Shown piece after piece: positions 1 through 64,000 of a stretch of 64,000 nt of DNA. The position numbers and the translations under genes were made by a program. Within the stretch, counting starts at the first letter, position 1; every line of letters starts with the position of its first letter. Origin of the DNA: an uncultured beta proteobacterium (GTDB taxonomy: Bacteria > Pseudomonadota > Gammaproteobacteria > Burkholderiales > SG8-39); contig CAVVGT010000005.1 of the NCBI GenBank assembly GCA_963747775.1, positions 3,148-67,147 on the forward strand, read 5' to 3'. The notes under the pieces were generated by a model. That model was not told where the DNA came from. It made no database searches and was given only the letters and a program-made list of their open reading frames with translations.

Positions 1-205
1 TCCAGACGTAGAACGTGGCCTCTGAGATGCCCATCTGCCGGCACACATCGGCCACCGGCGATCCGGCTTCTGCTTGCCGCAATGCGAAGGTGATCTGTTC
101 CTCGGTGAACCTCGACCGCTTCATCGCTTCTCCTTCCCCTTGCAAGGAGCCTCAAAGCGACCTTACTCTAGATCCAATCTGTGCCGAGGAACCGGGGTGA
201 CGTCA
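1..205 (-). mobile_element. IS3-family insertion sequence, one end only: putative terminal repeat (TGACGTCACC.. at ~205) plus first 41 codons of orfA (HTH transposase), cut by the window edge
   Basis: Minus-strand ATG at ~124 gives MKRSRFTEEQITFALRQAEAGSPVADVCRQMGISEATFYVW, a typical IS3/IS911-type OrfA N-terminus. The ~80-nt leader is as in IS3 members. Absent from the ORF track because partial. Confidence 0.6.
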
Positions 206-215
206 TGCCCATGAA

Positions 216-244
216 ACACCTCCTTCAGCGTTAGGTGGAGGTGT
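216..244 (-). terminator. 8-bp stem hairpin (ACACCTCC / GGAGGTGT, 13-nt loop) downstream of the VOC gene, just outside the IS end
   Basis: Perfect inverted repeat read in the sequence. No T-tract, so terminator function is uncertain; it could also be a cassette-boundary structure. Confidence 0.25.
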
Positions 245-312
245 CCACATTATCGGGTGAGGTGCTCGGTCGGGTCGATCGTGCGGTTAGGCGTCCGGTT
301 GCCGACCATGAT

Positions 313-714
313 TCAAGGCACTGCAACATTGCTCCACTCGTCATTCTGCAAGACGATGCGGTAACCGTCTTGGTCTTCATATGTGTGGCCGCAGGCTTCC
401 CAGAACGGATTGAATGAGGTGACCTGTTTGAATCCGGCGGCCAGCATGTTGTGGCAGGCGCTTTGCCACTCGGAGAGCGTGGGCAGGTAGAAGACGGCCA
501 GGTCTTCGGCCGTGGGCGTAGGAGCGACCGGATGAGTTCGGCAGTAGGTGAACTCGAAGTGGTAGCCCGCACCAGCAACCCCGAGCATGACGCCGTCGAA
601 CCCTTCATGGTTTTCGAAGCTGCCGACAACGCGAAGACCAAGGCCCTGACAGTACATGGTCCGTGTGCGTGCCAGGTTGGAGACAGGGCGGGCTATTCGC
701 AGATGAGGCGGCAT
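313..714 (-). CDS. VOC (glyoxalase/bleomycin-resistance fold) family protein
   Basis: 133-aa ORF with a paired beta-alpha-beta-beta-beta style sequence (..LGLRVVGSFENHEGFDGVMLG.., ..HTYEDQDGYRIVL..). GC is lower than the rest of the window. Confidence 0.7.
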   Translation of the reverse strand: MPPHLRIARPVSNLARTRTMYCQGLGLRVVGSFENHEGFDGVMLGVAGAGYHFEFTYCRTHPVAPTPTAEDLAVFYLPTLSEWQSACHNMLAAGFKQVTSFNPFWEACGHTYEDQDGYRIVLQNDEWSNVAVP

Positions 715-782
715 GGGGTTTGGGTGGAAGGCGTCTGCTCGCTGGAAGGGTTACTCCCCATTCGCGACGTCGAGCGCTGGTT

Positions 783-1265
783 TCACAAGTAGGGTCTGCC
801 ATCTTTGTGGACATACGCCCACTTGTTCGCCACCAACAAGGCCTTGAGATCGTCGTCTGGATAACTCCCTTCGTCTCCCGGTGTTCTATCGCCGATTTCG
901 AGGTATACGACTTCCTCTGCAGTGTCATTGATCAGGTGGTGCCCGTTCCCGGTGCCCGCCTTAAAGCCCGCGCACATACCCGGAGAGAGTCGAGTGTGGC
1001 CTTCGTCGGTATGTAGCGTTGGGTGCCCCTTCAAGATGTAGACGAACTCGTCTTGCCTGGTGTGAGCATGACGAAGGGACGAAACTGCGCCGGGGGCTAA
1101 GGATGTGAGATTGACTCCAAAGTTGGTGAGGCCAAACACGTCACCAAGCGGGCGCTTCTCCCTGCCCATCATGCGCGATGCGAACGGCTCGGGATAGCTT
1201 GAGGGTCTGGTCCGTGCGGGTGCCTCGGCGGCCGTGATGGCGACTGGATTGGTGCTTTCCGGCAT
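783..1265 (-). CDS. cupin domain protein
   Basis: 160-aa ORF with the cupin motif region LRHAHTRQDEFVYILKG ... GNGHHLIN. Confidence 0.7.
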   Translation of the reverse strand: MPESTNPVAITAAEAPARTRPSSYPEPFASRMMGREKRPLGDVFGLTNFGVNLTSLAPGAVSSLRHAHTRQDEFVYILKGHPTLHTDEGHTRLSPGMCAGFKAGTGNGHHLINDTAEEVVYLEIGDRTPGDEGSYPDDDLKALLVANKWAYVHKDGRPYL

Positions 1266-1433
1266 GACAACCTCGTGAGGAGGAATGATGAGGTCTAACT
1301 AGAATTGGACACCCTAAAATACTGGACATAAAACCAGGCACCAGGTGCATACGCCCGGCAGCGCTCCGGAAGTCGTTGATCCATCAACGATCCAGTGATC
1401 GGGGGCGCCCTAAGCATGGATGGCAAAGACACC

Positions 1434-1610
1434 TTTGCAGCTTGGCCCAGAAGGCTCGCGCGGTTGCGCGAGCCGCGCATCGGCTCCCGTACCGAGGCTC
1501 AGTGGATTCAAGGGATTAAACGCTTCATCCACTTTCGTGACAAGCGGCACCCGCCACGGAGGGGTACCTCGAAAGTGGAATCGTCCTTCACGCACCTTGC
1601 GGCGCGCGGG
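1434..1610 (+). pseudogene. integron-integrase-type tyrosine recombinase, N-terminal remnant (~60 codons)
   Basis: ORF 1395..1670 contains SRTEAQWIQGIKRFIHFRDKRHPPRRGTSKVESSFTHLAA. This aligns by eye with the IntI N-terminal SAM-like domain ([39 protein letters not shown]). Homology ends where the livG-like gene 3' end begins. Confidence 0.55.
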
Positions 1611-1612
1611 AT

Positions 1613-2380
1613 CTACGCCGCCGCCTGCCCCAGATACGCCGCAATCACGCGCGGATCGTTGAGCACCTGATCCGGCGTCCCCTGCGCGAGCGGCTTGCCG
1701 TAGTCGAGCACGAAGATCCGGTCGGCGAGATCCGCGACCATCTGCATGTCGTGCTCGATCCAGATCATCGGGATGCCGAGCTCGTGCTTGATGCGCAGGA
1801 CGAACCGCGCCAGGTCCTCGCGCTCGTCGCGGTTGAGGCCCGCCGACGGCTCGTCGAGCAGGAGCAGCTTCGGCTCGAGCGCGAGCGCGCGGGCGAAGCC
1901 GACGAGCTTTTGCATGCCGAAGGGCAGGCTCGAGACGGTCGTATGGCGGTGCCGCCCGAGCTCGACGAAATCGAGGATCTCCTCGACCACGCGGCGGTGC
2001 GCGACTTCCTGCTCGCGAACGCGCTGGCTGAAGAGCGCTTCGCCGACGAGGCTGGTGCGGAAGCGCGTGTGCCGGCCCACGAGCAGGTTCTCGACGACGG
2101 TCAGGTGCGGGAACAGCTCGCCGTGCTGGAATGTGCGTGCGACGCCGAGCCGCGCGATGTCGTGCGGCTTCATGCCGACGACGTCGTGTCCCTCAAAGCG
2201 GATGCGCCCCGCGGCCGGACGGTAGAGGCCGCTGATGCAGTTGAACACGCTCGTCTTGCCGGCGCCGTTCGGCCCGATCAGCGCGAAGAGCTCGCCGCGC
2301 TCGACGGCGAGCGACACGTCGTCGAGGACGACGAGGCCGCCGAAGCGGAGCGTGACGCTCTCGACCGCGAGCTCAGCCAT
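1613..2380 (-). CDS. branched-chain amino acid-type ABC transporter ATP-binding protein (LivG-like)
   Basis: Walker A GPNGAGKTS, ARTFQ motif and Walker B LLLLDEPSAG. 8-nt overlap with the upstream ATPase gene. Confidence 0.9.
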   Translation of the reverse strand: MAELAVESVTLRFGGLVVLDDVSLAVERGELFALIGPNGAGKTSVFNCISGLYRPAAGRIRFEGHDVVGMKPHDIARLGVARTFQHGELFPHLTVVENLLVGRHTRFRTSLVGEALFSQRVREQEVAHRRVVEEILDFVELGRHRHTTVSSLPFGMQKLVGFARALALEPKLLLLDEPSAGLNRDEREDLARFVLRIKHELGIPMIWIEHDMQMVADLADRIFVLDYGKPLAQGTPDQVLNDPRVIAAYLGQAAA

Positions 2381-3191
2381 ACCACCGCCGGCTGCGCCGG
2401 TACTGCTTCACCTGCCGGTAGCTGCGCCGCTCGCCCGCCCGCATTTCGCCGGAGATCCCCAGGTAGAACTCGCGGATGTCCTGGTGGTCCCCGAGCCGCG
2501 CCGCGTCGCCGTCGAGGACGACGCGCCCGTTCTCCATGATGTAGCCCCAGTCGGCGATGCCGAGTGCGACCGGCGCGTTCTGCTCGACGAGCAGGATCGT
2601 GATCCCGAGGCGGTCGCGGATTTCCCGCAGCCGCCGCGCGAGGTCCTGCACCGCGAGCGGCGCGAGCCCGAGCGACAGCTCGTCCACGAGCAGCAGCTCC
2701 GGCCCGCACGCGATAGCCGCGCCGATCGCGAGCATCTGGCGCTCACCGCCGGAGAGATACCCCGCTTCGCGGTCGCGCAGCTCGGCGAGCTTCGGGAAGA
2801 ACTCGTAGGCGAGCTCGACCAGCCGCCGCGGCACCGCGCCCGGCGCGACCCGCGGGACGTTCGCGATCAGGTTTTCCGCGACCGAGAGGTTCGGGAAGAC
2901 CTTGTCGCGCTCGGGCACGAGGACGATCCCGCGCGTCGTGATCTCGTGCGGCGGCCGGTTCTCGATGCGCTCGCCGCGATGGAACACGGTGCCCGCCGTG
3001 ACGCGCGCGTCGTCCAGCCCGAGGAAGCCGGAGATGGCGCGCAGCGTGGTGGTCTTGCCGGCGCCGTTGGTGCCGAGCAGCGCGACGATCTGGCCGCGTT
3101 CGACGTGCAGCGTGACGCCTTGCACCGCGGTGATCACGCGGTGATACGTCACCTCGACCTGCTCGAGCTTCAGCAGCGGCGCGCCGTCCAT
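2373..3191 (-). CDS. branched-chain amino acid-type ABC transporter ATP-binding protein (LivF-like, with basic C-terminal tail)
   Basis: Walker A GTNGAGKTT, signature LSGGERQ, Walker B LLLVDELS. Confidence 0.9.
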   Translation of the reverse strand: MDGAPLLKLEQVEVTYHRVITAVQGVTLHVERGQIVALLGTNGAGKTTTLRAISGFLGLDDARVTAGTVFHRGERIENRPPHEITTRGIVLVPERDKVFPNLSVAENLIANVPRVAPGAVPRRLVELAYEFFPKLAELRDREAGYLSGGERQMLAIGAAIACGPELLLVDELSLGLAPLAVQDLARRLREIRDRLGITILLVEQNAPVALGIADWGYIMENGRVVLDGDAARLGDHQDIREFYLGISGEMRAGERRSYRQVKQYRRSRRWYG

Positions 3192-4259
3192 TTACTTCGT
3201 TCCCGAGAGCGGCCTCTGGCGGAACGGCCAGAGGAGGAACCAGTCGCGCACGCGCCGCCAGATGCCGACCAGCCCTTCGGGCTCGAAGAGCAGGAACAGC
3301 ACCATCACCAGTCCGAAGGCCGCGTAGTTCACCGCGAAGACGAGGTTCGCATAGCGCTCCGGCGTAGGCAGCGACGCGATCAGGGCTTCGATCGCATAGG
3401 GAAACAGCGTGACGAACGCCGCGCCGAGCAACGCGCCGAGGATCGAGCCCATGCCCCCGATGATCACCATGGCGACGTACTGGATCGACAGGAACAGCGA
3501 GAACGCCTCCACCGAGACGAAGCCGCGGTAGTACGCGAACAGCGCGCCCGCGACCGCGGTGAGCGCCGAGCTGACCACGAAGGCGGCGAGCTTGTACGCC
3601 GGAACGTTGATGCCCAGGGCCTCTGCGACCGTCTCGTGATCGCGGATCGCGCGCCATGCCCGCCCGCTGCGCGCGCGCAGGAGATTCAGGCAGAGGACGA
3701 CCGTTGCCGCGGCAGCGGCGCAGAGCACGAGGTACCAGACGCGCGGGTCGTCGACCGCGAATGCCCCGATGGCGGGCGGGTCCACCACGATCCCGGTCGA
3801 GAACCCCCGCCGGGTCTCGTACTCGCCGCCGACGTACGCCACCACGAAATAGAGCGCGAGCGTGCTCACCGCCAGATAGAGGCTGCGGAGCCGCAGGGAC
3901 GGGAGACCGAATACGACGCCGAGCAGCGCGCCGACGGCCGCGGCGGCGGGGACCGTGACCCAGAACGGCGCGTTCACTTCCTTGACCAGGATGCCGACCG
4001 TGAATGCGCCGGCGGCGAGCAGGCCCGCATGGCCGAGCGAGACCTGGCCGGCATAGCCGGTCAGCAGCATGAGCGCCACCGCGCCGATCGACGCGAGGAA
4101 GAACTGGTTCGCCAGATCGAGCAGGAACGCCGACGCGACGAACGGAAACGCCGCGAGCAGCGCGACGAACACGGCGAGGCTCGCGACCTGGGTGCGCGTG
4201 TCGACGAGGCGAATGTCGCGCGCGTAGGTCGTCCGGAAGTAACCGCTGGCGAAGGGCAT
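3192..4259 (-). CDS. Liv-type ABC transporter permease (LivM-like)
   Basis: 355-aa polytopic membrane ORF, directly abutting the ATPase gene. Confidence 0.85.
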   Translation of the reverse strand: MPFASGYFRTTYARDIRLVDTRTQVASLAVFVALLAAFPFVASAFLLDLANQFFLASIGAVALMLLTGYAGQVSLGHAGLLAAGAFTVGILVKEVNAPFWVTVPAAAAVGALLGVVFGLPSLRLRSLYLAVSTLALYFVVAYVGGEYETRRGFSTGIVVDPPAIGAFAVDDPRVWYLVLCAAAAATVVLCLNLLRARSGRAWRAIRDHETVAEALGINVPAYKLAAFVVSSALTAVAGALFAYYRGFVSVEAFSLFLSIQYVAMVIIGGMGSILGALLGAAFVTLFPYAIEALIASLPTPERYANLVFAVNYAAFGLVMVLFLLFEPEGLVGIWRRVRDWFLLWPFRQRPLSGTK

Positions 4260-4394
4260 CTATAGAGGCTCTAACAAGGTCTTGCGGCTGACGTCATCGC
4301 CCGTTCGCGCCGGCGCCAGGCGTTGTCGCCTGTCGTCCGCGCTCGTCCAGCTGCGCTGCCTCGCGATACCCCGTGACCCATTCGCAGGCCTTCC

Positions 4395-5267
4395 CTAGAC
4401 GCGGTCGAGCTCTTCGCGCGTGCCGAACAGCCCCCACGGCCGCACCATCAGCATGGCGATCAGGACGAGGAACGGCACGACGTCCGCGAGCAGCGGGTTC
4501 ACGTAATGGATCAGCAGCACCTCCGCCGCCGCGACGATGAGCGCGCCGGCGATGGCGCCGACGAGGCTGTCGAGGCCGCCAACGAGTGCCGCCGGGAAGG
4601 CTTTCAGGCCGATCACGACCATCGTCTGCTCGAGCCCCGAGTCGAGCGCGATGAGCATGCCGGCGAGGCCGCCGGTGAAGGTGGAGAGTCCCCACGCGAG
4701 CGCGTAGACGCCATGCAGCCGGATGCCGCGCTGTGCGGCCAGCAGCGGATTCTGTCCGGCGGCGCGCATGCGGATCCCCCAGCGCGTGTAGCGCAGGAAG
4801 GCGAAGAGGCCCGCGTACACCGCCGCCGTCGTCACTACGAGCACGGCCGCCGCGGTGGAGATCCGCCCGCCGCCGGGCAGCTCGAGCGCCGGGTTGGGCC
4901 AGCCGAGCGCCTGGCCGGGATACTGCTGCTGTGCCGACCAGATCAGCACGACGATCCCGCGCAGCAGGATCCCGAGCGCGACGGTGGCGAGCACCGCGGC
5001 GAGCACCCGCTCGCCGGTCATCTTGCGCATCAGGACCCCGTAGACCGCGACGCCGACCACGAGGCCGAGGAGGGCGGACGCGACGAACGCGGTCAGCGGA
5101 TGTCCGGAGAACAGGGACGCCGTGGTCAGCAGCAGGTACGCCGCGACCATCATCAGCTCGCCGTGCGCGAGGTTGAGCACGCGGCTCGTGCGGTAGATGA
5201 GCACGTAACCGCAGCCGATCAGCGCATAGATCGACGCGAGGACGAGAATATTGACGAATAGCTGCAA
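4395..5267 (-). CDS. Liv-type ABC transporter permease (LivH-like)
   Basis: 290-aa polytopic membrane ORF (MQLFVNILVLASIYALIGCGYVLIY.. is a typical LivH start). Confidence 0.85.
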   Translation of the reverse strand: MQLFVNILVLASIYALIGCGYVLIYRTSRVLNLAHGELMMVAAYLLLTTASLFSGHPLTAFVASALLGLVVGVAVYGVLMRKMTGERVLAAVLATVALGILLRGIVVLIWSAQQQYPGQALGWPNPALELPGGGRISTAAAVLVVTTAAVYAGLFAFLRYTRWGIRMRAAGQNPLLAAQRGIRLHGVYALAWGLSTFTGGLAGMLIALDSGLEQTMVVIGLKAFPAALVGGLDSLVGAIAGALIVAAAEVLLIHYVNPLLADVVPFLVLIAMLMVRPWGLFGTREELDRV

Positions 5268-5355
5268 CGAGACTCCGCCTATGGACTCCCCGCGGTTGTG
5301 CGACGAAGATGCCGCGCAACCTCGTCCATGAATGCGCTGCCTGCGCTCGCGCGGG

Positions 5356-6519
5356 TTACTTCACGTCGATCGCGGTCCAGTCCTTCACCTGGACGATCGC
5401 GTTCTTCGACGGGTCCCACCGGTACACGCGGTAGGACTGCTTGGTGCGGAAGTGGTTGTCCTTCGTCCATTCGATCGGTCCGCCGCGCAGGCCCTTCGTG
5501 TCGACCTTGAGGCTGTTCATCGACGCGAGCACCTTCTGCGGGGTCGGCGGCCAGGACGTGCCCTTGAGCGCCGACTCGAGCACCAGGCCGGCGATGAAGC
5601 CCTCGGTGAGCTGGGTGATCGGGTAGTTGAGCTTGGCGCGATGGGTCGCCGCGCGGATCTCCGCGTGCACCGGCAGGTTGTCCTGGAAGAAGGCGTTGGT
5701 GCCGAAGACGTACAGGTCGCCGTCCTTCAGCCGCTCGAGCTCGTCCTCGGACTGGATGTGCGCGTAGGCGATGTAGTTGCCCTTCCACCCCAGGCGGCGC
5801 AGCGCTTCCAGCGTCCGCACCTGGGTCACCCAGGGCGCCCACGAGTAGACCCAGTTCGGGTTCGCGTCCTTGAGCTTGGTGGCGAACGGCGTGTAGTCGG
5901 GCGTCGGCGGCGGGATGACCTGCTTGTCGACCGGCGTCATGCCCATCTGCTTGGTCAAGCCCTCCGCGTAGTCGATCTCGCCGCGCGAGATCGGGATCGC
6001 CATCGCGGAGTAGCCGACGCGCGGCGCCTCCTTCGATGTGGACTTCACGAAGCCCATCGCGAACTGGCTGTCGTACTGCGCGCCGAACGCGGTCGAGCAG
6101 AACTGCAGCGGATCGGCCGGCGGATACGTTTCCTTCGGGCACACCGCGCCCGCGTAGAAGAGCGGCACCCCGGCGCGCTTCGACTCGGCGATCATCGGCG
6201 CGTACGTCGACGAGAGGCTCGAGTTGATCAGGATGAGCACCTTGTCCTGGGCGATCAGCTTCTTCGCGTCTGCCGCGGCCTTCGACGGCTCGCCCTGGTT
6301 GTCGGCGATGAGGAGCCGGATCGGCTTGCCGTTCACGCCGCCCTTGCTGTTGACGTGATCGACGTAGGCGCGCATCGCCTCGATCACCGGCGCGTAGGTC
6401 GCCGCGGCCGGGCCCGTGAGCGCGCCGGACAGGCCGACGACGTAGGCGTCCTGCGCGGCGGCGGGTTGGGCGGCCGCGAGGGTCGCAGCGAGCGCGGTCG
6501 TCAGGGCAAGTCCTTTCAT
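5356..6519 (-). CDS. ABC transporter periplasmic substrate-binding protein (LivK/type-I PBP family)
   Basis: Signal peptide MKGLALTTALAATLAAAQPAAAQD. 387 aa, in operon position with the permeases. Confidence 0.85.
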   Translation of the reverse strand: MKGLALTTALAATLAAAQPAAAQDAYVVGLSGALTGPAAATYAPVIEAMRAYVDHVNSKGGVNGKPIRLLIADNQGEPSKAAADAKKLIAQDKVLILINSSLSSTYAPMIAESKRAGVPLFYAGAVCPKETYPPADPLQFCSTAFGAQYDSQFAMGFVKSTSKEAPRVGYSAMAIPISRGEIDYAEGLTKQMGMTPVDKQVIPPPTPDYTPFATKLKDANPNWVYSWAPWVTQVRTLEALRRLGWKGNYIAYAHIQSEDELERLKDGDLYVFGTNAFFQDNLPVHAEIRAATHRAKLNYPITQLTEGFIAGLVLESALKGTSWPPTPQKVLASMNSLKVDTKGLRGGPIEWTKDNHFRTKQSYRVYRWDPSKNAIVQVKDWTAIDVK

Positions 6520-6542
6520 GGTCCTCCTCCTTATTGGTGGCT

Positions 6543-8432
6543 CTAGTTCTGCAGCAGCTCGCCGACGCTCGCGGCGACCAGCCGTTCGTCCGCGTCATCG
6601 TACATGGACTCGACGAGCGTCCTGAACCGCTCGTACATCAGCGTGCGCTTCACCTTGCGCGTCGGTGTCACCGGCTCGCCTTCCTCCTCCGGATCGAGCG
6701 CCTTGGGCAGGATGCGAAAGCGCTTCACCTGCTCGACGCGCGCGAGCTCGGCGTTCGCGCGGTCGATCTCCCCCTGGAGCAGGCGCTCGACCGCCGGGTG
6801 CTGCGCGAGACTGGTGAAGCCGGTGTACGCGGCGCCGTGGGCGCGCGCCCAGTCGGACACGGTGTCGTAGTCGATCTCGATCAGCGCGGCGACGTACTTC
6901 CGGTTGTGGCCGAACACGACGACCTCGGCAACGTAGGGGCTCGCGCGCAGGGCGTTCTCGATGTAGGACGGCGACAGCGTCTTGCCGCCGGAGGTCACGA
7001 TGAAGTCGCGCGCGCGGTCGACGATCTTCAGGCGGCCGTCCGTCCACGCGCCGACGTCCCCCGTATGCAGCCACCCCTCCGCGTCGAGCACCGCATCGGT
7101 CGCTTCGCGATTGTTCCAGTAGCCCTCGAAGAGGTCGGGGCTCCGGACCAGGATCTCGTCTTCCGCGCCGAGCGTCACGTCCCAGCCCTCGGGCGCCGTG
7201 CCCACGTCGCCCGGGCGCGGAAACGGCCCGCGCTGGCCGGTGATGATGCCGCCCGCGGTCTCGGTCTGGCCGTAGATCTCGCACACGTTCACGCCCCAGA
7301 TGTGCCAGAGCGCCATCGTCTCGCGCGGCACCGCCGCGCCGCCGGCCAGCACGAGCTCGAGGCGATCGAGGCCGAGTTTGTTGAGGATCGGTGCGAACAC
7401 CGTCGCGCGCGCGAGGCGGTAGGCGAGGACGGAGGCCGTGCCCGCGGTGCCCTCCCAGCGCCGCTTGACATGCGCGCGCCCGATTCGCGCGGCGAGGTCG
7501 TACGCCGCACGCTTGATCGTCGCGGTACCCGAGATGCCCACGAGGACCTGGGAGGCGAACTTCTGCAGGTAGCGGGGCACGGCGAAGAGCACGCTCGGCG
7601 CCACCTCGAAGAAGGTCTGCGGCAGGTCCTCGAGGTCCTCGCCGAAGTGCGGCACGAGCTGCGATACGAGCGGCAGCGTGATCGCCACGTCGCGCCCGAG
7701 GATATGGCACAGCGGCAGGTAGATGACCGTGCGGTGGGTCTTCTCCGCGAGCGCCGGGTAGTGCGTCACGATGTTGAACGCGCCGGCGAGATGCCGGCCG
7801 TGCGAGACCAGCGCGCCTTTCGGGTGGCCGGTGGTGCCCGAGGTGTAGACGATGAACGCCGGCGCCTCCGCCGGCACGCGCGCCGCGAGCCGCTCGAGCG
7901 CTGCCGCCGGATCGGCCGCGGGTGTGGCGCCCTCGAGCAACTCGGCGTAGCTCTTCAGCTGCGGATGGTCGTAGGCGAACATCGCGGCGTCGTCGATCAC
8001 CACGATCCAGCGGACCGCAGGCAGGCGGTCGAGGAGCGGCAGCAGCCGGTCGACGTACTCCTGGTCCTCGGCGACGAAGATCGAGGCACCGCCGTCGCGC
8101 ATCTGGTACTCGACTTCGGCGGACGATGCGGTCGGGTAGATGCCGTAGGTCACCGCCCCGAGCGATTGCGCCGCGAGGTCGCAAGTCATCCACGCCTCGC
8201 ACGCGTCGCCCATGATCGCGACCCGATCGCCCGCTGTCACGCCGAGCCCGGCGAACCCGCGGGCGGCGCGCTCCACGAGGCTCGCATAGTCGCGCCAGGT
8301 GCGCTCGCGGTAGATCCCGAGGTGCTTCGAGCGGAACGCGACGGCGTCGGGGCTCGCCTGCGCGCGCTCGGCGAGGACGAGCGGCGCGCTCTTGCGGCGG
8401 AGAGAATTCGCGTCGAACGGGACCGGGCGCAT
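6543..8432 (-). CDS. AMP-dependent acyl-CoA synthetase/ligase (long-chain fatty acid-CoA ligase-like)
   Basis: AMP-binding motif IVYTSGTTGHPKGA and a later TGDVG.. motif. 629 aa. Confidence 0.9.
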   Translation of the reverse strand: MRPVPFDANSLRRKSAPLVLAERAQASPDAVAFRSKHLGIYRERTWRDYASLVERAARGFAGLGVTAGDRVAIMGDACEAWMTCDLAAQSLGAVTYGIYPTASSAEVEYQMRDGGASIFVAEDQEYVDRLLPLLDRLPAVRWIVVIDDAAMFAYDHPQLKSYAELLEGATPAADPAAALERLAARVPAEAPAFIVYTSGTTGHPKGALVSHGRHLAGAFNIVTHYPALAEKTHRTVIYLPLCHILGRDVAITLPLVSQLVPHFGEDLEDLPQTFFEVAPSVLFAVPRYLQKFASQVLVGISGTATIKRAAYDLAARIGRAHVKRRWEGTAGTASVLAYRLARATVFAPILNKLGLDRLELVLAGGAAVPRETMALWHIWGVNVCEIYGQTETAGGIITGQRGPFPRPGDVGTAPEGWDVTLGAEDEILVRSPDLFEGYWNNREATDAVLDAEGWLHTGDVGAWTDGRLKIVDRARDFIVTSGGKTLSPSYIENALRASPYVAEVVVFGHNRKYVAALIEIDYDTVSDWARAHGAAYTGFTSLAQHPAVERLLQGEIDRANAELARVEQVKRFRILPKALDPEEEGEPVTPTRKVKRTLMYERFRTLVESMYDDADERLVAASVGELLQN

Positions 8433-8515
8433 GGAGCGCGGCGAGTCTATCAGGGCGCACCGCGGGCCGGCGACGGCCGCGCTACCATCGCGCCTTCCCG
8501 CAAGCGAGGATCGCG

Positions 8516-9628
8516 ATGCGCATCTCCCCGAACGGCCGCCCGCCCTTCCGCGCCGACCACGTCGGCAGCCTGCTCCGGCCCGCGCCGCTGCGGCACGCCT
8601 TCAAGCGCCACGCCGAGAAGGCGATCTCCGACGCCGAGCTCGGACGGATCCAGGACGAGGCAATTCGCGACGTCGTCAAGCTGCAGGAGGCCTGCGGCCT
8701 CCAGGTCGTGACCGACGGCGAGTTCCGGCGCATCTCGTACTGGGCGCGGTTCGTGAGCCTGACCGACGGCCTGACCGTGAAGGAGGCGGCGTTCCGGTTC
8801 CGCGACGAGCACGGCCACGAGTCGGACTTCACCGCGCCGCACGTCGTCGGCAAGGTGAAGCGGAGCGGCGACATCGCGGTGGACGAGTTCCGGTTCGTCC
8901 AGGGGATCACGCAGGCGACCCCGAAGATCACGATGCCCGCGCCGTCGACGATGCACTTCTGGCGCGGCACGAATTACGCGGACCCGGGGATCTACGCCGA
9001 TCCGCGGCAGTTCATCGTCGACCTCGGCAAGGTCTACCAGGAGGAGATCGCGGCGCTGTCGGCGGCCGGGGCGCAGTACGTCCAGCTCGACGAGGTCGCG
9101 ATCGCGATGCTGTGCGACCCTGCGGCGCGCGAGCGGGTAAAGGCCGGCGGCAACGATCCGGAAGCGCTCGTCGACCTGTACGTCGACGCGATCAACGCGG
9201 CGGTGAAGAACCTGCCCGCCGGCATGGTGGTCGGCGTGCACATGTGCCGCGGCAACTACAAGGGCAAGTACCTCTCCGAGGGCGGCTACGATTCGATCGC
9301 GGAGAAGCTCTTCGGCCGCGCGAACGTCAACCACTTCCTGCTCGAGTACGACACGCCGCGCGCGGGCGATTTCGCGCCGCTGCGGTTCATGCCCAGGAAC
9401 AAGGGCGTGGTGCTCGGGATGGTGAGCTCGAAGGTCGCGACGCTCGAGCCGCTCGCGGCGCTGGAGCGGCGGGTGGAGGAGGCGGCCCTGCACGTCGACG
9501 GGGACCGTCTCGCGATCAGCCCGCAGTGCGGCTTTGCCAGCACCATCGGCGGCAATCCGGTCACCGAGGCCGACGAGGTTGCGAAGCTGAAGCGCTGCGT
9601 CGAGGCGGCGAGAGCGATCTGGGGCTGA
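8516..9628 (+). CDS. cobalamin-independent methionine synthase (MetE C-terminal domain-only) family protein
   Basis: 370-aa ORF with the typical start ..RADHVGSLLRP.. and CRGN.. / ISPQCGF metal-ligand regions. Confidence 0.75.
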   Translation: MRISPNGRPPFRADHVGSLLRPAPLRHAFKRHAEKAISDAELGRIQDEAIRDVVKLQEACGLQVVTDGEFRRISYWARFVSLTDGLTVKEAAFRFRDEHGHESDFTAPHVVGKVKRSGDIAVDEFRFVQGITQATPKITMPAPSTMHFWRGTNYADPGIYADPRQFIVDLGKVYQEEIAALSAAGAQYVQLDEVAIAMLCDPAARERVKAGGNDPEALVDLYVDAINAAVKNLPAGMVVGVHMCRGNYKGKYLSEGGYDSIAEKLFGRANVNHFLLEYDTPRAGDFAPLRFMPRNKGVVLGMVSSKVATLEPLAALERRVEEAALHVDGDRLAISPQCGFASTIGGNPVTEADEVAKLKRCVEAARAIWG

Positions 9629-9635
9629 CGTTCTT

Positions 9636-9653
9636 CCCTCCTGGTCAGGAGGG
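9636..9653. terminator. short GC hairpin between convergent genes (CCCTCCTG..CAGGAGGG)
   Basis: Inverted repeat read in the 57-nt gap between convergent stop codons at 9628 and 9686. No clear T-tract. Confidence 0.25.
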
Positions 9654-9685
9654 GTGGCGCGCAGCGCCGGGGTGGTTGCCGCGGC

Positions 9686-10120
9686 CTACCCGCCCGCCTG
9701 ATACGACTCGTCGAGGTACTCGGTCATCTTCGCCCGGAGGTCGTCCGGGATCGGCACCGCCTTGTAGGTCGTGTGCGTGAACGTGCAGACGGTATGGCGC
9801 GACCGGAAGCACGGCCGGTCCGCGACGAACGAGTCGATCGCCATCTCGATCGAGGCCCGGCCCAGCCGCACCACGCGCAGCTCGATGGCGAGCGTGTCGC
9901 CGAAGCGTGCGGGGCCGACGAATTCCGTGCGCGTGCTCACCGTCGGGACGCCGAGTTTCTTCTTGACGATGAAGTCGGCGAATCGCTCCTCGAGCCCATA
10001 AGTGAACCAGTCCTCCATCGCGGTGTGGAGGAGGTCGAAGAAGCGCGGGAAATAGACGATGCCCGCGGGGTCGCAGTGCGAGAAGAGGATCGGGTATTCG
10101 ACGCGGAAGACCTTGCGCAT
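9686..10120 (-). CDS. 4HBT (hotdog-fold) acyl-CoA thioesterase
   Basis: N-terminal ..YPILFSHCDPAGIVYFPRFF.. typical of YbgC/4-hydroxybenzoyl-CoA thioesterase family. 144 aa. Confidence 0.8.
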   Translation of the reverse strand: MRKVFRVEYPILFSHCDPAGIVYFPRFFDLLHTAMEDWFTYGLEERFADFIVKKKLGVPTVSTRTEFVGPARFGDTLAIELRVVRLGRASIEMAIDSFVADRPCFRSRHTVCTFTHTTYKAVPIPDDLRAKMTEYLDESYQAGG

Positions 10121-10141
10121 GGGCGCGGATGGTATCAGCGC

Positions 10142-10570
10142 TTACGCGTGCGGGGCGACGTACGACTCCATCTTCGCCCGCAGGTCGTCGGGCACCGGAA
10201 TCGCGCGGTAGGTATCGAGGGAGATCATCGCGACCTTGTGGCGCGCGCGGAACTTCTCGTTGCCCTCCACCGTGCCGCGGATCGAGAACTCGATCGAGCT
10301 GCGGCCGAGCTTCGCGATCGTGAGGGTGAGCTTGAGCCGGTCGCTCAGGCGGCACGGGCTGTAAAAGTGGCACCCGGTGTCGACGATCGGGAAGCCCCAG
10401 CGGCGCACGAGGTGGATCTCGTTGAAGTTCATGCCGATCACCTCGGCGAACCAGTCCTCGACCGTGCCGTTGCACATGTCGAAGAAGTGGACGAAATAGA
10501 CGATGCCGCCCGGGTCGCACTGCGAGAAGCGGATCACGCGCTCCGCGGAGTAGCTCCTGGACAACGTCAC
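10142..10570 (-). CDS. 4HBT acyl-CoA thioesterase, tandem paralog
   Basis: ..RFSQCDPGGIVYFVHFF.. and shared C-terminal ..IPVPDDLRAKM.. with the neighbour. Likely GTG start overlapping the iorA stop as GTGA. In the ORF track it is the tail of ORF 10142..12715. Confidence 0.7.
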   Translation of the reverse strand: MTLSRSYSAERVIRFSQCDPGGIVYFVHFFDMCNGTVEDWFAEVIGMNFNEIHLVRRWGFPIVDTGCHFYSPCRLSDRLKLTLTIAKLGRSSIEFSIRGTVEGNEKFRARHKVAMISLDTYRAIPVPDDLRAKMESYVAPHA

Positions 10571-12715
10571 GCCGGCTGCAGCCACCCGATCACCGTCGAA
10601 CGCGCGCGGTGCTTCAACCGGTCCCACCAGCTCGGGTTCTGCACGATCTCGGCGCGGAAGAAGCTCGGGCACAGGATCGCCGCGTGCGCCACCTCGCCGC
10701 AAAGGCCGCACCCGACGCAACTGTTGTTCACGTGCGCGACCGGGTCGACTTTGAGCGGGTCGGAGGAATCCTTCACCGTGAGCGACGGGCAGCCCGGACA
10801 GCCGGATGCACGAGTGGTCGCCCGAGCAGGTGTCCTCGTCCACGCCGAAGCGCGTGCGCACCACGCGACCGCCCGAGCTCAGCAGCTTCGCGAGCACCGG
10901 GCGGATGCGGCGCTGACGCTCGAGCTGGCACTCCGCCTCGGCAACGATCACCTTGAGGCCGGGCTCGGACGTGTTGAACGCGTCCTTCAGCGTCTGCGCC
11001 ATGTCGGACACCTTGTACGTGTAGACCGTCCGCAGCCACTTCACGCCCAGGCCCCGCAGCGTGTTCTCGATCGTCCGGTCGGCGTGGACGGCGCTCTGCT
11101 CGCGCGCCAGGTCCTTCGCGACTTCGGGCGGCGAGGAGACGATCTCCTGCGTGCCGGTCGCCGAGGTGTAGCCGTTCTTCATGATGACGAGCACGCCGTC
11201 GCCGCGGTTGAGCAGGTTGGAGGCGACGCCCGAGAGCAGGCCGTTGTGCCAGAACCCGCCGTCGCCCATGATCGACAGCGTGCGCCGTTCCATCGAGGGC
11301 CCGACGCCCGCCGCGCTCGCGAGGCTCATGCCGTAGCCGAGGATCGAGTTGCCCTGCGAGAAGGGCTCGAAGGTGGCGAACGCGTGGCAGCCGATGTCGG
11401 CGGCGACGTGCGGCTCGCCGATCTCGCGCTTCGCGAGCTTCATCGCCGCGAACACCGGGCGCTCCGGACAGCCGACGCAGAACGTCGGTGGGCGCGGCGG
11501 GAGCGGCTGGCCCAGGATCTCCGCGGCGCGGGCACGCGTTCCGTCCAGGGCTTCCAGCCAGCGCGCACCGGGCGACGTGTCGAGATGTGCGAGGTGCGCG
11601 GCGAGGAAGCGCGCGAACCCGCGGACGACGACTTCGGTCGTGTACTCGCCGGCCTGCACCAGCACGTCCTTGCCGTGAAGCTTCGTTTGAAGGTCCGCCC
11701 GGCGCAGGAGCGTAGCGATGTCCTGCTCGATGAACTCGGGCCGGCCTTCCTCGACGACCAGGACCGCGCGCTTGCCGGCGCAGAAGCCCGAGATCTCTTC
11801 CGGGACGAGCGGGTAGACGACGTTCAGCGCGAGGATCGGGATGCGGCAGACGCCGAAGTGGTCGGCGAGCCCGAGCACCTGCAGGGCGCGCACCACGTTG
11901 TTGTAGAGGCCGCCCTGGACGATGATCCCGACGTCGCGCTCGGATCCGTCGAAGACCTCGTTCAGCCGGTGCTCGGCGATGAACTTCCGCGCGGCGGGCA
12001 GGCGCACCTCGGCTTTGAGCTTCTCCTGCTTGAAGGTCGCCGGGGGATGCGAGAGCCGTTCGTACACGAAATCGGGCGGAGCGCTCAGGCGCAGCCGGGT
12101 CGACACGGCCGGCGCGCGGTTTGCGCGCGCGACGAAGCGCCCGGTGACGTGGCACGCACGGATGCGCAGGTCCATGAACACCGGCGTGTTCGACGCCTCG
12201 GAGAGCTCGAAGCCCTTCTCCACCAGGTTCACGATCATGGCGAGGTCGGGGCGCGGGTCGAGCATCCACAGCGAGGACTTGAGCGCGACCGCGTGCGTGC
12301 GCTCGAGCGCGACGCTCGCGCCCTCGCCGTAGTCCTCGCCGACCACGATCAGCGCACCGCCCACGACGCCCGCGGTGCTGAGGTAGGAGAGCGCGTCGGA
12401 GGCGACGTTGGTGCCGACGATCGACTTCCAGGTCACCGCGCCGCGCATCGGGTAGTTGATGGAAGCACCGAGCATCGCTGCGGCCGATGCCTCGTTGGTG
12501 CACGCTTCGACGTGCACGCCGAGCTCGTCCAGGTAGTCGCGCGCCTGCACCATGACGTCGAGCAGGTGCGACACCGGCGCACCCTGGTAGCCGCCGACGT
12601 ACGCCACGCCCGACTGCAGCAGGGCCTTCGTCACGGCGAGAATGCCCTCGCCGTGGAAGGTCTCGCCGTCGCCGAGCTTCAGGTTCTGGATCTCGTCGTG
12701 GAAGGAGACTTCCAT
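10567..12715 (-). pseudogene. iorA: indolepyruvate/2-oxoacid:ferredoxin oxidoreductase alpha subunit (IorA-like), copy 1, with +1 frameshift near 10792
   Basis: TPP motif GDGGFWHNG. Homology to copy 2 runs to ..DHSCIRLSG, then the frame turns R-rich. The conserved ferredoxin-type C-terminus (CVGCGLCGE..WLQPA) continues in ORF 10567..10776. One extra base relative to copy 2. Confidence 0.8.
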
Positions 12716-12724
12716 GGTCGCTCC

Positions 12725-13264
12725 TCAACGCCGCTTCCTGCGCGGCGCCCGCGTCGTTTTGCCGAGCTTACCGCGTCCGCCTGCGGCGCGCGGTGCCCCG
12801 CGCTCGGGCGGCCGGGCGTCAAGGCCGAGGTTGTCCCGCATACGGGCGAGCAGTGCGGCCAGCGTCTGCCGTTCACGGTCGGAAAACCCGCGCAGGAGCT
12901 CCCGATTGATGTCCAGCGCGAGCGGCAGGATCCGCTCGTACAGGCGCCGGCCCTTCGCGGTGAGCGCAAGCTCCACCGCGCGCTGGTCGTCCAGAGCGGC
13001 GGTGCGCTGCACCAGCCCCGCGCGGGCCATGCGGTCGAGGAACCGCGAAAGCGTCGAGTGCGGCGTGACCGAGTACTCCGCGAGGGCGGCGATCGTGCGT
13101 CGCCGGTTGGCCGCGAGGAAGGCGAGAACGCGCCAATGGCGGAACGTCAGCCCGACCGTCCTCAGTTCGTCGACCAGCCGCCGGTTGAGGCGGTTCGCGA
13201 TCCGGTTCATGAGGTAGGGCGCGGCCACCTCGATCCTGTAGCGCCTGACTTCGGGGCGTGGCAT
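12725..13264 (-). CDS. MarR family transcriptional regulator
   Basis: 179 aa with winged-HTH region ..FRHWRVLAFLAANRRRTIAALAEYSVTPHSTLSRFLDRMARAGLV.. Divergent from the dioxygenase genes. Confidence 0.85.
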   Translation of the reverse strand: MPRPEVRRYRIEVAAPYLMNRIANRLNRRLVDELRTVGLTFRHWRVLAFLAANRRRTIAALAEYSVTPHSTLSRFLDRMARAGLVQRTAALDDQRAVELALTAKGRRLYERILPLALDINRELLRGFSDRERQTLAALLARMRDNLGLDARPPERGAPRAAGGRGKLGKTTRAPRRKRR

Positions 13265-13355
13265 GTATGCGGCGCACCATTGCGGATCGTCCCGATTCTA
13301 CGACGCGCCGGGCTGCATGCGGTGCTTGACGCCGCCGGGAGCGAGCCGGAACAAT

Positions 13356-14690
13356 ATGCAGATGCATATTTCCGGCGCCGTCCGCGCAGGCCGCTCCGAC
13401 GCCGCCGATATGGTGCGCGACGGCCGGGCGAACCGCGCCGTCTACACCGACCCGGCGGTGTTCGAGCTCGAGCTGGAGCGCATCTTCGGGCGCGCCTGGC
13501 TCTACGTGGGGCACGAGAGCGAGGTGCCCGCGCGCGGGGACTGGATCCTGACGCGTCTCGGCTCGGCCGCGGTCATCCTCGTGCGGCAGGAGGACGGGGC
13601 GCTCGCGCTGCTGCACAACCAGTGCGCGCATCGCGGGGCCTGCGTGGTGTCCGAGCCGCGCGGCCACGATCGCCATTTCCGGTGTCCCTACCACGCGTGG
13701 ACCTATCGCCTCGACGGCAGTCTCGCCGGGGTTCCCATGGCGTCGGGCTACGGTCGGGCGGAGAGCGACGGCGAGCGGCGCGGCCTCGCCCGCGTGCCGC
13801 GCGTCGCGAGCTATCGGGGATTCGTCTTCGGGTCGCACGCGGCCGACGGTCCGGACCTGCCGGCCTTCCTCGGCGGGCTCGCGTCCGCCCTCGACAACCT
13901 CGTCGACCGCGCGCCCGCCGGGAGCGTCACGCAGGTCGGCGGCCGCCTGCGGATGGCGTACCGCGGCAACTGGAAGCTGTTCATGGAGAACGCGACCGAC
14001 CTCGTGCATCCGGGGTTCGTGCACGGCAGCTCCGTCGCGGCGGCGCGCGCCGCGCCCGATGCGCTGGCCGCGGACCCGTCCACCGCGCAGACGGCCCAGA
14101 TGCTGCTCGCGAACGGCCTGTCGGTGCCCGAATGGGACGACGTGCCGATCCGAACCTTCCCGGGTGGCCACGCATACATGGGCGGCTTCTATCGCACGGG
14201 TGTCATCGCGCCGGAGCGGAGCGATCCCGCGTACTCGCGCTACCGCCGGGCGCTGGTCGAGCGGCACGGCGAGGCGCGGACCGCGCAGATCCTCGGCATG
14301 GACCGGTTCAACAACCTGATCTGGCCGAACGTCTCGGTGAACTCGCGCTTTGCCGTGCTGCGGGTGGTGCAGCCGCTCGCCGTCGATCGCACCGTCGTGA
14401 CGGCAAGCTGCTTCCGCCTCGAGGGTGCGCCGGAGGAGATGTTCGATGTCACGCTCCAGTTCCTCAATACCGCCGCGTCGGCCGCCTCGCTCGTCGCCTC
14501 CGACGACCTGGAGATCTTCGAGCGCTGCCAGCGGGGCCTGGCATCGGGCGCGCAGGAGTGGGTGGACGTGAGCCGGGGGATGGCGACGGACCGCCGGTGC
14601 GAAGACGGCTCGATCGAGGCGAGCGGCACCAGCGAGGCGGCGATCCGCGCCCAGCTCGCCGCGTGGCAGACGTGGATGGCCCGGCCGTGA
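13356..14690 (+). CDS. Rieske-type aromatic ring-hydroxylating oxygenase, alpha subunit
   Basis: Rieske motif CAHRG..(17)..CPYHAW. Start taken at MQMH (aa 32 of ORF 13263..14690). Confidence 0.85.
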   Translation: MQMHISGAVRAGRSDAADMVRDGRANRAVYTDPAVFELELERIFGRAWLYVGHESEVPARGDWILTRLGSAAVILVRQEDGALALLHNQCAHRGACVVSEPRGHDRHFRCPYHAWTYRLDGSLAGVPMASGYGRAESDGERRGLARVPRVASYRGFVFGSHAADGPDLPAFLGGLASALDNLVDRAPAGSVTQVGGRLRMAYRGNWKLFMENATDLVHPGFVHGSSVAAARAAPDALAADPSTAQTAQMLLANGLSVPEWDDVPIRTFPGGHAYMGGFYRTGVIAPERSDPAYSRYRRALVERHGEARTAQILGMDRFNNLIWPNVSVNSRFAVLRVVQPLAVDRTVVTASCFRLEGAPEEMFDVTLQFLNTAASAASLVASDDLEIFERCQRGLASGAQEWVDVSRGMATDRRCEDGSIEASGTSEAAIRAQLAAWQTWMARP

Positions 14691-15184
14691 TCGCTGAACT
14701 GCCCGACGCGGGCGTGCGGCAGGCCGTGGAGGCGCTCGTGTTCGAAGAGGCGCGCCTGCTCGACGAGCGGCGCTTCGACGACTGGCTCGCGCTGTTCACG
14801 GAGGACGCGACCTACTGGGTGCCCGGGCAGCCCGGCCAGCGCTCCCCGCGCGACGGGTTGTCGCTCGTCTACGAACGCAAGCCCCTGCTCGCGCTGCGCG
14901 TGCAGCGGCTCGCGGGGGCGGGGATCCACGTGCAGACGCCGCCTGCCCGGACGCACCATCACGTCTCGGCCGTGGAGGTGCGCCCGTCCGCCGACGCGGA
15001 CGCCGCGTACGAGGCCGACTCGTCGCTCATCGTCGCGGAGTGGCGCGGTGACGAGGCCCGCTGGTTCGCCGGTCGCGCGCACCATCGGCTGCGGCACGCG
15101 GCCGGCACGCTGCGCATCGTCGCGAAGCGCGTGACGCTCATCAACTGCGATGCCCCGCATCGCGCCCTTGCTGTACCGTTCTAG
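14687..15184 (+). CDS. ring-hydroxylating dioxygenase beta subunit (NTF2/SnoaL-like)
   Basis: GTG overlapping the alpha stop (GTGA). ..EEARLLDERRFDDWLALFTEDATYWVP.. is typical of beta subunits. Embedded in the tail of shadow ORF 9773..15184. Confidence 0.8.
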   Translation: MIAELPDAGVRQAVEALVFEEARLLDERRFDDWLALFTEDATYWVPGQPGQRSPRDGLSLVYERKPLLALRVQRLAGAGIHVQTPPARTHHHVSAVEVRPSADADAAYEADSSLIVAEWRGDEARWFAGRAHHRLRHAAGTLRIVAKRVTLINCDAPHRALAVPF

Positions 15185-15206
15185 AACCGCCACCGGAGGA
15201 AGACCG

Positions 15207-16169
15207 ATGAACGCCAGGCAACTCTCGTCCGCAGCCGCGCTCGCCGCGCTCGTGACGCTCGGCCCGATCGCGCAGGCCCAGGAGGTCACGCTCAGGGCAG
15301 CGATGTTCGTGCCGCCGAACACGACGTTCGGCGAGATGTGCGGCCGGTTCGTGGAGCACGTCAACTCGACCTACAAGGGGACGGTGCAGATCCGCGTGGT
15401 CGGCGGCCCCGACGCGGTGCCGCCCTTCGAGCAGGGCAACGCGCTGCGCACCGGCGTGCTCGACGTCGCGTGCCTGCCGCCGGCGTTCTACGTCAGCGCG
15501 ATGCCGGAAGCGGACGTGGCGATCCTGTCGACGCTCAATTTCAGGCAGCAGCGCCAGTCGGGCGCGTGGGACGCGCTCAACAAGGCGCACAACCAGCGCA
15601 TGAACGCGTGGCTGCTCGCGGCCTACGGCGACGGCGTCGAGTTCCACGTCTTCACCAATCGGCCGGTATCCTCGATCGACGACCTGAAGGCGATGAAGCT
15701 GCGCACGACGCCGAACTACACGCCGTTCTTCTCGACCATCGGCGCGACGCTGATCAACACGCCGCCCGGCGAGGTGCGCACCGCCCTCGAGCGCGGCGTG
15801 GTCGACGGTTACGGCTGGCCGCTGATCGGCATCTTCGACCTCGGCTGGGGGAGCTTCACCAAGTTCCGGATCGATCCCGGGTTCTACAACGTGGTCGTGA
15901 ACGTCCTGGTGAACTTCCCGAAGTGGACGAGTCTCACGGACGCGCAGCGCGCGGCGCTGACGAAGGGCGCCGAATGGCTGGAGAACGAGAACACGAAGTG
16001 GGCCGCCGAGAAGGTGGCCTCCGAGCGCAAGCGGCAGGCCGAGGCGGGGATCAAGCCGGCCGAGCTCGGGCCGTCGTTCCGCAAGCAGGCCTACGACGCG
16101 TACTGGGCGGAGCTCAACAAGCGCGCGCCGGAGGCGGTCAAGTCGCTGCGGCCCCTGTTCGACAAGTAG
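15207..16169 (+). CDS. TRAP transporter substrate-binding protein (DctP family), orphan (no adjacent Q/M)
   Basis: Signal peptide MNARQLSSAAALAALVTLGPIAQAQE with GGAGGA RBS upstream. Paralogous to 23482..24441. Confidence 0.8.
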   Translation: MNARQLSSAAALAALVTLGPIAQAQEVTLRAAMFVPPNTTFGEMCGRFVEHVNSTYKGTVQIRVVGGPDAVPPFEQGNALRTGVLDVACLPPAFYVSAMPEADVAILSTLNFRQQRQSGAWDALNKAHNQRMNAWLLAAYGDGVEFHVFTNRPVSSIDDLKAMKLRTTPNYTPFFSTIGATLINTPPGEVRTALERGVVDGYGWPLIGIFDLGWGSFTKFRIDPGFYNVVVNVLVNFPKWTSLTDAQRAALTKGAEWLENENTKWAAEKVASERKRQAEAGIKPAELGPSFRKQAYDAYWAELNKRAPEAVKSLRPLFDK

Positions 16170-16254
16170 CGGCGCGGCTTCGCGTGGAGCGCATCCCGCC
16201 CGAGCAGCCCTACACGCCGGAGCGCATCCTCCGCGCGCTCGGCGCGGTCGAGTG

Positions 16255-17418
16255 ATGCGCGTCCTGGCGGTCCGCGAGGCGACGGTCCCGATTGGTGCGC
16301 GCATGCGCAACGCGTCGATCGCGTTCGACACGATGACGGCATCGGCCCTGGCGATCGTCACCGACCGCCAGGTCGCGGGCAAGCCGGTGATCGGCTATGC
16401 ATTCGACTCGATCGGGCGGTACGGCAAGGGCGGTCTGCTCGCGGAGCGCTTCGTGCCGCGGCTGCTCGCCGCCGCCCCCGAGCAGCTCCTCGATGCATCC
16501 GGATTGATCGACCCGGTGCGCGCCTGGCCGGTCATGATGGCGAACGAGAAGGAGGGCGGTCACGGGGAGCGCTCCGGGGCGGTGGGGCTTCTCGACGCCG
16601 CGCTGTGGGACGCGCGCGCGAAGGCGGAAGGCCGCCCGCTCTGGCGGGTTCTCGCGGACCGCTACGGTACGCCTGCGGCGACGCCCGCCATCGCGACGTA
16701 TGGCTCATGCGGCCACTATCGCCCGGGGGAATCGCTCGCCGACCTGGTGGCCGAGGTGCGACGCGCCGCCGACGCCGGCTACGCCACGGTCAAGATCAAG
16801 GTCGGCGGCGCGAGCATCGAGGAGGACTCGCGGCGCGTGGCCGCGGCGCGCGAGGTCGTCGCCCGCGTCGCAGTCGACGTGAACGGCCGGCTGGGCGACG
16901 CGCTGGCGGAACCATGGCTCGCGGCGATGGCCGGAGCCCGGGTCGAATGGGTCGAGGAGCCGGCGTCGCCGCTCGACTACCAGTCGCTCGCGCGGATCGC
17001 CGCGCAGAGCACCACGCCGCTCGCGACCGGCGAGAACCTGTTCTCGCTCGACGACGCCCGCAACCTGCTGCGCTACGGCGGGCTCCGGCCGGATCGCGAC
17101 CGCCTCCAGTTCGACATGCTGCTCGCCTATGGCGTGCCGGAGTACGCGCGCATTCTCGAGTCTTCCGCGGCGGCGGGCTGGCCGCGCGCGGCATTCTGGC
17201 CACACGCGGGACACCTCTTCGCGGCCCACTGCGTCGCCGGGCTGTCGCTCGGTTCGGCCGAGGCCGCGCCCGACGCGTCGCTTCCGTACGGCGGCTACTG
17301 GGATGGCGTGCCGGTGCGCGCCGGGCGGATCGAGATTCCCGCCGTGCCCGGCGTCGGCTACGAGGCGAAGGCGAACCTGCACGCATTGCTGCGCAATGCG
17401 CTCGAGACCGACACCTGA
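16255..17418 (+). CDS. enolase-superfamily enzyme (mandelate racemase/muconate lactonizing family)
   Basis: About 387 aa. ..KIKVGG.. and ..EEP.. metal-ligand-type regions. GTG at 16252 is an alternative start. Confidence 0.65.
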   Translation: MRVLAVREATVPIGARMRNASIAFDTMTASALAIVTDRQVAGKPVIGYAFDSIGRYGKGGLLAERFVPRLLAAAPEQLLDASGLIDPVRAWPVMMANEKEGGHGERSGAVGLLDAALWDARAKAEGRPLWRVLADRYGTPAATPAIATYGSCGHYRPGESLADLVAEVRRAADAGYATVKIKVGGASIEEDSRRVAAAREVVARVAVDVNGRLGDALAEPWLAAMAGARVEWVEEPASPLDYQSLARIAAQSTTPLATGENLFSLDDARNLLRYGGLRPDRDRLQFDMLLAYGVPEYARILESSAAAGWPRAAFWPHAGHLFAAHCVAGLSLGSAEAAPDASLPYGGYWDGVPVRAGRIEIPAVPGVGYEAKANLHALLRNALETDT

Positions 17419-17429
17419 GGGAGACCCGC

Positions 17430-17840
17430 ATGAAAGCGAAGCTGCGCCACATCGCCATCTCGGTGCCCGACCTGAAGAGCGCCGCCGCGTTCTACACGGA
17501 GACGTTCGGGCTCGCGGAGGTGAACTACGTCGAGACGCCCTACGGCGACGGCCTCTCGCTCTCCGACGGCGTGATCAACCTGACGCTGCTCAAGTTCCAC
17601 AGCGACGAGGCGGCGGGCGACGAGCGCGGCAAGGACTTCGTCGGCCTCCACCACATGGGTTTCATCGTCGACGACCTCGAGGCGATGAGCGCGCGCATCA
17701 AGGCGAACGGCGGCCGCTTCCACCGCGAGCTGAAGGGTGGCGGCGGGGTCGACTTCGAGCGCAAGTTCCGCGATCCGAACGGCGTCGTGTTCGACATCTC
17801 CCACCACGGCTGGGTGGGGATCGCGCTCGAGAAGGGCTGA
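17430..17840 (+). CDS. VOC/glyoxalase family protein
   Basis: MKAKLRHIAISVPDLKSAAAFYTETFGL.. and ..GLHHMGFIVDDLEA.. 136 aa, within ORF 16605..17840. Confidence 0.8.
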   Translation: MKAKLRHIAISVPDLKSAAAFYTETFGLAEVNYVETPYGDGLSLSDGVINLTLLKFHSDEAAGDERGKDFVGLHHMGFIVDDLEAMSARIKANGGRFHRELKGGGGVDFERKFRDPNGVVFDISHHGWVGIALEKG

Positions 17841-17842
17841 GC

Positions 17843-19453
17843 CTAAACTGCGCGCTTGGTGCCGCCGGGCGGCCGGCGGAAGAACTGCATCGGCTTCGCC
17901 TGGAGCGGTCGCGGCGGCACGCCCACCGTCTCGAGGGACTGGTCGAGCTTGCGCCCTTCCGGGTCGGCGAGCGCGGCCTCGCGGGCCTTGCGGATGGCGC
18001 TCGCCCGCGTGCCGTCGGATGCGAAGGTGCCGCCCGCCACGATCGTGTCGAGGATGCGCGTGAAGTTGTCCTTGCCGCGACGGTGCGTGTCACCGTAGCC
18101 CTTGATCAGCCGGCCGCACAGGGCGACTTCCAGGGCGAGCCCCAGGTCGCGCGCCGCGCTCGCGCGGACCGCGTCGAGCCAGCGCTCGATCAGCTGCTGC
18201 TCGTCTTTGTAGCGGCTCGTCGCGCGGCGCAGGGGGCGCAGCCACGCGAGGGCGCGCAGCATGAGGAAGCCGAACAGGCTCGTCGTCTTCACGTAGAGGC
18301 CGACGTTGAGCTTGTGCGTGAGCCCGCGCCGGTGGGCCCAGTGCGAAAGCCGGCCGGAGAGCCCGCGCGGCAGGAGCGCCGCGACCTCGTCGACGCCGGG
18401 CTTGAGGTACTCGACGATGTGCACGGGCTCGCCGGGCTTCGCCTGGACCTCGGTCCGCACGCGCTCGAAGCGGGCCTTGCGCGACTTGAGGTCGGCGACG
18501 CGGATCACGTCCTCGTAAGCCATCCACAGCGCGAGGAAGCGACCGGCCTCGTTGGTGAGCTTGTAGCCGGTCGAGCCTCCTCCGCCGTCGCGGTCGAGCT
18601 TCGCGATCGGCTCGAGGCGATCGAGATAGAGCGTGGCGTAGGCAGCATCCTGGAAGTCCGTCGTGCGCGCCGCGCCCTCTTCGAGGATGCGATGCGTCTC
18701 CCCCGGGAACGCGCTGCGGACGCGTTCGACCGGATTTGCCCGCCACGCCTTGAGGTCGGCGGGCGAGGGCGGCTGCGCTTCACCGGTCGCGTGCGAGTAG
18801 CCGAGTGCGAAGCCCTTGAGGCTGCCCTCGACGCCCTTGCCGGCGCTGCGGATCGCCGCCTCGCACGCGGCGCGCGAGAGCGGCAGGACTCCGGCGCCCA
18901 CCATGGCGCCGAACAGCACCGCGTTGATCACGGTGCCGGAGCGGCTCGCCAGGTCGGCCATGTCGAACAGCACCGCGCGTTTCGCGAGCTCCCCGGCGGC
19001 CTTCACGATCTTCTCGACGTCGGTGCGGCCGTCGCCCATCGCCATCTTCTCGACGACGGTGTAGATGCGGTGCGTCGAGGCGACGAGCGTCGTGCGGTCC
19101 GGGCTCACGAAGCCGTTCTGCATCGCGCGGCCGGCCTCGACGAGCTCCGAGGCGACCATCAGGTCGACGTTGCCCGGGGAGGGCGTGAGCGCGAGCACCG
19201 GGCGCCGGTCGCCGAGCGCCGCGCGCGTCGCCGGATAGAGCTCGATGTAGTAGGTCGTCGCGCCGGTCCGCTGCGCGACGCCGGGGATCGAGGTGCTCTG
19301 CACCGGGAAGTCCGCCGCGGTGCCCGCGGCGACGATCCAGTCGGCGAGCACCCCGCCGCCCTCGCCGCCGAGCGCGGCGACGAGCACCGTGATGGGCCGC
19401 GCGGGAAGCGCGCCCGTGCCGGGGAAGGTGAGCGTGTCGGTCGTCGTGTTCAT
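17843..19453 (-). CDS. iorB: indolepyruvate ferredoxin oxidoreductase beta subunit (IorB-like)
   Basis: 536 aa. N-terminal ..ITVLVAALGGEGGGVLADWIV..STSIPGVAQRTGATTYYIE typical of the IorB gamma-like domain. 9 nt after iorA. Confidence 0.85.
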   Translation of the reverse strand: MNTTTDTLTFPGTGALPARPITVLVAALGGEGGGVLADWIVAAGTAADFPVQSTSIPGVAQRTGATTYYIELYPATRAALGDRRPVLALTPSPGNVDLMVASELVEAGRAMQNGFVSPDRTTLVASTHRIYTVVEKMAMGDGRTDVEKIVKAAGELAKRAVLFDMADLASRSGTVINAVLFGAMVGAGVLPLSRAACEAAIRSAGKGVEGSLKGFALGYSHATGEAQPPSPADLKAWRANPVERVRSAFPGETHRILEEGAARTTDFQDAAYATLYLDRLEPIAKLDRDGGGGSTGYKLTNEAGRFLALWMAYEDVIRVADLKSRKARFERVRTEVQAKPGEPVHIVEYLKPGVDEVAALLPRGLSGRLSHWAHRRGLTHKLNVGLYVKTTSLFGFLMLRALAWLRPLRRATSRYKDEQQLIERWLDAVRASAARDLGLALEVALCGRLIKGYGDTHRRGKDNFTRILDTIVAGGTFASDGTRASAIRKAREAALADPEGRKLDQSLETVGVPPRPLQAKPMQFFRRPPGGTKRAV

Positions 19454-19462
19454 TCCGATTCC

Positions 19463-21589
19463 CTATGCCGGCTGCAGCCACCCGATCACCGTCGAACGCG
19501 CCCGGTGCTTCAACCGGTCCCACCAGCTCGGGTTCTGCACGATCTCGGCGCGGAAGAAGCTCGGGCACAGGATCGCCGCGTGCGCCACCTCGCCGCAAAG
19601 GCCGCACCCGACGCAACTGTTGTTCACGTGCGCGACCGGGTCGACTTTGAGCGGGTCGGAGGAATCCTTCACCGTGAGCGACGGGCACCCGGACAGCCGG
19701 ATGCACGAGTGGTCGCCCGAGCAGGTGTCCTCGTCCACGCCGAAGCGCGTGCGCACGACGCGATCGCCGGACTTCAGCGCCGCCGCGACCAGCGGCCGGA
19801 GCCGGCGCTGCTTCTCGAGCTGGCACTCGCTCTCGGCGATGATCACCTTCAGACCCGCGAAGGGCGTGGTCATCGCTTCCTTGAGCGTCGCGGACACCTG
19901 GCCGACCTTGTACGTCGTGACCCGCTTCACCCACTCGACGCCGACGCCCTTCAGCGCCTGCTCGATGGACATCCCGGTCATCTTCTCGTCGGGTTGATGC
20001 AGCGAGGAGGGGATGTGCTGCGTCCCCGTGGCCGCGGTGTAGCCGTTGTTCATGATCACCAGGATGCCGTCGTCGCGGTTGAACACCGCGTTGGAGATCC
20101 CGGAGGACAGGCCGTTGTGCCAGAAGCCGCCGTCGCCCATGATCGTGACGGTCCGGCGCCCGAAGAGCGGATCGATCGCCGAGTTGCTGGCGAGGCCGAG
20201 CCCGTAGCCGAGCACCGTGTTGCCGATGTTGAAGGGCGGCAGCGTCGAGAAGAGATGGCAGCCGATGTCGGCCGAGACGTGGAACGCGCCCGACTCGTGC
20301 TCCAGCAGCTTCATCGCCGAGAACACCGGCCGCTCGGGGCAGCCGACGCAGAAGCCGGGCGGACGCCCCGGCACCGGGCCGCCGAGCAGCTCCGCGGCGC
20401 GGGCCTTGGGCGTCATGATCCGGTCGCGCGCGGCGAGGGCCGTCGCGACGTCGACCCCGCGCGGCGCGGCGCGCTCGATGAAGCTCGCCAGCCCCTGGAG
20501 GACCACCTCGCCGGTGTACTCGCCCGCCATGGGCAGGCAGCCCTTGCCGTGCACCTTCGTCGCGTTGACTTCCGCCCGGCGCAGCGCCGCGTGGATCGCG
20601 TCCTCGAGAAACGCCGGCTGGCCCTCCTCGACGATCAGCACGTGCGCCTTGCCCGCGCAGAACCCGACGATCTCTTCCGGAATCAGCGGATAGGTGACGT
20701 TCAGGCAGTAGATCGGGACGCGCGACGCTCCGAACGCGTCGGCGAGCCCGAGCTGCTGCAGGCCCCGGATCACCATGTTGTACAGACCGCCCTGCGTCAC
20801 GATCCCGGTCTCGGCGAGGTCGCCCGGGAAGAACTCGTTGAGCCGCTGTGCCTTGACGAACTCGACCGCCTTCGGCCAGCGCACCTCGACTTTCTGCTTC
20901 TCCTGCGCGTAGCTCGAGGGCGGCAGCACGATCCGGCCGTAGTCGAAGGTCGGGTTCTCCATCATGCGGTTGCGCGACACCGCGGGCTCGCGGTTCGGAC
21001 GGGTGCGGAACGAGCCGTAGACGTGGCAGGCGCGGATGCGCAGCTCGAGCATCACCGGCGTGCTGGAGGCCTCCGACAGCTCGAAGCCCTTCTCGACCAT
21101 CGCGACGATCTTCGGGAGGTCGGGGCGCGGATCGAGCAGCCAGATCTGCGATTTCATCGCGAAGGCGTGCGAGCGCTCCTGCATGATCGAGGAGCCCTCG
21201 CCGTAATCCTCGCCGATCACGATCAGCGCGCCGCCGGTCACGCCGGAGGAGGCGAGGTTGGCGAGCGCATCGGAGGCGACGTTGGTGCCGACGGTCGATT
21301 TCCACGCCACTGCGCCGCGGATCGGGTAGTTGATCGACGCGCCGAGCATGGCGGCCGCGCCGGCCTCGGACGCGTTGGTCTCCAGGTGCACGCCCAGCTC
21401 GCCGAGCAGGTCGCGCGCGTCGTTCAGGACGTCGACCAGGTGCGAGATCGGGGCGCCCTGGTAGCCGCCGACGTAGGACACGCCGGACTGCAGCAGGGCC
21501 TTGGTCACCGCGAGGATGCCCTCGCCGTGGAACGTGTCGCCTTCGCCCAGTCTCAGCGACGCGACTTCTTCCTTGAAAGAGCGTTCCAT
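19463..21589 (-). CDS. iorA: indolepyruvate ferredoxin oxidoreductase alpha subunit (IorA-like), copy 2, intact
   Basis: 708 aa with TPP motif GDGGFWHNG and 4Fe-4S cluster motif CVGCGLCGE. Confidence 0.9.
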   Translation of the reverse strand: MERSFKEEVASLRLGEGDTFHGEGILAVTKALLQSGVSYVGGYQGAPISHLVDVLNDARDLLGELGVHLETNASEAGAAAMLGASINYPIRGAVAWKSTVGTNVASDALANLASSGVTGGALIVIGEDYGEGSSIMQERSHAFAMKSQIWLLDPRPDLPKIVAMVEKGFELSEASSTPVMLELRIRACHVYGSFRTRPNREPAVSRNRMMENPTFDYGRIVLPPSSYAQEKQKVEVRWPKAVEFVKAQRLNEFFPGDLAETGIVTQGGLYNMVIRGLQQLGLADAFGASRVPIYCLNVTYPLIPEEIVGFCAGKAHVLIVEEGQPAFLEDAIHAALRRAEVNATKVHGKGCLPMAGEYTGEVVLQGLASFIERAAPRGVDVATALAARDRIMTPKARAAELLGGPVPGRPPGFCVGCPERPVFSAMKLLEHESGAFHVSADIGCHLFSTLPPFNIGNTVLGYGLGLASNSAIDPLFGRRTVTIMGDGGFWHNGLSSGISNAVFNRDDGILVIMNNGYTAATGTQHIPSSLHQPDEKMTGMSIEQALKGVGVEWVKRVTTYKVGQVSATLKEAMTTPFAGLKVIIAESECQLEKQRRLRPLVAAALKSGDRVVRTRFGVDEDTCSGDHSCIRLSGCPSLTVKDSSDPLKVDPVAHVNNSCVGCGLCGEVAHAAILCPSFFRAEIVQNPSWWDRLKHRARSTVIGWLQPA

Positions 21590-21611
21590 CGGTCCACCTC
21601 CGGGCGCCGCG

Positions 21612-22925
21612 CTAGCCGATCAGGCCGGGCAGCCATACTGCCACGGCCGGCACGCAGAAGACGAGGACGAGCACCGCGATGCTCAGCGCGAGGTAGGGCA
21701 CCACGGCGCGAAAGATGTGGGCCATGCTCACCTGCGGCGGCGCCACCCCCTTCATGGTCATGAGCAGCAGGCCGTGGGGCGGCAGCAGCAGCCCGAGCTG
21801 CATGCAGATCAGGAACAGCACGCCGAACCACACCGGGTCGATGCCGAGCGCCTGCACGATCGGCATGAAGATCGGCAGCGTGATCAGCATCATGCTCACC
21901 TGGTCGAGGAACAGCCCGAGGAAGATCAGCAGCCCCATCATCGCGGCGACGATGGCGAACGGCGACAGCCCCTGTCCGGTGATCAGCTTGGCCAGCCCGG
22001 TGCTCGACCCGGAAAAAGCGAGGATCTGCGAGAACGTGGTCGCCCCGACGATGATGAACAGGATCATCCCCGAGACGCCGACGGTGCCGCGCAGTGCTTT
22101 CATGAACGCATCGAGCGTGAGCGCGCGGTAGGCCGCCGCGAGGAGGACCGTCGCCATCGCGCCGAGCGCCGCCGACTCGGTCGGCGTGGCCCAGCCGGCG
22201 ACCATCGCGCCGACCACCACGCCGAAGATCGAGACGAGGGGCACGACGTACTGGAAGAACGGCAAGAGCTTCCGCAGGCCGTGATGCTCCTCGAACGGCG
22301 TGGCCGGTGCGAGCGTCGGGTCGAGCTTCACGCGCACGATGATGTAGGCCACGAACGCGACCGACAGGATCAGACCGGGCACGACGCCGCCGATCAGCAG
22401 CTTCGAGATCGAGATGCCGGACAGGCTGCCGAGGAGCACGGTGAGGGCGGACGGCGGGATCAGCATGTCGACCGCGCCGATCGCCATGATCGGCCCGGTC
22501 GCCATGGTGGGATGGTAGCCGCGGGCGAGCATCACCGGCAGCATCAGGCTGCCGAGCATGGCGGTGGTCGCGATCGTCGACCCCGAGATCGCGGAAAAGA
22601 CGGTCCCCGCGACGACCGCGACGACCGCGAGCCGTCCGGGGACCTGGCGGATCAGGCGCTCGATGCCGTCGATCACCTTCACCGCGAGCCCGGTGTGGAA
22701 CAGCACCTCGCCCATCAGCACGAAGAGCGGGATCGGCGTGAGCGAGAAGCTCGCCACCGCCGACACGCTGTTGCGCACCAGCTGCACCAGCCCGGCCTCG
22801 CCGCCGAGGAAGATCAGCGCGCCGGCGAGATTGATCACCAGGAACGAGAACGCGACCGGCAGCCCGAGAAACAGCAGCGCGGTCGACCCGCCGAGCAGAA
22901 ACCACGCCGCCTCCTGCCACGACAC
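21612..22925 (-). CDS. TRAP transporter large permease (DctM family)
   Basis: 437-aa polytopic membrane ORF downstream of the Q and P components. Confidence 0.9.
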   Translation of the reverse strand: MSWQEAAWFLLGGSTALLFLGLPVAFSFLVINLAGALIFLGGEAGLVQLVRNSVSAVASFSLTPIPLFVLMGEVLFHTGLAVKVIDGIERLIRQVPGRLAVVAVVAGTVFSAISGSTIATTAMLGSLMLPVMLARGYHPTMATGPIMAIGAVDMLIPPSALTVLLGSLSGISISKLLIGGVVPGLILSVAFVAYIIVRVKLDPTLAPATPFEEHHGLRKLLPFFQYVVPLVSIFGVVVGAMVAGWATPTESAALGAMATVLLAAAYRALTLDAFMKALRGTVGVSGMILFIIVGATTFSQILAFSGSSTGLAKLITGQGLSPFAIVAAMMGLLIFLGLFLDQVSMMLITLPIFMPIVQALGIDPVWFGVLFLICMQLGLLLPPHGLLLMTMKGVAPPQVSMAHIFRAVVPYLALSIAVLVLVFCVPAVAVWLPGLIG

Positions 22926-22935
22926 GCGATGCGCC

Positions 22936-23466
22936 CTACGAGGCCGAGACCGCGTCCTCGCGCACCGCGCGCGGGCCGCGCTGCAGCGCGTACATCCTGA
23001 TCACCACCTCCACCGCGAGCACCGCGAACGCGAGCGGGAGGACGGCGAGCCCCCACCACTCGGGGGTGATGAGCGTCTTGATCGACATGGCGTCGGTCGC
23101 GTGGCTCGCGACCGACGCCTTCACGCCGTACACCACCATTGCGAGGCAGCACCCGAGCGCCAGCACGTCGGCGACCCACTCGCACGTCCACGCCACTTTC
23201 CCGGGCAGCACGCGCAGCAGGATGTCGACGCGGATGTGCTGGCCTTGCCGCAGCAGCCACGGCGCGGCGAGCATCGTCATCAGGTAGAGCATCGTCTCCG
23301 AGATCTCGTTCGCCCACGACAGGCCGCGCGTGAAGCCCCACGCCACCGGCAGGTTGCGCAGCAGGATGTCCGCGCAGATCATCAGCATCATCGCCGCGAC
23401 CATGGCGCAGGCGATCACGCAGAGGCCGGCGGACAGCCGGCCGATCCAGAGGGAGAGGCGCTCCAT
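22936..23466 (-). CDS. TRAP transporter small permease (DctQ family)
   Basis: 176-aa ORF with 4 TM helices between dctP-like and dctM-like genes. Confidence 0.85.
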   Translation of the reverse strand: MERLSLWIGRLSAGLCVIACAMVAAMMLMICADILLRNLPVAWGFTRGLSWANEISETMLYLMTMLAAPWLLRQGQHIRVDILLRVLPGKVAWTCEWVADVLALGCCLAMVVYGVKASVASHATDAMSIKTLITPEWWGLAVLPLAFAVLAVEVVIRMYALQRGPRAVREDAVSAS

Positions 23467-23481
23467 CGTCCCGGTGCGGCG

Positions 23482-26309
<2,828 letters not shown>

Positions 26310-26346
26310 AATCCGCAGCTTTCCGTATGCAGCAAGAGGGAACCAG

Positions 26347-27270
26347 ATGGCTCAGCAGCGACTCCGCGGCGTGCTCTCGCCCGTCGTCACGCCGTTCCGC
26401 AAGGACTATTCCCCCGACGCGCCGCGCTTCGTGCGCCACTGCAAGTGGCTGCTGGCGCACGGCTGCTCCGGGCTCGCGGTGTTCGGGACCAACAGCGAGG
26501 CGAACTCCCTTTCCGCCGACGAGCGCATGACGCTCCTCGAGCAACTCGTCGAGGGCGGCGTGCCCGCCGCGCAGCTGATGCCGGGCACCGGCTGCTGCGC
26601 GCTGACCGACTCGGTGCGCCTCACCGCACACGCGGTGAAGCTCGGCTGCGCCGGGGCGCTGATGCTGCCGCCGTTCTACTACAAGGGCGTGCCGGACGAC
26701 GGCCTGTTCCGCAACTTCAGCGAGGTGATCCAGCGCGTCGGCGACGACCGGCTGCAGCTCTACCTCTATCACATCCCGCCGGTCGCGCAGGTGGGATTCA
26801 CGCTCGGGCTGATCGAGCGGCTGCTGAAGGCTTTTCCGAAGACGGTCGCCGGCGTGAAGGACAGCTCGGGCGACTGGAACAACACCAAGGCGATGATCGA
26901 CGCGTTCGCGAAGCAGGGCTTCGAGGTGTTCGCGGGGAGCGAGGTGTTCCTGCTCCGGAACATGCGCGCGGGCGGGGTCGGCTGCATCACTGCGGGCGCG
27001 AACGTCAACCCGCACGGCATCGACCGCGTTTACCGCGGCTGGAACTCGGCGGAGGCGGAGCACCTCCAAGCCGACGCCGACAAGGTCCGCCAGATTCTGC
27101 AGACCCAGGTCTCGATGATCCCCGCGCTCAAAGCCGCGATTGCCCACTACGCCGCCGATCCCGACTGGATCACGGTGCGCCCGCCGCTGGTGGAGCTGAC
27201 CGTCGAGCAACGCGCGACGATGGTGAGCGAGCTGCTCGGGGCGGGGTTCGAGATGCCGGGGATCAAATAA
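26347..27270 (+). CDS. dihydrodipicolinate synthase family class-I aldolase
   Basis: 307 aa. ..GTNSEANSLS.., ..YLYHIP.. and Schiff-base lysine context GVKDSSGD. Confidence 0.8.
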   Translation: MAQQRLRGVLSPVVTPFRKDYSPDAPRFVRHCKWLLAHGCSGLAVFGTNSEANSLSADERMTLLEQLVEGGVPAAQLMPGTGCCALTDSVRLTAHAVKLGCAGALMLPPFYYKGVPDDGLFRNFSEVIQRVGDDRLQLYLYHIPPVAQVGFTLGLIERLLKAFPKTVAGVKDSSGDWNNTKAMIDAFAKQGFEVFAGSEVFLLRNMRAGGVGCITAGANVNPHGIDRVYRGWNSAEAEHLQADADKVRQILQTQVSMIPALKAAIAHYAADPDWITVRPPLVELTVEQRATMVSELLGAGFEMPGIK

Positions 27271-27303
27271 GTCGCGAATCCCGGCTCACGCTTGCTGTTT
27301 TAC

Positions 27304-27510
27304 ATGCTTTACGCCTTCACAATCGCTCGAACAAGGGGCCGAGGGAAGGGTTGGGACCCTTCCCTTCCCAACCGGGCCCCCTTGTAGATCCCCCAGCAAT
27401 GCTTTACGCCTTCACAATCGCTCGAACAAGGGGCCGAGGGAAGGGTTGGGACCCTTCCCTTCCCAACCTGGCCCCCTTGTAGATCCCCCAGCAATGCTTT
27501 ACGCCTTCAC
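27304..27510. repeat. 95-bp tandem repeat, about 2.2 copies (27304-27398, 27399-27493, partial 27494-27510), each unit starting with the ATG and 17 nt of the downstream gene and containing a palindromic core
   Basis: Units differ at one base (CCGGGC vs CCTGGC). Core GGGAAGGGTtgggACCCTTCCC, with alternative stem GGTTGGGA/TCCCAACC and outer stem AAGGGG/CCCCTT. Confidence 0.85.
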
Positions 27511-29524
27511 CATCTTCGTCTCCGCCTTCCTGCTCTTCCAAGTGCAGCCGATCATCGCCAAGATGATCCTGCCCTGGTTCGGCGGCGGCGCGGCAGTGTG
27601 GACGACGTGCATGTTGTTCTTCCAGCTGCTGCTGGTCGGCGGGTATCTCTACGCGCACTGGACCACCCGCAGCCTCGCCGCGCGCACGCTGGCCGTCGTG
27701 CACGGCGTGCTGCTTGCGCTGGCCGCGGCCGCGCTGCCGATCATCCCGGACGTCGCGTGGAAGCCGCTCGGCGACACCGATCCCGGCTTCTACATCCTCG
27801 GGCTGCTCGCGGTCACGGTGGGGCTGCCGTACTTCATGCTCTCCACCACCGGCCCGCTCGTGCAGGTCTGGTATTCGCGTGCGAATCAGGGCGCGATGCC
27901 GTACCGGCTGTATGCGCTCTCGAACGTCGGCTCGATGCTCGCGCTGCTCACCTATCCGATCGCCGTGGAGCCGTGGCTGCCGACGCGTGCGCAGGCGCTC
28001 GGGTGGTCGGGCGCGTTCGTCGTGTTCGCGATCGCATGCGGCGTGCTTGCCTGGCGCAGCCGCGGCGCGGCGTGGGAGGTGACCGCCGGCGCTCCGGCCG
28101 AGGCGGCCGCGCGACCGACCGCAGGTCGCTACCTACTGTGGGCGGCGCTCGCGGGCACGGCCTCCGTGCTGCTGCTCGCATTCACCAGCCAGCTCTCGCA
28201 GAACGTGGCACCCATTCCGTTCATCTGGGTGCTGCCGCTCGCGCTCTATCTCCTGTCGTTCGTCCTCACCTTCGACGGCCGCGGGTGGTACCGGCGCAAG
28301 GTCTACCTGCCGCTCGCCGCCGCGGGCCTCGTCGGCGTAACGGCGCTGCTGCACTCCGATTTCCGGCATTCGCAGCTCTGGGTGATGCTCCCGGTATACG
28401 CCGCGACGCTGTTCGTCGCGTGCATGGTGTGCCACGGCGAGCTGGTGCGGCTCAGGCCGCCGCCGCGCTACCTGACCGGCTTCTACCTCGCGATCTCGGT
28501 CGGCGGGGCGCTCGGTGGCGTATTCGTCGGTCTGATCGCGCCGCGCATCTTCCTCGACCTGTACGAGCTCCCCGCGGGCCTCGTGGCGATGGGGGCGGTG
28601 GTCGCGGTCGTGCTCGCGCTCGACCAGGCGGGATTCCCCGGCGTGCGGACCTGGCGTGCCGCGGTCTTCGGCGCGGTGCTGCTCGCCGGCGGGCTCGCGG
28701 GAACGCTGTGGTGGATCTACGACGGTTACGCGCGCGACGCGAGCGTGCGCGTCCGCAACTTCTACGCCGCGATGCGCGTGTGGGACTCGGGCGACGGCGA
28801 GGCGGCGCAGCGCGTGCTGACCCACGGCTCGATCACGCACGGCAAGCAGTTCACCAAGCCCGAGCAGCGCAAGCGGATCACGACCTACTACGGCGAGACC
28901 TCCGGCGTCGGCCGCGCGATCCTCGCTGCCGGGCTGAAGGGCCCGGTGCGCGTGGGCGTGATCGGCCTCGGCGCGGGCACGCTGGCCGGGTACGGGCGCG
29001 ACGGCGACAGTTTCCGCCTGTACGAGATCAACCCGCAGGTGATCGACCTCGCGACGAAGCAGTTCAGCTACGTGACGGACTCGCGCGCCAAGGTGGAGAT
29101 GGCGCTCGGCGACGCGCGGCTGTCGCTCGAGCGCGAGCCGCCGCAGCGCTTCGACGTCCTGGCGGTGGACGCGTTCTCGAGCGACTCGATCCCGGTGCAC
29201 CTGCTCACCGCCGAGGCGTTCGCGACCTACTTCCGGCATCTCAGGCCGGGCGGCATCCTCGCGGTGCACATCTCCAACCGCTATCTCGACCTCAAGCCGG
29301 TGCTGCGCGAGGCGGCGGCGAAGTTCGGCCGGGACGCGCGCCTCTTCGACGAGGACTCCGACGAGGGGCGCGGGGTGTACGGCTCGACCTGGGTGCTGAT
29401 CTCGGACGACCCGAAGACCTTCGAGCGCTCCCCGCTCGAGAGCGGCGCGGAGCCGTTGGAAAGCGACAAGACGGTGCGGCTCTGGACCGACGACTACAGC
29501 GACCTCTGGCGCATCCTCAAGTGA
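27494..29524 (+). CDS. fused polytopic membrane / spermidine-synthase-like methyltransferase-fold protein
   Basis: Start MLYAFTIFVSAFLLFQVQPIIAKMILPWFGGGAAVWTTCMLFFQ is typical of this family. C-terminal ..VIGLGAGTLAGY..DVLAVDAFSSDSIPVHLLT.. 676 aa. Confidence 0.8.
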   Translation: MLYAFTIFVSAFLLFQVQPIIAKMILPWFGGGAAVWTTCMLFFQLLLVGGYLYAHWTTRSLAARTLAVVHGVLLALAAAALPIIPDVAWKPLGDTDPGFYILGLLAVTVGLPYFMLSTTGPLVQVWYSRANQGAMPYRLYALSNVGSMLALLTYPIAVEPWLPTRAQALGWSGAFVVFAIACGVLAWRSRGAAWEVTAGAPAEAAARPTAGRYLLWAALAGTASVLLLAFTSQLSQNVAPIPFIWVLPLALYLLSFVLTFDGRGWYRRKVYLPLAAAGLVGVTALLHSDFRHSQLWVMLPVYAATLFVACMVCHGELVRLRPPPRYLTGFYLAISVGGALGGVFVGLIAPRIFLDLYELPAGLVAMGAVVAVVLALDQAGFPGVRTWRAAVFGAVLLAGGLAGTLWWIYDGYARDASVRVRNFYAAMRVWDSGDGEAAQRVLTHGSITHGKQFTKPEQRKRITTYYGETSGVGRAILAAGLKGPVRVGVIGLGAGTLAGYGRDGDSFRLYEINPQVIDLATKQFSYVTDSRAKVEMALGDARLSLEREPPQRFDVLAVDAFSSDSIPVHLLTAEAFATYFRHLRPGGILAVHISNRYLDLKPVLREAAAKFGRDARLFDEDSDEGRGVYGSTWVLISDDPKTFERSPLESGAEPLESDKTVRLWTDDYSDLWRILK

Positions 29525-29540
29525 CGCGCGCGTACGCCGG

Positions 29541-30209
29541 TCATTGCGGCGAAAGCGGAGATCCGGTCTGGGCGGTGATCGCGCCGCGGTCGATCACATA
29601 GACCCGGTCGAGCAGCCCGCGCGCGTGCGTGAGGCTCGACTCGGACAGGATCACCGCCAGGCCTTCCCGCCGCAGGCTGGCGATCACTTCCGCGAGGCGC
29701 CGCGCCAGGACGGGCGCGACGCCCTCGAACGGCTCGTCCAGGAGCAGCAGCTTCGTTCCCGGGATGAGCGCGCGCGCCAGTGCGACGAGCTTCTGCTGAC
29801 CGCCGGAGAGCATGAGCGCCTTGCGCGCGCGAAACGCGTGGACCTCGGGGATCGCGGCGTACACGCGCTCGAGCCGGCGTGCCGCGTCGGGCAGCCGCGC
29901 TGCCCATGCCGGCAGCAGCACATTCTCCTCGACAGTCAGCCCGGGTACGAGCCGACGGTCTTCGGGCATGTAACCGACGCCCAGCGCGGCACGCCGATGG
30001 GTCGGCACCTGCGCGAGCGACGTACCCTCGAAGCGCACGTCGCCCTCCCGGTACGCGAGCAGGCCCATGATGGTGCGCATGAGCGTGGTCTTGCCGGCGC
30101 CGTTGCGGCCGATCAGCCCGGCAGATTCGCCGCGCGCAAGCTCGAGCGAGACGCCACGCAGGATCCCCACCGGCCCGATCGAGACCGAGACGCCGCCGAC
30201 TTCAAGCAT
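29541..30209 (-). CDS. Liv-type ABC transporter ATP-binding protein (LivF-like)
   Basis: Walker A GRNGAGKTT, LSGGQQK, LLLLDEPFEG. Start at MLEVGG (aa 38 of ORF 29541..30320). Confidence 0.9.
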   Translation of the reverse strand: MLEVGGVSVSIGPVGILRGVSLELARGESAGLIGRNGAGKTTLMRTIMGLLAYREGDVRFEGTSLAQVPTHRRAALGVGYMPEDRRLVPGLTVEENVLLPAWAARLPDAARRLERVYAAIPEVHAFRARKALMLSGGQQKLVALARALIPGTKLLLLDEPFEGVAPVLARRLAEVIASLRREGLAVILSESSLTHARGLLDRVYVIDRGAITAQTGSPLSPQ

Positions 30210-30960
30210 GGGCGTCTTCCCCGATGACATAGCGGCGCACCTCCGTGTCGCGCAGCACGTCGGTCGGCGCACCGTCGGCGAGGACTCGCCCGTCGGCGAA
30301 TGCCACCACCCGCCCGGCATAGCGCGCGACCACCTCCATGTCGTGCTCGACGAAAAGCACGGTCACGTCGACGCCGCGCACCGCGGCCATCACGAGATCC
30401 ATGATCGCGAACTTCTCGTCCGCCGAGACGCCGCTCGTCGGCTCGTCGAGGAGCAGCACGCGCGGCTTCGTCACCAGTCCCATCGCCACGTCGAGGAGCT
30501 TGCGCACCCCCTCCGGCAGCAGTCCCGCGGGCCGGTCGCGATAGGCGCCGAGGCCGAACCGCTCGAGCATCTCGTCGGTCGCGCCGCCCGCGCGCGCCGG
30601 CGTGAGGTCGGAATGCGCCCAGGCGTGCGCCGCCGCCGCGACGATGCCGACCGCCACGAGCAGGTTCTCGCGCACGCTGAGCGAGTTGAAGAGCTGCGGA
30701 ATCTGGAACGAGCGCGACACGCCGAGCTGCGTGACGCGTCGTGGCGCAAGCCGCGTCAACTCGTGCCCGTCGAAGCGGATCGATCCGGCCGTCGGTTTGA
30801 GATAGCCGGTCACCATGTTGACGAAGGTCGTCTTACCGGCGCCGTTCGCGCCGATGAGACCGACGACCGACTCCCGCTCGATCGCGATGTTGAGGTCGGC
30901 CGCGGCGATCACCGCGCCGAAGCTCTTGTTGAGGCCGGAGGCAACCAGTATCGGGGTCAT
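30202..30960 (-). CDS. Liv-type ABC transporter ATP-binding protein (LivG-like)
   Basis: Walker A GANGAGKTT, SRSFQ, LLLLDEPTSG. Start at MTPILV within ORF 30202..31815. Confidence 0.9.
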   Translation of the reverse strand: MTPILVASGLNKSFGAVIAAADLNIAIERESVVGLIGANGAGKTTFVNMVTGYLKPTAGSIRFDGHELTRLAPRRVTQLGVSRSFQIPQLFNSLSVRENLLVAVGIVAAAAHAWAHSDLTPARAGGATDEMLERFGLGAYRDRPAGLLPEGVRKLLDVAMGLVTKPRVLLLDEPTSGVSADEKFAIMDLVMAAVRGVDVTVLFVEHDMEVVARYAGRVVAFADGRVLADGAPTDVLRDTEVRRYVIGEDAHA

Positions 30961-31892
30961 GTCCTTGCACGCCGTGCGAAGAGCGACCACAGGCCCGATG
31001 GGAGGAACAAGATCAACAGCAGCATCGCGATCCCGAGGGTCATCTGCCAGACGTTCGGTGCGTACTGGTTGCCGATCGTGCGCACTGCCTCGAAGATTGC
31101 CGCGCCGAGGAACGGCGCCGCCACGCTGCCGGTGCCGCCGAGGACCGCGATGAAGACGAACTCGCCGGAGATCGTCCAGTACACCGTCTCCGGATCGACG
31201 TGGCCCACCGCGAGCGCGGCGAACGCGCCGCCGAGTCCCGCGAGCGCCGCGGCGACGACGTAGTTCGCGTACACGATGCGGAACACCGACGTGCCGAGGT
31301 ACTCGACGCGCAGCTCGTTGTCCCGGATCGCGATCGCGAGCCGGCCGTAGTGCGAGGCGAGATAGCGGTGCACGCCCCATGCCGCGGCGGCGGCCGCGAC
31401 GACCGCCACCGCGTAGAAGACGCGCCGCTCGGTGCCGCCGCTCAAGGCGATGCCAGCGAACGACTTCGCGTGCAGGTTGAAGCCGTCGGTGCTGCCCAGC
31501 GCCGAGCTCTTCACCAGCAGCCCGTAGAGGATCATCGACAGCGCGAGCGACAGCATCGCGAAGAAGATGTCGCGATAGCGCGCCATCAGGAGCCCGAGCA
31601 CGGCCGCGACCGCGCCCGCGACGACGACCCCGGCGAGAACCATTGCGGCCGCGTCGAGCAGGCCGGCCCGCGCGCCGAGCAGCGCCGACGCGTACGCCCC
31701 CAGACCGAAGTACAGGCCCTGTCCGAACGACACCAGGCCGGTGCGCATCAGCACCACGAGCCCGAGCACGACCAGCCCCTTCGCGAGCGCGAGCGTCAGC
31801 AGGAATACGAGCCACTGCGGCGTGAACGGCGCGGTCGCCAGGAGCACTGCCGCGGCCGCGAGGAGCATTGCGGTCGTCCGGTCGAGGCTCAT
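30957..31892 (-). CDS. Liv-type ABC transporter permease (LivM-like)
   Basis: 311-aa polytopic ORF starting MSLDRTT; ATGA overlaps at both ends. Confidence 0.85.
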   Translation of the reverse strand: MSLDRTTAMLLAAAAVLLATAPFTPQWLVFLLTLALAKGLVVLGLVVLMRTGLVSFGQGLYFGLGAYASALLGARAGLLDAAAMVLAGVVVAGAVAAVLGLLMARYRDIFFAMLSLALSMILYGLLVKSSALGSTDGFNLHAKSFAGIALSGGTERRVFYAVAVVAAAAAAWGVHRYLASHYGRLAIAIRDNELRVEYLGTSVFRIVYANYVVAAALAGLGGAFAALAVGHVDPETVYWTISGEFVFIAVLGGTGSVAAPFLGAAIFEAVRTIGNQYAPNVWQMTLGIAMLLLILFLPSGLWSLFARRART

Positions 31893-32785
31893 ATCTTCCG
31901 CGCCTCGGGCGCGGCGAAGAGGCCCTTCGGCCGCGCGACCAGCACCAGCGCCATGACGAGGTAGATCGTGAAGAGCTCGCCCTCCGGCCAATAGCGCACC
32001 ATGACCGAGCGCACGACGCCGACCAGCAGCGCGCCGAGCGCGGCGCCGCCGAGGCTGCCGAGCCCGCCGACGACCACCACCGCGAAGGACAGCACGATCA
32101 CTTCCACGCCGATGCCGGGCGAAACCGCGATCGTCGGGGCGGTGAGCGCGCCGCCGGCGGCGGCGAGCGTGGCGCCGATCGTGAAGGTGAGGAGGTACAC
32201 GCGGTCGACGTTGATCCCCATCGCCGCGCTCATCTCGCGGTCGTGGATGACCGCGAGCAGCAGCTTGCCCTGGCGCGTGCGATAGAGGCCCCACCCGAGC
32301 ACTAGGCCGATCGCGATCGCGGTGCCGATCAGGATCAGGTTGTAGACCGGGTAGGCGAGGGTGCCGATGTAGAAGTTCCCCGGCAGTGCGTAGGGCTCGG
32401 AGACCATCAGCGATTCCACGCCCCAGATGAGCTTGATCACGTCCTCGAGGATCAGGAACACCGCGTAGGTGACGAGCAGCAGGACGACCTCGTCCTTGCC
32501 GTACACGATGCGCAGCAGCCCGCGCTCGAGCAGCGGTCCCATGACCGCCCCGACCGCGAGCGCCGCGGCGGCCAGCAGCAGGTAGCTCGCGCCGGGCGCA
32601 TGTCCCCCGGCGAGCCAGGCGCCGACCAGCGACGCCGCGGTGTACGCGCCGAGCGCATACAGGCTGCCGTGCGCGATGTTGAGGATCTTCATCACGCCGT
32701 AGATCAGCGTGAGCCCCGCGGCCATGATGAACAGCCACGAGGAGTAGACGACGCCGTCGAACAGGACGGACGCGATATCTGTCAT
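31889..32785 (-). CDS. Liv-type ABC transporter permease (LivH-like)
   Basis: 298-aa polytopic ORF. Confidence 0.85.
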   Translation of the reverse strand: MTDIASVLFDGVVYSSWLFIMAAGLTLIYGVMKILNIAHGSLYALGAYTAASLVGAWLAGGHAPGASYLLLAAAALAVGAVMGPLLERGLLRIVYGKDEVVLLLVTYAVFLILEDVIKLIWGVESLMVSEPYALPGNFYIGTLAYPVYNLILIGTAIAIGLVLGWGLYRTRQGKLLLAVIHDREMSAAMGINVDRVYLLTFTIGATLAAAGGALTAPTIAVSPGIGVEVIVLSFAVVVVGGLGSLGGAALGALLVGVVRSVMVRYWPEGELFTIYLVMALVLVARPKGLFAAPEARKI

Positions 32786-32911
32786 TGCGCAGGGCGCGGT
32801 GGCAGGCGCGCAGCCGCTGGGGGCACCGAAGTCACTGCGAAAGACACCGGTGACGGGACCCGGCGAACCGTTCTTCTCCGGGTCCTCGCTGCCCGCGGCG
32901 GCTCGAAGGCC

Positions 32912-34174
32912 TTACTTCGCCTTCATCCCGGACTTGATCCAGGCCTCGCTCTTTACGCCGTCGGGCGGGGTGGTGAGCTCGGGCGGATAGAACTTGACGT
33001 CGGTGAGGGTGAGCTCGCTGCCGACGACCTTCGTCACGCCGTAGGCGACGCCCTGCACCGCCTGGTGGCCCTTGCCGAGGGCCATACGCACCGTTCCGCC
33101 GGGGGCCTCGAAGGTGAGGTTCTCGAGCGCCGCGATGATCTGCTCCTGGTTCGGGTTCGCGGCGCCCGCCTTCTGCGCCTTCTCGTAGGCGGCCTTCACG
33201 CCGAGGATCGCCTGCGCCATCTTGTAGGCGGCGTAGTTCGACGGCACGCCATAGCGGTCCTGGAACGCGGCGCGGAACCACTTGTCGAGGTCGGTGCCCG
33301 GAGAGAACGGCCCGAACGGCCCGCGCGCGCCGAGGATGGTGCCATCGGGAATCTTGGCGCCGAGACGGTTGATCGCCGGCTCGCCCGCGGCGAGCAGCAC
33401 GAGATGCTTCTGGAACAGCCCGCGCGGCGCGCCCTGCAACACCAGGCCCTCGAGGTCGCCGCCCCAGAAACTCGAGTGGACCACGTCGGCGTTGCTGGAG
33501 AGCAGGGTCGAGATCTCGGCGCCGAACTGGCCGGCGAAGAGCTTCGGCATCTGCGAAGTCTTGACCTCGACGTCCGGCTTGAGCGTCTTCATCGCCGCCT
33601 CGAAGTCGTTCCACGAATCCTGGCCCCAGGCGTAGTTCTGGTTGATGCCGGCGATCGATTTGACGTTCGGACGGCGCTCCAGCACGTAGCGCGCGAGCGC
33701 GACCGCGTCGCCGGTCGCGGTCGCGCCGGTGCGGAACACGTACTTGTAGCTCGCGTCCTCGAAGATGCGCGGCGTGCCGCAGTCGAACAGCACGGTGAGC
33801 TTCTTCAGCTCCTCGGCCACCGGCGCGACCGCGAGGCAGTCGCCGCTCGAGATGTAGCCGATCACGAGATCCACGCGCTGCGCGAGGTTGCGCAGCTCCT
33901 GCACCTGCTTCTGCGGGCCACCTGCCTCGTCGATGATCACCAGCTCGATCGGGGCGCCGCCGAAACCCTTGGTCGCGTAAGGCGCGGGCACGCGGCCCGC
34001 GTTCACGCTCTCCGCCATGATCTCGGCGGCGTTGCGGGCCGGCACGCCGAACGGCCCGGCCGCTGGCCCGGAGAGGAACGTGACAATGCCGACCTTGATC
34101 GGCGCCTGCGCCCAGGCGGCCGGAGCCGCGAATGCCGCCGCGACGACGAGCCCATACAGGAACGAGCGCTTCAT
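32912..34174 (-). CDS. ABC transporter periplasmic substrate-binding protein (type-I PBP)
   Basis: Start MKRSFLYGLVVAAAFAAPAAWAQAP (signal peptide) with GGAGGA RBS; aa 13 of ORF 32912..34210. Confidence 0.85.
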   Translation of the reverse strand: MKRSFLYGLVVAAAFAAPAAWAQAPIKVGIVTFLSGPAAGPFGVPARNAAEIMAESVNAGRVPAPYATKGFGGAPIELVIIDEAGGPQKQVQELRNLAQRVDLVIGYISSGDCLAVAPVAEELKKLTVLFDCGTPRIFEDASYKYVFRTGATATGDAVALARYVLERRPNVKSIAGINQNYAWGQDSWNDFEAAMKTLKPDVEVKTSQMPKLFAGQFGAEISTLLSSNADVVHSSFWGGDLEGLVLQGAPRGLFQKHLVLLAAGEPAINRLGAKIPDGTILGARGPFGPFSPGTDLDKWFRAAFQDRYGVPSNYAAYKMAQAILGVKAAYEKAQKAGAANPNQEQIIAALENLTFEAPGGTVRMALGKGHQAVQGVAYGVTKVVGSELTLTDVKFYPPELTTPPDGVKSEAWIKSGMKAK

Positions 34175-34313
34175 GGTCTCCTCCATTGTGTTGTTCAGGC
34201 TGCGCGGCAATCCTACACCGCCCCCCGGCTCACCAGTACCGCATCGCCCCGACGAAGAGGATCGCGAGGTCCGCTTTCACCCCCGGCGGTGGCAAAGAAG
34301 GCGGCGAGGCGCT

Positions 34314-34342
34314 TTGCACATTACCGTGCATGCGCCTACGAT
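34314..34342 (+). promoter_or_regulatory. candidate sigma70-like promoter (TTGCAC - 17 nt - TACGAT) ending 7 nt before the ATG at 34350, implying a near-leaderless mRNA
   Basis: Hexamers and spacing read by eye; no SD between the -10 and the ATG. Confidence 0.25.
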
Positions 34343-34349
34343 CCGAGCG

Positions 34350-34640
34350 ATGAAAGCAGCACCCAACAAGACCGTCGTGACCGCCCGGCTGCGGAAGTTC
34401 GAACCTGCCGCCGACGGCTACGGCGGCGAACTCGAGCTCGAGGTCATCCGCAACGAGTCCCCCGATCCCGCGGCGGACTTCCTGCAACCGCAGGCGGGCA
34501 AGTCGCTGCGGGCGTTCTACGCGCAGACCGATCCGCCGGCAGCGTCGCTGCCGCTGGGTCGACGGGTCAGGGTCGAGCTGACGTTTCTGGGCGGGCCGAC
34601 CGGCGGACGGGCCGTCGTGCAGAGCATCCGTGCCGAGTAG
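34350..34640 (+). CDS. hypothetical 96-aa protein
   Basis: MKAAPNKTVVTARLRKFEPAADGYGGELELEVI.. has non-low-complexity composition. It is the internal part of ORF 34017..34640. No family recognised. Confidence 0.45.
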   Translation: MKAAPNKTVVTARLRKFEPAADGYGGELELEVIRNESPDPAADFLQPQAGKSLRAFYAQTDPPAASLPLGRRVRVELTFLGGPTGGRAVVQSIRAE

Positions 34641-34651
34641 CCCCCGGCGGC

Positions 34652-36046
34652 TCACCGCTTCACGTTGAGCCTCACCTTGCCTTTCGCGACCGTGATCGCG
34701 CTCAGCGCGACCCCGGTCGGGCTTCCGTCGTGGGCGCGCGACGAAGGCGTGGTCCGGTCGTTGAAGCTCGACTTCTTCAGGGACCCCGGGAAGAGGTCGC
34801 CCGGGTCGCCGCTGTTCTTGGCAAGCTCCAGATCGCGCTTGCCGTCGGCCTGCGCGAGGCCCACTTTGTAGGCCAGCGGGTTGGTGTTGTCCGACCGGGC
34901 TTCGTCGATGTGCCACACCGCGAGCCCGGAGCCCGGCAGCGACGCATCGCGGCCGGTCGCCTGCCGGTTCTCGAGCAGGAAGTACTCCGGTGCGGACTTG
35001 CCGCCGGTCCACACCCACAGGCAGTCCTTCGCATCCTTCTCGAGCGGGTCGAGGGTGTAGCGCGCGGTCTTGGCCGACCGGGGCTTGATCCAACCGAGCT
35101 TGGAGAGGCACCAGCACGACAGTCGGGTGGGTTTCAGGCCGCCGCCGCCCCAGGATCCGCCACCCATGAGGCACCACTGGCCGACGCCCTCCGAGCGATA
35201 GGACGTGTCGTAGAGGTCCGGCAGGCCCAGCACGTGACCGAACTCGTGCGCGAACACGCCGACGCGCCCGTCCTCGGGTTCCGTCGAGTAGGCGTACACC
35301 TTGACGCCCTGGTTGGTGAACACCTGGGGCAAGGTCCACTTGTGCGACCAGATCATGTTGTTGCGCTTCTGCGGATTGGGCTCCGCCTCGGCGCCGCCGC
35401 CCGCATGGATGAGGAAGATCCCGTCGACGAACCCGTCCCCGTCGGTGTCGAAGCGCGCGAGGTTGTTCGTTTTGCAGTATTCCGTCAGCGCATCGAACAG
35501 CAGGCCCGGAGTGTTGCGCGGGTAGCTCATCCCGGTCCCGCTCTCGCCGTTCGTATAGAACGAATAGGGTTGCGGCGCCCGCACGTATCCGACGACCTCG
35601 CCCGTGACCACCAGCTTGCCGTAGGACATCTCGCGGTAGATCGTCGTCATCGAATCCGGATTCGCCGGATCGAACAGCATGCGCTGGAAGTCGGCTGCCG
35701 GGCGGCTTCCCGGGTTGTCGCTGAAGTCGACCATGAGTGCCAGGGCATGCAGCTTGCGGGGGGCCGCCGTGGCGCGCTCCATGCGCGCGGCGCGCAGGGG
35801 GCGGTTGGCGGGGGCGCGATCGAGCGCCAGGCCGGTCGGCGGATAGAACACCCCGTCGTTGAAGCCCGTCGGGCGCTCCACCGTGGCGGCGGCAACCAGG
35901 CCCATGTAAGCCGCCAGGCGGACATCGGCCGTCGACATCGCGCCGCTTTTCTTGATCGCCTGCTGGATGCTCTTCAGCACGGCACTGGAGGGACGGCAGG
36001 CGGTTGGCCCGTCGTCGTAGCGGTGGGACATCGGGTCGCGCATCAT
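34652..36046 (-). CDS. M6 (immune inhibitor A-like) zinc metallopeptidase domain protein, no signal peptide
   Basis: HEFGHVLGLPDLYD (nt ~35234-35275) and ..LALMVDFSDNPG.. / ..GIFLIHAGGGAE.. are typical of M6. Start uncertain: ATG 36046 chosen, and a TTG at 36208 is also open. Confidence 0.75.
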   Translation of the reverse strand: MMRDPMSHRYDDGPTACRPSSAVLKSIQQAIKKSGAMSTADVRLAAYMGLVAAATVERPTGFNDGVFYPPTGLALDRAPANRPLRAARMERATAAPRKLHALALMVDFSDNPGSRPAADFQRMLFDPANPDSMTTIYREMSYGKLVVTGEVVGYVRAPQPYSFYTNGESGTGMSYPRNTPGLLFDALTEYCKTNNLARFDTDGDGFVDGIFLIHAGGGAEAEPNPQKRNNMIWSHKWTLPQVFTNQGVKVYAYSTEPEDGRVGVFAHEFGHVLGLPDLYDTSYRSEGVGQWCLMGGGSWGGGGLKPTRLSCWCLSKLGWIKPRSAKTARYTLDPLEKDAKDCLWVWTGGKSAPEYFLLENRQATGRDASLPGSGLAVWHIDEARSDNTNPLAYKVGLAQADGKRDLELAKNSGDPGDLFPGSLKKSSFNDRTTPSSRAHDGSPTGVALSAITVAKGKVRLNVKR

Positions 36047-36208
36047 GATCTCCGGCGGTGGGTTCGAATGCGACGGGGTCGCACGGCGTGGCTGCAAGTT
36101 CCGCGCGGTGTCGACCGAAGCGGCGACGCCTAGCTTCCGCGCGAGGCGCCACGCATGGCAATAGGCCGAAAGGCTGACCGCGCGGCCGTGCCAACGCTTG
36201 CGGCGCAA

Positions 36209-37669
36209 TCAGGGGAGGAAGTAGTCGACGTAAAGGGACGGCGTTGCGGGATCGACCGCGACGCGCGCGGCGAAGGCCTTCCACAGCCGCTCGTCGGCGT
36301 GCTTGCGTCTCGGGTCGGTCGCCGTCGGGCCTTTGCCGTCGGCGCGCAGCACGCGCCCGCGGGTCTTTTCCAGCAGATGCGGGTACAGCGACTCGGCCGG
36401 CATGTCCCACTTCTTGGTCTTGTTCGCGAATTGCTGGTCGACCGGGATCGCCGCGACGAGCCCGGGATGCGACATCGCCTCCAGGCCGCCGTCCTTGAGC
36501 GTGGCGTTGTGGCTGCCGTGGTGGCCGACCTTGTAGAACACCGTGCGTGCCAGCAGGTCGTTCGCGCGCACTTCGGTGCGCGTGCCGCCGTCAGTGACCT
36601 TCCACGCGAGCTTCTGCCACGACAGCCAGTTGCCGATCTGCGCATCGGCCGCGAAGAGGAGCACCTCTTTCGTCGCCGTGAACTCGAACGCGAGCACCAT
36701 GCTCAGGTTGTTGACGACGTTGTCCAGCTTGAGCGCGAGCTGTTCGGCGGCGAGCAACCACTGATCGTCGATCGTCCGCCAGCGCTCGTCCGGCGCCCGG
36801 TACCGGGCGACGACCGGCGCCAGGGTCGTCTCAGTGCGCGCCCGCGCGTCGCTCCAGTGCAGGCTCGCCTCGAAGGGACACATCGCCTCCGTCCGGGCCG
36901 CGCCTTCGACGGCCGAGTCCTTGCTCGCGGCAACCGCATCGAGCAGGCCTGCGTAGAAGCCCGAGTCGGCGCCGAGGCCGTACATCTCCGAGCCCTTCTT
37001 GCCGAGCAGCTTGCCGAGGAGCTTTTCGTCGCGGGGCGGGGCGAGCACGTAGATGCGCACCCCCGGCAGCCACGCCGGGGCGAGGAGGTCGCCCGGCTCG
37101 CAGTAACGGGGGTCGGGTGCAAGCTCGCGGAGTGCGGCCAGCGCGGCATCGGTTCCACGCACGCCCGCGGCGCTCACCGGCCCGAAGAACGACAGGATCT
37201 GTTCGATCGCCGCCCCGCGCGCGCGGGCCGCCTCGTCCGGCGAGACGGCAAGTCGAGCCAGCGCCCTTCGCGCCCCGTCGAGCTGCAGCGCGGTCGCGCG
37301 GGTCCGCTCGCGGCCCTCCGGATCGTGCGGGTTCTCGGCCCAGGAGAGCCAGACCTCGTCGATCCGCAGCGCCTTGAACTCGTCCCGCGCGTCGAAGAAC
37401 CCGGACAGGTGGTCCCAGTGCGGATGGGTGCCGACAATCGCACTCACGCGGCCGCCGGCTTCCTTTGCGACGTTGGCAGCGATGCGCTGTGCCCACTGCT
37501 TGCTGTCGGGCGTCCCGCCGAGCACGCCGCAGTCGATCAGGATGTGGCTGGGCTTCGGGCCGGTGTAGAACGAGAGGAGGAACGCGTCGCCGATACCCTG
37601 GCGATACATCCGGATGCGTACCCTGGGGCGGCGCCGCGCGGCGCGCTTGCTTGCGACGGTCTCAGCCAT
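36209..37669 (-). CDS. metallo-beta-lactamase-fold hydrolase
   Basis: HPHWDH motif (nt ~37409-37426) after ..GDAFLLSF..ILIDCG.. Start MAETV overlaps the upstream stop (ATGGCTGA). Confidence 0.75.
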   Translation of the reverse strand: MAETVASKRAARRRPRVRIRMYRQGIGDAFLLSFYTGPKPSHILIDCGVLGGTPDSKQWAQRIAANVAKEAGGRVSAIVGTHPHWDHLSGFFDARDEFKALRIDEVWLSWAENPHDPEGRERTRATALQLDGARRALARLAVSPDEAARARGAAIEQILSFFGPVSAAGVRGTDAALAALRELAPDPRYCEPGDLLAPAWLPGVRIYVLAPPRDEKLLGKLLGKKGSEMYGLGADSGFYAGLLDAVAASKDSAVEGAARTEAMCPFEASLHWSDARARTETTLAPVVARYRAPDERWRTIDDQWLLAAEQLALKLDNVVNNLSMVLAFEFTATKEVLLFAADAQIGNWLSWQKLAWKVTDGGTRTEVRANDLLARTVFYKVGHHGSHNATLKDGGLEAMSHPGLVAAIPVDQQFANKTKKWDMPAESLYPHLLEKTRGRVLRADGKGPTATDPRRKHADERLWKAFAARVAVDPATPSLYVDYFLP

Positions 37670-39680
37670 GGTCGGTCTCCGGATTGAACCCATGGAGCTG
37701 CGCGAGCTGCCGCGACGGGTCGGTCTCGTCCAGCGCGCCGAAGTACATGCCCGCGAGCCCCGCGCGCCAGCCGACGCGGAATGCGCGCTCGGCCTCGAGG
37801 CGGGTGTCGCTCCGGGCGTTCTTGCGGATCACGTAATCGATGTCGCCCGAGCGCAGGTCCACGACGATCGTGCACCCGCCGCGAAACATGAACGACCCGG
37901 CGCCCGGCGCGCCGTCCGCTTCGGCGCGCTCCTGCACGATCGACACCAGTCCCTGCGGCACGCCGGGGCCCGCGGGCGAGGACTTGCGGGTGAACTGCAG
38001 CGAGCGCAACTCGAAGGCGGCGTGGCCGGGGCGCAGATCGAGTCCCATGTTCTCGGCGAGGACGTTCCGCTGCTGCGTGTCGAGCGACCGGAGCAGGCGC
38101 TGCACCGAATCGTGCAGCTCGCCGCGCCACTTGCTGAGGTGCGCGAAGATGTCGCGGCGGGGATCCGCGGCGTCGCGATTGTCGAGATACGCGTATTCGT
38201 CCGCGTAAGGCCTCAGGACGAGCGGTCGCCCGCGCAGCAGCGCCCGGACCTCCGCGCTCGGGCGGTCCCACACGAGGTTGTCCACCGCGAGCGACCGCAG
38301 GCCCTTCGGGTAGATCCCCCGCGCGCGGAACGCCTCCACGATCGCGACTCGATAGCCCAGCCGGTCCTGCGGCACGACTTGGATGTCCGCAGTGATGAGC
38401 GCGCGGAGATAGTCGCCGAACGTGAGATCGACCGGCGGGCAGTAGTCGAGCGCGCGCACGCAGATCGTCAGCAGGTGGCCGGCGGCCTTCGCGGCCTCGT
38501 CGGCGAGCCTTTCGACCAGGTCGGGATGCAGCGCGCCTTCCGGCAGCACGCCGCTGCCCCCCGTGGCGATGCGGACGAGATCGACGGTGCGCCGCTCGTA
38601 GATCCTGAGAAACGCATCGAACACGGCGGCGACGAGGATCGCGCCGCGCTCGTGGGGCTCCTGCGTGCGCATGAGCGCCGCCGGATCGGGCTCGAGCCGC
38701 GTCCAGGCCCGCGTCTGCGGATCGACGTGGCCGATCGCGCTGCGTAACGCCCCGTACCGGCCCGTCGCCTGACCGAACTGGACCGCGAGCTCGGCGAGCA
38801 GGTTGCGCGTGCGCAGGTCGCCGCGGGCCCGGGCGATCTGGTGGCGCAGCACGCCGGGCAGCGAAAAATGCTGGAACAGCGCGACCAGGTCGGCGAAGGC
38901 CTCGTGGAACGCGAGCGTGTCCGGATTGCTCGGGTGGAGCAGGGACGGGTGAACCCCGTCGAGGATGGCGTGCGTCGTCTCGTGGGCCACGATGTCCTGG
39001 GACAGGCACGTGAACACGGTGCCGCCGGGATAGACGCGGCCCGGATCGGTGTCGGCGGCGGGGAAGTAGCCGAAGAGCAGCGCCTTGCGCTGCGGATCGT
39101 AGAACGCGTTCTGCTGCCGCAGCGCGTGCGGGTAGACGCGCAGCTGACCGACATAGACGGCTGCGCCGGAGGGCAGCATGTGCGGCGACCACAGCACCCG
39201 GCGCCCGAGGGCGCGCTCGAAGTGCTCGATCGTCCGCATCGCCACCGCGTACACCATCTGCTGGTGGAACTGCGGGTTGGCTTCGGACGGCGCGAGCCCG
39301 TTCTGGGCGAGCAGGGCGCGATCGTCGAGGTCGACGGGCTGGTAGAAACATTCGCTCGCAGGATCGTAATCGATCACGTCCAGGTAGTCACCGCGCGGCC
39401 CGGGCTCGAGCTTTGGCTCCCACGGCACTTCGTAGACGATCTCGTTGATCTCGACGGACTCGAGCTCGGTCGAGAGCTGGGGGTCGAATGCGTATCCGCG
39501 CAGGAGCCGTCGGGTGGGCTGCGGCGGCGCGACGGCGCGCGGCGGCCAATAGCCCTGGGTCGAAGCGCTCCGCGTCGAGGCCGGCTTGCGGGCCTGGCCC
39601 GCGGAGCGGCGCGCGCCCTTGGCCGGATGCGGATTCCCGAGAGCCTTCTTTCGTAGCTTGGACGCTGCCATCGTGCTCAC
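37662..39680 (-). CDS. thermolysin-like (gluzincin, M4-like) zinc metallopeptidase with basic disordered N-terminus, no signal peptide
   Basis: ..QQNAFYDPQRKALLFGY.. + VAHETTHAILD (nt ~38970-38984) + FHEAFADLVA parallels the thermolysin NAFW / HELTH / NEAISD active-site layout. GTG 39680 or ATG 39671 as start. Confidence 0.7.
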   Translation of the reverse strand: MSTMAASKLRKKALGNPHPAKGARRSAGQARKPASTRSASTQGYWPPRAVAPPQPTRRLLRGYAFDPQLSTELESVEINEIVYEVPWEPKLEPGPRGDYLDVIDYDPASECFYQPVDLDDRALLAQNGLAPSEANPQFHQQMVYAVAMRTIEHFERALGRRVLWSPHMLPSGAAVYVGQLRVYPHALRQQNAFYDPQRKALLFGYFPAADTDPGRVYPGGTVFTCLSQDIVAHETTHAILDGVHPSLLHPSNPDTLAFHEAFADLVALFQHFSLPGVLRHQIARARGDLRTRNLLAELAVQFGQATGRYGALRSAIGHVDPQTRAWTRLEPDPAALMRTQEPHERGAILVAAVFDAFLRIYERRTVDLVRIATGGSGVLPEGALHPDLVERLADEAAKAAGHLLTICVRALDYCPPVDLTFGDYLRALITADIQVVPQDRLGYRVAIVEAFRARGIYPKGLRSLAVDNLVWDRPSAEVRALLRGRPLVLRPYADEYAYLDNRDAADPRRDIFAHLSKWRGELHDSVQRLLRSLDTQQRNVLAENMGLDLRPGHAAFELRSLQFTRKSSPAGPGVPQGLVSIVQERAEADGAPGAGSFMFRGGCTIVVDLRSGDIDYVIRKNARSDTRLEAERAFRVGWRAGLAGMYFGALDETDPSRQLAQLHGFNPETDHG

Positions 39681-39778
39681 GCCTTCGTCGCCGCGCGCGC
39701 GTCGCTGTCCGGCGCGACCGGAGCGTCGAGCGCCGGGGGGAATGCGCTCGTCTCGAACAGGGTGAACGGATCCGGCAT
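39677..39778 (-). CDS. candidate 33-aa small ORF (MPDPFTLFETSAFPPALDAPVAPDSDARAATKA) translationally coupled to the thermolysin-like peptidase
   Basis: AAGGAA 6-8 nt upstream of the ATG. Stop TGA overlaps the GTG at 39680 (GTGA). High GC3. Too short for the ORF track. Confidence 0.3.
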   Translation of the reverse strand: MPDPFTLFETSAFPPALDAPVAPDSDARAATKA

Positions 39779-39836
39779 GCTGGGTTCCTTGAGAGAGGGG
39801 GTCGGTCGATGGCGCAGCACGGCGCCGGACGTTCGC

Positions 39837-42800
39837 TCAGCGCTTGCTCTGTATGGCCTCCTGCAGCAGGCTTGTGGCCCTGAGCGGCGGGATCCACACT
39901 TCCAGGTCGCCCGGCTTCTCCTTCTTGGAGCGCGTCGCGTCGAGTGGCAGAAGCGACAGCCGCAGCGTGTATCCCCCCTGCGAGAGGGCGCGTTCGACCC
40001 GGTCGCGGACTTGGGCGGCGGCCCTCTCGTCCTGCGGGAAGAAGTACCGCACGTTCCCCGAGGTCCGCCTGCCGGGGACCTCCTCCGATCCCTTCACGAC
40101 CAGACCGGGAATCTGGCCGAGCGCTTTCGCCACCTGGTCCACGAGTTGCGCATCGCTTCCGTCCGCGTAGTGGAGGAACACCCGCGTCACACGCACGTCG
40201 GCGGGCGCGGTCTTGTCGCCGAGTTGCGCGAGGCGGCGCTCGGCCAGCGTACGCGTGTCGAGACGCATGGTGAGGGAGGCGACCTTGCGGTAATCCGCGA
40301 TTGCGGCGTCGACCCGGCCCATCCGCTGCAGCAGCGATCCGCGCTTGAGGTAGGCCTCGACGTCAGCCTCGACGTCATCCGGACGCAGCTCGATCGCCTT
40401 CTCGTAGTCGGCGAGCGCGGCGTCGTTCTTCCCCTGGGCATCGTGGACGACGGCACGGCGATAGTACATGGCGGGGTCCGCGGGCCGGAGATCGATCGCT
40501 ATGTCGAAGTCTTCCTTCGCGCCGGCCCAGTCGCGGGTCGTCGCGCGCAGGGCGCCGCGCAGCAGGTAGTTCTCGACCCGGCCCGGCCTGAGCTTGATCG
40601 CCATCGTCAAGTCGGCAATCGCGTTGTCATACTCCGGGTCGGCGAGTTCCGCGTACGCCTGTCCCCGCTTCGCGTACACGCGGTCGAGGTCGCTCTCGTG
40701 ATAGTCGGGGATCGCTTTCGTGTAGCGTTCCATCGCCTTCGGGTAGTTCCGCTCGGCGGCGAACGCGTCCGCTTCCGCGACCAGCAAGATCGCCACCTCG
40801 GCGCGCCCGCGCGCAAGTTGCTGTTCCGCCATCCACCACCACCAGCCGAGCGCCAGCGCCAGGCTGCAGACGACCGCCAACGCGACGGCCGCCCAGCCCC
40901 GCGTCCGGGCCGCCTTGCTGCCACGCATCTCGCCGAGGCCGATGAACTCGAGCTCCTGCGCGTTCAGATCGGCGCCGCGGGAGTCGCGCCATGCTTTGGC
41001 TGCTTGGAGCTGCGCGCCGGAGAGCAGCCCGCCGGGGTCCCGCTTGCTCTTCTCCCAGTCCGCGCGATACGCGCCCAGCAGTTCGCGCCAGCGCAGGAAC
41101 TCGCGGTCGGCTTCGACCCATTCGCGCAGTCGCGGCCATTGCTGGGCGAGCACCGGGTGCACGAGCTCGGCTGCCGGCGCGTCGGACTCGGCGGTGCAGA
41201 GCACGACGAGCCGCGACGTCGCGAGTTGCTCGAGCAGGGCGGCGACGGCTTCGCCGGGCGCCGCCTTCGACTCGAGCTCGGACCGGAGCGCGCGCCGGAT
41301 CCGGTCCGCGGCCGGATGCGGACCGACGTTCACGAGCCGCGGCAGGACGCGCTGCGCGAGCGCGCGCTCCGCGTCGTTGAGGCCGTCCAGGGCCGCGTCG
41401 GCGCGCGCGACGAGTAGCCCGCGCACACCGCCCATGTCGTCGTAGGCCGCATTGGTGAGAAAGCCTTCCCGGCGCCGCACGTACAGGCTCTGCAGCAACA
41501 GCTGGAGGAGCGGCAGGCGAAACGCCTCGGTGCCGAGATCCTCGATGATGCGGTCGACGAGGCCGGGTTCGAACGTGAGTCCGGCGCGTGCCGTCGGTTT
41601 CTCGATCGCCTGGCGCAGCTCGTCGCGCGTAAGATCGCCGAGTCGGACGACGCCCGCGTCGTCCGCGGGCACCGGCAGCGGCGTGCCCGCGAGCCGGCGG
41701 ACGAAGTCCGAGCGCGCCGCGATCACCGTCACGATGTCCGGCCGTTTGCGCTCGAGTGCGGCGACGCGCTCGAGGAAGCGCGTTCGCAGGCGGGCGTCGA
41801 AGCTCGGCGCAAACACTTTCTCGAGCTCGTCGATGAAGAGCACGTGGCGCGCGTCGGCGCCCGCGCCGGGCGCGAGGCGGGCCAGGACGCGCGTCAGGCT
41901 GGCGACCGGATCGGTGCCGGGCACGATGCGCTCGAGCCGGCGGGGCGCATCCGCGGCGGCCTGGCTGCGCCGCAGCTCGGAGAACGCGCCGGCCATCACC
42001 AGCGAGCGCTTGCCGCTGCCGCTCGGCCCGAGCACCCAGACGCGTGTTCGGGAGCGCAGGTGGTCGAGCAGCCGCGCGCGCAGCTCGTTGCGTCCGAAGA
42101 AGAATGCAGCGTCGTGCTCCTGGAACCGCTCCAGCGGCCGGAAGGGGCTGCTGACCGCCACCGCGGTCCCGCGGGTCGTCCAGGTCAGCGTGTGCTCCTG
42201 ATCGACGCCCTCGGGCGGCGCGCCTTCGACTGTCGGCTCCGGCCGCGCGGGCGCGAGCGCGGCGATGCGCGCGACGAGCGGGTCGAGCTGGTTCGCCGAT
42301 GCGCCTTCGCGCAGGTCGAGGATCTCCTCGCCGAGCCCTGGCGTCGGTGCCGGGCTCGCGCTCGGCAGCAGCACCTTGAACGTCACGAAATTGCGGCTCG
42401 CACGCACTGCCGCGACCACGTGTTGGAGTCCCTCCGATTGCGCCGGCGTGAGGCCGCCCGGTCCGATGAAGACGACGAGCGCCCTGGAATGGAAAAGCTG
42501 CTGCTCGCTGCGGCGCTGCCACTCGGGCGGCGGCACCGCGTCCAGCTCGTCCACGAAGGCGCGCAGATCGGCGCGCTTCAGCGCCGCCGCGAACGCCTCG
42601 GCGGCAGCGCTGTCCGCGGTCGCGGTCACGATGTATGCGTCGTAACTGGCGTATCGCGCCGTGAGGTCGTACTGGGCCGCGACCTGCGGCGGGGTGTCGC
42701 CGGCGTCTTGCGCGAGCGCGGCGAGCCGGGTCCCGGGTGCGGCGAGATAGGTCAATGCGTCGGCGAGGCGGTGGAATGCGGTGGCGATGCGCTCCCGCTG

Positions 42801-43652
42801 CGCCACGTTGGCGGGATCGGCGAGGATGCGCTCGTCGAACGCATACTGGGGCTCGTAGGGCACGAGCAGGTCGGCGAAGCCGATGCCTCGCGCGCGCAGC
42901 GCCTCCGGCACGCTGTCGCCGAAGGTCGCCGCGAAGCGGGCCATGAACTCGTCGAGCAGCTCCCGCCGGCGCTGCTCGATGCGGGCCGGGACGACCACGA
43001 TCTGCGGCGGACGGCTCTGCCGCAGCGCAAGCACCTGCGGCGAGAGGAAGTCCGCAGCGACGTTCTGCGTGCCGCGCACGTTCTGGTGGTTCGCCGCACA
43101 CATCATGACGATCACGTCGCCGAGCTGGTAGGCGCAGATGCCGCCCATCTCGGTGACGCCGGTGCGGCTGTCGACCAGCACGAGGTCGTAGCGCTCCGGG
43201 ACGAGCTGGCCGCGCAGCCACTCGAAGAAGAGCTCGCCTTCCCAGTTGAAGTAGAAATCCTGCCAGTCGAAGCTGCGCACGTTGAGCGCGTAGTGCTCCA
43301 GCTGCGCCGGGTCCTCGCGTTCGCCCGCCGGCATGAGGTCGAGGCAGCCGTCTCCGGGCAGTCGCTCGTACACCGGCAGGATGAACCGGCGCACGTCGCG
43401 GAAGTCCGCGCTCGCAGCCTCGCCCGAACCGACCGACATCGCGTGCTTGAACTCGAGCAGCAGGTCGAGGAGGCCGGCGTGACGGCGCGCGCTCGGCTGA
43501 TGGATCTGGAAGTACTGCTCCAGCCCGGGCGCTTCGAGATCGAAGTCGATCATGAGCACGCGCGCGCCGCGCCGGGCGAGGATGTCCGCGACGTTCGCCA
43601 TCGCCATCGAGCGGCCGACGCCGCCCTTGTACGAGTAGAACGTGACGATCAC
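39837..43652 (-). CDS. 1271-aa multidomain protein: ParA/MinD-like ATPase (KGGVGR) - TIR-like module - STAND-type P-loop NTPase - TM helix - TPR repeats - C-terminal alpha/beta domain
   Basis: YSYKGGVGRS..DSRTG; YDAYIVTATADS..; PFRPLERFQEHDAAFFFGRNEL..VWVLGPSGSGKRSLVMAG..LFIDELE; WAAVALAVVCSLALALGWWWW; repeated A..Y..AI.L.P TPR pattern. GTG start overlaps the upstream stop (GTGA). The upstream 62 codons of ORF 39837..43838 are R-rich overlap. Confidence 0.8.
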   Translation of the reverse strand: MIVTFYSYKGGVGRSMAMANVADILARRGARVLMIDFDLEAPGLEQYFQIHQPSARRHAGLLDLLLEFKHAMSVGSGEAASADFRDVRRFILPVYERLPGDGCLDLMPAGEREDPAQLEHYALNVRSFDWQDFYFNWEGELFFEWLRGQLVPERYDLVLVDSRTGVTEMGGICAYQLGDVIVMMCAANHQNVRGTQNVAADFLSPQVLALRQSRPPQIVVVPARIEQRRRELLDEFMARFAATFGDSVPEALRARGIGFADLLVPYEPQYAFDERILADPANVAQRERIATAFHRLADALTYLAAPGTRLAALAQDAGDTPPQVAAQYDLTARYASYDAYIVTATADSAAAEAFAAALKRADLRAFVDELDAVPPPEWQRRSEQQLFHSRALVVFIGPGGLTPAQSEGLQHVVAAVRASRNFVTFKVLLPSASPAPTPGLGEEILDLREGASANQLDPLVARIAALAPARPEPTVEGAPPEGVDQEHTLTWTTRGTAVAVSSPFRPLERFQEHDAAFFFGRNELRARLLDHLRSRTRVWVLGPSGSGKRSLVMAGAFSELRRSQAAADAPRRLERIVPGTDPVASLTRVLARLAPGAGADARHVLFIDELEKVFAPSFDARLRTRFLERVAALERKRPDIVTVIAARSDFVRRLAGTPLPVPADDAGVVRLGDLTRDELRQAIEKPTARAGLTFEPGLVDRIIEDLGTEAFRLPLLQLLLQSLYVRRREGFLTNAAYDDMGGVRGLLVARADAALDGLNDAERALAQRVLPRLVNVGPHPAADRIRRALRSELESKAAPGEAVAALLEQLATSRLVVLCTAESDAPAAELVHPVLAQQWPRLREWVEADREFLRWRELLGAYRADWEKSKRDPGGLLSGAQLQAAKAWRDSRGADLNAQELEFIGLGEMRGSKAARTRGWAAVALAVVCSLALALGWWWWMAEQQLARGRAEVAILLVAEADAFAAERNYPKAMERYTKAIPDYHESDLDRVYAKRGQAYAELADPEYDNAIADLTMAIKLRPGRVENYLLRGALRATTRDWAGAKEDFDIAIDLRPADPAMYYRRAVVHDAQGKNDAALADYEKAIELRPDDVEADVEAYLKRGSLLQRMGRVDAAIADYRKVASLTMRLDTRTLAERRLAQLGDKTAPADVRVTRVFLHYADGSDAQLVDQVAKALGQIPGLVVKGSEEVPGRRTSGNVRYFFPQDERAAAQVRDRVERALSQGGYTLRLSLLPLDATRSKKEKPGDLEVWIPPLRATSLLQEAIQSKR

Positions 43653-45409
43653 TTGTTCGTCGCGTGCTGGTAGATCAGACTGCTCACCCCGCGGCGGCGA
43701 TCCGGGCCGACGATGTTCTCGAAGCGCTCGAGCTTGGACGGGTCGGCGCGCGGCCGCGTGAGGATGTCGAGCGTGCCGGGCAGGCTCGCGTGCAGCCAGC
43801 GCCGCAGGCGGCGCTCCTCGCCGACGCCGAACTCGCACGCCGGGTCGAGATCGAGCTCGAAGCGGTCGAACGCGCCGGAGAGCTGCTTGCGGGTCCGCGT
43901 CTCGAGCAGCTGGTTCACGGGCGAGCCGCTATCGTCGAGCGGGGACACGGTCACGATCGCGACCTGGCCCATGGCGACGAAGGACGCGCACGCCTCCGCG
44001 ATCGCGCTGTGGAAGAGCGACAGCTCGTCTACGAGCGCAACGCACCCGGTGAGCGCGATTTGCTGGTAGATGGGCCGCAGCTCGGGATGCGCGCGATCGA
44101 GCCAGGCGTCGAACGGGTAGTACTGGAGCTTGATCTGGCGCCGCTGCGCGCTGCCGGCCACGCGCCGCCCGTTCAGCCGTTTGGCGATGTCGGCGCCGAT
44201 GTCGCGCACGGTGGTGCCGCCGAACGGCTTCCACTGGCGGCGACCCGCGCCGTAGCGCGCGTCCGGTCCGCCGGCGCGCTCGAGTGCGGCCTTGAGCTCC
44301 ATGAATTGCTTGTAGCGGTCCGGCCCGAGCTCGCCCTGGAGCGCGTCGCTGTGCTCGAGCAGCGCGACGGCTTCGTCGCGCGTCATCGCGATCACGACGC
44401 AGGGCACGCCGACAGTCGGCAGCCCGGGCTGCGTCGGCCGTCCGGCCATCGTGGCGACGACCTGGTTCGCCGCGCCACCGGCCGTCACGTCGATGAGCTT
44501 GGTAAAGGGCCACGCGGGCGGCAGCGCGTCGGGCTTCACCCCGGCGAGCAGGCCGACCAGCCAGCCGGTGCGAGTCTCCAGCACCTCCAGCGCGCGGGCG
44601 ACCTCGGCGGGACGGGAGGCGAGCTGCTCGAGGCCGGCGGGGCTGAGCCAGACGAGCGCGGAGTGGCACTGGATCGCGAGCTGCTCGAGGTCGGAAAACT
44701 CCGCCTCGGTCTCCGCGAACAGCGCCTCGGGGGCGAGCAGCGCGCTCAGCCCGGTCTTCTTGAGCTCGTCGGCGAAGGCCCCCGCCGCGTCCTGGTCGAG
44801 GCCCGGCGCATAGGCGAGCGCCGCGCCAAACGTGACCTCGCGCTGGAGCCGCGCAGGCGCTGCGGCCGAGACCGGTGGCTTCGGTGGGGGTGCGCCGCGC
44901 TGCGTCCACAGCGAGACCGCGTTCGCGACCAGGCCCGCGAGCTCGGTCGGCCCCTTGAAGAAACTCACCGTGTGCGCCTTGCCCAGCTCCTCGCGCAGCG
45001 CCTTGATCTTCGCGCCGGCGCCGTTCTCGCCGGTCGCGATGTCCATGAACTCCTCGGCCCACGGGGTCTTGGGGTCGAGGAGGAAGATCAGACACTGCTC
45101 GGCGCCGAGCGCGCCGAGCGCGGTACGGTACTCGGCCTCGGTGATCGACCACTTTTGCGGGTTCGCCGCCTCGTCCGGCACGTAGCCGTAGCGCTTCGCG
45201 AAGATGCCGACGTAGAGGTCGCACGGCGGCAGGTTCTGCGCGGAGTCGCCGGCGATGTCGCGTAGGCATTTCGCCAGGGGGCGCGAGCCGTCGGCGACGT
45301 ACTCCTCCATGCCGACGACCTCGTGTCGGAGCTGGCGCAGGCTCCTCGCGACCTCCTCGCGGTGGTCCTTCAGGTCCTGGAACGTCGAAGAGAGATAGAT
45401 CCTTGCCAT
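43649..45409 (-). CDS. DUF4062-type N-terminal domain protein (586 aa) with uncharacterised middle and C-terminal regions
   Basis: MARIYLSSTFQDLKDHREEV..DLYVGIFAKRYGYVP.. matches the DUF4062 pattern I know. GGGGGAGG RBS. First gene after a 139-nt gap. Confidence 0.65.
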   Translation of the reverse strand: MARIYLSSTFQDLKDHREEVARSLRQLRHEVVGMEEYVADGSRPLAKCLRDIAGDSAQNLPPCDLYVGIFAKRYGYVPDEAANPQKWSITEAEYRTALGALGAEQCLIFLLDPKTPWAEEFMDIATGENGAGAKIKALREELGKAHTVSFFKGPTELAGLVANAVSLWTQRGAPPPKPPVSAAAPARLQREVTFGAALAYAPGLDQDAAGAFADELKKTGLSALLAPEALFAETEAEFSDLEQLAIQCHSALVWLSPAGLEQLASRPAEVARALEVLETRTGWLVGLLAGVKPDALPPAWPFTKLIDVTAGGAANQVVATMAGRPTQPGLPTVGVPCVVIAMTRDEAVALLEHSDALQGELGPDRYKQFMELKAALERAGGPDARYGAGRRQWKPFGGTTVRDIGADIAKRLNGRRVAGSAQRRQIKLQYYPFDAWLDRAHPELRPIYQQIALTGCVALVDELSLFHSAIAEACASFVAMGQVAIVTVSPLDDSGSPVNQLLETRTRKQLSGAFDRFELDLDPACEFGVGEERRLRRWLHASLPGTLDILTRPRADPSKLERFENIVGPDRRRGVSSLIYQHATNK

Positions 45410-45548
45410 GGCCTCCCCCGCTAGCGCCGATTGTTGCAAAGATTCATGGCGCTCAGCGATAGGCAGCATAGCCTAGTATGCGGACGGCATAGTGTGCCCG
45501 CGAGCACCCGGCGGGCGGTCGCGACACCGTTCGCGGGGCGCTTCGACG

Positions 45549-47144
45549 TCAACTCTTCAACGCTGCGGCAATCGACCGGATCGAGATTCCTTCGTTCGCG
45601 GCGTACGTGCCGTCCTTGCCGTTCAGCCGCGGCATGCCCATCTTGCCGCCCTTGTGGTGGAGCGCGATCACCTCCCAGAGCTTGGCGTTGAACACGGGGC
45701 TGCCCGAGCTTCCGCCTTCGGTGGGTGCGCGGTAGTGGAGGCGCCAGACGTCCGGGATCTGCGGCTTGCCCGCCGGCGGGCCCTCGTGATCGAGGAGCTC
45801 GTTGTCCTGGAACGAGAACGCGAGGTCGCGTCCGCCCGGATGGCCGATGATGTAGACGCGTGCCGTCGATTCCACCACCGGCAGCGCGGCGGCGACCGGC
45901 AGCGGCTCGATCCCCGTCACCGGGGTTTTCATGCGCAGCAGGCTCGCGTCATGGCGATCGGGCGGCGAGCTCCAGAGGAGCTCGCCGACGGCATAGGCGC
46001 GGTCCGCACCGGCGGCTTCGAAGACGACCTCCGCCGCGTCGGGCTGGATCCCCGGGCTCGCGCCATGCTCGTTGACGACGTGGAAATTGGTCAGGACCAG
46101 CAGCTCGTCCCTGGGCTCCCGGCCGAGGTCGCCGGCGCGCACCAGAAACCCCGTGCCGATCCGGCTGCCGAGTTGCGGGCGGATCGCGGCGACGGCGAGC
46201 GCGCGGTCGAGCCCGGTCTTCCACCAGCGGTACGTCTGCGGCCCCTCCGTGCCGAGCACCGCCTCGAGCTGCGATCGGTCCGGCGCCGGCGCTGTCCGCA
46301 AGCGCTGCAGCTCCGCACGCCCGAGCTCCAGTCCGCCGCCCGGCAGCGCCATGAGTCGCGCACGCAGGATGTTGACGAGGCCCCGGCCACGGTCATCGGT
46401 CTGTTCCAGGTCCCACACACCGGTGAACTGTCGTACGGTGCTCGCGATCTGAAACGCCTTGGCGTCGTCTGCAGCCGCATACGCCCGGACGTTGCGCTCG
46501 ACCGCGTCCCAGTCGCCCAGACCCAGCGAGGCTTCGGCCAGCGTCGGCAGATACCACTCGTCGCGCTGCTCTCTGGGCGTCGCCTCGAGCGTCGCAATCA
46601 CCTGCTGCGCGATGTCGCGGGGCTGAAGGTCCGCGGCGAGGCGCAGGCCCAGCCCGCGGGCGCGGGTGAGCAGCGCGATGAGGTTCACGCCGTGCCACGT
46701 GTTCGCGGCATGCTCCTCGAACGGCTTGCGATACGCGACGATCGCCTGCTTCAGCGCCTCGCGCGCGCCCGCGCTCGTCTTGTCGCCGGCATCGAAGAAG
46801 ATCTGCTTGTAGGCGCGGCCGAGCAGGCCCGTCGCCTCGGCCGCCTCGGGGTCGGTCTTCGGCAGCCGCTGGGCGAGCGGCCGCAGGAGATCGATCGCCG
46901 CGGTGGCCTTGCCGGTGTCGATCAGGTACTGCGCGTAGAGGCGGCGGTTCTTCGCGTCCTTCGGGTCCCGCCGGCTCACTGCCTCGGCGACCTGACCCAT
47001 GATCTCGTAGTCGCGGACGTTGCGCAGCGCCTCGACGAGCCGCTTGGCGCCGGCGAGATCCTCGACGCTCCCCAGCCCGCGCAGGTGCTGCAGCGCGTCT
47101 TTCGCGCGCTCGCGCAGCTCGTCGACGGTCGGCTCGGCGCTCAT
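45549..47144 (-). CDS. DUF4071 (TPR-like, MAP3K TRAF-binding-type) domain fused to C-terminal trypsin-like serine protease
   Basis: Start MSAEPTV within ORF 45549..48728. ..NTWHGVNLIALL.. is the DUF4071-type region. Protease triad context: NFHVV (His), DASLL (Asp), GGSSGSPV (Ser). Confidence 0.75.
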   Translation of the reverse strand: MSAEPTVDELRERAKDALQHLRGLGSVEDLAGAKRLVEALRNVRDYEIMGQVAEAVSRRDPKDAKNRRLYAQYLIDTGKATAAIDLLRPLAQRLPKTDPEAAEATGLLGRAYKQIFFDAGDKTSAGAREALKQAIVAYRKPFEEHAANTWHGVNLIALLTRARGLGLRLAADLQPRDIAQQVIATLEATPREQRDEWYLPTLAEASLGLGDWDAVERNVRAYAAADDAKAFQIASTVRQFTGVWDLEQTDDRGRGLVNILRARLMALPGGGLELGRAELQRLRTAPAPDRSQLEAVLGTEGPQTYRWWKTGLDRALAVAAIRPQLGSRIGTGFLVRAGDLGREPRDELLVLTNFHVVNEHGASPGIQPDAAEVVFEAAGADRAYAVGELLWSSPPDRHDASLLRMKTPVTGIEPLPVAAALPVVESTARVYIIGHPGGRDLAFSFQDNELLDHEGPPAGKPQIPDVWRLHYRAPTEGGSSGSPVFNAKLWEVIALHHKGGKMGMPRLNGKDGTYAANEGISIRSIAAALKS

Positions 47145-47155
47145 TGCGCCCGGCC

Positions 47156-48097
47156 TCAGAAGCGGAGCATTCGCCGCAGCGTGCTGGCGAAACTCTTCTG
47201 GCGCAGGTACTTCGTGATCGAGTGCCGCCACGCGCCGTCGTTCTGGACCGCGATGTCCTCGACCGCCGACTTGCCGCCTTTGCGGTAGTCGCTCGCGAGT
47301 ATGGGGTCGAACCCGCAGACGGGATCCAGCCGGTCGAACAGGTTGACCCAGTCGCCGGCGACCCGCTCGTGCGGGAACCCGTCCGCGCGACTCCAGCCCG
47401 GCTGCAGCTTGTCCTGGATCTCGTCGAGGCCGAGCGGGCTGCCGAGCGTGATGAATCCGTCCACCGCCGCGCAATCGGTGACTCGCTTGAGGCAGTCGTA
47501 GGCGATGACCGTGCCCATGCTGTGGGAGACGACGATGTGCGGTCGGGTGACTGCGGGCGCGCAGACCGCGTCCGCAAAACGCCGCCGGATCGTCTGCTGG
47601 ATGCGCACCGCGGGGGTGCGGCCCGGCGGTGCGAACTCCACGTCGAACAGGTAATGATGCACGTCGCTCAAGTACGCTTCGAGGACGCGTTTCTTGATGA
47701 ACCAGGGCAGCGGCACGCGCTCGAGCGCACCTTGCGGCGCTGCGGGCGCGGGGACGGGCGCGGCGGTCTCGAGCTCCGCGTCCGAGAGCGTCGTCATTTT
47801 CGCGCGCAGGGCCGCGATGAACGCCGCCTCCTCCGCGCTCTGCGGCCGGGGGGGCGAGGCGTTCCCGCCGCCATCGATCGCCGCGGCGCTGTTCTCGAGC
47901 ACGCCTTCGTAGGCCGTGAGGTCGTCCTCCGGCTTCGCGTAGAGGAGATCGGCCCAGTAGACCAGCGAGCTGCTCACGCCGAGATCGCCCAAGGGCAGCG
48001 GCTCGGCGGCCTCCGCCAGGGCGTCCCGCCAGATGCGCAGGAGATCGTCCGCCGGCGGCTTGTTCGCGATTCCGTGAATGAAGGTGACGTGCGGCAT
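47156..48097 (-). CDS. alpha/beta hydrolase (lipase/esterase-like), no signal peptide
   Basis: VTFIHGI.. and nucleophile elbow VSHSMGT (GxSxG). 313 aa. Confidence 0.65.
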   Translation of the reverse strand: MPHVTFIHGIANKPPADDLLRIWRDALAEAAEPLPLGDLGVSSSLVYWADLLYAKPEDDLTAYEGVLENSAAAIDGGGNASPPRPQSAEEAAFIAALRAKMTTLSDAELETAAPVPAPAAPQGALERVPLPWFIKKRVLEAYLSDVHHYLFDVEFAPPGRTPAVRIQQTIRRRFADAVCAPAVTRPHIVVSHSMGTVIAYDCLKRVTDCAAVDGFITLGSPLGLDEIQDKLQPGWSRADGFPHERVAGDWVNLFDRLDPVCGFDPILASDYRKGGKSAVEDIAVQNDGAWRHSITKYLRQKSFASTLRRMLRF

Positions 48098-48157
48098 GGT
48101 GCGCTTCCCCTCGTGGGTGTCGAAGCAGTCGGTCTTCGGGCGGCGACGGGCCGATTC

Positions 48158-48772
48158 CTAGAAGTCGTAGGTCGGGTCTTCGCCCAGGTCTGGAATCCTC
48201 GCGACGTAGCCGGTCGCGCCGAAGTCCAGCGGGATGGCTGCCTCGTACCCGGGGAGGCCGACCTCCTTGCGCAGCGCGTTGAGCCGGTTCATCCAGCCTT
48301 TCAGGAAGACCGCGAGGTCCGGGTTCTGCCGGGCGAGACGACGGTAATAGGCCTCGCGCGCGTCGCAGTAGGCCGCGATTCCCCGGCCGATGTCGCAGGC
48401 TGCGGCCGCTCGCTCCGTCTGCGGCCCGAAGTCGCCGTCCACGCCGCATCCGACCGCCGACTGCAGGAACCGCACTGCGCGCCCGACCCCCATGTTGACC
48501 GCGGTATCGAACTGCACGAGATCGAGTTGCTGCCGCAGGAGATCGCATCGCGGCGGCAGCCAATAGCCGCTCTCGTAGATCGCCTGCACTTCGCGGTCCT
48601 CGATCAGCTTGACGTCCCGCCGGGCGAATTGCTGCCGCGCGCGCCACGCATCGTAGACCTTCTGCGTCACGCCCTTGTTCGTCCGTCCGCCCGGATCGGC
48701 GGGATGATCTACAAAACCGCCCTCCCACCGCAGAATGAAGGGCAGCGAGCGCTCGAAGGCGGGGGACGGCAT
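48158..48772 (-). CDS. glycoside hydrolase family 108 muramidase with C-terminal peptidoglycan-binding domain, no signal peptide
   Basis: ..FILRWEGGFVDHPADPGGRTNKGVTQ.. (GH108 catalytic region) and ..VDGDFGPQT.. (PG-binding). Start MPSPAF within ORF 48158..49081. Confidence 0.75.
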   Translation of the reverse strand: MPSPAFERSLPFILRWEGGFVDHPADPGGRTNKGVTQKVYDAWRARQQFARRDVKLIEDREVQAIYESGYWLPPRCDLLRQQLDLVQFDTAVNMGVGRAVRFLQSAVGCGVDGDFGPQTERAAAACDIGRGIAAYCDAREAYYRRLARQNPDLAVFLKGWMNRLNALRKEVGLPGYEAAIPLDFGATGYVARIPDLGEDPTYDF

Positions 48773-48964
48773 GGCGTTCTCCTGTTCATGCGGACCGCGT
48801 TCCGCCGCCCGGCCCGGCCTCGAGCGCGGCCGGCAACGTCGGCCCGACTGTCGGCGCACACTGTAGGGCACGCGGCATTCCTTGGCCAGTCGACCAAACT
48901 GCATAGACCCCGGCGGCGCCGGGAACGTCGCACGGCTGCCGGCGGCCGCGGTCCGGATGGAGCC

Positions 48965-48981
48965 GGGAGACCGTGTCTCCC
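48965..48981. promoter_or_regulatory. perfect palindrome GGGAGAC-cgt-GTCTCCC in the divergent intergenic region, ~28 nt upstream of the ATG at 49009
   Basis: Read in the sequence. Candidate operator or 5'-UTR hairpin; no functional evidence. Confidence 0.2.
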
Positions 48982-49008
48982 GACGGTGAAAACCCTGGAG
49001 GGCAAACG

Positions 49009-49767
49009 ATGAGAAAGACTTTGGCAGCATCCGCGCGCGACTACGTCCTGAAGCTGGACCTTCCCTTTGCGCCGCCCGCATTCGAGGCGGTGACCGCGAT
49101 GGCGTTTTCGGACCAGCGCGAGGCGGTCGCCGTCGGTGCGCAGCTCGCGGAGTTCACCCCTGCGGTGCCGGCCGGCGTGCGCGGCGCCATCGCCGACAGC
49201 ATCCTGCTCGCGCAGCTCGCCGCCAACAAGGTCACCACCCAGACGGAGGACGTCTTCCGCTGGTACGACAAGTACATCGAGGTGCTCCAGAACATCGGCT
49301 GGCAGGTCCGGGACCTCGATTTCCAGGCGCAGCAGGTGAGCGACCAGGACGCCTGGGTGCACAAGGAGATCATCCCGGTGCTCGCGCTGCTGCTCGGGCC
49401 GCAGGCCGCGGCCGCCTCGATCGTGATCGCGGTGCTGAACGGTCTCCAGAATATGGATTCGAGCTCCCCCTGGATCACGCTCTTCGACCAGTCGAGCCAG
49501 CACGCGCGCGGCGCGAAGTTCCAAGTGAGCTACGTCGATGCCGACGCGCAGGGATCCCCGGAGATCTCGCTCCTCTGCTTCGGCATCCAGGCGGACCGGA
49601 CCATCACGCAGGTGCTGTTCTTCAAGACCTCCGCGCAGAGCGCCGAGGTGAAGAAGGCCTCGGCCAAGCTGGCCGTCAGCATGGAGCGCCTGAACTCGGC
49701 GAAGGACGCCCTTGCCGGCCGCGTGCAGCCCTTCATTGCGGACTACGTGAAGAACATCGACATCTGA
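49009..49767 (+). CDS. hypothetical 252-aa protein (no family recognised), first gene of the plus-strand unit
   Basis: MRKTLAASARDYVLKLDLPF.. with a GGAGGG RBS. One hydrophobic segment (IIPVLALLLGPQAAAASIVIAVL). 14 nt upstream of the next gene. Confidence 0.55.
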   Translation: MRKTLAASARDYVLKLDLPFAPPAFEAVTAMAFSDQREAVAVGAQLAEFTPAVPAGVRGAIADSILLAQLAANKVTTQTEDVFRWYDKYIEVLQNIGWQVRDLDFQAQQVSDQDAWVHKEIIPVLALLLGPQAAAASIVIAVLNGLQNMDSSSPWITLFDQSSQHARGAKFQVSYVDADAQGSPEISLLCFGIQADRTITQVLFFKTSAQSAEVKKASAKLAVSMERLNSAKDALAGRVQPFIADYVKNIDI

Positions 49768-49781
49768 GGCGCGGGCCGCGC

Positions 49782-51736
49782 ATGAAGCCGCACGCCTTCA
49801 TCGCCATGCCGTTCGGCACCAAGCCCGGCCACGACGGGCAGCCGATCGATTTCGACCGGGTGTACGCGGAACTGATCAAGCCCGCGCTGGAGGCGGCGGG
49901 CTGGGAGGTGTTCCGGGCCGATGAGGAGCTCCGCGCCGGCGACATCCGCATCGACATGTTCCAGGAGCTGCTGGTCGCCGACCTGGTGGTCGCCGATTTG
50001 ACGCTGAACAACCCCAACGTCTGGTACGAGCTCGGCGTGCGCCACGCGCTGCGCGCACGGGGCGTGGTGCTCGTGCAAGGGCCGCGTCCGACCCAGCCGT
50101 TCGACATCTACACCGACCGCAAGCTGAACTACCGGCTGAAGGACGGCGCGCCCGACGCCGCGCACGTGCAGGCCGATCGCGACGTGCTGGCCGCCATGGC
50201 GCGCGCCACGCTGGAGGCGGCCACCGCGCGGCCGGTCAGCCCCGTCTATGCGCTGCTCGATCACCTGCGCGAGCCCACGTGGCGGGAGCTGCTGCTCGCC
50301 GAGCGAAACGAGTTCAGCCAGGCCTATGAAGCGTGGCGCAGTCGCATGGAGATCGCGCGGCAGAAGAACCGGCCGGGCGACATCCTGGTGCTTGCGGATG
50401 AGACGCCCACCCGCGCGCTGTGGCTGGAGGCCAAGCGCGCCGCGGCGAACGGCCTGCTCAAACTGAGGCAGTTCGATTTTGCCCTGGAGCAGTTCGAGGC
50501 CGCGCTGGCGATCGACCCCGACGACAAGCCGAGCCGCGAGAAGAAGGCGGTGTGCCTCGGCCGCCTCGGCCGTTACGAGGAAGCGCGCGAGTGGACGCGC
50601 CAGCTGACCGATGACTATCCGCGGGACGCCGAGGCCTGGGCGTTGGCCGGCCGCGTCGAGAAGGACGACTGGATCAGCCGCTGGCGGCGCGCCGGCGACA
50701 CGCCGGCGCAGATGCGGGCTGCGGCCGCGGCCGAGGAGGCGAGCCTGCGGGAGGCGATCGAGCCGTACCACAAGGCCTTCATCACCGATCCAAGCCACTA
50801 CTTTTCCGGCATCAACTCCCTCACGCTGCACGTGCTGCAAAAGCACCTGGGGGGCGCACCGGACGCGACCGTCGTCGACAACCTGATCGGCGGCGTGCTC
50901 TGGGCCAGCCTGACCGCTCAGAAGCGCGACCCCAAGGACTACTGGGCGCGCGCGAGCTACGCGGAGCTCTGCCTGCTCGTGAATCCGAAGGAAGCCGTGA
51001 TCCGCGAGTTCCGCGCCGCGGTGGCCGCGGCCAATCGCGACTGGTTCGCGCTCGATTCCACGCTCCAGACGTTGAAGCTGTTGCGCGACCTGGAGTTTCG
51101 CCCCGATGAAACCGGCGCGGCGCTGGAGATCGTGGAGCGCGAAATCGCTCGCGCGAACCCGCCGTTCCTGCCGCGGCAGGTGCTCCTGTTCTCCGGCCAC
51201 ATGGTCGACGCGCCCGGACCGCGCGATGCCGCGCTTTCCGGCCGACAAGGAGCCGGTCGCCGCGCAGAAGATCGCCGCGGCGCTCGATCAGCTCGGTGCG
51301 GGCGCGGGCGACCTCGCCCTGACGCAAGGCGCGGCCGGCGGCGACCTGCTGTTCGTCGAAGCCTGCCTGCAGCGCGGCGTGCGCTGCATGCTGCTGTTCC
51401 CCTTCGAGGAACCCAAGTTCATCGAGGAGTCCCTGCTGGCGTCCAAGGACGGCGAGCGCTGGCGCGAGCGCTACTTCGCGGTCAAGGCGCAACTGAAGGA
51501 CGCGCCGCGCGATCATGCCGGCCGAGCTGGGGCCGCTGCCGAAGGGCGCCAGCGCGTACGAGCGCTGCAACCTGTGGCTGCTGTACACCGCGCTCGCATG
51601 GGGCGTGGACAAGGTGCGCTTCGTCTGCCTGTGGAACGGCGGCGGCGGCGATGGCCCCGGCGGGACCGCGCACATGTACAACGAGGTCAAGCGCCGGACC
51701 GGGCGGGTCACCTGGATCGACACCCGGAAGCTGTAG
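49782..51736 (+). pseudogene. TIR/nucleoside-deoxyribosyltransferase-like N-domain - DUF4071 (TPR-like) - C-terminal Rossmann-like domain protein, interrupted by two +1 frameshifts (~51213 and ~51510)
   Basis: Frame 0: MKPHAFIAMPFG..HYFSGINSLTLHVL..LLFSGHMVDAPG. It continues in ORF 51106..51744 (..PRFPADKEP..TQGAAGGDLLFVEAC..) and then ORF 51515..51736 (MPAELGPLPKG..CLWNGGGGDGPGGTAHM..). Confidence 0.65.
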
Positions 51737-51740
51737 GCAG

Positions 51741-53465
51741 CTAACGGCCGGACGCCGCGTGCGGCGCCGGAGTCGCCGCGTCGGCAGCGCGCGCCGGGCG
51801 CGGCGCGACCGCGTCGAGCAGCGTCGCCATCAGGCCGCGGATCTCGGCGGCGGTGCTGCGCTCCACCGCGAGCAGGCGCGCGGTCGGCGCCGGCGAGCGG
51901 CGGTTGGGCGTGCCGGGCCCGACCGCCGACCAGAGCACGCGCAGCGTCGCCTCGAGGAAACCGCGATCGGTGGTGCCGTCGACCACGAATACCACGCGTG
52001 CGAGCTCGATCGCCTGGAGCAGCTCGCCGAGCTCATACACGCAGCCGCGGTTGGCGGGCGCGAAGCTGCGCAGGTCCATCAGGACGACGTCGCTCTCCTC
52101 GACGAGCCGGTGCATCGTCATCTGCCAGGTGTCGGCGTGGCAGAAGAACTCGTTCACGCGATAGCGGCCGTCGGGGTCGCGCTCCTGGTCGATCGCCGCG
52201 ATCCGCCGCTCGAGGTCGGGGCGGCCGGTGACGAAGCGCCCGGCGAGCTCGCCGCTCGCGAACTCGAGGAACTCGTGCGGCTCCACGGTGCTCGTGACGA
52301 GATCCGGGCCGGCGATCATCGACACGCTCCCGAGGCGCAGCCAGTGCGCGCGCAGCACGTCGAAGAACCGTTCCGAGCGGCTGCCGAGCGCGAAAACGCG
52401 AAGCAGCAGAAGCCGGCGTGGTGCCGGCGCCGGGCGGCGCCGCAGCAATGCGAAGGCGACGATCGTCGCGAGCTTGTAGGCGAGGAACGCGGCGAGCCCC
52501 GTCGCCGCCCAGGTCGCGCCTTCGAAGGCGAAGGCGACGGACTGGCTGATGCCGAAGAACAGGAACACCGTATCGATCGTGAGCGATTGGTCGGAGAGCC
52601 GCTTGCGCTGGTAGCGCCGCCCGAGCCGGCGCAGCACGATCCAGCCGCCGAGGGCGAAGAGCGCGAAGCCGGACACGAGCGTGTACACGAAGATCTCCGT
52701 GCCGCCGAGGCCGAGGAGCGCGCCGGCCTCGACCGCCGCGCGCATCCGGTCGTCGCTTGCGCCCACCACTTTGAGCGCGAGCAAGCTGCCGCCCAGGGCC
52801 AGAACGGCGAAGGTCACGACCAGGGGTCCGACGGCGCGGATCGGACGGGCAAGAAAGAGAAAGAGCAGCGCAGTCTCCGCGCCGTTGGTGATGACCCAGA
52901 AGACCGCCGGATCGTACCAACGGAGATCCGGGCTGCGCGCGAGCGCGATGGCCGCAAGCAGCGCGAACACGCCGCCGTATGCGCCGAGCAGCTTGAGGCG
53001 CGCTGCGCGCGTCGTGCCGGCCACGATTCCGGCCGCGATGACCGCCGGCCAAAGGAAAGTCCAGAAGAACGTCGCGAGCTTCACCGGCCCGACGCCTGCG
53101 TCGACGGTGAAAACGGTCCACGGCACCGACATCACGCAGGCGTACGCCGCCCCGCCGAGACCGTAGATGGCCGCGGCGTGCCAGGGTCCGCGCATCACGT
53201 CCCGGATCCCGGGTGCTTCATCCGCGGCGGAGCGTGCGTCGGCGAACGCGATCTTCAGCGCGTTGGCCGGTCCCGCCGCCGCCGTGCGCACTTTAGCCGT
53301 CGCGTCCCCGCCGCGCGCGGCGGTGTTCATCGACCGCAGCACCGCGCGGCGGTACAGCCGCAGCAGCAGCAGCGAGACGGGAAGCGCGAGGAGCGCGCCG
53401 CCGAGCAGCACCGACGGCAGTTCGCCCGTGATCGCGAGCGTCGTGGGGTCCGTCGTCGCGCTCAT
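51741..53465 (-). CDS. 574-aa polytopic membrane protein (about 10 TM) with ~220-aa cytoplasmic-type C-terminal domain
   Basis: Start MSATTDP overlaps the TIR gene stop (ATGA). There are many hydrophobic helices. The C-terminal ..LLLLRVFALGSRSERFF..VVLMDLRSF..VVFVVDGTTD.. suggests an alpha/beta domain. No family recognised. Confidence 0.6.
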   Translation of the reverse strand: MSATTDPTTLAITGELPSVLLGGALLALPVSLLLLRLYRRAVLRSMNTAARGGDATAKVRTAAAGPANALKIAFADARSAADEAPGIRDVMRGPWHAAAIYGLGGAAYACVMSVPWTVFTVDAGVGPVKLATFFWTFLWPAVIAAGIVAGTTRAARLKLLGAYGGVFALLAAIALARSPDLRWYDPAVFWVITNGAETALLFLFLARPIRAVGPLVVTFAVLALGGSLLALKVVGASDDRMRAAVEAGALLGLGGTEIFVYTLVSGFALFALGGWIVLRRLGRRYQRKRLSDQSLTIDTVFLFFGISQSVAFAFEGATWAATGLAAFLAYKLATIVAFALLRRRPAPAPRRLLLLRVFALGSRSERFFDVLRAHWLRLGSVSMIAGPDLVTSTVEPHEFLEFASGELAGRFVTGRPDLERRIAAIDQERDPDGRYRVNEFFCHADTWQMTMHRLVEESDVVLMDLRSFAPANRGCVYELGELLQAIELARVVFVVDGTTDRGFLEATLRVLWSAVGPGTPNRRSPAPTARLLAVERSTAAEIRGLMATLLDAVAPRPARAADAATPAPHAASGR

Positions 53466-55018
53466 CGGGCGAGCGTGAAATCCACGAGCTCGAAGGTGGC
53501 GAGCTCCTGCGGCACGTTGCGCTCGTAGGTGCGCGCGTCGACCTTGACGAAGCGCTTCGCCGCGGGCGCATACCAGAGGGTGACGATCGAGTGCAGCGGG
53601 ATGCGGTTGATGAACGTGCTCCCGCGCCCTTCGGCCACGACCTTGATCGCATCGAACGTGCCGGCCGGCACGGTCACCTGCTCGCGCCCCGCGATCCGCA
53701 TCGCCATCTCGATGGTGGCATCGGAGGAGAGCTGGCGCTTCACCGTGGGCAGCGACGCGCCGTCGTCGAGTCGGTAGAACGCCTGCAGGTAGGGCGCGAG
53801 ATCGGGCGGCGCGTATTCGAGACCAGAGTGGCCGGAAAAGCGTGGCTCGCGCGCGACCACGATTCGGCTCTGGTAGTCGGGGCGGTTCGACACGCGCAGC
53901 AATTCGCCGACGCCGGCCTCGCTCACCGTGTCGACCCGGTAGGTCATCCGGGCGACCTCGGCACGGCGGAAGCCGTCGACGTAGCGATAGGTCCAGGTGT
54001 CGCCCGGCGCGGGCATCAGCGGCGGGCGCGCCGCGACGGCGACCTTCGGCGGTGCAGGCTCGGCGGCCGGAGGCTTCTGGGCCTCCGCGGCCGGTGCCGC
54101 GGGCGCGGGGGCGGGCGGCGCGATGGCGGCCTGCGGTGCGGGCGGCGCGACCGGTTTCGGCTGCGCCTTGGGCGCCTGCCGCCGCTTCTCCTCGTCGGCC
54201 TTCCGCGCGGCCTCCGCGGCGGCGCGCGCGCGCTCGGACTCGGCCTGCGCGATGCGCCGCTGGTCTTCCCGACGCTGGTCTTCCTCCTGCGCGCGGCGCG
54301 CGGACTCGGCCTCCGTCGCCCGAGCCTTCTCGTCGATGCTCCGTTGCTTCGCATCGAGCTCGGCCTGGCGCTTTGCGGCCGTCTCCTCGGTGCGGCGGCG
54401 CGCCTCGTCGAATGCTCTCTGCCGCGAGTCCAGCTCGACGGCGCGGCGGTCGACGTCGTCGAAGTAGCGCATGACCCCGAAGGTGCCGGCGGCGACGATT
54501 GCAACGCCGAGGACGGCCGGAACGAGCCGGCGCAACCACATCCGCCAGTCGGCGCCCGCCGTGCCGCGCTCGACGCGGATCGCCGCCAGCGTCTGCGGCG
54601 GCGTGACCCCGGGCGTGAGCAACGCCCTCAGGTCGGAGACGAGCTGGCGGAAGCCGGGCGAGGTCTGGTCGCCGTGGTAGCCGACGAGGTTGGCGGCGTG
54701 GATACTGCGAAAGCCCATGGGCGGCTCGACCGCGTCGATCAGCACCGGCACGAGGATGCCGCGCTCGAGCCCTTCGTTCGCCTCGTCGCGGACCCAGCGC
54801 GAGGTGATCGAGGCTTTCGACCACAGCACCAGGACGCAGTCCGACTTCTTGATCTCGGACTCGATGACGCCGGCGAAGGTCTTGCCGGCCTGCAGCTTGT
54901 GGTCCCACCACACCGCCCACCCCAGCGCCTCGAGATCGGCCGCGATCTCGCGCGCGCGGTCGCGGTCCTCGCTGGCGTAGCTGAGGAAGATGCGAGGCAC
55001 GACCGCGCCGCCGGTCAA
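53462..55018 (-). CDS. TIR domain protein with TM helix, charged coiled-coil, Pro/Ala-rich linker and C-terminal beta-rich domain
   Basis: RIFLSYASEDRDRAREIAADLEALGWAVWWD..CVLVLWSKASITSRWVRDEA (TIR, conserved Glu ~aa 79). TM LVPAVLGVAIVAAGTFGVM (aa ~165-183). Confidence 0.8.
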   Translation of the reverse strand: MTGGAVVPRIFLSYASEDRDRAREIAADLEALGWAVWWDHKLQAGKTFAGVIESEIKKSDCVLVLWSKASITSRWVRDEANEGLERGILVPVLIDAVEPPMGFRSIHAANLVGYHGDQTSPGFRQLVSDLRALLTPGVTPPQTLAAIRVERGTAGADWRMWLRRLVPAVLGVAIVAAGTFGVMRYFDDVDRRAVELDSRQRAFDEARRRTEETAAKRQAELDAKQRSIDEKARATEAESARRAQEEDQRREDQRRIAQAESERARAAAEAARKADEEKRRQAPKAQPKPVAPPAPQAAIAPPAPAPAAPAAEAQKPPAAEPAPPKVAVAARPPLMPAPGDTWTYRYVDGFRRAEVARMTYRVDTVSEAGVGELLRVSNRPDYQSRIVVAREPRFSGHSGLEYAPPDLAPYLQAFYRLDDGASLPTVKRQLSSDATIEMAMRIAGREQVTVPAGTFDAIKVVAEGRGSTFINRIPLHSIVTLWYAPAAKRFVKVDARTYERNVPQELATFELVDFTLAR

Positions 55019-55129
55019 AGCGACTTCAGGTAATCGAGCAGCGCATCTTTGTCGCCCTCGGGCAGGTCGACGCCGAACGCGTGGCCGCGGTTCGAGTTGG
55101 CGCCCAGCGCGTTAAGGCTGCGGGCGCGT

Positions 55130-56371
55130 CTAGTCAAACGTTTCATCCCCATTCGGCTCGTAGTGCGGCACACCGTTCATGTCGTGCCGATACTTCGACA
55201 ACTCGAAGTACATGCGCTTCCGGGCCCGGCTTTGGTTGCCGAGCGGGCGATGCTCGGCGACGCAGTGCCACGGGTTGTAGGAAAGCCGTCGCGCGAACGC
55301 GATCTGCGCCGGCGAATCGAATTTCTGCTGCGGAATGCGCAAGGTGGCCACCGAGACGCGGGGCGACAGCCGTTCCGGCCACAGTACGGCGTTGTTCTCG
55401 ATCGGCATCCGCTGAGGATCGGTCTGCAGCTGCAGGCGCACGTCGAGCTCGACATCGCCTTGATCGAGCGCGGCGACCATCGCTTTGCGCAGGTAGTCAT
55501 CGGGCGGCCGCAGCGGCAGGCGCGGGATCGGTGTCTTCTTGCTCGACTTCGGCCATACCGAATATTGCATCGCCTGCCCTTCTCCCAGCAGATACGGCAC
55601 GCAACTGAAGTACGGCGCCTCGAACGGACTGCTCTGGGTCTTGATCCACAGTCCCTGCATGATGAAATCCAGCACGTGCGGGCGGTGGAAGTTCAGGAAG
55701 TAGAAGAGCGATGCGTTCTTCAGGCTCTCACGCTGCAACTGGGCGTTCGCGCTCGTGTCCGGCGTCACGAAAGTGGGCGTGGACACGCCGAACATGTCCT
55801 GCGTGAACTTCTCCTCGTCCATCAGCTTGTCGCCGGGGACTCCCATCAGCTTGATGCTGATGCTCATGAAACCCACGTCGTCGATGTCCGGCGTCACGTA
55901 CGGCCCGGGTCCGGAAAAGCGCACCCATGCGCGATAGGTCTTGGGTTGCGCGTAGATGCCGTGCCGGAACCGCGGCGGCAGGCCGTCGTGGACGATGAAC
56001 TCCGCCCGCACGATGCCGTGGGTCTTGGTGTTTCCGCCGCGTTCGAATCCGCCCGGCTTCCAGAGCCCGCGCATCTGCGCCCGGAAGGTATCGATGATCG
56101 ATTGGAGCGACGCCTCTTCGTCCGGCTGCACCCGTTCCTCGGCGATCTTCAGTCCCTCGTTCGGGCGCCGCCAGTTGATCAACGCGGTGGTCAGGCGCGC
56201 GATCGGGTCGCGCAGCACCGCATCGAAGGGCGGACGCATCCAGGGATCGATGCGCCGCTGCAGTTGCAGCAGTCGCAGTGACGTGTCGCTGATCCAGTTG
56301 AGGAGCACCGAGCCGGTTTCGGCCGGCGGCGCCGGGCGGCTCGTCATTGAGCCCAACACGTTCCTTTGCAT
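55130..56371 (-). CDS. catalase-related haem protein (catalase-core-like, ~413 aa)
   Basis: ..FERGGNTKTHGIVRAEFIV.. resembles the catalase distal-His region, and C-terminal ..RARKRMYFELSKYR.. resembles the proximal-Tyr region. Start MQRNV within ORF 55130..56821. Confidence 0.5.
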   Translation of the reverse strand: MQRNVLGSMTSRPAPPAETGSVLLNWISDTSLRLLQLQRRIDPWMRPPFDAVLRDPIARLTTALINWRRPNEGLKIAEERVQPDEEASLQSIIDTFRAQMRGLWKPGGFERGGNTKTHGIVRAEFIVHDGLPPRFRHGIYAQPKTYRAWVRFSGPGPYVTPDIDDVGFMSISIKLMGVPGDKLMDEEKFTQDMFGVSTPTFVTPDTSANAQLQRESLKNASLFYFLNFHRPHVLDFIMQGLWIKTQSSPFEAPYFSCVPYLLGEGQAMQYSVWPKSSKKTPIPRLPLRPPDDYLRKAMVAALDQGDVELDVRLQLQTDPQRMPIENNAVLWPERLSPRVSVATLRIPQQKFDSPAQIAFARRLSYNPWHCVAEHRPLGNQSRARKRMYFELSKYRHDMNGVPHYEPNGDETFD

Positions 56372-56382
56372 CGCGACCCCTT

Positions 56383-57891
56383 TCAGCGCGTCGTGGCGAG
56401 GTAACGCAAGGCGCGAATACCGGGCAGGAAAAAGTAGGCGCCACCCAGCACGGTGACGAACTGCGGCAGGCCGTTCAACCGACGATCCGGACCATCGGCT
56501 TGCGGAATCGAGAAGCCGTCGGTGGGCGAATCCCCCGGGTCCGGCAATCGGTGGCCCAGCAATGGATCGCTTTCGGTGAGCCCGGCAAATTTGCTCCCGA
56601 TCAACCACGCGCTTTGCACGAACTCGAACTGGCGCTTGATGTTGGCCGCGAGGCAGATGAAATGGATCCCGGTATCCGCGCCGGACGAGGATTCCGTGGC
56701 AGACCGCGCCGGCACCACGCCTGCACCGAATGCCCGTCCGCGGCGAAGCAGGCGATGAAAGCGTGTGGATGCGACCAGGTCCCGCTCCAGTGCCGCCGTG
56801 TTGAATCCCAGCATGCGCCACAGACGCGACAGGATTCCGCGCCCACCGGGCGGCAAATCCGCGTTACGCGGATTGGTCCGTCGAATGTGAGCGCCCAATG
56901 GGCAGCGCAGGCCCCGCGGATCGGCCTGGTAGGTGAAGTCGTTCAATGTCGATTGCTGCGTTGAAGCGCCGCCAGCGACCGATTCCCCGCTTGGCGCCGC
57001 AAGGGGCTCGCCATCTTTCTTTCGGCCGACCATCGCCGCGGCCAGTCGCTCGCGCAAGTCCGCATCGCCTTGCGCTTGCCGGTCCAGTTCGCGCCAGAAG
57101 CCCTGCACGTCCTGCCGCAGCTGGCGCAGCACGAGATAGCAGCCGTTGCGTCCGAGGTCGGCCTGGTCCGGCGCGTCCTCGGCCCTCGGCAGCAGAGCAC
57201 CCGGGTCACGCTGTGGGGCCAGCAGCGGACGCGGCGTGTAGAGCCCGTACTCGTTGGGATAGCCGAGCAGGAACTCGCCGAGACAGGTTACGTTGCCGTA
57301 CTCGAGCTGGTCCCGGTCGCGCACCGGGCGCTTGCGTTCCCAATCGACTTCCGGTTGTGAAATGCCGTCGGCAAATCCGAACGGTTCCACGCCCCGCATG
57401 TCGGACGTCGACAGGCGTCCGATGCGCACGAAGCCGGCCGCGTATTGCGCTTCGATCTCCTGCTCCCACGCCGCCAGCCGCCCGGGCCTCGCGTAGAGGA
57501 GCACGGCGACGTGCGGCACCCGCTCGCCGACGCCCCATCGCCACTTTCCGGGGTCGCTGGCGCCGACATCTCCCAAACGGCGTGCGCGTGTGCCGTCGCT
57601 CGCCATGCCGGCGACAAATTCGGCTGAGAACGCCGCACAGAGGTCAGGAGCGACCTCCAACGCACGCAGTCCCTCGCTCGTGAGTGCGACGTGGAGCGCA
57701 GTCTGGGGCGGCGAATCGGCCTTGACTGCGCTCGTTACCGGGGCCCGCGCCAACCAGGCGCGCGCAGCGGCCGGATCCTCGACGCGCAGCAGGAGAAAAC
57801 AGGCTTCCGTCAGGTGCTTGTATCCGAACCGCACCAGGCCCTGAACGTCGTCCAGTTCCACCGATCTGCCCTCGCTCGGGGTCGCGTTCAT
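56383..57891 (-). CDS. DyP-type haem peroxidase
   Basis: ..EPFGFADGISQP.. and ..GAHIRRTNPR.. are DyP hallmark regions. Start MNATPSE overlaps the upstream stop (ATGA). Confidence 0.8.
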   Translation of the reverse strand: MNATPSEGRSVELDDVQGLVRFGYKHLTEACFLLLRVEDPAAARAWLARAPVTSAVKADSPPQTALHVALTSEGLRALEVAPDLCAAFSAEFVAGMASDGTRARRLGDVGASDPGKWRWGVGERVPHVAVLLYARPGRLAAWEQEIEAQYAAGFVRIGRLSTSDMRGVEPFGFADGISQPEVDWERKRPVRDRDQLEYGNVTCLGEFLLGYPNEYGLYTPRPLLAPQRDPGALLPRAEDAPDQADLGRNGCYLVLRQLRQDVQGFWRELDRQAQGDADLRERLAAAMVGRKKDGEPLAAPSGESVAGGASTQQSTLNDFTYQADPRGLRCPLGAHIRRTNPRNADLPPGGRGILSRLWRMLGFNTAALERDLVASTRFHRLLRRGRAFGAGVVPARSATESSSGADTGIHFICLAANIKRQFEFVQSAWLIGSKFAGLTESDPLLGHRLPDPGDSPTDGFSIPQADGPDRRLNGLPQFVTVLGGAYFFLPGIRALRYLATTR

Positions 57892-59186
57892 AGCAGCCGC
57901 AACCAGGCCTGCGCCTGTGCATCGGTCACATTCACCGGCTCCAGCCCTTCCCTGATGCGCTGGTTGCGCTTGAGGTCGACCAGGGCGAGGCCCGGATAGG
58001 CCTTGTACCAGACCTGGGTCGGCAACTGGTGGCGGCGCTGGTAGTGCTTGAACCTGTTTTCGATGCGCGCGCCGCGCGCGACCAGCCAACGCGTGCGCGG
58101 CCAGCCCACGCCGTGGCTGAAAGCGAGATTCAGGCCCCAGGCCACCTTGTTGATGAAGTCGTCCATGTAGGCCTCGTGACCGCCGTCGTAGTTGCTGGTG
58201 AAGACGAGCCGGCGCTTGTCGTCGAGAAAAGCCCAGAACGCGAAATGGATCGTCTGCACGCGCGCGAGAAAGCCGCGCGTGAAAAGATGGCGGCAGGTGT
58301 AGTCGATCAGCACCAGCAGCACGGTGACGAGCCAGCGGCGGAACCATCCCGGCTTGACCGAGCCGATCGCCGTGTACTGGTTGGACACGTCGTGGTCTTC
58401 CAGATGCTGCAATTCCAGCAGCACCGCGCGGTCCGGGGGCGGGCAGATTTCGGCGTCGCCGTTCTCTTTCGTGCGCAGGATGTAGATCAATAGCGGCGAC
58501 AGGACGATCAGCAGCGGCAGCAGGATCAGGCCCACAAGCGGAATCGCAACGAGATGCAGGAGCTTTGCGATTTGCCAGCGCAGCGGCGTCGGATCCGGCG
58601 GCGTCAGGCCAAGCCTCCCGGCGCTTACTTCGGCATCGACGAAGTCGATCAGCTCGCGCCGGAGCTGCTGGGCTTGCGCGGCCGATGCGAGCGGCGCGCG
58701 CGGCACTTTCGCGGCGAGCGCACGTCGCAGTGCGCCTTCCTCCTTGATCTGCCGCACCGTGCGACCGACCCAATTGATGTAATTGGCAGCGAGCGGACGT
58801 TGATGCGCTTGCATCCAGGCGAGCAGGTCGCCCTGCGCGTCGAAGCCGTCGCAGTGCATGAAGATCCGGCGCAGGCCCGCGCCCGCGCGCTGCGCAAAGT
58901 CTGCGATGCACTCGCTGGCGGGCCCGTCACAGCTGACGATAAACGCAAGGTAGACCGGCAGGCTCGGGCGCGGGACACCGTGCGCTTCAATGTCGCCGAG
59001 CGTCGGATCGTCCAGCACCGCCAGCCGGGCGAAATGCAGGCGCTCGAATTGCCCGAACGGCAAGACCGCGTTCGCCGGGTCGGCCATGCCCGGCTGCGAG
59101 TTCATCGCGTCCAGCAGTTCCCGCAGGCTGCGCTCGCGACCCGGTGTGACCCGTGCCAGCACCATGAACTGGGACTGCGGCGTCAC
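57888..59186 (-). CDS. 432-aa membrane-associated hypothetical protein co-transcribed with the DyP peroxidase
   Basis: Soluble N-domain, then TM segments (LLHLVAIPLVGLILLPLLIVLSPLLIYIL; WLVTVLLVLIDY). No family recognised. Confidence 0.55.
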   Translation of the reverse strand: MTPQSQFMVLARVTPGRERSLRELLDAMNSQPGMADPANAVLPFGQFERLHFARLAVLDDPTLGDIEAHGVPRPSLPVYLAFIVSCDGPASECIADFAQRAGAGLRRIFMHCDGFDAQGDLLAWMQAHQRPLAANYINWVGRTVRQIKEEGALRRALAAKVPRAPLASAAQAQQLRRELIDFVDAEVSAGRLGLTPPDPTPLRWQIAKLLHLVAIPLVGLILLPLLIVLSPLLIYILRTKENGDAEICPPPDRAVLLELQHLEDHDVSNQYTAIGSVKPGWFRRWLVTVLLVLIDYTCRHLFTRGFLARVQTIHFAFWAFLDDKRRLVFTSNYDGGHEAYMDDFINKVAWGLNLAFSHGVGWPRTRWLVARGARIENRFKHYQRRHQLPTQVWYKAYPGLALVDLKRNQRIREGLEPVNVTDAQAQAWLRLL

Positions 59187-59207
59187 GGCGTCATCTCCCT
59201 TCCCCCC

Positions 59208-61358
59208 TCACCCCGGCAGGCACGGCCGCAGCTGCTCGTAGCCGTCGGCGAGGAGCAGGTCGAGCCGCGGCGCCGCGCCGCTCTCGGCGCGCACGAGCTC
59301 GGACGCGGTGCGCTCGAGCCCGGCGACTGCGGGCGCCGGCTCGTAGGCCTCCCCGCGCGCCGACGGAAGCGGCGGCGGCATCGGCGTCTTGTCCCGCGCC
59401 GCGGACGGGGCGCCCCACAACGCGAGGCGCGCGTAGATGCGCGGCGCGCAGTGCTTCACGCTCGCCACGACCCGCTCCGGCGGGCCGGCGAGGAAATTCG
59501 GCGGCGAGCGCTCCGCGGTCGCGTGGCAGCCCGCGCACAGCGAATAGAAGGCGGCGAACGGCGCCGCGGCGCCGTCGACGGGCATCGGCGGCTGCGGCGC
59601 TTCGACCGCGGCCGGTGGGAGGCGTGAAGCGTCCTCGCAGCACCACTCGCGCGCGGGGACCCCGAGCTGCGCGAAGAGCGCCGAGAGCACCCGCACCCGG
59701 CTGAACGTCCGGGCGGCGAGCGGTGCGTCGTCACCCGGCTCGCTGGCGAGCGCGGCGACGGCGCTCCGCACCGGCGCGAAGTCGTCGATCGCGGTGACGG
59801 TCGTGCGCGCGGACACTTCGCGGACGCCGCCCCGGGCACGCGCCTCGGCCGGCTTCCAGGCGAGCGCGATGCCGGCGATCGCGGCACCGTCGGCGAGCCG
59901 CGCGTTCGCGCCCCGGCTGCCGAGCGTGACCGCCGCGCGGCCCACGCCGGCGTCGAACGTGCCGGCCGCCACATCGAGATGCTCGAGCGGCGGCGCGCCG
60001 TCAACCTCGAGCGCGCCGATTTCGCCGCCCGCGACGCGCGTGCCGCGGAGGTCGAGGCGCCCGGCTACGCGCAGCGGCGTGTCCCCGGTACCGACGCACT
60101 TGAACCGCGCGCGCGACCCGGTCCAGGCGATCTCGCACGGCGCTTCGCGGCGCCGCTCGACCGGGCGTTCGCGGCCGGCGTGCGCCGCAAGCTGGCCCTC
60201 GAGCACACGGATGTCGACCGCGGTGACGAACTCGGCGAGCCCGGCCACGAGGCGGCGCGCGGTGTCCGCCCCGGGCGAGGCCCACACCTCGAGGGGCGCG
60301 CGCGGCGCGAGCGGCTCGAACGCCGCCGGGACATGCGCGGCCGCGAGCCCCGCGGGGCGCAGGGCGCCTTCGGGGGGCAGCGGGTCGCGGTTCGGAACGT
60401 CCGGGTTCGGGATGGCGATCCCGGACGGCCATTGGGCGCTCCAGGCGCGGCCGAATGCGGGCAGGAACTCGTCGCGCCAGATCGGCGAGCGCTCATCGAA
60501 CGCGCGCTCGTCGGTGAGCCGGTACTGGAGCGCGGCGACGAGCGCCGCGCCGCGGCACCGGGCGCCCGCTGCGCCGTCGCCGCAGCCGACGCGCCACAGT
60601 AGCTGCCAGACGCCGAGCAGATTCGCGCGGTCGGTCGCGGCATCGATCGCGTCCGGAACGTCGACGCCGCGCTGGATGGGGACGCCGTGATACGCCGCAC
60701 GCTCGTGTCCCCCATCGCCGTCGGGGCGCGCGAGGCGCGCGGCGACGCGCGGGTTCGCGTTCGTCTCCTCCCACACCTGTCGCGAGAAAAGCGGCGCGAG
60801 GTTCTGGTGGCAGGCGGCGCACATCGCGCGGCGCGCGTACACGACCTCGCGCGCCCCGCCCGCGCGGTAATCGCGCACGATCTGAAACTCGAACCGGCCG
60901 GCCGCCTCGTTGTAGCTGATCACCTCGACCAGGTCGCTCTTCTCCTGGTAGCCGAGGTAGATCCGGTCCTTCGCGAGCAGCACGCTTCCCCGTGTGGCCT
61001 CGCCGACGATCGCCGCCACCACGCGCGGATGCCTGAAGAACTCCGGTGCGGCCGCGGTGCGCTGGAGCGATCGCCCGAGCGGAATGAGCACTTGCTTGAC
61101 GCACGGCTCGCGGCCCGCGCAACCGGCGCGCTCGGCGACGCGCTGCACCAGCGCCGTGAACGGGAACGGGATGTCGAAGACGCGTTTTCCGTCGGCTTCG
61201 CGCGTGACCACGAAATCGAACAGCGACCGCCCCGCAGGCGGCGCATCGGGCCCGGGCGCGGCGGGGTTCACGGCCCACGCCGGCGCGTCCGCGGCGCGCG
61301 GCGCGAGCGGGCACGCGAGCAGGGCCGTCGCGATCGTCGCCATGACCGCGCCGCGCAT
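59208..61358 (-). CDS. secreted protein with two c-type haem-binding motifs (CxxCH)
   Basis: Signal peptide MRGAVMATIATALLACPLAPRAADA; motifs CAACH and CAGCH. Confidence 0.6.
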   Translation of the reverse strand: MRGAVMATIATALLACPLAPRAADAPAWAVNPAAPGPDAPPAGRSLFDFVVTREADGKRVFDIPFPFTALVQRVAERAGCAGREPCVKQVLIPLGRSLQRTAAAPEFFRHPRVVAAIVGEATRGSVLLAKDRIYLGYQEKSDLVEVISYNEAAGRFEFQIVRDYRAGGAREVVYARRAMCAACHQNLAPLFSRQVWEETNANPRVAARLARPDGDGGHERAAYHGVPIQRGVDVPDAIDAATDRANLLGVWQLLWRVGCGDGAAGARCRGAALVAALQYRLTDERAFDERSPIWRDEFLPAFGRAWSAQWPSGIAIPNPDVPNRDPLPPEGALRPAGLAAAHVPAAFEPLAPRAPLEVWASPGADTARRLVAGLAEFVTAVDIRVLEGQLAAHAGRERPVERRREAPCEIAWTGSRARFKCVGTGDTPLRVAGRLDLRGTRVAGGEIGALEVDGAPPLEHLDVAAGTFDAGVGRAAVTLGSRGANARLADGAAIAGIALAWKPAEARARGGVREVSARTTVTAIDDFAPVRSAVAALASEPGDDAPLAARTFSRVRVLSALFAQLGVPAREWCCEDASRLPPAAVEAPQPPMPVDGAAAPFAAFYSLCAGCHATAERSPPNFLAGPPERVVASVKHCAPRIYARLALWGAPSAARDKTPMPPPLPSARGEAYEPAPAVAGLERTASELVRAESGAAPRLDLLLADGYEQLRPCLPG

Positions 61359-61364
61359 CGTGCC

Positions 61365-62273
61365 CTATTTCGTCGCGACGACCTGGCGCGCCTGCGTGCC
61401 CGGCCAGCAGTCTTCCTTGACGGTCCCGGCCTTCTGGAACGCCGCGCCGTCGCGTTCGGCGATGTCCTTGTTGTAGAGCGTGAAGTTGAGCAGGAACACT
61501 CGACCCGTGTAGGCGCGGCCGAGGTAGAAGCCGGGACGGACCATGCGGATCTCGTCGCGCACCTTGACGCCGTGCCGTCCGGCGAGGAAGTCGGGCTTCT
61601 CGCGATAGCCGGGCAGGCCGTCGGAAAAGAAGTAGTCGATGATGATCGACTCGCGGCGGCCGTCGAGCAGGCTCTGCCCGCAGTACAGCCGCGCCGGGAA
61701 GAGTAGCCACTGGTCCTTGCCGTTGATGGTGATCTTCGGCACCGAATCCGGGTTGTCGACGATCGGCTTCAGGACGGTGAGGTCCTCGATGCGATTGCGC
61801 AGCAGCCGGTCATCGCGGTAGAACACCTTGCCCTTCCACAGCAGGCGCCCGAGCTCCTCGACGCGGTGCAGCTTGAGCTCGACCGCGAAGCCGGGCAGCC
61901 CGCCGACGATCTCGGTCAGGCGGCGGTCGCCGCTCGCGCCCATCGGAAACACGAGGTTGCCGTCGAAGGGGCCGTCGGGGATCGGGCCGGCGGTGAGCCG
62001 CGCGTAGATCTGGTCGAGCTGCTCCTGGCTGTAGTTGACGATGTTGTCGGGCGTGAGCTTCGCGAGCTCCGCAGTCGACAGCGGAAAGTCATGCTCGACC
62101 GCCGCGAAGTCGGGTTTCGTGGCGTAGGCCTCCCCGGCTGGCGCGAACTTGATGTCCGGCGGCGGATGCAGCAGGTTGTTGAGGGCGTCGCAGCCGGCGA
62201 GCGTGGTGGCGAGGCCCACGGCGAGGCCCGCAGTGATGCTGCGTGTGAAGGCGATGCGGCGTGGCGAGCTCAT
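61365..62273 (-). CDS. lipoprotein, function unknown
   Basis: MSSPRRIAFTRSITAGLAVGLATTLAGC carries a lipobox (LAGC). 302 aa, tail of ORF 61365..63938. Confidence 0.65.
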   Translation of the reverse strand: MSSPRRIAFTRSITAGLAVGLATTLAGCDALNNLLHPPPDIKFAPAGEAYATKPDFAAVEHDFPLSTAELAKLTPDNIVNYSQEQLDQIYARLTAGPIPDGPFDGNLVFPMGASGDRRLTEIVGGLPGFAVELKLHRVEELGRLLWKGKVFYRDDRLLRNRIEDLTVLKPIVDNPDSVPKITINGKDQWLLFPARLYCGQSLLDGRRESIIIDYFFSDGLPGYREKPDFLAGRHGVKVRDEIRMVRPGFYLGRAYTGRVFLLNFTLYNKDIAERDGAAFQKAGTVKEDCWPGTQARQVVATK

Positions 62274-62287
62274 GGTAGTTCCCTCGT

Positions 62288-64000
62288 TCACAGCGTCGCG
62301 AGGAAGGCGATAAGGGCCTTCTTGTCGGTTTCGGGCAGATCCTCGCCGAAGGTGTGGCCGTCGTTCTCGACGTCGGCGGTGCAGCTCGAGTAGAACTCGA
62401 CGAGCTTGCGGTGCTGGCGCATCGTCTCGATCGGCCGGTCGGGGGCCTTGCGCAGCTCCGCCGCGACCGACTGCAGCTCGGTGGCCAGCGCCTTCGCCTC
62501 GTCGGCGCCGAACTGCTTGGCGAGACGGCCGCTCAGCGCGTCGGGCCGCAGCTTCAGCTCGAGGAGGTCGCGCACGAACGCCTTGTGGTCGAAGTTCCCG
62601 AGGCTGGCGGAGTTCATCCCCTTCGGCAGCACGACGGTCATCCCGACCAGCTGCTTCTCCTTGCCGTCCTCCACGGTCCGCAGGCCCACCGGCAGCGGTA
62701 CGTCGACGTCGAAGCGGGTGATCTTCGGGACGCGCTTGCCGGGGTTCAGCAGCTCCTCCATCGACGTGACGAAGAGCTTGAACCGGCCGTCGACGCTCGG
62801 GTCGTACGGCCAGCAGGCCGGGGCCTTCTCCGCCGGGAGGGTTTCCTTCGTCTGCCGGTCGACGTACGGCGAGCGGTAGAACTGGTTCTCGGCGTTCTTC
62901 GGCTGGCCACAGATCTCCGGTCCCATGGCGTTGTTGTGCATGAACGGCGCGTGGGCCCACAAGCTGACGAGCGAGAGGTTGCGGTAGTAGCTGCGCCCGC
63001 CGTCGGCCGGCTCCTTCACGTTCGGGTCGGCGGGGCGCGCCCGCAGCGTCTCGGAACCGTACTCCTGCCACACGTGGCCGCGCCATGTGGTTCGAGTGCA
63101 GTGCGCGGCAGCGGTACGTGCCGACTCCGCTGACGAGCGTCGCCTGGTCGTTGCCGAGCCAGTCGCGCCGCAGGCCGGTCTTCTCGTCGAGCGCGCGGAA
63201 GTCGCGGTTCTTGAACGCGCCGCCCTGCGCCTCGGAGACGCTCGAGTGGCAGCGCGCGCAGGTGGCCGCGAACACCTCGCGCCCGCGCGCGACCGCGTCG
63301 GCGCCGAACTGCCGGTCTAGCTCGGCGACCAGGTTGTCCTGCGTGTAGGAGGCATTGGCGCCCTTCGCCTTCAGCTCGTTGTGGCGCGCGACCGCGAGAT
63401 CGGTCGCGTGGTTCTCGTTGGAGAACAGGAACGCGGCGATGTCGGGCAGGCGGTCCTCGATCGCGCGGAAGTTGGGGCAGTCGCGACGGCACTGGCCGAT
63501 GTCGAACGGCGACTGGCCGAAGTTGCGCGCCTGCGGGTCGAGCTGGCGCAGGTCCGTCAGGTGGTTGACCCAGCACTGCTCGGAGCACGAGCCGATGTTG
63601 AAGTACACGCGCTGGATGGCCTCCAGCGCGCCGATCGAGTCCTCGCCGCCCTTGAGGATGTGGTGCACCGTCTCCTTGGCGCGCGACTGCAGCCAGCACT
63701 TGCCGTCGCGGCCGGGCTCGCACCAGCACTTCGTGCCCGCGGCCGGCGTCGCGGAACACGCCGCGACCTTGCGCCACTTGATGACGTCCTCGTCGGGAAA
63801 CGTCGGGCGCTGGTGCAGGTTGATGAGCGCGTTGATGGTGCCCGGGTTGCTGACGCGGTCGGTCGGGATCGCCGAAGTGTCGGACGTCCCGGGGCGCGCG
63901 TGCGAGAACACCTGGTACTCGAGCGACGCGTAGGGCATTCCGGAGCCGAGCAGCTCGGAGATGCGCAGATACTGGTTGCCGATCGCGCCCTTAAGGTTCT
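62288..64000 (-). pseudogene. cytochrome c peroxidase/MauG-like haem protein, 5' end beyond the window, +1 frameshift near 63078
   Basis: CARCH haem motif, ..WAHAPFMHNN.. (compare the CCP APYFHDG region) and CCP-like C-terminus GHTFGEDL..ALIAFLATL. The upstream part is in the frame of ORF 61365..63938 and the downstream part in ORF 62288..63073. Confidence 0.6.

Follow-up and report, generated by a model that had tools for sequence, protein, structure and literature searches.

The DUF4062 domain is a validated TIR-like NADase, represented in Swarozyc, Vulcan, Vesta, Evangelion and Avs2-NIR, and all DUF4062/NIR proteins examined by experiment act in anti-phage defence (three 2026 preprints). 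Kaur et al. (2021) gave the nSTAND1 NTPase its name and also proposed a link to multicellularity, and protease-activated MBL pro-nuclease/protease pairs were described by Tuck et al. (2026). Here we analyzed a gene block within a 64,000-nt stretch of DNA from an uncultured soil beta proteobacterium (the window), in which an initial annotation had proposed conflict/immunity-type gene content, a proposal that our results support. We read the region, with a probability of about 0.55, as a chromosomally fixed 'defence island' that comprises five or more small conflict modules, each separable from the rest, around a membrane-spanning NLR-like core, g5–g4. This core is a two-gene unit present in many phyla that, judged from sequence, would pair a membrane-spanning NLR-like receptor with a candidate NAD-destroying partner.

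Gene calling by codon-position GC places 12 genes in 34652–55018, fewer than the 13–14 first counted, and profile searches and motifs recovered in them the domains that had been named. The three transcription units are as described, with start/stop overlaps of 4–8 nt at g5/g4 (GTGA), g3/g2 (ATGGCTGA) and g13/g12 (ATGA); g1–g8 form a series of eight co-directional genes with short gaps and overlaps. Proteins identical to g5 (586 aa), g3 (669 aa) and g6 (531 aa) are already called on a public 132,118-bp contig. The G+C content resembles that of the flanks (0.68–0.73 inside vs 0.67–0.72 outside), and several MAGs and metagenome contigs from relatives share the gene order of the block at 81–94% DNA identity, in keeping with the earlier view that it is not a fresh acquisition. 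The left border of the block common to relatives (34308–34651, unstranded) was set by blastn, with homology to the related loci L001 and L002 beginning at 34308–34310. A Liv-type ABC operon does form the left flank, but no Pfam match at 1e-4 was obtained for the 'haem peroxidase' cluster proposed on the right. An ORF at 55130 appears catalase-like by eye only. No integrase, tRNA, holin, secretion-system or phage structural gene was found within the window.

The partner protein g5 (43649–45409, minus strand; Pfam DUF4062, 6e-19) comprises three domains in its AF2 model (pLDDT 84.5): a predicted DUF4062/NIR TIR-like NADase domain (residues 1–171; 44897–45409), which keeps the conserved Glu of DUF4062 (Glu91/Glu93 in SITEAEY), a degenerate TIR-like domain (residues 190–320; 44450–44842), and a conserved α/β 'adaptor' domain of ~260 aa (residues 325–586; 43652–44437). 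Foldseek matched g5 to TIR domains only. The C-terminal domain, modeled with a pLDDT of 87.9 and a pTM of 0.85, had no structural match below E 0.03 in PDB or BFVD, and its fold yields no functional clue; we regard these ~260 aa as a new domain. The g5 family spans 434 representative clusters.

The putative receptor/switch g4 (39837–43652, minus strand; 1271 aa), parsed with Pfam, NCBIfam and a motif alignment, carries a KGGVGR ParA-like domain (residues 1–310; 42723–43652; CbiA/ParA; NF047398 KGGVGR, 5.7e-43), a TIR domain (residues 343–448; 42309–42626; TIR_2, 6.5e-8), an nSTAND1 NTPase (residues 503–873; 41034–42146; 4.8e-86), a single TM helix (residues 919–937; 40842–40898), TPR repeats (residues ~949–1130; 40263–40808) and a conserved C-terminal domain (residues 1140–1271; 39840–40235), all on the minus strand. 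Across the family, the ParA motifs are invariant and the Walker A and B motifs of nSTAND1 are intact, and the TIR domain lacks a conserved catalytic Glu. With Lys replaced by Arg in its P-loop, the ParA-like domain may have no more than a structural role. The TM helix was found in 109/120 homologs, with K+R counts of 5.4 on the N-terminal and 2.4 on the C-terminal flank (N > C in 87/97 proteins, p = 2.7e-16); the positive-inside rule thereby predicts a periplasmic location for the sensor repeats. More than 1700 g4 homologs were found, with C-termini of TPR, WD40, FGS or PD40 type.

The pairing is widely conserved. Of 80 related loci, at least 73 have a partner gene, either g5-like or TIR-bearing, immediately upstream of the ParA-like gene, and the partner typically ends 4 nt inside it. 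Hosts include Beta-, Gamma-, Alpha- and Deltaproteobacteria, Actinomycetota, Acidobacteriota, Gemmatimonadota, Verrucomicrobiota, Chloroflexota, Cyanobacteriota and the archaeon Methanothrix (ten or more phyla). Homology links the three partner forms (hhalign of g5 to the TIR-bearing form, E 2.7e-26; to the short form, 3.5e-43), and the effector slot is swapped among them: the window type has NIR there, the cluster-4 type has a canonical TIR, and short forms have a separate upstream caspase, CHAT or trypsin gene. Immune systems typically show this pattern of an unchanging core combined with variable effectors. Some neighbors of the pair are known defence genes, among them PglX, MTase, CHAT, MkoA and PD-T4-3/6. 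Against an immune role, a Pfam census of 129 neighboring proteins showed no dominant defence family (nor any conserved third component), enrichment for known defence genes is modest, and the pair was not found in PLSDB plasmids and is nearly absent from viral contigs.

We infer each signaling step of the core, from the trigger to the NADase activity of g5, and likewise the substrate of g2. Anchored by a single TM helix that leaves its N-terminus cytoplasmic and its C-terminus external, g4 would expose its TPR repeats and small C-terminal domain as a periplasm-facing sensor. Inside the cell, the nSTAND1 NTPase, taken to be active, would oligomerize once triggered, gathering the non-catalytic TIR and the highly conserved ParA-like domain (variant P-loop KGGVGRS) into a platform that recruits g5 both by binding of the g5 C-terminal domain to the ParA-like domain and by TIR–TIR contacts with the degenerate TIR of g5. 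Clustering would then activate the DUF4062/NIR NADase, depleting NAD+ and leading to cell arrest or death. The neighboring modules would act as independent or loosely coupled effector/sensor pairs.

One of these modules is g3–g2. g3 (37662–39671, minus strand) is an M4/thermolysin-like zincin by its HETTH...EAFAD motif, with no Pfam family, and its stop overlaps the start of g2 by 8 nt. g2 (36209–37669, minus strand; 486 aa) is an MBL-fold hydrolase (HPHWDH) with a Pfam Lactamase_B match (2e-5) at the N-terminus only. Its N-terminus also matches PADLOC LmuA (3.7e-9) and Avs1a (1.5e-4) and NCBIfam Avs1a (3.4e-5), over ~70–90 residues and at 22.8 bits vs a curated cutoff of 420 bits, and kinship to gated nucleases is not established by these sequence matches. 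Homologs of g3 occur in 65 plasmid records; one is annotated as 'peptidase M4', and some carry a fused S8 peptidase. Where plasmids encode a g2-like protein (30 records), a g3-like gene is present every time, co-oriented and at most 1.7 kb upstream; the g3-like gene always immediately precedes the g2-like one. The gene upstream of plasmid g3 varies (patatin, fused S8 peptidase or AAA ATPase), and in the five plasmid records inspected the neighbors included CBASS, SIR2, Hachiman-like (DUF1837 + helicase), DUF4238 and integrase genes. By analogy, g2 is a candidate protease-activated pro-enzyme, and g3–g2 probably works like protease-activated pro-nuclease pairs. g1 (34652–36208, minus strand; likely ATG at 36046, giving 464 aa), an M6 (immune inhibitor A-like) metallopeptidase with HEFGH (Peptidase_M6, 3.6e-30; TIGR03296, 8.3e-64), adjoins g3–g2 only in close relatives and would serve as an additional protease.

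A second module would pair a hydrolase with a TPR-S–trypsin protein. g6 (45549–47144, minus strand) joins TPR-S/MAP3K_TRAF_bd (formerly DUF4071) sensor repeats to a trypsin-like protease (Trypsin_2, 2e-20) with an intact H/D/S triad, and its partner g7 (47156–48097, minus strand; 313 aa) is alpha/beta-hydrolase-like, with weak Pfam matches and an SHSMG motif. Alongside lies g8 (48158–48772, minus strand; 204 aa), a GH108 muramidase with PG_binding_3 (Pfam, 1.7e-29 and 3.9e-12), whose nearest phage homologs are ordinary endolysins (36–48% identity), also without signal peptides. Extracytoplasmic action is the rule among characterized enzymes of the M4, M6 and GH108 families. This background and the endolysin kinship of g8 would fit hydrolases (M6, M4-like, GH108, lipase-like and trypsin-like) that are exported as anti-competitor toxins or lytic enzymes, or are remnants of a prophage lysis cassette, next to the STAND gene by chance. 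Such an origin is very improbable: no signal peptides were found, an N-terminal hydrophobic segment is absent from g1, g2, g3, g6, g7 and g8, the window is devoid of the secretion and phage genes listed above, plasmid defence islands contain g3 in tight association with an MBL enzyme that is cytoplasmic, and g6 and g7 pair with an intracellular TPR-S sensor architecture. It is a plausible hypothesis that every soluble hydrolase acts as an abortive effector inside the cell.

The remaining two modules would be g9–g10 and g13–g12. g9 (49009–49767, plus strand; 252 aa) has one central hydrophobic helix and no match in Pfam, PADLOC or NCBIfam, and co-occurs with g10 (49782–51736, plus strand; 653 aa when repaired), which carries a TIR/NDT-like N-terminus (PADLOC TIR effector, 2.3e-6), TPR-S (7.5e-20) and a C-terminal GGAxGGD-type domain. 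A frame plot, three-frame translation and alignment with L001 and L002 located 1-nt insertions in g10 at 51216 and 51510; five relatives lack both, and g10 is intact in L002, L086, L087 and L089. This break, private to the window, and the absence of mobile-element signatures could indicate a decaying, non-functional island in the course of being lost. We give this reading almost no weight, since all other genes have long intact frames, strong codon-position GC bias and intact catalytic motifs, and relatives keep the whole block at the identity given above. Since related MAGs also show indels of the kind that misassembly produces, the lesions in g10 may likewise be errors.

The last module opens with g13 (53462–55018, minus strand; 518 aa; alternative starts 55000 and 54913), a canonical TIR protein (TIR_2, 1.8e-24; catalytic-type Glu in WVRDEA) that continues into one TM helix, a TolA-like Pro/Ala-rich linker (TolA match, 5e-5) and a DUF3108-like C-terminal domain (weak matches: DUF3108_like, 0.00072; DUF3108, 0.004). 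Its stop overlaps the start of g12 (51741–53465, minus strand; 574 aa), a polytopic membrane protein with at least seven TM helices, a soluble C-terminal domain and no family match in Pfam, PADLOC or NCBIfam. g13–g12 linkage was seen only in close relatives; g12 homologs at 35–55% identity stand alone, and two adjoin integrase-like genes. The TIR–TM–periplasmic layout of g13 parallels that of g4, and this likeness, together with the predicted periplasmic sensor repeats and the nearby cell-wall/membrane-directed enzymes (g8 GH108 and g7), would fit a role for g5–g4 and its companions outside antiviral immunity, in envelope surveillance or regulated cell death/kin discrimination. Such a pathway would belong to bacteria with social or multicellular growth and would respond to periplasmic cues, for example damage to the cell wall or contact-dependent attack. 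Six Streptomyces species share a single stable, syntenic arrangement in which the pair neighbors pcrA and a RipC-like hydrolase, which looks more like a housekeeping/developmental locus than a mobile defence gene, and hosts are often filamentous or aggregating (Streptomyces, Anaerolineae, cyanobacteria, Thiomargarita, Methanothrix, Accumulibacter and Zoogloea), in agreement with the multicellularity link of Kaur et al. We consider this role unlikely but worth serious attention: the experimental record of DUF4062/NIR proteins is entirely anti-phage, effector swapping and occasional defence-gene neighbors fit immunity equally well, and the two roles are mutually compatible.

The initial annotation had viewed the whole 20.7-kb block as one novel integrated defence system, in which the 1271-aa STAND protein controls the peptidases, MBL hydrolase, lipase-like enzyme and muramidase as intracellular abortive effectors. 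The co-directional run of g1–g8 and the co-inheritance of the entire block in all close relatives accord with this, as does Nitrosospira multiformis (L031), where g10, g9, g6, g5 and g4 homologs share a co-directional array with one unrelated 272-aa gene, and the g9-like gene lies one gene away from the g10-like gene. Homologs of g6, g7, g8 and g10 also recur beside g5–g4 in five distant loci, among them g6 in L022, L025 and L031, g7 with g6 in L022, and g8 with g7 in L004; g8 and g7 together adjoin a g5–g4 pair in a Gemmatimonadales MAG. However, 73 or more of the 80 loci have g5–g4 without the other genes, g3–g2 is self-contained on 30 plasmids that lack g4 and g5, as is g7–g6 on the Agrobacterium plasmid pAtl-11c, and the neighbor census disclosed no constant additional component. 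Outside close relatives, 0/78 loci have homologs of g1, g2, g3, g12 or g13 beside g4, bar one weak TIR match. Neighborhood conservation holds for the g5–g4 pairing but extends from g4 to g1, g2 and g3 only in close relatives. Because the modules occur separately elsewhere, the single-system interpretation fails, and we rate it improbable.

PADLOC-DB v2 assigned no complete named system, with domain-level matches to the LmuA/Avs1a N-terminus (g2), PDC-M28B (ParA part of g4) and ThsB/TIR (g13); the earlier claim of no known match thus stands for complete systems but is outdated for several parts, which now have described relatives. The predicted periplasmic sensor of g4 is unusual compared with STANDs that sense phage proteins, and for g3–g2, a zincin with an MBL-fold hydrolase, the protease-activated MBL pro-nuclease pair is the closest known parallel.

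Because the window is ~70% G+C, genes were called by codon-position GC rather than by ORF length. This placed twelve genes in three units between 34652 and 55018: g8-g7-g6-g5-g4-g3-g2-g1 on the minus strand (48772 down to 34652), g9-g10 on the plus strand (49009-51736) and g13-g12 on the minus strand (55018 down to 51741). The calls for g5 (DUF4062/NIR protein), g3 (zincin) and g6 (TPR-S plus trypsin) have the same sequence and length as proteins on a public 132,118-bp contig, and the 1271-aa length of g4 is consistent with full-length homologs at 96% to 82% identity. Scans with Pfam, NCBIfam and PADLOC bore out essentially all domain assignments of the initial annotation, and the start/stop overlaps it listed (GTGA, ATGGCTGA, ATGA) are present in the island. 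No complete named system was found among the island proteins by PADLOC, Pfam or NCBIfam, in agreement with that annotation. We read the locus as a composite conflict island in which the g5-g4 pair forms an autonomous core system, at slightly better than even odds (roughly 0.55).

The frame of g10 (TIR/NDT-like plus TPR-S) is open only after removal of two single-base insertions at 51216 and 51510 (one surplus G in CCCGGACC, one surplus C in CGCGCGATC), which introduce two frame shifts. Neither insertion is present in L001, L002, L086, L087 or L089, and five relatives have the gene intact in one frame. A recent pseudogene and an assembly error are the two explanations for the window copy; L001 has five further 1-nt indels of its own in g10, which suggest error-prone long-read assemblies in this MAG group. 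Simple decay of the island, of which such frame shifts might be a sign, is unlikely.

The nearest genomes, two 'uncultured beta proteobacterium' MAGs, carry the whole block in synteny (g4 protein identity 90% and 81%; DNA identity 89-94%), and the block also occurs on several soil or sediment metagenome contigs. This conservation upholds the earlier view that the island is not a fresh acquisition, and G+C is, as described, equal within the block and in its flanks. On the left, homology with the MAGs begins exactly at 34308-34310 and then jumps to 29003-29540, the jump being bridged by ~1.4 kb of different DNA in both. Since homology skips this span, the Liv-type ABC operon directly left of the island (29541-34307; periplasmic binding protein, two permeases and ATPase) is missing from both MAGs, an indel that falls exactly at the island border. 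The left 34 kb of the window consists of ordinary catabolic and transport genes. On the right, synteny with relatives extends to 59460 in one contig (L089) and ends at 55109 in another (L086). The right-flank genes (55130-61358) gave no Pfam match at 1e-4, and the 'haem peroxidase' assigned there obtained no Pfam confirmation; the flank encodes a protein that looks catalase-like by eye, a 432-aa protein containing a hydrophobic segment, and one of 716 aa bearing CxxCH haem-binding motifs. At 55-57 kb, G+C falls to 0.645, the lowest value except at the window start. Nothing was learned from a scan for promoters and terminators, which gave 0 promoters and a terminator count below that of shuffled sequence.

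The window contains neither tRNA genes nor Rfam families, integrases or transposases, and the ParA-like part of g4 was found on only 6 viral contigs; a mobile-element origin is therefore unsupported. A remnant of a prophage lysis cassette, to which the GH108 protein g8 would belong, is likewise unlikely. Given synteny in relatives and the lack of mobile genes, the block is best described as a stably inherited chromosomal cluster of this lineage. The soluble enzymes have no N-terminal hydrophobic segment, as the initial annotation had observed, and we regard a set of exported toxins as an improbable explanation of the locus.

The linkage of the core pair was surveyed by scanning one genome per GTDB species with a g4-homolog alignment, which yielded 560 g4 relatives; the best 80 loci of these 560 were kept, searched by tblastn with every island protein and then compared by clustering their ORFs. 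Directly upstream of the g4-like gene lies a g5 homolog in 60 of these best 80 loci, and a ~390-aa g5 relative in 13 others, the end of the upstream gene typically lying 4 nt within the next one. The hosts comprise Beta-, Gamma-, Alpha- and Deltaproteobacteria, Actinomycetota, Acidobacteriota, Gemmatimonadota, Verrucomicrobiota, Chloroflexota, Cyanobacteriota and Bacteroidota, together with the archaeon Methanothrix. Neither ORF clustering nor a Pfam census of 129 flanking genes at 35 loci revealed a conserved third gene beside the pair (highest counts: integrase 4, TPR-S 3, CHAT 3, trypsin 3), and a PADLOC census of the neighbourhood returned scattered PglX, MTase, CHAT, PD-T4-3/6, MkoA, phospholipase effectors and WYL. 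No full-length g5 homolog was detected on PLSDB plasmids.

Distant loci keep only residues 1-~310 of g4 (ParA/MinD-like) and the last ~260 residues of g5, while both ends of the pair vary. Three partner forms are homologous by profile-profile comparison (E 2.7e-26 and 3.5e-43). In the window type, the effector position is occupied by DUF4062/NIR, and in the 390-aa type by a canonical TIR with its Glu; the g5 middle domain aligns with this TIR in profile-profile comparison and is therefore a degenerate TIR. Short forms of 340-410 aa have no fused effector and instead follow a separate effector-type gene encoding a caspase (Thiomargarita), CHAT (Aetokthonos) or trypsin-like protein (Methanothrix). 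The distal end of the g4 family carries TPR, WD40, FGS, PD40 or nothing. A fixed core with exchanged effectors and sensors is the pattern expected for an immune/conflict system.

The AlphaFold2 model of g5 (pLDDT 84.5) contains three alpha/beta domains, for which Foldseek returned TIR folds only (SARM1, TIR-STING, SPARTA TIR-APAZ). Its DUF4062 domain matches PF13271 over the full model (6e-19, 1-82/82), with T90 and E93 invariant and E91 at least 90% conserved among 38 homologs. Modelled alone, the C-terminal domain reached a pLDDT of 87.9 and a pTM of 0.85; Foldseek found no significant fold relative in PDB or BFVD and nothing below E 0.03, the best matches (E 0.035 and 0.07) having a weak G-domain or flavodoxin-like likeness, and a PDB sequence search was also empty. 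An exhaustive phmmer search of 1.84 billion representatives placed this domain in 434 clusters, always at the C-terminus of long (~560-620 aa) or short (~340-430 aa) proteins.

The N-terminal residues 1-~310 of g4 belong to the NCBIfam 'KGGVGR-motif variant AAA ATPase' family (NF047398, 147 bits vs a cutoff of 90). Across the g4 family the P-loop is invariantly KGGVGRS, with Arg in place of Lys, and thus departs from the deviant Walker A motif KGGxGK[ST] with catalytic Lys of ParA/MinD ATPases. The nSTAND1 NTPase matches PF20703 almost end to end (4.8e-86, 290 bits, model 1-378/379) and has intact Walker A (GPSGSGKRS) and Walker B (LFIDELE) motifs. A conserved catalytic Glu is absent from the TIR across homologs, and we therefore read this domain as a scaffold. 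A PDB sequence search with g4 returned only TPR proteins.

Of 120 g4 homologs, 109 have a hydrophobic helix C-terminal to the NTPase, irrespective of the type of repeat at the C-terminus. In the 97 family members with a single such helix, the 15 residues before it carry on average 5.4 Lys+Arg vs 2.4 in the 15 after it (Wilcoxon p=2.7e-16); the N-side is the richer in 87/97 proteins and the C-side in 4/97. By the positive-inside rule, this asymmetry predicts a cytoplasmic ParA-TIR-STAND portion and periplasmic repeats, with which the TolB-type PD40 propellers of some homologs would agree. The TIR-TM protein g13 (53462-55018) repeats this layout on a smaller scale: its TIR is of the catalytic type and is joined through one TM helix and a TolA-like linker to a DUF3108-like domain; from its sequence, the linker would span the periplasm between the TM helix and the DUF3108-like domain. 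Over residues ~200-330 of g13, a long coiled segment rich in Glu, Arg and Ala runs into a Pro/Ala-rich stretch, and this part matches TolA (TIGR02794, 5e-5). The initial annotation had set the island apart from Thoeris; a ThsA-like protein is indeed absent, and the ThsB matches of g13 are weak (6.8e-5 and weaker).

In six Streptomyces species (L012, L013, L015, L017, L018 and L026) the pair occupies one conserved chromosomal context (~locus 8190-12880) beside pcrA and a gene for a RipC-like NlpC/P60 peptidoglycan hydrolase. A setting of this kind is not usual for defence genes and may indicate a stable, perhaps developmental, function. An FxSxx-COOH peptide system was considered for these copies and rejected, as no Fxs families are present and the neighbours are pcrA and the hydrolase. 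A role outside antiviral immunity has to be taken seriously as an alternative: the pair might monitor the envelope or control cell death in aggregating bacteria, a reading favoured by the predicted periplasmic location of the sensor, by the stable Streptomyces locus and by a host range rich in filamentous and floc-forming organisms. A conflict island with g5-g4 at its core remains our preferred reading.

The other genes fall into modules with distributions of their own. By tblastn against PLSDB, homologs of the zincin g3 were found on 65 plasmids and those of the MBL-fold protein g2 on 30, from hosts that include Rhizobium, Sinorhizobium, Agrobacterium, Hymenobacter, Deinococcus, Methylorubrum, Paraburkholderia and Bradyrhizobium. 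In every one of the 30 g2-bearing records, a g3-like gene lies ≤1.7 kb upstream on the same strand, with adjacency confirmed by tblastn in two of the 30; in the window the two genes overlap by 8 nt. The g3 protein is an HExxH...E zincin, one homolog of which is annotated 'peptidase M4', and neither g3 nor g2 has a PDB sequence match. On plasmids, the gene before g3 varies (patatin, an S8 peptidase fused to g3, or an AAA ATPase), and the five loci inspected lie among CBASS, SIR2, Hachiman-like DUF1837 plus helicase, DUF4238, ThiF and integrase genes. No g4 or g5 was present on the g3-g2 plasmids.

Homologs of g7 (alpha/beta hydrolase) and g6 occur alone, in the same order, on the Agrobacterium fabrum plasmid pAtl-11c (53% and 36% identity); g7-g6 also lies beside a g5-g4 pair in a Lysobacterales MAG, and g8 plus g7 beside one in a Gemmatimonadales MAG. 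On Sinorhizobium meliloti pCpl (L113, 2536-14151), a g7 homolog sits between a NucA-like DNA/RNA endonuclease gene with a hypothetical gene and PAS/CHAT/S8-peptidase genes, an arrangement resembling the NucA-peptidase conflict system of Kaur et al. (2020). In Nitrosospira multiformis, homologs of g9 (no known family) and g10 share one co-directional array with g6-, g5- and g4-like genes. The six genes of this array in strain Nl18 (L031, 2488-15094), the most complete distant counterpart of the island, are a g10-like gene, a gene for a 272-aa PD40/TolB-repeat protein, g9-like, g6-like and g5-like genes, and a gene for a 1697-aa g4-like protein with beta-propeller repeats; the strain is cultured and would serve as a practical experimental model. 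Distant homologs of g12 (polytopic membrane protein) have no TIR gene upstream, so a conserved g13-g12 pair is unsupported outside close relatives. On two metagenome contigs (L094 and L097) the ORFs downstream of them are methyltransferase-like and integrase-like, the latter with an Arm-type N-terminus, suggesting that the g12 family travels alone on integrative elements. The initial annotation had taken the island for one integrated multi-gene system; a single 12-gene system is contradicted by the separate occurrence of its modules in other genomes.

Architecture, gene linkage, the exchange of effectors and sensors, and the charge signal for membrane topology are observations. For the core pair we infer a chain of events from periplasmic sensing to cell death, each step of which we hold with less confidence than the overall reading. 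The TPR repeats and C-terminal domain of g4 would sense a periplasmic cue, upon which its nSTAND1 NTPase would oligomerise. The clustered ParA-like domains and scaffold TIRs could then recruit g5 through its C-terminal domain and degenerate TIR. Brought together in this way, the NIR domains of g5 would hydrolyse NAD+, an activity established for other DUF4062 proteins (a validated NADase effector; the bioRxiv NIR preprints), and loss of NAD+ would arrest or kill the cell. Neighbouring pairs may act as parallel or accessory arms, in which g3 would cleave g2 and the TPR-S proteins would carry trypsin or NDT/TIR-like heads.

Every domain family of the island is already described, and it is the functions of its genes that we infer. 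Precedents for conflict systems with nSTAND1, TPR-S-type sensors and 'inactive MinD/ParA-like' domains appear in PMC7159879 and PMC8195603. In the literature searched and in PADLOC we found neither the obligate pairing of the 260-aa domain with the KGGVGR ParA-like domain, nor the conserved TM helix with an outward-facing sensor in the g4 family, nor the M4-zincin/MBL pair; literature on KGGVGR, PDC-M28 or TPR-S/DUF4071 does not describe the g5-g4 pair. More tentatively, and with the odds somewhat against it, this pair may constitute a distinct, unnamed immune/cell-death system, broad in phylogeny (bacteria and Methanothrix) and built on a transmembrane NLR-like receptor that senses outside the cytoplasm, with the M4-zincin/MBL pair as a third protease class. 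Periplasmic TPR, WD40 or lectin-type repeats would signal inward via the STAND NTPase, the scaffold TIR and a ParA-like/adaptor interface to interchangeable death effectors (NIR/TIR NADases, caspase/CHAT, trypsin), forming a counterpart of the TLR topology, and in defence islands a metalloprotease would control a pro-enzyme.

The bacterial STAND/NLR-like sensors characterised so far are mostly soluble proteins that recognise phage proteins in the cytoplasm. If correct, the predicted periplasmic repeats of this widespread family would move infection or damage sensing to the envelope, and the family would become a bacterial analogue, open to test, of the 'ectodomain-TM-TIR' receptor design. As a means of coupling sensors to swappable effectors, the obligate ParA-like/adaptor-domain interface may be new, and it could reveal further effectors. 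By analogy, the zincin-MBL pair, found on dozens of rhizobial, Hymenobacter and Deinococcus plasmids, would extend the protease-activated pro-nuclease principle to metalloproteases. The value of the locus lies in its compact, intact set of candidates.

Among known systems, g4 follows the tripartite logic of the Avs/AVAST-type bacterial NLR-like STAND defence proteins (Gao et al.; Lee et al., Nature 2026, PMC13581612): the N-terminus is on the effector side, the STAND NTPase in the middle keeps both Walker motifs, and the sensor repeats at the C-terminus are of types that family members exchange (TPR, WD40, FGS). It differs in having an NTPase of the nSTAND1 clade, a conserved TM helix between NTPase and sensor, an invariant KGGVGR ParA-like domain before the TIR, a fused TIR without conserved catalytic Glu, and its likely effector on a separate, obligately linked protein, g5. 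Avs membership would also call for a cytoplasmic sensor that binds a phage protein; the sequence of g4 predicts a periplasmic one. Against the Avs models of PADLOC and NCBIfam, g4 gave no match; its only matches were PDC-M28B, weak mad8 and TPR in PADLOC, and KGGVGR, ParA-like and TPR families in NCBIfam.

Closer in NTPase type are the nSTAND1 conflict systems and TPR-S/EAD networks of Kaur, Burroughs, Iyer and Aravind (eLife, PMC7159879, 2020; PMC8195603, 2021). They share with the island the nSTAND1 clade, the same kinds of effectors (TIR, trypsin, caspase/CHAT), 'inactive MinD/ParA-like' domains as listed components and a bias to multicellular or aggregating bacteria, and they associate nSTAND1 with FGS domains, EADs and DGRs. 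The text searched mentions no pair of 260-aa domain and KGGVGR protein, TM helix or DUF4062. EAD coupling, as in their model, was rejected for the island: no protein has an EAD above threshold, the sole match being EAD2 in g3 (E 0.0068, 17.1 bits vs a cutoff of 23.8).

On the effector side, g5 begins, like the DUF4062/NIR NADase systems Swarozyc, Vulcan, Vesta, Evangelion and NIR-Avs2 (bioRxiv 10.64898/2026.05.01.722283, 10.64898/2026.09.04.749371 and 10.64898/2026.06.25.731849), with a full-length DUF4062 domain and its conserved Glu region, so that by analogy its expected output would be NAD+ hydrolysis and abortive infection. In the systems described, NIR either forms one protein with an auxiliary, HEAT or STAND part or is combined with an alkaline phosphatase; in g5 it shares a chain with a degenerate TIR and a novel domain, and its coupled partner is a separate membrane protein of STAND/ParA-like type. 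Pfam and NCBIfam gave no phosphatase or HEAT match in the island proteins, and g5-g4 has none of the Swarozyc, Vulcan, Vesta or Evangelion architectures.

For g3-g2, the best functional parallel would be the protease-activated MBL pro-nuclease pairs of HamMAB, Avs1, Lamassu, DRT variants and canu (Tuck et al., Science 2026, PMC12799240). Shared features are the obligate adjacency of MBL and protease genes (30/30 plasmid records) and a defence-island setting beside varying sensor/effector genes. The matches of g2 to these families are weak and confined to its N-terminus (LmuA 3.7e-9, residues 17-108; Avs1a 22.8 bits vs a cutoff of 420), which makes it a putative relative at most of the HamM/Avs1a gated nucleases with their active-site-blocking insertions. 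However, g3 is an M4-like zincin encoded upstream of the MBL gene, whereas the proteases of those pairs are trypsin or caspase and are encoded downstream, and g2 is longer (486 aa) and far under the Avs1a cutoff. The same study mentions further nuclease clades with 'other diverse' protease families.

PADLOC's uncharacterised candidate PDC-M28 has only its ParA-like component in common with g5-g4: its B model scores 87 bits on the ParA-like domain of g4 and 83-92 bits on that of stand-alone short forms. Since neither g5 nor any other partner form has a match among the PADLOC models, PDC-M28 as defined is not detected. The last comparison, offered as an analogy only, is with animal Toll-like receptors. 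Although the polarity is opposite, with the TIR N-terminal to the TM helix in g4 and g13, and although g4 has an inserted STAND NTPase and ParA-like domain and no ectodomain homology, the Toll-like combination of a repeat ectodomain, a single TM helix and a cytoplasmic assembling TIR would find a counterpart in g4 and, independently, in g13.

Follow-up and report, generated by a model that had tools for sequence, protein, structure and literature searches.

A thermolysin-like metallopeptidase gene paired with a ComEC-like MBL gene: a candidate protease-gated nuclease module

The 64,000-nt stretch of DNA analysed here (the window) contains two overlapping genes, designated H and MBL, which form a conserved, widespread and horizontally mobile two-gene cassette. 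H most likely encodes a cytoplasmic thermolysin-like zinc endopeptidase, as predicted from its motifs and structural model, and MBL a putative metal-dependent nuclease of the ComEC type. We infer that the pair acts as an anti-phage or abortive-infection module in which the H protease activates the MBL nuclease, with the adjacent M6 peptidase and STAND genes outside the module; the probability of this reading is put at about 0.55. On this best reading, H-MBL would be a metalloprotease version of the protease-gated MBL pro-nuclease modules of the trypsin, caspase and subtilase types.

GC3 frame analysis placed the genes H, MBL and M6 one after the other on the minus strand (GC3 0.88-0.90). The series begins immediately after the STAND gene, as the first-pass annotation had described, at a distance of 156 nt. 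The H ORF extends from 37662 to 39680 on the minus strand; it begins with GTG, codes for 672 aa and has an alternative ATG at 39671. Position 39778, given as the end of the run in the first-pass annotation, is not the start of H; a 33-codon ORF in a different frame has its ATG there. MBL (36209 to 37669, minus strand) overlaps the H stop codon by 8 nt, as had been noted: The sequence ATGGCTGA (37662 to 37669, minus strand), read directly, contains both the H stop and the MBL ATG, and a GGAG is located 8 nt upstream of this ATG. The overlap indicates translational coupling. The third gene has a maximal ORF from 34652 to 36208 and carries an intact HEFGHVLGLPDLYD. Its start is most likely the ATG at 36046, which has a GGAG 5 nt upstream, since the alignments with orthologues begin only at this point. 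This yields an M6 protein of 464 aa (34652 to 36046, minus strand), whose gene is separated by 162 nt from the MBL stop.

All three proteins have intact metal sites and lack an N-terminal export signal. A Kyte-Doolittle scan revealed no hydrophobic stretch starting within the first 30 residues of H, MBL or M6 (maximum 12-residue means -0.2, 1.0 and 0.6, respectively). The MBL maximum falls within the first core strand. The revised M6 has one moderately hydrophobic segment (residues 45-56), and the sequence before it is conserved in orthologues. The view of H and M6 as cytoplasmic relatives of normally secreted peptidases was upheld.

Members of the H family comprise about 620 aa, combine HExxH/HEAFAD with a thermolysin-like fold and have no Pfam family. 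In window H, the Lys/Arg-rich N-terminus (residues 1-55) is disordered and is followed by the catalytic region; a helical domain and, at the C-terminus, an NTF2/SnoaL-like domain (~557-640) complete the protein. Its catalytic region displays the M4 active-site layout recognized in the first-pass annotation: N191-A-F-Y194, H233-E-T-T-H237 and H259-E-A-F-A-D264 with E260 and D264 are invariant in an alignment of 32 sequences. All complete H genes of 80 genomic loci carry HExxH plus HE[AGS]x[AGS]D, as do 147 of the 150 best family representatives. As in thermolysin and other M4 enzymes (PF01447, PF02868; 4ow3, 3nqy), a Glu-x-x-x-Asp helix follows the HExxH helix about 27 residues later, and a strand with an NA[FY]Y motif lies ahead of the active site.

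The AF2 model of H (pLDDT 75, pTM 0.81) finds its top two folds in the PDB in thermolysin 4ow3 and vibriolysin 3nqy_B, both with a probability of 0.99; the thermolysin match is a weak one (E 4.5e-3 and TM 0.46 on target in Foldseek). The NAFY strand sits in a low-confidence part of the model. The next PDB matches are NTF2-like folds over short stretches, which were taken as the predicted C-terminal domain. Window H matches no Pfam, NCBIfam, PADLOC or PHROG family, the H family profile has zero matches in the PDB, and PF01447 matches none of 32 single-domain members (window H and 31 close relatives). The N-terminal copies of tandem H-H proteins are full-length window-H homologues and pass the PF01447 gathering score, and one distant homologue carries the PGAP name 'peptidase M4'. 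H is thermolysin-like in fold and motif, not in Pfam membership, and the earlier label holds to this extent. It differs from M4 enzymes in lacking a signal peptide and propeptide, in its cytoplasmic location, in being paired with MBL and in its additional helical and NTF2-like C-terminal domains.

The window MBL (486 aa; family about 490 aa) has kept the metal motifs HxHxDH (H82, H84, D86, H87) and HHGSHN (383-388). It matches PF00753 at 2e-5 and the PADLOC model LmuA at 3.9e-9, while the best NCBIfam model, Avs1a, covers the N-terminal part only and scores 22.7 bits, far below its cut-off of 420. The top Foldseek match of the AF2 model (pLDDT 82) is the ComEC MBL domain 9ic4 (E 6.7e-9, TM 0.70 on target), followed by Pce, INTS11 and RNase Z/J. 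This agrees with the proposal in the first-pass annotation that MBL is a nuclease candidate, and a DNA nuclease is predicted. Two insertions (~113-187 and ~213-322), which flank a core strand, enlarge MBL by ~185 residues compared to the canonical domain. Once they are removed, 9ic4 becomes the top sequence match, too, in two co-linear pieces. The insertions contain low-confidence loops with nearly invariant hydrophobic residues, F161 and Y230 in 'MYGL'. The published pro-nucleases are ComEC-like and have two gating insertions that bear the cleavage sites (PMC12799240, PMC12642450). Judged by its sequence, MBL is only distantly related to those that have been characterised.

MBL directly follows H on the same strand in 68 of the 80 genomic loci, which span Pseudomonadota, Acidobacteriota, Chloroflexota, Bacteroidota, Verrucomicrobiota, Planctomycetota, Actinomycetota and one archaeon. 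In 67 of these 68, the H and MBL alignments are found within ~330 nt (median 96 nt). Clustering of the neighbours at the 80 H loci yielded no other gene family in more than 10 loci. The pairwise identities of H and MBL co-vary (Mantel r=0.70; 0 of 2000 permutations as high), as is expected for adjacent genes from co-transfer alone. In distant branches (H 37-41%, MBL 30% identity), the two genes are still paired and the motifs kept. The pair is patchily distributed across phyla, and the nearest relatives belong to other classes.

In other genomes, the cassettes carry changeable hydrolases: an S8 domain fused to H, patatin, DUF2235/Tle1-like proteins or PLD. The S8-H fusion was found in 18 of the 80 loci, and the annotation 'S8 family serine peptidase' stands on the gene beside MBL for about 40 of the 150 best representatives of the family. 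S8-fused H proteins likewise keep the invariant zinc site, and the N-terminal fusion state changed at least seven times on the H tree. All five nearest relatives of window H are S8-H fusions; the window copy has no S8 domain and appears to have lost it. Plasmid copies of H-MBL lie among CBASS, Hachiman-like, DarTG, SIR2 and DUF4238 genes and adjoin integrases or transposases. The window also carries TIR, TPR-S and nSTAND1 genes. The genes right beside the pair in MAG loci are for the most part ordinary ones, and few of them match PADLOC models.

The idea of a regulated proteolytic activation, put forward in the first-pass annotation, is in line with the protease-gated MBL pro-nucleases published in 2025 (PMC12799240, PMC12642450). 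The trypsin-type systems used for comparison were HamMAB, Avs1a/Avs1b, Avs2/Avs4-MBL as well as Lamassu and DRT variants (PMC12799240, PMC12642450, bioRxiv 10.1101/2025.09.03.673762). As in these systems, the protease gene of H-MBL adjoins the MBL gene and is inherited together with it, the MBL is ComEC-like and has two insertions, the catalytic sites of both proteins are intact, and the module is located in defence islands. In one member of the H family, P0419, H is fused to nSTAND1 and a Lactamase_B (MBL) gene comes next; this is the layout of the Avs systems, in which the protease domain is fused to a STAND sensor and accompanied by MBL. However, H belongs to the zinc metallopeptidases, with a thermolysin-like fold, and not to the serine proteases, its gene lies upstream of MBL, a fused sensor is not recognisable in most copies, and the window MBL is only remotely similar. 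In contrast to the characterised trypsin-type systems, H-MBL is known here from sequences and models.

A subtilase-associated MBL clade has been reported but not characterised ('Clade 3' in PMC12642450; fig. S2 legend in PMC12799240). The H-MBL family is probably identical with this S8-associated clade: In the 18 loci with an S8-H fusion, the gene beside MBL is annotated as an S8 peptidase. Unlike in that description, the constant MBL partner is the H metallopeptidase domain, whereas S8 is an optional N-terminal fusion. The main texts of both papers and the supplement of PMC12799240 mention no metallopeptidase. Canu, the caspase-nuclease system CanABC (PMC12799240), is also similar in having protease and MBL pro-nuclease as separate genes, variable loci and accessory genes. 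Its protease is of the caspase family with Ig-like domains, and homology to H was not detected.

In the proposed mechanism, the two inserted segments would hold the MBL nuclease inactive. Upon an infection cue, H would cleave these loops and thereby release nuclease activity. H itself might sense the cue, e.g. through oligomerisation or with the NTF2-like domain at its C-terminus; in some relatives, a fused or adjacent sensor might do so. Patatin, DUF2235/Tle1-like proteins, PLD and the fused S8 subtilase would serve elsewhere as interchangeable accessory hydrolases.

Upstream of H, a DUF4062 protein (43649 to 45469, minus strand; PF13271 at 6e-19) and the STAND protein (39837 to 43838, minus strand; Pfam and NCBIfam matches) are encoded. 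The latter coordinates denote the maximal ORF; the true start is probably near the DUF4062 stop. With its domain order KGGVGR-type ParA-like ATPase, TIR (TIR_2), nSTAND1 and TPR, the protein resembles NLR-like nSTAND1/TIR systems (PF20703, NF047398), and the C-terminal repeat sensors of its homologues vary (TPR, WD40 or FGE). One could assume one operon-level system in this lineage, in which STAND/TIR, together with DUF4062, is the infection sensor and H, MBL and M6 are the proteolytic effector set under its control. DUF4062, STAND, H, MBL and M6 are five genes on one strand, no terminator-like site was found on this strand, and the arrangement is retained in relatives with 82-93% identity (L001, L086, L137). 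Retention among such close relatives is also what simple island adjacency would give. The nSTAND1-H fusion with a downstream MBL gene makes a coupling of STAND to H biologically plausible and a local link possible, and the apparent loss of S8 in window H would fit. We nevertheless consider such an operon-level system unlikely: A relative of the window STAND occurs within 10 kb of only one of the 80 H loci, and with its TIR domain the STAND protein possesses an effector of its own. Moreover, a DUF4062 gene lies directly upstream of STAND homologues (L137, L138, L139), and homologues with 41-43% identity keep it and have unrelated genes downstream, without H-MBL. The general STAND link suggested in the first-pass annotation is not borne out. 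DUF4062 and TIR-nSTAND1 are most likely an independent two-gene system, a mere neighbour of H-MBL in the defence island.

The identification of the third gene as M6/InhA-like proved correct: Matches to PF05547 (3.6e-30), TIGR03296 (8e-64) and PDB 4yu5 (InhA, 6e-21), the first two well above curated cut-offs, cover an M6 catalytic domain with HEFGHxLGLPDxYD. The protein is shorter than InhA (464 aa versus 756-aa chains) and lacks the N-terminal signal peptide and the InhA C-terminal domains. That M6 is a true third component in the window lineage, as a zymogen effector cleaved by H or as a replacement for S8, is distinctly unlikely. The highly variable accessory slot, the missing signal peptide and the lack of S8 in the window lineage would be in line with such a role. 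M6 adjoins H-MBL in L001, L083, L084 and L086, which belong to the window's own lineage (at least 88% identity), as does L085, where the end of MBL is kept at the contig edge. In the archaeal MAG L046, a distant M6-caspase fusion lies just upstream of H-MBL. However, M6 is present in only two of the 80 H loci and separated from MBL by 162 nt, whereas H and MBL overlap. Orthologues with 57-85% identity (more than 20 loci) have neither H on the same contig nor an MBL or STAND neighbour and adjoin GYD, ParAB, ImuB-like or oxidoreductase genes. In two of them, L087 and L116, the only MBL is a distant relative (42-48% identity) encoded on the other strand, and in L099, M6 lies near the same flanking gene as in the window, with the island absent. 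M6 is probably a lineage-specific neighbour outside the conserved module. A metallopeptidase/MBL/M6 triad conserved beside STAND genes, on which the first-pass annotation had made its reading depend, was not found and the triad is abandoned as a unit; the cytoplasmic peptidases, the nuclease-like MBL and the regulated activation remain from that interpretation.

It is quite improbable that H-MBL is a conflict module in which H does not activate MBL. H would then attack a phage or host target or act as sensor or scaffold, a function for which its extra domains, among them the NTF2-like one, might be suited. MBL would be an independent nuclease, constitutive or otherwise regulated, or a hydrolase of signalling nucleotides or phosphodiesters, and its closest folds after ComEC are indeed the phosphodiesterase Pce and RNA-processing enzymes. 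Cleavage within MBL is a prediction, and the accessory lipases suggest several effectors in parallel. Activation of MBL by H is favoured by the strict pairing with jointly invariant catalytic sites, by two MBL insertions that correspond in position to the published gating loops and by the nSTAND1-H plus MBL layout, which copies Avs protease-MBL systems.

A non-immune function is highly improbable, be it a cytoplasmic degradative or salvage set or an exported toxin or virulence cluster using a non-classical route. Secretion or delivery by a T6SS is classical for enzymes of the M4, M6, Tle1, PLD and patatin families, the neighbours in many MAG loci are ordinary genes and no PADLOC or PHROG model matches H, but signal peptides were not found, the listed neighbour families of the H loci include no secretion-system or VgrG/PAAR genes, and the patchy spread across phyla with nearest relatives in other classes argues otherwise. 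An unrelated degradative operon, the other outcome considered in the first-pass annotation, is also not the reading reached here. Copies of the pair are found on plasmids and in defence islands, and its MBL, with a nuclease-type fold, is strictly coupled to H.

The locus points to a large unannotated family in which the constant partner of a metallo-beta-lactamase-fold protein (MBL) is a zinc metallopeptidase, H, that no domain library names. H and MBL form a two-gene cassette, H-MBL. With a probability slightly above one half, this cassette represents a pro-nuclease module that is gated by a metalloprotease and lies in an island of conflict systems; cleavage, DNase activity, defence by H-MBL and the kind of trigger are all steps that we infer.

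The G+C content of the window is ~70%, so spurious ORFs are abundant. GC3 frame analysis singled out five consecutive minus-strand genes. They encode a DUF4062 protein (43649-45469), a 1333-aa STAND protein composed of a KGGVGR ParA-like ATPase, TIR_2, nSTAND1 and TPR repeats (39837-43838), the 672-aa HExxH protein H (37662-39680), the 486-aa MBL (36209-37669) and an M6 peptidase (34652-36208 as maximal ORF). The STAND, DUF4062, MBL and M6 assignments were confirmed with Pfam, NCBIfam and PADLOC; H has no match in any of the three. The first-pass annotation had described three metal hydrolase genes behind STAND, and the genes as well as all quoted motifs are present. H carries NAFY (191-194), HETTH (233-237) and HEAFAD (259-264). 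Its stop overlaps the MBL start (ATGGCTGA), with GGAG upstream, and M6 contains HEFGHVLGLPDLYD. The proposed absence of export signals is also supported: an N-terminal hydrophobic segment is found in none of the three proteins (H, MBL, M6).

We assign H to a new family of thermolysin-like gluzincins because of its zinc-site motifs, its fold matches and a transitive M4 link, without Pfam M4 membership. The gluzincin signature (HExxH plus a third zinc ligand, a Glu ~20-27 residues downstream in an ExxxD helix) is found, with H233ExxH237, E260 and D264 invariant in a 32-sequence alignment and across 80 H loci. No complete H gene of these loci lacks HExxH followed by HE[AGS]x[AGS]D, and 147 of the 150 best family representatives have both motifs. 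The AlphaFold2 model built with 32 homologues (pLDDT 75, pTM 0.81) shows a disordered N-terminus, then the catalytic region, a domain of helices and, at the C-terminus, an alpha+beta domain, and both zinc-site motifs (HExxH and E260/D264) lie in confident helices. Among 350,000 PDB chains searched with Foldseek, thermolysin and vibriolysin are the two best matches (probability 0.99; E 4.5e-3 to 2e-2; TM 0.46-0.50 on target, with the N-lobe partly of low confidence). The next matches (probability <=0.18) are the NTF2/SnoaL-like folds PhzA/B, CaMKII hub and limonene epoxide hydrolase; the short stretches of the model concerned are taken to be the C-terminal domain.

Sequence searches of PDB chains with H and its family profile returned nothing meaningful, and the profile did not find an M4 chain. 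Neither PF01447 nor PF02868 (M4) matches the window H or 31 single-domain relatives at E<=0.01. PF01447 is reached only by the N-terminal copies of tandem H-H proteins (26-28 bits, cut-off 22.4), which are full-length homologues of the window H (E 1e-120 to 1e-156). The link to M4 is therefore transitive. One distant homologue is designated 'peptidase M4' by PGAP. Members of the M4 thermolysin family are secreted pre-pro-enzymes with a signal peptide and an FTP/PepSY propeptide. In contrast, the N-terminus of the window H is disordered, Lys/Arg-rich and devoid of a hydrophobic stretch, and propeptide domains were not detected.

The H family is large: when 1.84 billion representatives were scanned in full with HMMER, 4,238 clusters (50% identity) passed E<=1e-3, of which 1,212 also passed E<=1e-30. 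A functional annotation is absent from every library or source checked, and neither PADLOC nor PHROGs has a model for H. A weak match to the effector-associated domain EAD2 was regarded as spurious; it is below the cut-off (E 0.007), found in 4 of 32 members only and overlaps the catalytic helices. The ~1170-aa form of H was considered as an H+MBL fusion. This was rejected: it is a tandem H-H protein, each half of which is a full-length homologue of the window H. Such proteins (P0007-P0012 and others; loci L065 and L077) occur mainly in Actinomycetota of the Solirubrobacterales/Gaiellales type, and in their N-terminal copy HExxH is often changed while HEGFAD and NAYY are kept. The duplications hint that H works as a dimer. 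Rare fusions, besides one with nSTAND1, join H to TPR-S, GDPD, Amidase_2 or DUF7379 domains.

MBL is a ComEC-like predicted nuclease. The top Foldseek match of its model (pLDDT 82) is the ComEC MBL nuclease domain 9ic4 (E 6.7e-9, TM 0.70 on the 266-residue target), followed by the phosphodiesterase Pce, INTS11 and RNase Z/J. The metal motifs HxHxDH and the ComEC-type HHGSHN are invariant or nearly so. Compared to ComEC, MBL has ~185 extra residues in two blocks (~113-187 and ~213-322) that flank a core strand. These insertions contain low-pLDDT loops carrying the nearly invariant hydrophobic residues F161 and Y230 ('MYGL'). When both blocks were deleted in silico, ComEC became the best PDB sequence match in two co-linear pieces, albeit weakly (E 0.03), which is consistent with a ComEC-like MBL containing two insertions. 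The intact sequence gave nothing meaningful among PDB chains beyond N-terminal motif matches. For Avs1a (NF041809) it reaches 22.7 bits where the cut-off is 420, over the N-terminal ~70 residues only, and for the 6A-MBL equivalogs 15.4 bits where it is 220. In the PADLOC and PHROGs scans only weak LmuA and Avs1a N-terminal matches appeared.

Pairing of the two genes was examined in 80 H loci taken from collections that hold one genome per species. H is followed by an MBL homologue in the same orientation in 68 of these, usually no more than 200 nt away. Between loci, the identities of H vary together with those of MBL (Mantel r=0.70; none of 2000 permutations reached this value), which could also be produced by co-transfer alone. 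By clustering, no other neighbour family is present in more than 10 of the 80 loci. The recurring companion of H-MBL is an accessory hydrolase of varying type: an S8 subtilase as an N-terminal fusion to H (18 loci), a patatin-like phospholipase (15 loci), a Tle1-like DUF2235 hydrolase (5 loci) or, in a distant branch, PLD. A neighbour-joining tree of H requires at least 7 changes of state for S8 and at least 10 for patatin. Leaving aside its own lineage, the window H has S8-H fusions for all of its five nearest relatives. S8 was therefore probably lost from the window H, whose basic and disordered N-terminus would correspond to the former linker. Two plasmids represent distant branches of the module. 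The Bradyrhizobium quebecense plasmid pBq66S1MBa encodes a PLD-like protein, a 'peptidase M4' and an MBL (L135). Agrobacterium vitis pAvCG78b carries an H-like protein, MBL and DUF2235 with an adjacent pair of UvrD and PD-(D/E)XK (L134). On a Hymenobacter monticola plasmid (L130), a gene for a 798-aa 'AAA family ATPase' (6571-8964) ends 25 nt before H; in Bacteroidota copies, this ATPase could serve the module as a sensor partner.

Protease-gated pro-nucleases are a recurrent logic of bacterial immunity recognised only in 2025; the proteases involved are serine enzymes (trypsin, subtilase) and cysteine enzymes (caspase) (PMC12799240, PMC12642450). In these systems, ComEC-like MBLs with two 'gating' insertions are pro-nucleases that are activated when cut at specific sites by an adjacent trypsin-like protease that is fused with HamA, Avs or LmuA sensors (PMC12799240, PMC12642450, bioRxiv 10.1101/2025.09.03.673762). 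In Canu, the activating protease is a caspase (PMC12799240). Both large surveys noted a third, uncharacterised MBL clade beside subtilases (PMC12799240, PMC12642450). A metallopeptidase is mentioned neither in their main texts nor in the supplement of PMC12799240. H-MBL resembles the published modules in its adjacent co-varying protease, its ComEC-like MBL with two insertions, its island contexts, the optional S8 and, in the member P0419, an nSTAND1-fused protease followed by an MBL gene. However, its protease is a zinc metallopeptidase instead of a serine or cysteine enzyme, the gene order differs, a recognisable sensor is usually absent, and the sequence relationship of the MBLs is very remote, as seen with Avs1a. 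The regulated proteolytic activation and the nuclease role of MBL proposed in the first-pass annotation would be on target. The triad of H, MBL and M6 and a dependence on STAND lack support as general features.

A more far-reaching version, which we put forward only tentatively, is that H-MBL acts as an autonomous immunity system with a fourth class of activating protease. Infection would be sensed by H itself, with its NTF2-like or oligomerising C-terminal domain, and H would subsequently license zymogen effectors, MBL nuclease always and patatin, DUF2235, PLD or S8 optionally. The 'subtilase-associated' MBL clade of the literature would actually be defined by the unannotated metallopeptidase H. 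In the window lineage, loss of S8 together with an abutting nSTAND1 gene could constitute a newly formed cascade from STAND via metalloprotease to nuclease. That domain libraries do not name H may explain why it is absent from domain-based surveys. If H-MBL were confirmed as a metalloprotease-gated module, the pro-nuclease mechanism would gain a fourth protease class and the subtilase clade would have to be re-interpreted. Furthermore, a compact sensor-less system for studying protease triggering would be available, as would several lipases that are candidates for activation by a protease.

On plasmids, annotated copies of H-MBL are found in clear conflict or mobile settings. In Rhizobium rhizogenes, the cassette is flanked by CBASS with regulators resembling CapH/CapP and by an AAA+HNH pair, and in R. 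leguminosarum by DarTG, CBASS and a Hachiman-like pair of DUF1837 and helicase. It adjoins two SIR2 genes and an IS in Methylorubrum extorquens, DUF4238, an integrase and a ThiF-type gene in Deinococcus, and an integrase and Tn3 in Hymenobacter. Among 77 immediate neighbours in MAG loci analysed with PADLOC and Pfam, only patatin (7) and Tle1-like proteins (4) recur; most are ordinary genes, and PADLOC matches or known defence proteins are few. Defence-island enrichment thus rests on the annotated plasmid examples and not on statistics, and the association of H-MBL with defence is suggestive.

In the window, DUF4062 and STAND (39837-45469, minus strand) form a conserved two-gene unit of their own. 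STAND homologues constitute a large family with variable C-termini (TPR, WD40, FGE-type/FGE-sulfatase). In two of them with 41-43% identity (L138, L139), DUF4062 is immediately upstream with a 4-nt gene overlap; STAND of the window probably begins close to the DUF4062 stop and not at 43838. The genes 3' of STAND in L138 and L139 are unrelated, and H-MBL is absent. Among the 80 H loci, L001 (a betaproteobacterial MAG, 93% identical) is the only one with relatives of the window STAND and DUF4062. Co-occurrence of H-MBL, or of the triad, with STAND is hence not conserved beyond close relatives (1/80 H loci; L138 and L139 without H-MBL), against the STAND-linked effector set suggested in the first-pass annotation. 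DUF4062+STAND and H-MBL are separate units that abut only in the window lineage. A local link from STAND to H in this lineage is unlikely, although one protein is an exception in kind, the sole one: P0419, encoded on a 10.5-kb contig (JGI 3300047160), is a 1112-aa nSTAND1-H fusion followed by a 466-aa Lactamase_B gene. Its layout is exactly that of Avs protease-STAND plus MBL, with H in the protease slot. A faint Metallophos gene precedes the fusion.

M6 is a lineage-specific neighbour of H-MBL, as its own-side contexts show. Its catalytic domain exceeds the curated cut-offs (PF05547, 105.7 bits versus 22, 3.6e-30; TIGR03296, 216 bits versus 110.8, 8e-64), matches the InhA structure 4yu5 (5.9e-21) and contains HEFGHVLGLPD, in agreement with HExxHxxGxxD. 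Orthologues align only from an ATG at 36046 behind GGAG, which is therefore most likely the start. The protein has a single moderately hydrophobic stretch at residues 45-56, with conserved sequence ahead of it. A metagenome scan returned 47 M6 loci. Copies with at least 88% identity represent the window's lineage: in L083, L084 and L086, both H and MBL are upstream of M6, and in L085 the end of MBL is at the contig edge. Below 88%, orthologues lack all partners, which contradicts the triad from the M6 side as well. More than 20 orthologues (57-85% identity) have no H or STAND on the same contig, their neighbours being GYD, ParAB, ImuB-like or oxidoreductase genes; in two of them, L087 and L116, the sole MBL relative is distant and encoded on the other strand. 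Among the 80 H loci, M6 is present only in L001 and an archaeal MAG with a 30%-identical M6-caspase fusion. A local role of M6 with H-MBL, for which adjacency within the lineage would speak, is unlikely, as is the STAND link. In annotation, H-MBL should accordingly be kept apart from the adjacent STAND/TIR and M6 genes and not treated with them as a single system. The archaeal fusion (Euryarchaeota MAG ADurb.BinA087, L046:7735-9363) joins M6 to Peptidase_C14 just upstream of H-MBL. In L099, M6 is near the gene that flanks it in the window (27446-29524), and the island is absent. A connection of M6 with downstream Liv-type ABC transporter genes was rejected, as synteny is inconsistent.

Position 39778, the upstream end of the three-gene run in the first-pass annotation, is not the start of H. 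It is the ATG of a 33-codon ORF in a different frame (39677-39778, minus strand) that lies between STAND and H. AAGGAA precedes this ORF by 6 nt, and its stop overlaps the H start codon GTG. The ORF is open and ungapped in L001, L086 and L137, and annotated by the gene caller in the latter. As a gene it was dismissed: it has no coding signature (45/29/29 substitutions by codon position) and is absent outside the window lineage. It may be a conserved regulatory spacer. In the ~1.7 kb upstream of DUF4062 (45470-47150), and at 49770-49800, there is no confidently coding frame, with long ORFs on both strands. Scans of the window for tRNAs, Rfam families and composition revealed no island borders, and a scan for promoters and terminators gave nothing informative. 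Further upstream, the genes for a 1248-aa TPR-S/MAP3K_TRAF_bd protein (49782-53528, plus strand) and a 518-aa TIR_2 protein (53462-55018, minus strand) converge and extend the conflict-system island. In L137, a locus with an 82% STAND relative, TPR-S proteins are also encoded upstream, one of them with a Trypsin_2 domain.

What the first reader, a model, noticed from the sequence alone, without database searches (positions are those of the whole stretch)
39837..43652. Giant protein combining two different P-loop NTPases (ParA-like and STAND) with a TIR-like module, and a TM helix separating them from a TPR sensor arm
The domain order from N to C is as follows. First a deviant-Walker-A ParA/MinD-type ATPase (YSYKGGVGRS, aa 6-15, nt ~43608-43637; DSRTG switch). 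Then a degenerate TIR-like module (YDAYIVTATADS.., aa ~335-430, nt ~42363-42650). Then a STAND-type NTPase with the signature PFRPLERFQEHDAAFFFGRNEL..VWVLGPSGSGKRSLVMAG (P-loop nt ~42003-42029) plus Walker B LFIDELE and a helical arm. These are followed by one strongly hydrophobic helix (WAAVALAVVCSLALALGWWWW, nt ~40830-40898) preceded by K/R residues, about 5 TPR repeats (nt ~40254-40766) and a ~120-aa alpha/beta domain (nt 39840-40196). STAND immune sensors are normally soluble. Here the presumed ligand-sensing TPR arm would lie across the membrane from the NTPase and TIR modules, suggesting envelope or periplasm surveillance. Fusion of a ParA-like ATPase to a STAND NTPase in one chain is also unusual.
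Basis: partly seen in the sequence, partly recalled or inferred. Interest (0 to 1): 0.85.

Follow-up and report, generated by a model that had tools for sequence, protein, structure and literature searches.

The report
Membrane-spanning STAND immune sensor with NADase partner
This 1271-residue protein of an uncultured betaproteobacterium is a predicted membrane-spanning, NLR-like (STAND) sensor whose repeat arm probably sits in the periplasm; it is always encoded next to a TIR-like NAD-degrading partner, so it looks like an uncharacterised two-gene immune system rather than a one-off oddity.

Summary
ORF 39837-43652 (-), 1271 aa, has these parts in order:
- a KGGVGR-variant ParA/MinD-like ATPase
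- a TIR domain
- an nSTAND1 NTPase
- one hydrophobic helix
- about 5.5 TPRs
- a roughly 110-aa alpha/beta C-terminal domain

All assignments pass curated HMM thresholds or come from a confident AlphaFold model.

The fusion is not rare. More than 1700 homologues share the ATPase-TIR-nSTAND1 core. The hydrophobic helix sits at the same place in 105 of 115 long homologues, with a strong positive-inside bias. That bias predicts cytoplasmic NTPases and an extracytoplasmic C-terminal arm, which is TPR, WD40 or FGE-sulfatase depending on the member.

- The gene overlaps by 4 bp an upstream gene for a DUF4062 (TIR-like NADase) protein. The C-terminal domain of that protein accompanies KGGVGR ATPase genes in 72 of 78 genome loci across phyla. 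The ParA-like module is therefore the constant handle of a modular two-gene system.
- The TIR lacks a conserved catalytic glutamate, so it is probably a scaffold.

Best reading: a trans-membrane STAND sensor that activates the partner NADase. It is a new variant of a known kind, and its function is untested.

The parts
39837..43652 (-). Target gene, 1271 aa plus stop: KGGVGR ATPase - TIR - nSTAND1 - TM - TPR - C-terminal domain
   Evidence: ORF and start. The exact 1271-aa product is on record. Domains.
42933..43652 (-). KGGVGR-motif variant ParA/MinD-like ATPase domain (aa 1-240). The P-loop KGGVGRS lies at nt 43608-43628. The DSRTGVTEMGG switch is invariant.
   Evidence: NF047398 scores 147 bits against 90. 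It aligns to Soj, MinD and ParA P-loops. The motifs are invariant in 38 homologues. Mean identity is 72%.
42303..42647 (-). TIR domain (aa 336-450), probably non-catalytic
   Evidence: TIR_2 scores 33.5 bits against 28. The family profile hits TcpB/BtpA, AbTIR and PdTIR at 3e-8 to 6e-6. The catalytic-Glu column is Gly in the query; it is Glu in 3 and Asp in 2 of 38.
41034..42146 (-). nSTAND1 NTPase module (aa 503-873). Walker A GPSGSGKRS is at nt 42003-42029 and Walker B VLFIDELE at nt 41820-41843.
   Evidence: PF20703 scores 290 bits, E 4.8e-86. Motifs are shown.
40830..40898 (-). Predicted single trans-membrane helix (aa 919-941), inside a continuous helix of about 69 residues
   Evidence: It is the only hydrophobic window in the protein. 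An equivalent segment is present in 105 of 115 homologues, with a positive-inside bias. Sequence identity is only 18% while hydrophobicity is kept. AF2 shows one long helix.
40224..40805 (-). About 5.5 TPR repeats (aa ~950-1143), predicted periplasmic
   Evidence: TPR_1, TPR_2, TPR_8 and TPR_11 hits. AF2 mean pLDDT is 89.5. Foldseek matches consensus TPR, MamA and OGT TPR structures.
39840..40196 (-). C-terminal alpha/beta domain (aa ~1153-1271) with a ferredoxin-like beta-alpha-beta-beta-alpha-beta(-beta) topology and the conserved motif EVWLPPL. It is weakly LytR_C-like.
   Evidence: AF2. The query has no Pfam or PDB sequence match. LytR_C is the only family hit by several homologues: 4 of 18, best E 0.0014.
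43649..45409 (-). Partner gene (586 aa) whose stop overlaps the target's start (GTGA). It has three parts: a DUF4062/NIR TIR-like NADase domain (nt 44900-45409), a second flavodoxin/TIR-like domain (nt 44444-44842) and a constant C-terminal domain (nt 43652-44434).
   Evidence: DUF4062 scores 68 bits against 24.7. The T-E-x-E-Y motif is invariant. AF2 pLDDT is 86 and Foldseek hits SARM1, STING and SPARTA TIRs. The partner sits upstream of homologues in unrelated contexts. The C-domain is found in 72 of 78 loci.

Best explanation
The gene is the sensor and switch subunit of a two-gene conflict (probably anti-phage, abortive-infection type) system.

**Shown**
- The domain order is KGGVGR ParA-like ATPase, TIR, nSTAND1 NTPase, one conserved hydrophobic helix, TPRs and an alpha/beta C-terminal domain.
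- The gene is translationally coupled to an upstream gene. That gene encodes a DUF4062 (TIR-like NADase) domain joined to a constant C-terminal domain.
- The pairing of that constant domain with a KGGVGR ATPase gene is conserved across bacterial phyla and in Methanothrix. Everything else is swapped: the partner's N-terminal effector and the part of the ATPase protein after the ATPase domain.

**Inferred**
- The helix spans the inner membrane N-in/C-out. The two NTPases and the TIR are then cytoplasmic, and the TPR plus C-terminal domain periplasmic.
- Binding of an envelope or periplasmic cue by the TPR/C-terminal arm is transmitted through the long trans-membrane helix. The cue could be a phage component at entry, or an envelope or peptidoglycan change.
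- This releases nSTAND1 nucleotide-dependent oligomerisation.
- Oligomerisation clusters the non-catalytic TIR and the ParA-like modules, which dimerise or dock the partner through its constant domain.
- The clustered partner DUF4062 domains then become active NADases, deplete NAD+ and arrest the cell.
For: - **Domains:**
- **TM helix as a family trait:** 105 of 115 homologues have it. The uncharged core is 21 +/- 2 residues. K+R is 5.5 on the N flank against 2.6 on the C flank, and N exceeds C in 96 of 105. It is the only hydrophobic segment in the protein.
- **Interchangeable arm:** it is TPR+CTD, WD40 or FGE-sulfatase, or is absent, on a constant ATPase-TIR-nSTAND1-TM core. This is the pattern expected of a STAND sensor.
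- **Fast-evolving arm:** it is the fastest-evolving part among close orthologues, at 62-70% identity against 87-96% for the ATPase and STAND segments. dN is 0.16-0.23 against 0.02-0.06.
- **Host range:** TPR-CTD forms occur only in diderm phyla.
- **CTD:** weakly LytR_C-like, an envelope-associated domain.
- **Partner:** it lies immediately upstream, mostly with a 4-bp overlap, in otherwise unrelated neighbourhoods. Its constant domain is found in 72 of 78 loci and is always C-terminal in 434 cluster representatives.
- **Variable partner N-termini:** DUF4062, TIR_2, trypsin, calcineurin-like phosphoesterase and bDLD1.
- **Catalytic residues:** the DUF4062 catalytic E-Y is invariant.
- **Published DUF4062 function:** DUF4062 domains are NADases acting in anti-phage defence (PMC13174449; 10.64898/2026.09.04.749371; 10.64898/2026.06.25.731849).
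- **TIR:** the catalytic Glu is not conserved.
- **ATPase conservation:** 72% identity against 30-36% elsewhere.
- **Defence database:** PADLOC candidate PDC-M28B matches the ATPase at 3.2e-25.
Against: - There is no experimental evidence for topology, ligand, oligomerisation, NADase activity or phage defence.
- No dedicated topology predictor was available. The call rests on hydropathy and charge bias.
- Streptomyces members end in a two-helix hairpin with no extracytoplasmic domain. Membrane anchoring, rather than periplasmic sensing, may therefore be the ancestral role.
- The ATPase P-loop Lys is Arg. In the query clade the STAND Walker A Thr is also Arg (GKRS). One or both NTPases may therefore bind but not hydrolyse nucleotide.
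- The partner has no PADLOC hit.
- The physical interaction between the ATPase and the partner's constant domain is inferred from gene linkage only.
Confidence: 0.55

Rival explanations
1. The helix is only a membrane anchor. It places a cytoplasm-sensing STAND system at the inner membrane, for example at the site of phage DNA entry, or it senses membrane perturbation. The periplasmic TPR/CTD merely tethers or positions the complex on the envelope. The trigger is detected by the cytoplasmic modules or by the partner.
For: Membrane association is more conserved than any extracytoplasmic domain. Streptomyces and other members end in 2-3 TM helices with no C-terminal domain. The CTD is fairly conserved (invariant D, G, E, P and L) and weakly LytR_C-like, as expected for binding a host envelope component.
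Against: In STAND proteins the C-terminal repeat arm is normally the sensor. Here it is swapped between TPR, WD40 and FGE-sulfatase on a constant core and evolves fastest among close orthologues. That fits a sensor better than a tether.
Confidence: 0.25
2. It is not an immune system. Instead it is a regulatory or developmental envelope-signalling protein. This would fit source annotations based on domain similarity, such as BcsQ-like, TadD-like or Mrp/MinD-like.
For: JGI names such as 'cellulose biosynthesis protein BcsQ' and 'Flp pilus assembly protein TadD'. NCBIfam gives weak similarity to periplasmic TPR proteins of pili, flagella and EPS systems.
Against: These equivalog models score far below their cutoffs, for example MinD 23 bits against 213 and BcsQ 22 against 158. 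The conserved neighbour is a DUF4062 NADase-type protein, and no pilus, EPS or cellulose gene is seen in the neighbourhoods read. The partner N-termini are classic conflict effectors or adaptors: TIR, trypsin, phosphoesterase and Death-like. The distribution is patchy and multi-phylum. Adjacent genes are TPR-S/trypsin and TIR/TPR-S conflict-type proteins.
Confidence: 0.1
3. The hydrophobic segment is a buried or coiled-coil helix, and the whole protein is a soluble cytoplasmic STAND sensor.
For: No experimental topology exists and no dedicated TM predictor was run. AF2 alone cannot tell a TM helix from a solvent-exposed one.
Against: The core is an uncharged stretch of 21 +/- 2 residues with KD up to 2.9. 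It is conserved in position but not in sequence (18% identity). It is flanked by a K/R-rich N side in 96 of 105 homologues. In the model the segment sits in a single long helix and is not packed against other elements.
Confidence: 0.05

Closest known systems
nSTAND1-clade STAND NTPase conflict systems (Kaur et al. 2021, PMC8195603; Pfam PF20703)
   Same: The central NTPase is a full-length, high-scoring nSTAND1 module. It follows the usual STAND plan of an N-terminal TIR-type module and a C-terminal repeat or lectin-type arm. Homologues also carry WD40 or FGE-sulfatase arms, as described for this clade.
   Different: The sections of that paper read here describe no N-terminal KGGVGR ATPase, no helix between NTPase and arm, and no obligatory upstream partner. 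Here all three are family traits.
Anti-phage STAND/NLR-like sensors: Avs families and bacterial NACHT proteins (PMC13581612; bioRxiv 10.1101/2022.07.19.500537)
   Same: The logic is tripartite: effector, NTPase and sensor. A TIR/NADase-type output is expected. Some NACHT proteins have TM regions that were proposed to sense intramembrane or periplasmic signals.
   Different: Characterised Avs and bNACHT proteins are cytosolic sensors of phage proteins. This protein has no PADLOC Avs hit, belongs to another STAND clade, carries a second P-loop module and seems to outsource catalysis to a separate protein.
ParA/MinD/Soj deviant Walker-A ATPases, and the NCBIfam 'KGGVGR-motif variant AAA ATPase' (NF047398)
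   Same: The signature lysine, the KGGVG P-loop, and the DxD and D-S/T-x-x-G switch elements align to Soj, MinD and ParA. The protein passes the NF047398 cutoff.
   Different: The canonical P-loop Lys is Arg (KGGVGRS). There is an aromatic-rich insertion of about 100 aa between the Walker A' and B regions. The partition, MinD and BcsQ equivalog models are far below cutoff. No ParB/MinE-type partner is present; the conserved neighbour is instead the constant domain of an effector-bearing protein.
DUF4062/NIR NADase defence systems (Swarozyc, Evangelion, Vulcan/Vesta, DUF4062-Avs2; PMC13174449, 10.64898/2026.06.25.731849, 10.64898/2026.09.04.749371)
   Same: The partner's N-terminal domain is a DUF4062 domain with the catalytic E-Y motif conserved and a TIR-like fold.
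   Different: Those systems are single proteins, small two-gene systems with a phosphatase, or direct DUF4062-STAND fusions. Here DUF4062 sits on a separate protein, linked by a constant domain to a membrane STAND protein. Term searches of the three papers found no mention of this arrangement.
Toll-like receptors (analogy only)
   Same: The topology matches: an extracytoplasmic solenoid repeat arm, a single TM helix and a cytoplasmic non-catalytic TIR that would nucleate downstream TIR-type proteins.
   Different: TLRs have LRRs, no NTPase and the opposite N-to-C order. Only the TIR domain is homologous. This resemblance rests on general knowledge, not on a test run here.
PADLOC phage-defence candidate PDC-M28 (component B)
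   Same: The N-terminal ATPase matches the PDC-M28B models at 3.2e-25 and 1.8e-12.
   Different: Only the ATPase part matches. The partner matched no PADLOC model, so no PDC-M28A. No description of PDC-M28 was found in the literature held.

Membership tests
nSTAND1 STAND NTPase (PF20703) | Full-length match to the family HMM above the gathering score | tested here: met
   290.2 bits against 27.1; profile positions 1-378 of 379; aa 503-873
nSTAND1 STAND NTPase (PF20703) | Canonical Walker A GxxxxGK[ST] and Walker B hhhhD..E | tested here: inconclusive
   Walker B VLFIDELE is present, and D608 and E611 are at least 90% conserved. Walker A is GPSGSGKRS in the query clade, with Arg where the other homologues have Thr (GKTS).
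TIR domain (PF13676 TIR_2) | HMM match above the gathering score, and similarity to solved TIR domains | tested here: met
   33.5 bits against 28. The family profile hits TcpB/BtpA, AbTIR, PdTIR and Roq1 TIR at 3e-8 to 8e-5. The single query sequence alone finds no solved TIR.
Catalytic (NADase) TIR domains | Conserved catalytic glutamate at the start of helix alpha-C | tested here: not met
   The column aligned to the TcpB/AbTIR catalytic Glu is Gly408 in the query. It is Glu in 3 and Asp in 2 of 38 homologues. The neighbouring column is Glu in 11 of 38.
KGGVGR-motif variant AAA ATPase (NCBIfam NF047398) | HMM above cutoff and a KGGVGR P-loop | tested here: met
   147.4 bits against 90. KGGVGRS is present in all 36 homologues that have an N-terminus.
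ParA/MinD/Soj partition or division ATPases | Match to the equivalog models and a canonical KGGxxK[ST] P-loop | tested here: not met
   ParA_partition scores 24 bits against 180, MinD 23 against 213 and BcsQ 22 against 158. Pfam ParA scores 25.9, below 27.1. The P-loop Lys is replaced by Arg. Only superfamily-level similarity remains.
Single-pass inner-membrane protein, N-in/C-out | One hydrophobic helix of about 20 residues, a positive-inside charge bias and no other TM or signal peptide | tested here: met
   There is one window with KD of at least 1.6. It is conserved in 105 of 115 homologues, with a core of 21 +/- 2 residues. K+R is 5.5 against 2.6.
Single-pass inner-membrane protein, N-in/C-out | Experimentally shown membrane insertion and orientation | not testable with these tools
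   This needs PhoA/LacZ/GFP fusions, fractionation or protease protection.
Characterised Avs / PADLOC defence systems | Match to a model of a validated defence protein | tested here: not met
   The only hits are candidate PDC-M28B on the ATPase, a weak mad8 hit (7.8e-4) and a generic TPR hit. The partner has none.
DUF4062/NIR NADase (partner protein) | HMM above cutoff, a TIR-like fold and a conserved catalytic Glu (E-Y) | tested here: met
   68.4 bits against 24.7. T90, E93 and A97 are invariant in 32 homologues. Foldseek hits SARM1, TIR-STING and SPARTA TIRs.
LytR_C (PF13399) for the C-terminal domain | HMM match above the gathering score | tested here: not met
   The query has no hit at E of 10 or less. 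Only 4 of 18 homologous CTDs give weak hits, best E 0.0014. This is a lead, not a membership.

The most novel reading that the evidence does not exclude
The protein is a true trans-envelope NLR-like receptor. A periplasmic TPR/LytR_C-like arm detects an extracytoplasmic danger signal, such as phage adsorption or injection machinery, or cell-wall damage. It signals through one helix to a cytoplasmic STAND switch. A non-catalytic TIR and a ParA-like dimerisation module then assemble and activate a separate DUF4062 NADase. This would be a bacterial counterpart of Toll-like-receptor logic. In addition, the KGGVGR ATPase plus constant-domain partner pair would be the core of a modular conflict system, undescribed in the literature read here, that is shared by many bacterial phyla and Methanothrix and has swappable effectors (DUF4062, TIR, trypsin, phosphoesterase, Death-like) and swappable sensors.
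Probability: 0.35. Interest if true: 0.8.

Novelty: new variant of a known kind. Interest (0 to 1): 0.6.

Why it matters
Characterised bacterial STAND/NLR-like immune sensors (Avs, bNACHT) detect phage proteins inside the cell. A family that places its variable sensor arm outside the cytoplasmic membrane would be different. It would show that bacteria also run NLR-type surveillance of the envelope or periplasm, possibly before or at genome entry. It would also offer a simple model for trans-membrane activation of a STAND switch.

The conserved pairing of a KGGVGR ParA-like ATPase with a constant domain on effector-bearing proteins gives two further things. It assigns a concrete, testable role (effector docking or licensing) to a variant P-loop family with no assigned function that NCBI annotates widely. 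It also adds a new delivery route for the recently discovered DUF4062/NIR NADases.

Tried and rejected
- **Foldseek on the C-terminal model.** All top hits are TPR proteins, so the C-terminal domain could not be identified this way. The tool cannot search a sub-domain.
- **Sequence searches for the C-terminal domain.** A profile search against PDB sequences and a Pfam scan of the query's own domain at E of 10 or less gave nothing significant. Scanning all 18 homologous domains gave only weak recurrent LytR_C hits.
- **Single-sequence phmmer of the query TIR against PDB.** It found no TIR. A family profile was needed.
- **EACC1 as the partner.** I considered that the partner could be the EACC1 component that Kaur et al. 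link to nSTAND1. This was rejected. EACC1 is a small single-TM domain paired with a caspase protein, whereas the partner here is a soluble three-domain alpha/beta protein.
- **Partner's middle and C-terminal domains.** Pfam, NCBIfam and PADLOC gave no hits.
- **Window's own public contig.** An attempt to read its annotated neighbourhood failed.
- **Literature term searches.** KGGVGR and PDC-M28 returned nothing relevant.
- **The 1333-aa reading from the GTG at 43838.** Rejected. The extra 62 residues overlap the partner gene out of frame and are absent from all homologues.

Full report
**1. Observation**

The frame is open from 43838, but translation almost certainly starts at the GTG at 43652.
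- The GTG overlaps the TGA stop of the upstream gene (GTGA).
- All homologues begin M/V-I-V-T-F-Y-S-Y-K-G-G-V-G-R-S.
- The exact 1271-aa product is on record from a 132-kb NCBI/ENA contig.

Full-length orthologues of 1267-1302 aa at 81-96% identity occur in independent assemblies. dN/dS against the L001 orthologue is 0.47 overall and below 1 in each domain. The long ORF is therefore real. One orthologue, L005 at 90% identity, is broken at residue 759. That is a frameshift or an assembly error.

**2. Domains**

Curated profile libraries confirm every assignment.

| Module | Residues | Evidence |
|---|---|---|
| KGGVGR-variant ATPase | 2-200 | NF047398, 147 bits vs cutoff 90; CbiA above cutoff |
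| TIR_2 | 343-448 | 33.5 bits vs 28 |
| nSTAND1 | 503-873 | 290 bits, E 4.8e-86, full profile length |
| TPR | ~950-1127 | several TPR families |

- The ATPase P-loop and switch regions align to Soj, MinD and ParA. The partition, MinD and BcsQ equivalog models are far below cutoff. It is a superfamily relative, not an orthologue.
- The canonical P-loop Lys is Arg (KGGVGRS), and this is invariant in the family.
- The TIR is degenerate in the query, since single-sequence phmmer finds no solved TIR. A profile of the family's TIR region does hit TcpB/BtpA, AbTIR, PdTIR and plant TIRs at 3e-8 to 8e-5.
- The column equivalent to the catalytic glutamate is Gly in the query. It is Glu or Asp in only 5 of 38 homologues. 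I read the TIR as a scaffold rather than an enzyme.
- The STAND Walker B is intact. In the query clade the Walker A reads GKRS where the other homologues have GKTS.

**3. The hydrophobic helix and topology**

- The protein has one window with Kyte-Doolittle hydropathy of at least 1.6, at aa 919-941.
- Among 115 homologues of at least 1000 aa, 105 have such a segment directly after the nSTAND1 module.
- The uncharged core is 21 +/- 2 residues.
- K+R averages 5.5 in the 15 residues on the N side and 2.6 on the C side. N exceeds C in 96 of 105.
- Sequence identity in this segment is only 18%, while hydrophobicity is retained.
- With no signal peptide or other hydrophobic segment, this predicts N-in/C-out. 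Both NTPases and the TIR would be cytoplasmic and the last ~330 residues extracytoplasmic.
- No dedicated topology predictor was available, and nothing here is experimental.

**4. The C-terminal arm**

- AlphaFold2 was run on aa 897-1271 with 18 homologues (mean pLDDT 89.5).
- The model shows one continuous helix of about 69 residues containing the TM core, 11 TPR helices (about 5.5 repeats) and a beta-alpha-beta-beta-alpha-beta-beta domain.
- Foldseek returns only TPR proteins.
- The terminal domain has no Pfam or PDB sequence match for the query. LytR_C is the only family hit by several homologous domains: 4 of 18, best E 0.0014. LytR_C is a domain of cell-envelope proteins. This is a weak lead consistent with an extracytoplasmic location.
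- On the constant ATPase-TIR-nSTAND1-TM core, the arm is TPR+CTD, WD40, FGE-sulfatase or absent.
- TPR+CTD forms were seen only in diderm phyla: Betaproteobacteria, Gemmatimonadota, Acidobacteriota, Myxococcota and Deltaproteobacteria. Streptomyces members end in a two-helix hairpin.
- Among close orthologues the arm is the fastest-evolving part. It shows 62-70% identity against 87-96% for the ATPase and STAND segments, and dN of 0.16-0.23 against 0.02-0.06.

**5. The partner and the two-gene core (beyond the finding's coordinates)**

The upstream gene is 43649-45409 (-), 586 aa.
- It encodes a DUF4062 domain (68 bits vs 24.7).
- Its T-E-x-E-Y catalytic motif is invariant in 32 homologues.
- The AF2 model (pLDDT 86) shows three alpha/beta domains.
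- Foldseek hits on that model are TIR domains of SARM1, TIR-STING and SPARTA.

The same gene precedes homologues of the target at 40-44% identity in otherwise unrelated neighbourhoods, with a 4-bp overlap.

Pattern and tblastn search of the species-level genome collection gave 80 further loci, 83 held in all.
- The partner's C-terminal ~260 residues are found immediately upstream of the KGGVGR ATPase gene in 72 of 78 cases.
- This includes loci where the partner N-terminus is TIR_2, trypsin, calcineurin-like phosphoesterase or a bacterial Death-like domain instead of DUF4062.
- It also includes loci where the ATPase is followed by FHA, TPR, NACHT, AAA_5, TIR+WD40, or pentapeptide+TPR-S+patatin rather than TIR-nSTAND1.

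A phmmer search of 1.84 billion cluster representatives finds 434 proteins with this domain, always at the C-terminus. No Pfam, NCBIfam or PADLOC model covers it.

The ATPase domain is by far the most conserved part of the target, at 72% identity against 30-36% elsewhere. The ParA-like module is therefore not an odd extra NTPase. It is the constant handle that pairs with a constant domain on an effector-bearing protein.

**6. Mechanism (inferred)**

- The periplasmic arm senses a cue.
- The long helix transmits the signal across the membrane.
- nSTAND1 oligomerises.
- The clustered TIR scaffolds and ParA-like modules dock and concentrate the partner.
- The partner's DUF4062 domain then degrades NAD+.

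DUF4062 domains were recently shown to be NADases acting in anti-phage defence and activated by assembly (PMC13174449; 10.64898/2026.09.04.749371; 10.64898/2026.06.25.731849).

What is shown is anatomy, linkage and conservation. The remaining steps are inference.

The main rival is that the helix is only an anchor and sensing is cytoplasmic or intramembrane. Members without any extracytoplasmic domain support that rival. Interchange and fast evolution of the arm argue against it.

**7. Comparison with what is known**

- nSTAND1 was defined by Kaur et al. 2021 as a STAND clade with TIR or other N-terminal effectors and FGS or repeat arms (PMC8195603).
- MinD/ParA-like domains predicted to be inactive were noted as effector-position domains in VMAP ternary systems (PMC7159879).
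- NACHT proteins with TM regions were suggested to sense intramembrane or periplasmic signals (10.1101/2022.07.19.500537).
- DGR-diversified STAND proteins with periplasmic lectin domains were predicted (PMC10907252).
- PADLOC lists the ATPase as candidate PDC-M28B.
- I found no description of the ATPase plus constant-domain partner pair, of the TM helix as a trait of this nSTAND1 family, or of the DUF4062 pairing. The held library is incomplete.

I therefore rate this as a new variant of a known kind: a STAND conflict system.

**8. Source and context**

- The nearest genomes are uncultured betaproteobacterial MAGs (L005 at 90%, L004 at 81%).
- The local gene order is shared with close relatives only: GH108 lysozyme, a ~313-aa unknown, TPR-S/trypsin, partner, target, then an HExxH protein.
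- A divergent TIR/TPR-S gene lies nearby.
- The locus therefore sits among other conflict-type genes.

Noticed in passing
window 45549-48728 (-); the real gene is probably ~45549-47150: A TPR-S (sensor TPR) plus Trypsin_2 protein lies directly upstream of the partner gene. The 1059-aa ORF is over-extended; the orthologue in L001 is 531 aa. It is a conflict-system type protein, conserved next to the pair only in close relatives.
   Followed up: partly
window 49782-53528 (+): A 1248-aa ORF with a TIR-like N-terminus (PADLOC TIR effector, 5.9e-6) and a TPR-S domain. It lies divergent from the locus and is possibly another independent conflict gene.
   Followed up: no
window 48158-49081 (-) and 47156-48097 (-): A Glyco_hydro_108 plus PG_binding_3 (lysozyme-like, peptidoglycan-binding) gene, followed by a ~313-aa ORF without Pfam hits. 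The same order is seen in the 82%-identical locus L001.
   Followed up: no
window 37662-39680 (-): The downstream ORF (672 aa as listed) has HETTH and HEAFAD metalloprotease-like motifs but no Pfam, NCBIfam or PADLOC hit. It is 156 bp from the target's stop. An unannotated gene of similar size follows the orthologue in L001.
   Followed up: no
window 42003-42029 (-): The STAND Walker A of the query and its four closest relatives is GKRS, with Arg in the Mg-coordinating Ser/Thr position. More distant homologues have GKTS. Together with the Lys-to-Arg change in the ParA-like P-loop, both NTPases of this protein are deviant.
   Followed up: partly
L070, L076, L082 (genome loci): Shorter relatives (722-965 aa) join the KGGVGR ATPase to a TM helix with no TIR match and only a short match to the STAND segment; L070 and L076 also carry the TPR plus C-terminal domain arm. 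The TM segment, with or without that arm, may be a transferable cassette.
   Followed up: no
L015-L021, L029 (Streptomyces loci): Actinobacterial members of the family end in a two-helix hydrophobic hairpin about 60 residues before the C-terminus, with no extracytoplasmic domain.
   Followed up: partly
L005:10001-13807: The 90%-identical orthologue in MAG MFD10007.bin.1.21 is interrupted at residue 759, although tblastn matches residues 1-1271. This is a frameshift, pseudogene or assembly error.
   Followed up: no
L039, L045, L058 (Methanothrix MAGs): The partner constant-domain plus KGGVGR ATPase gene pair also occurs in archaea. There the partner N-termini are Death-like (bDLD1) or phosphoesterase, and the ATPase protein carries TPR or WD40 arms.
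   Followed up: partly
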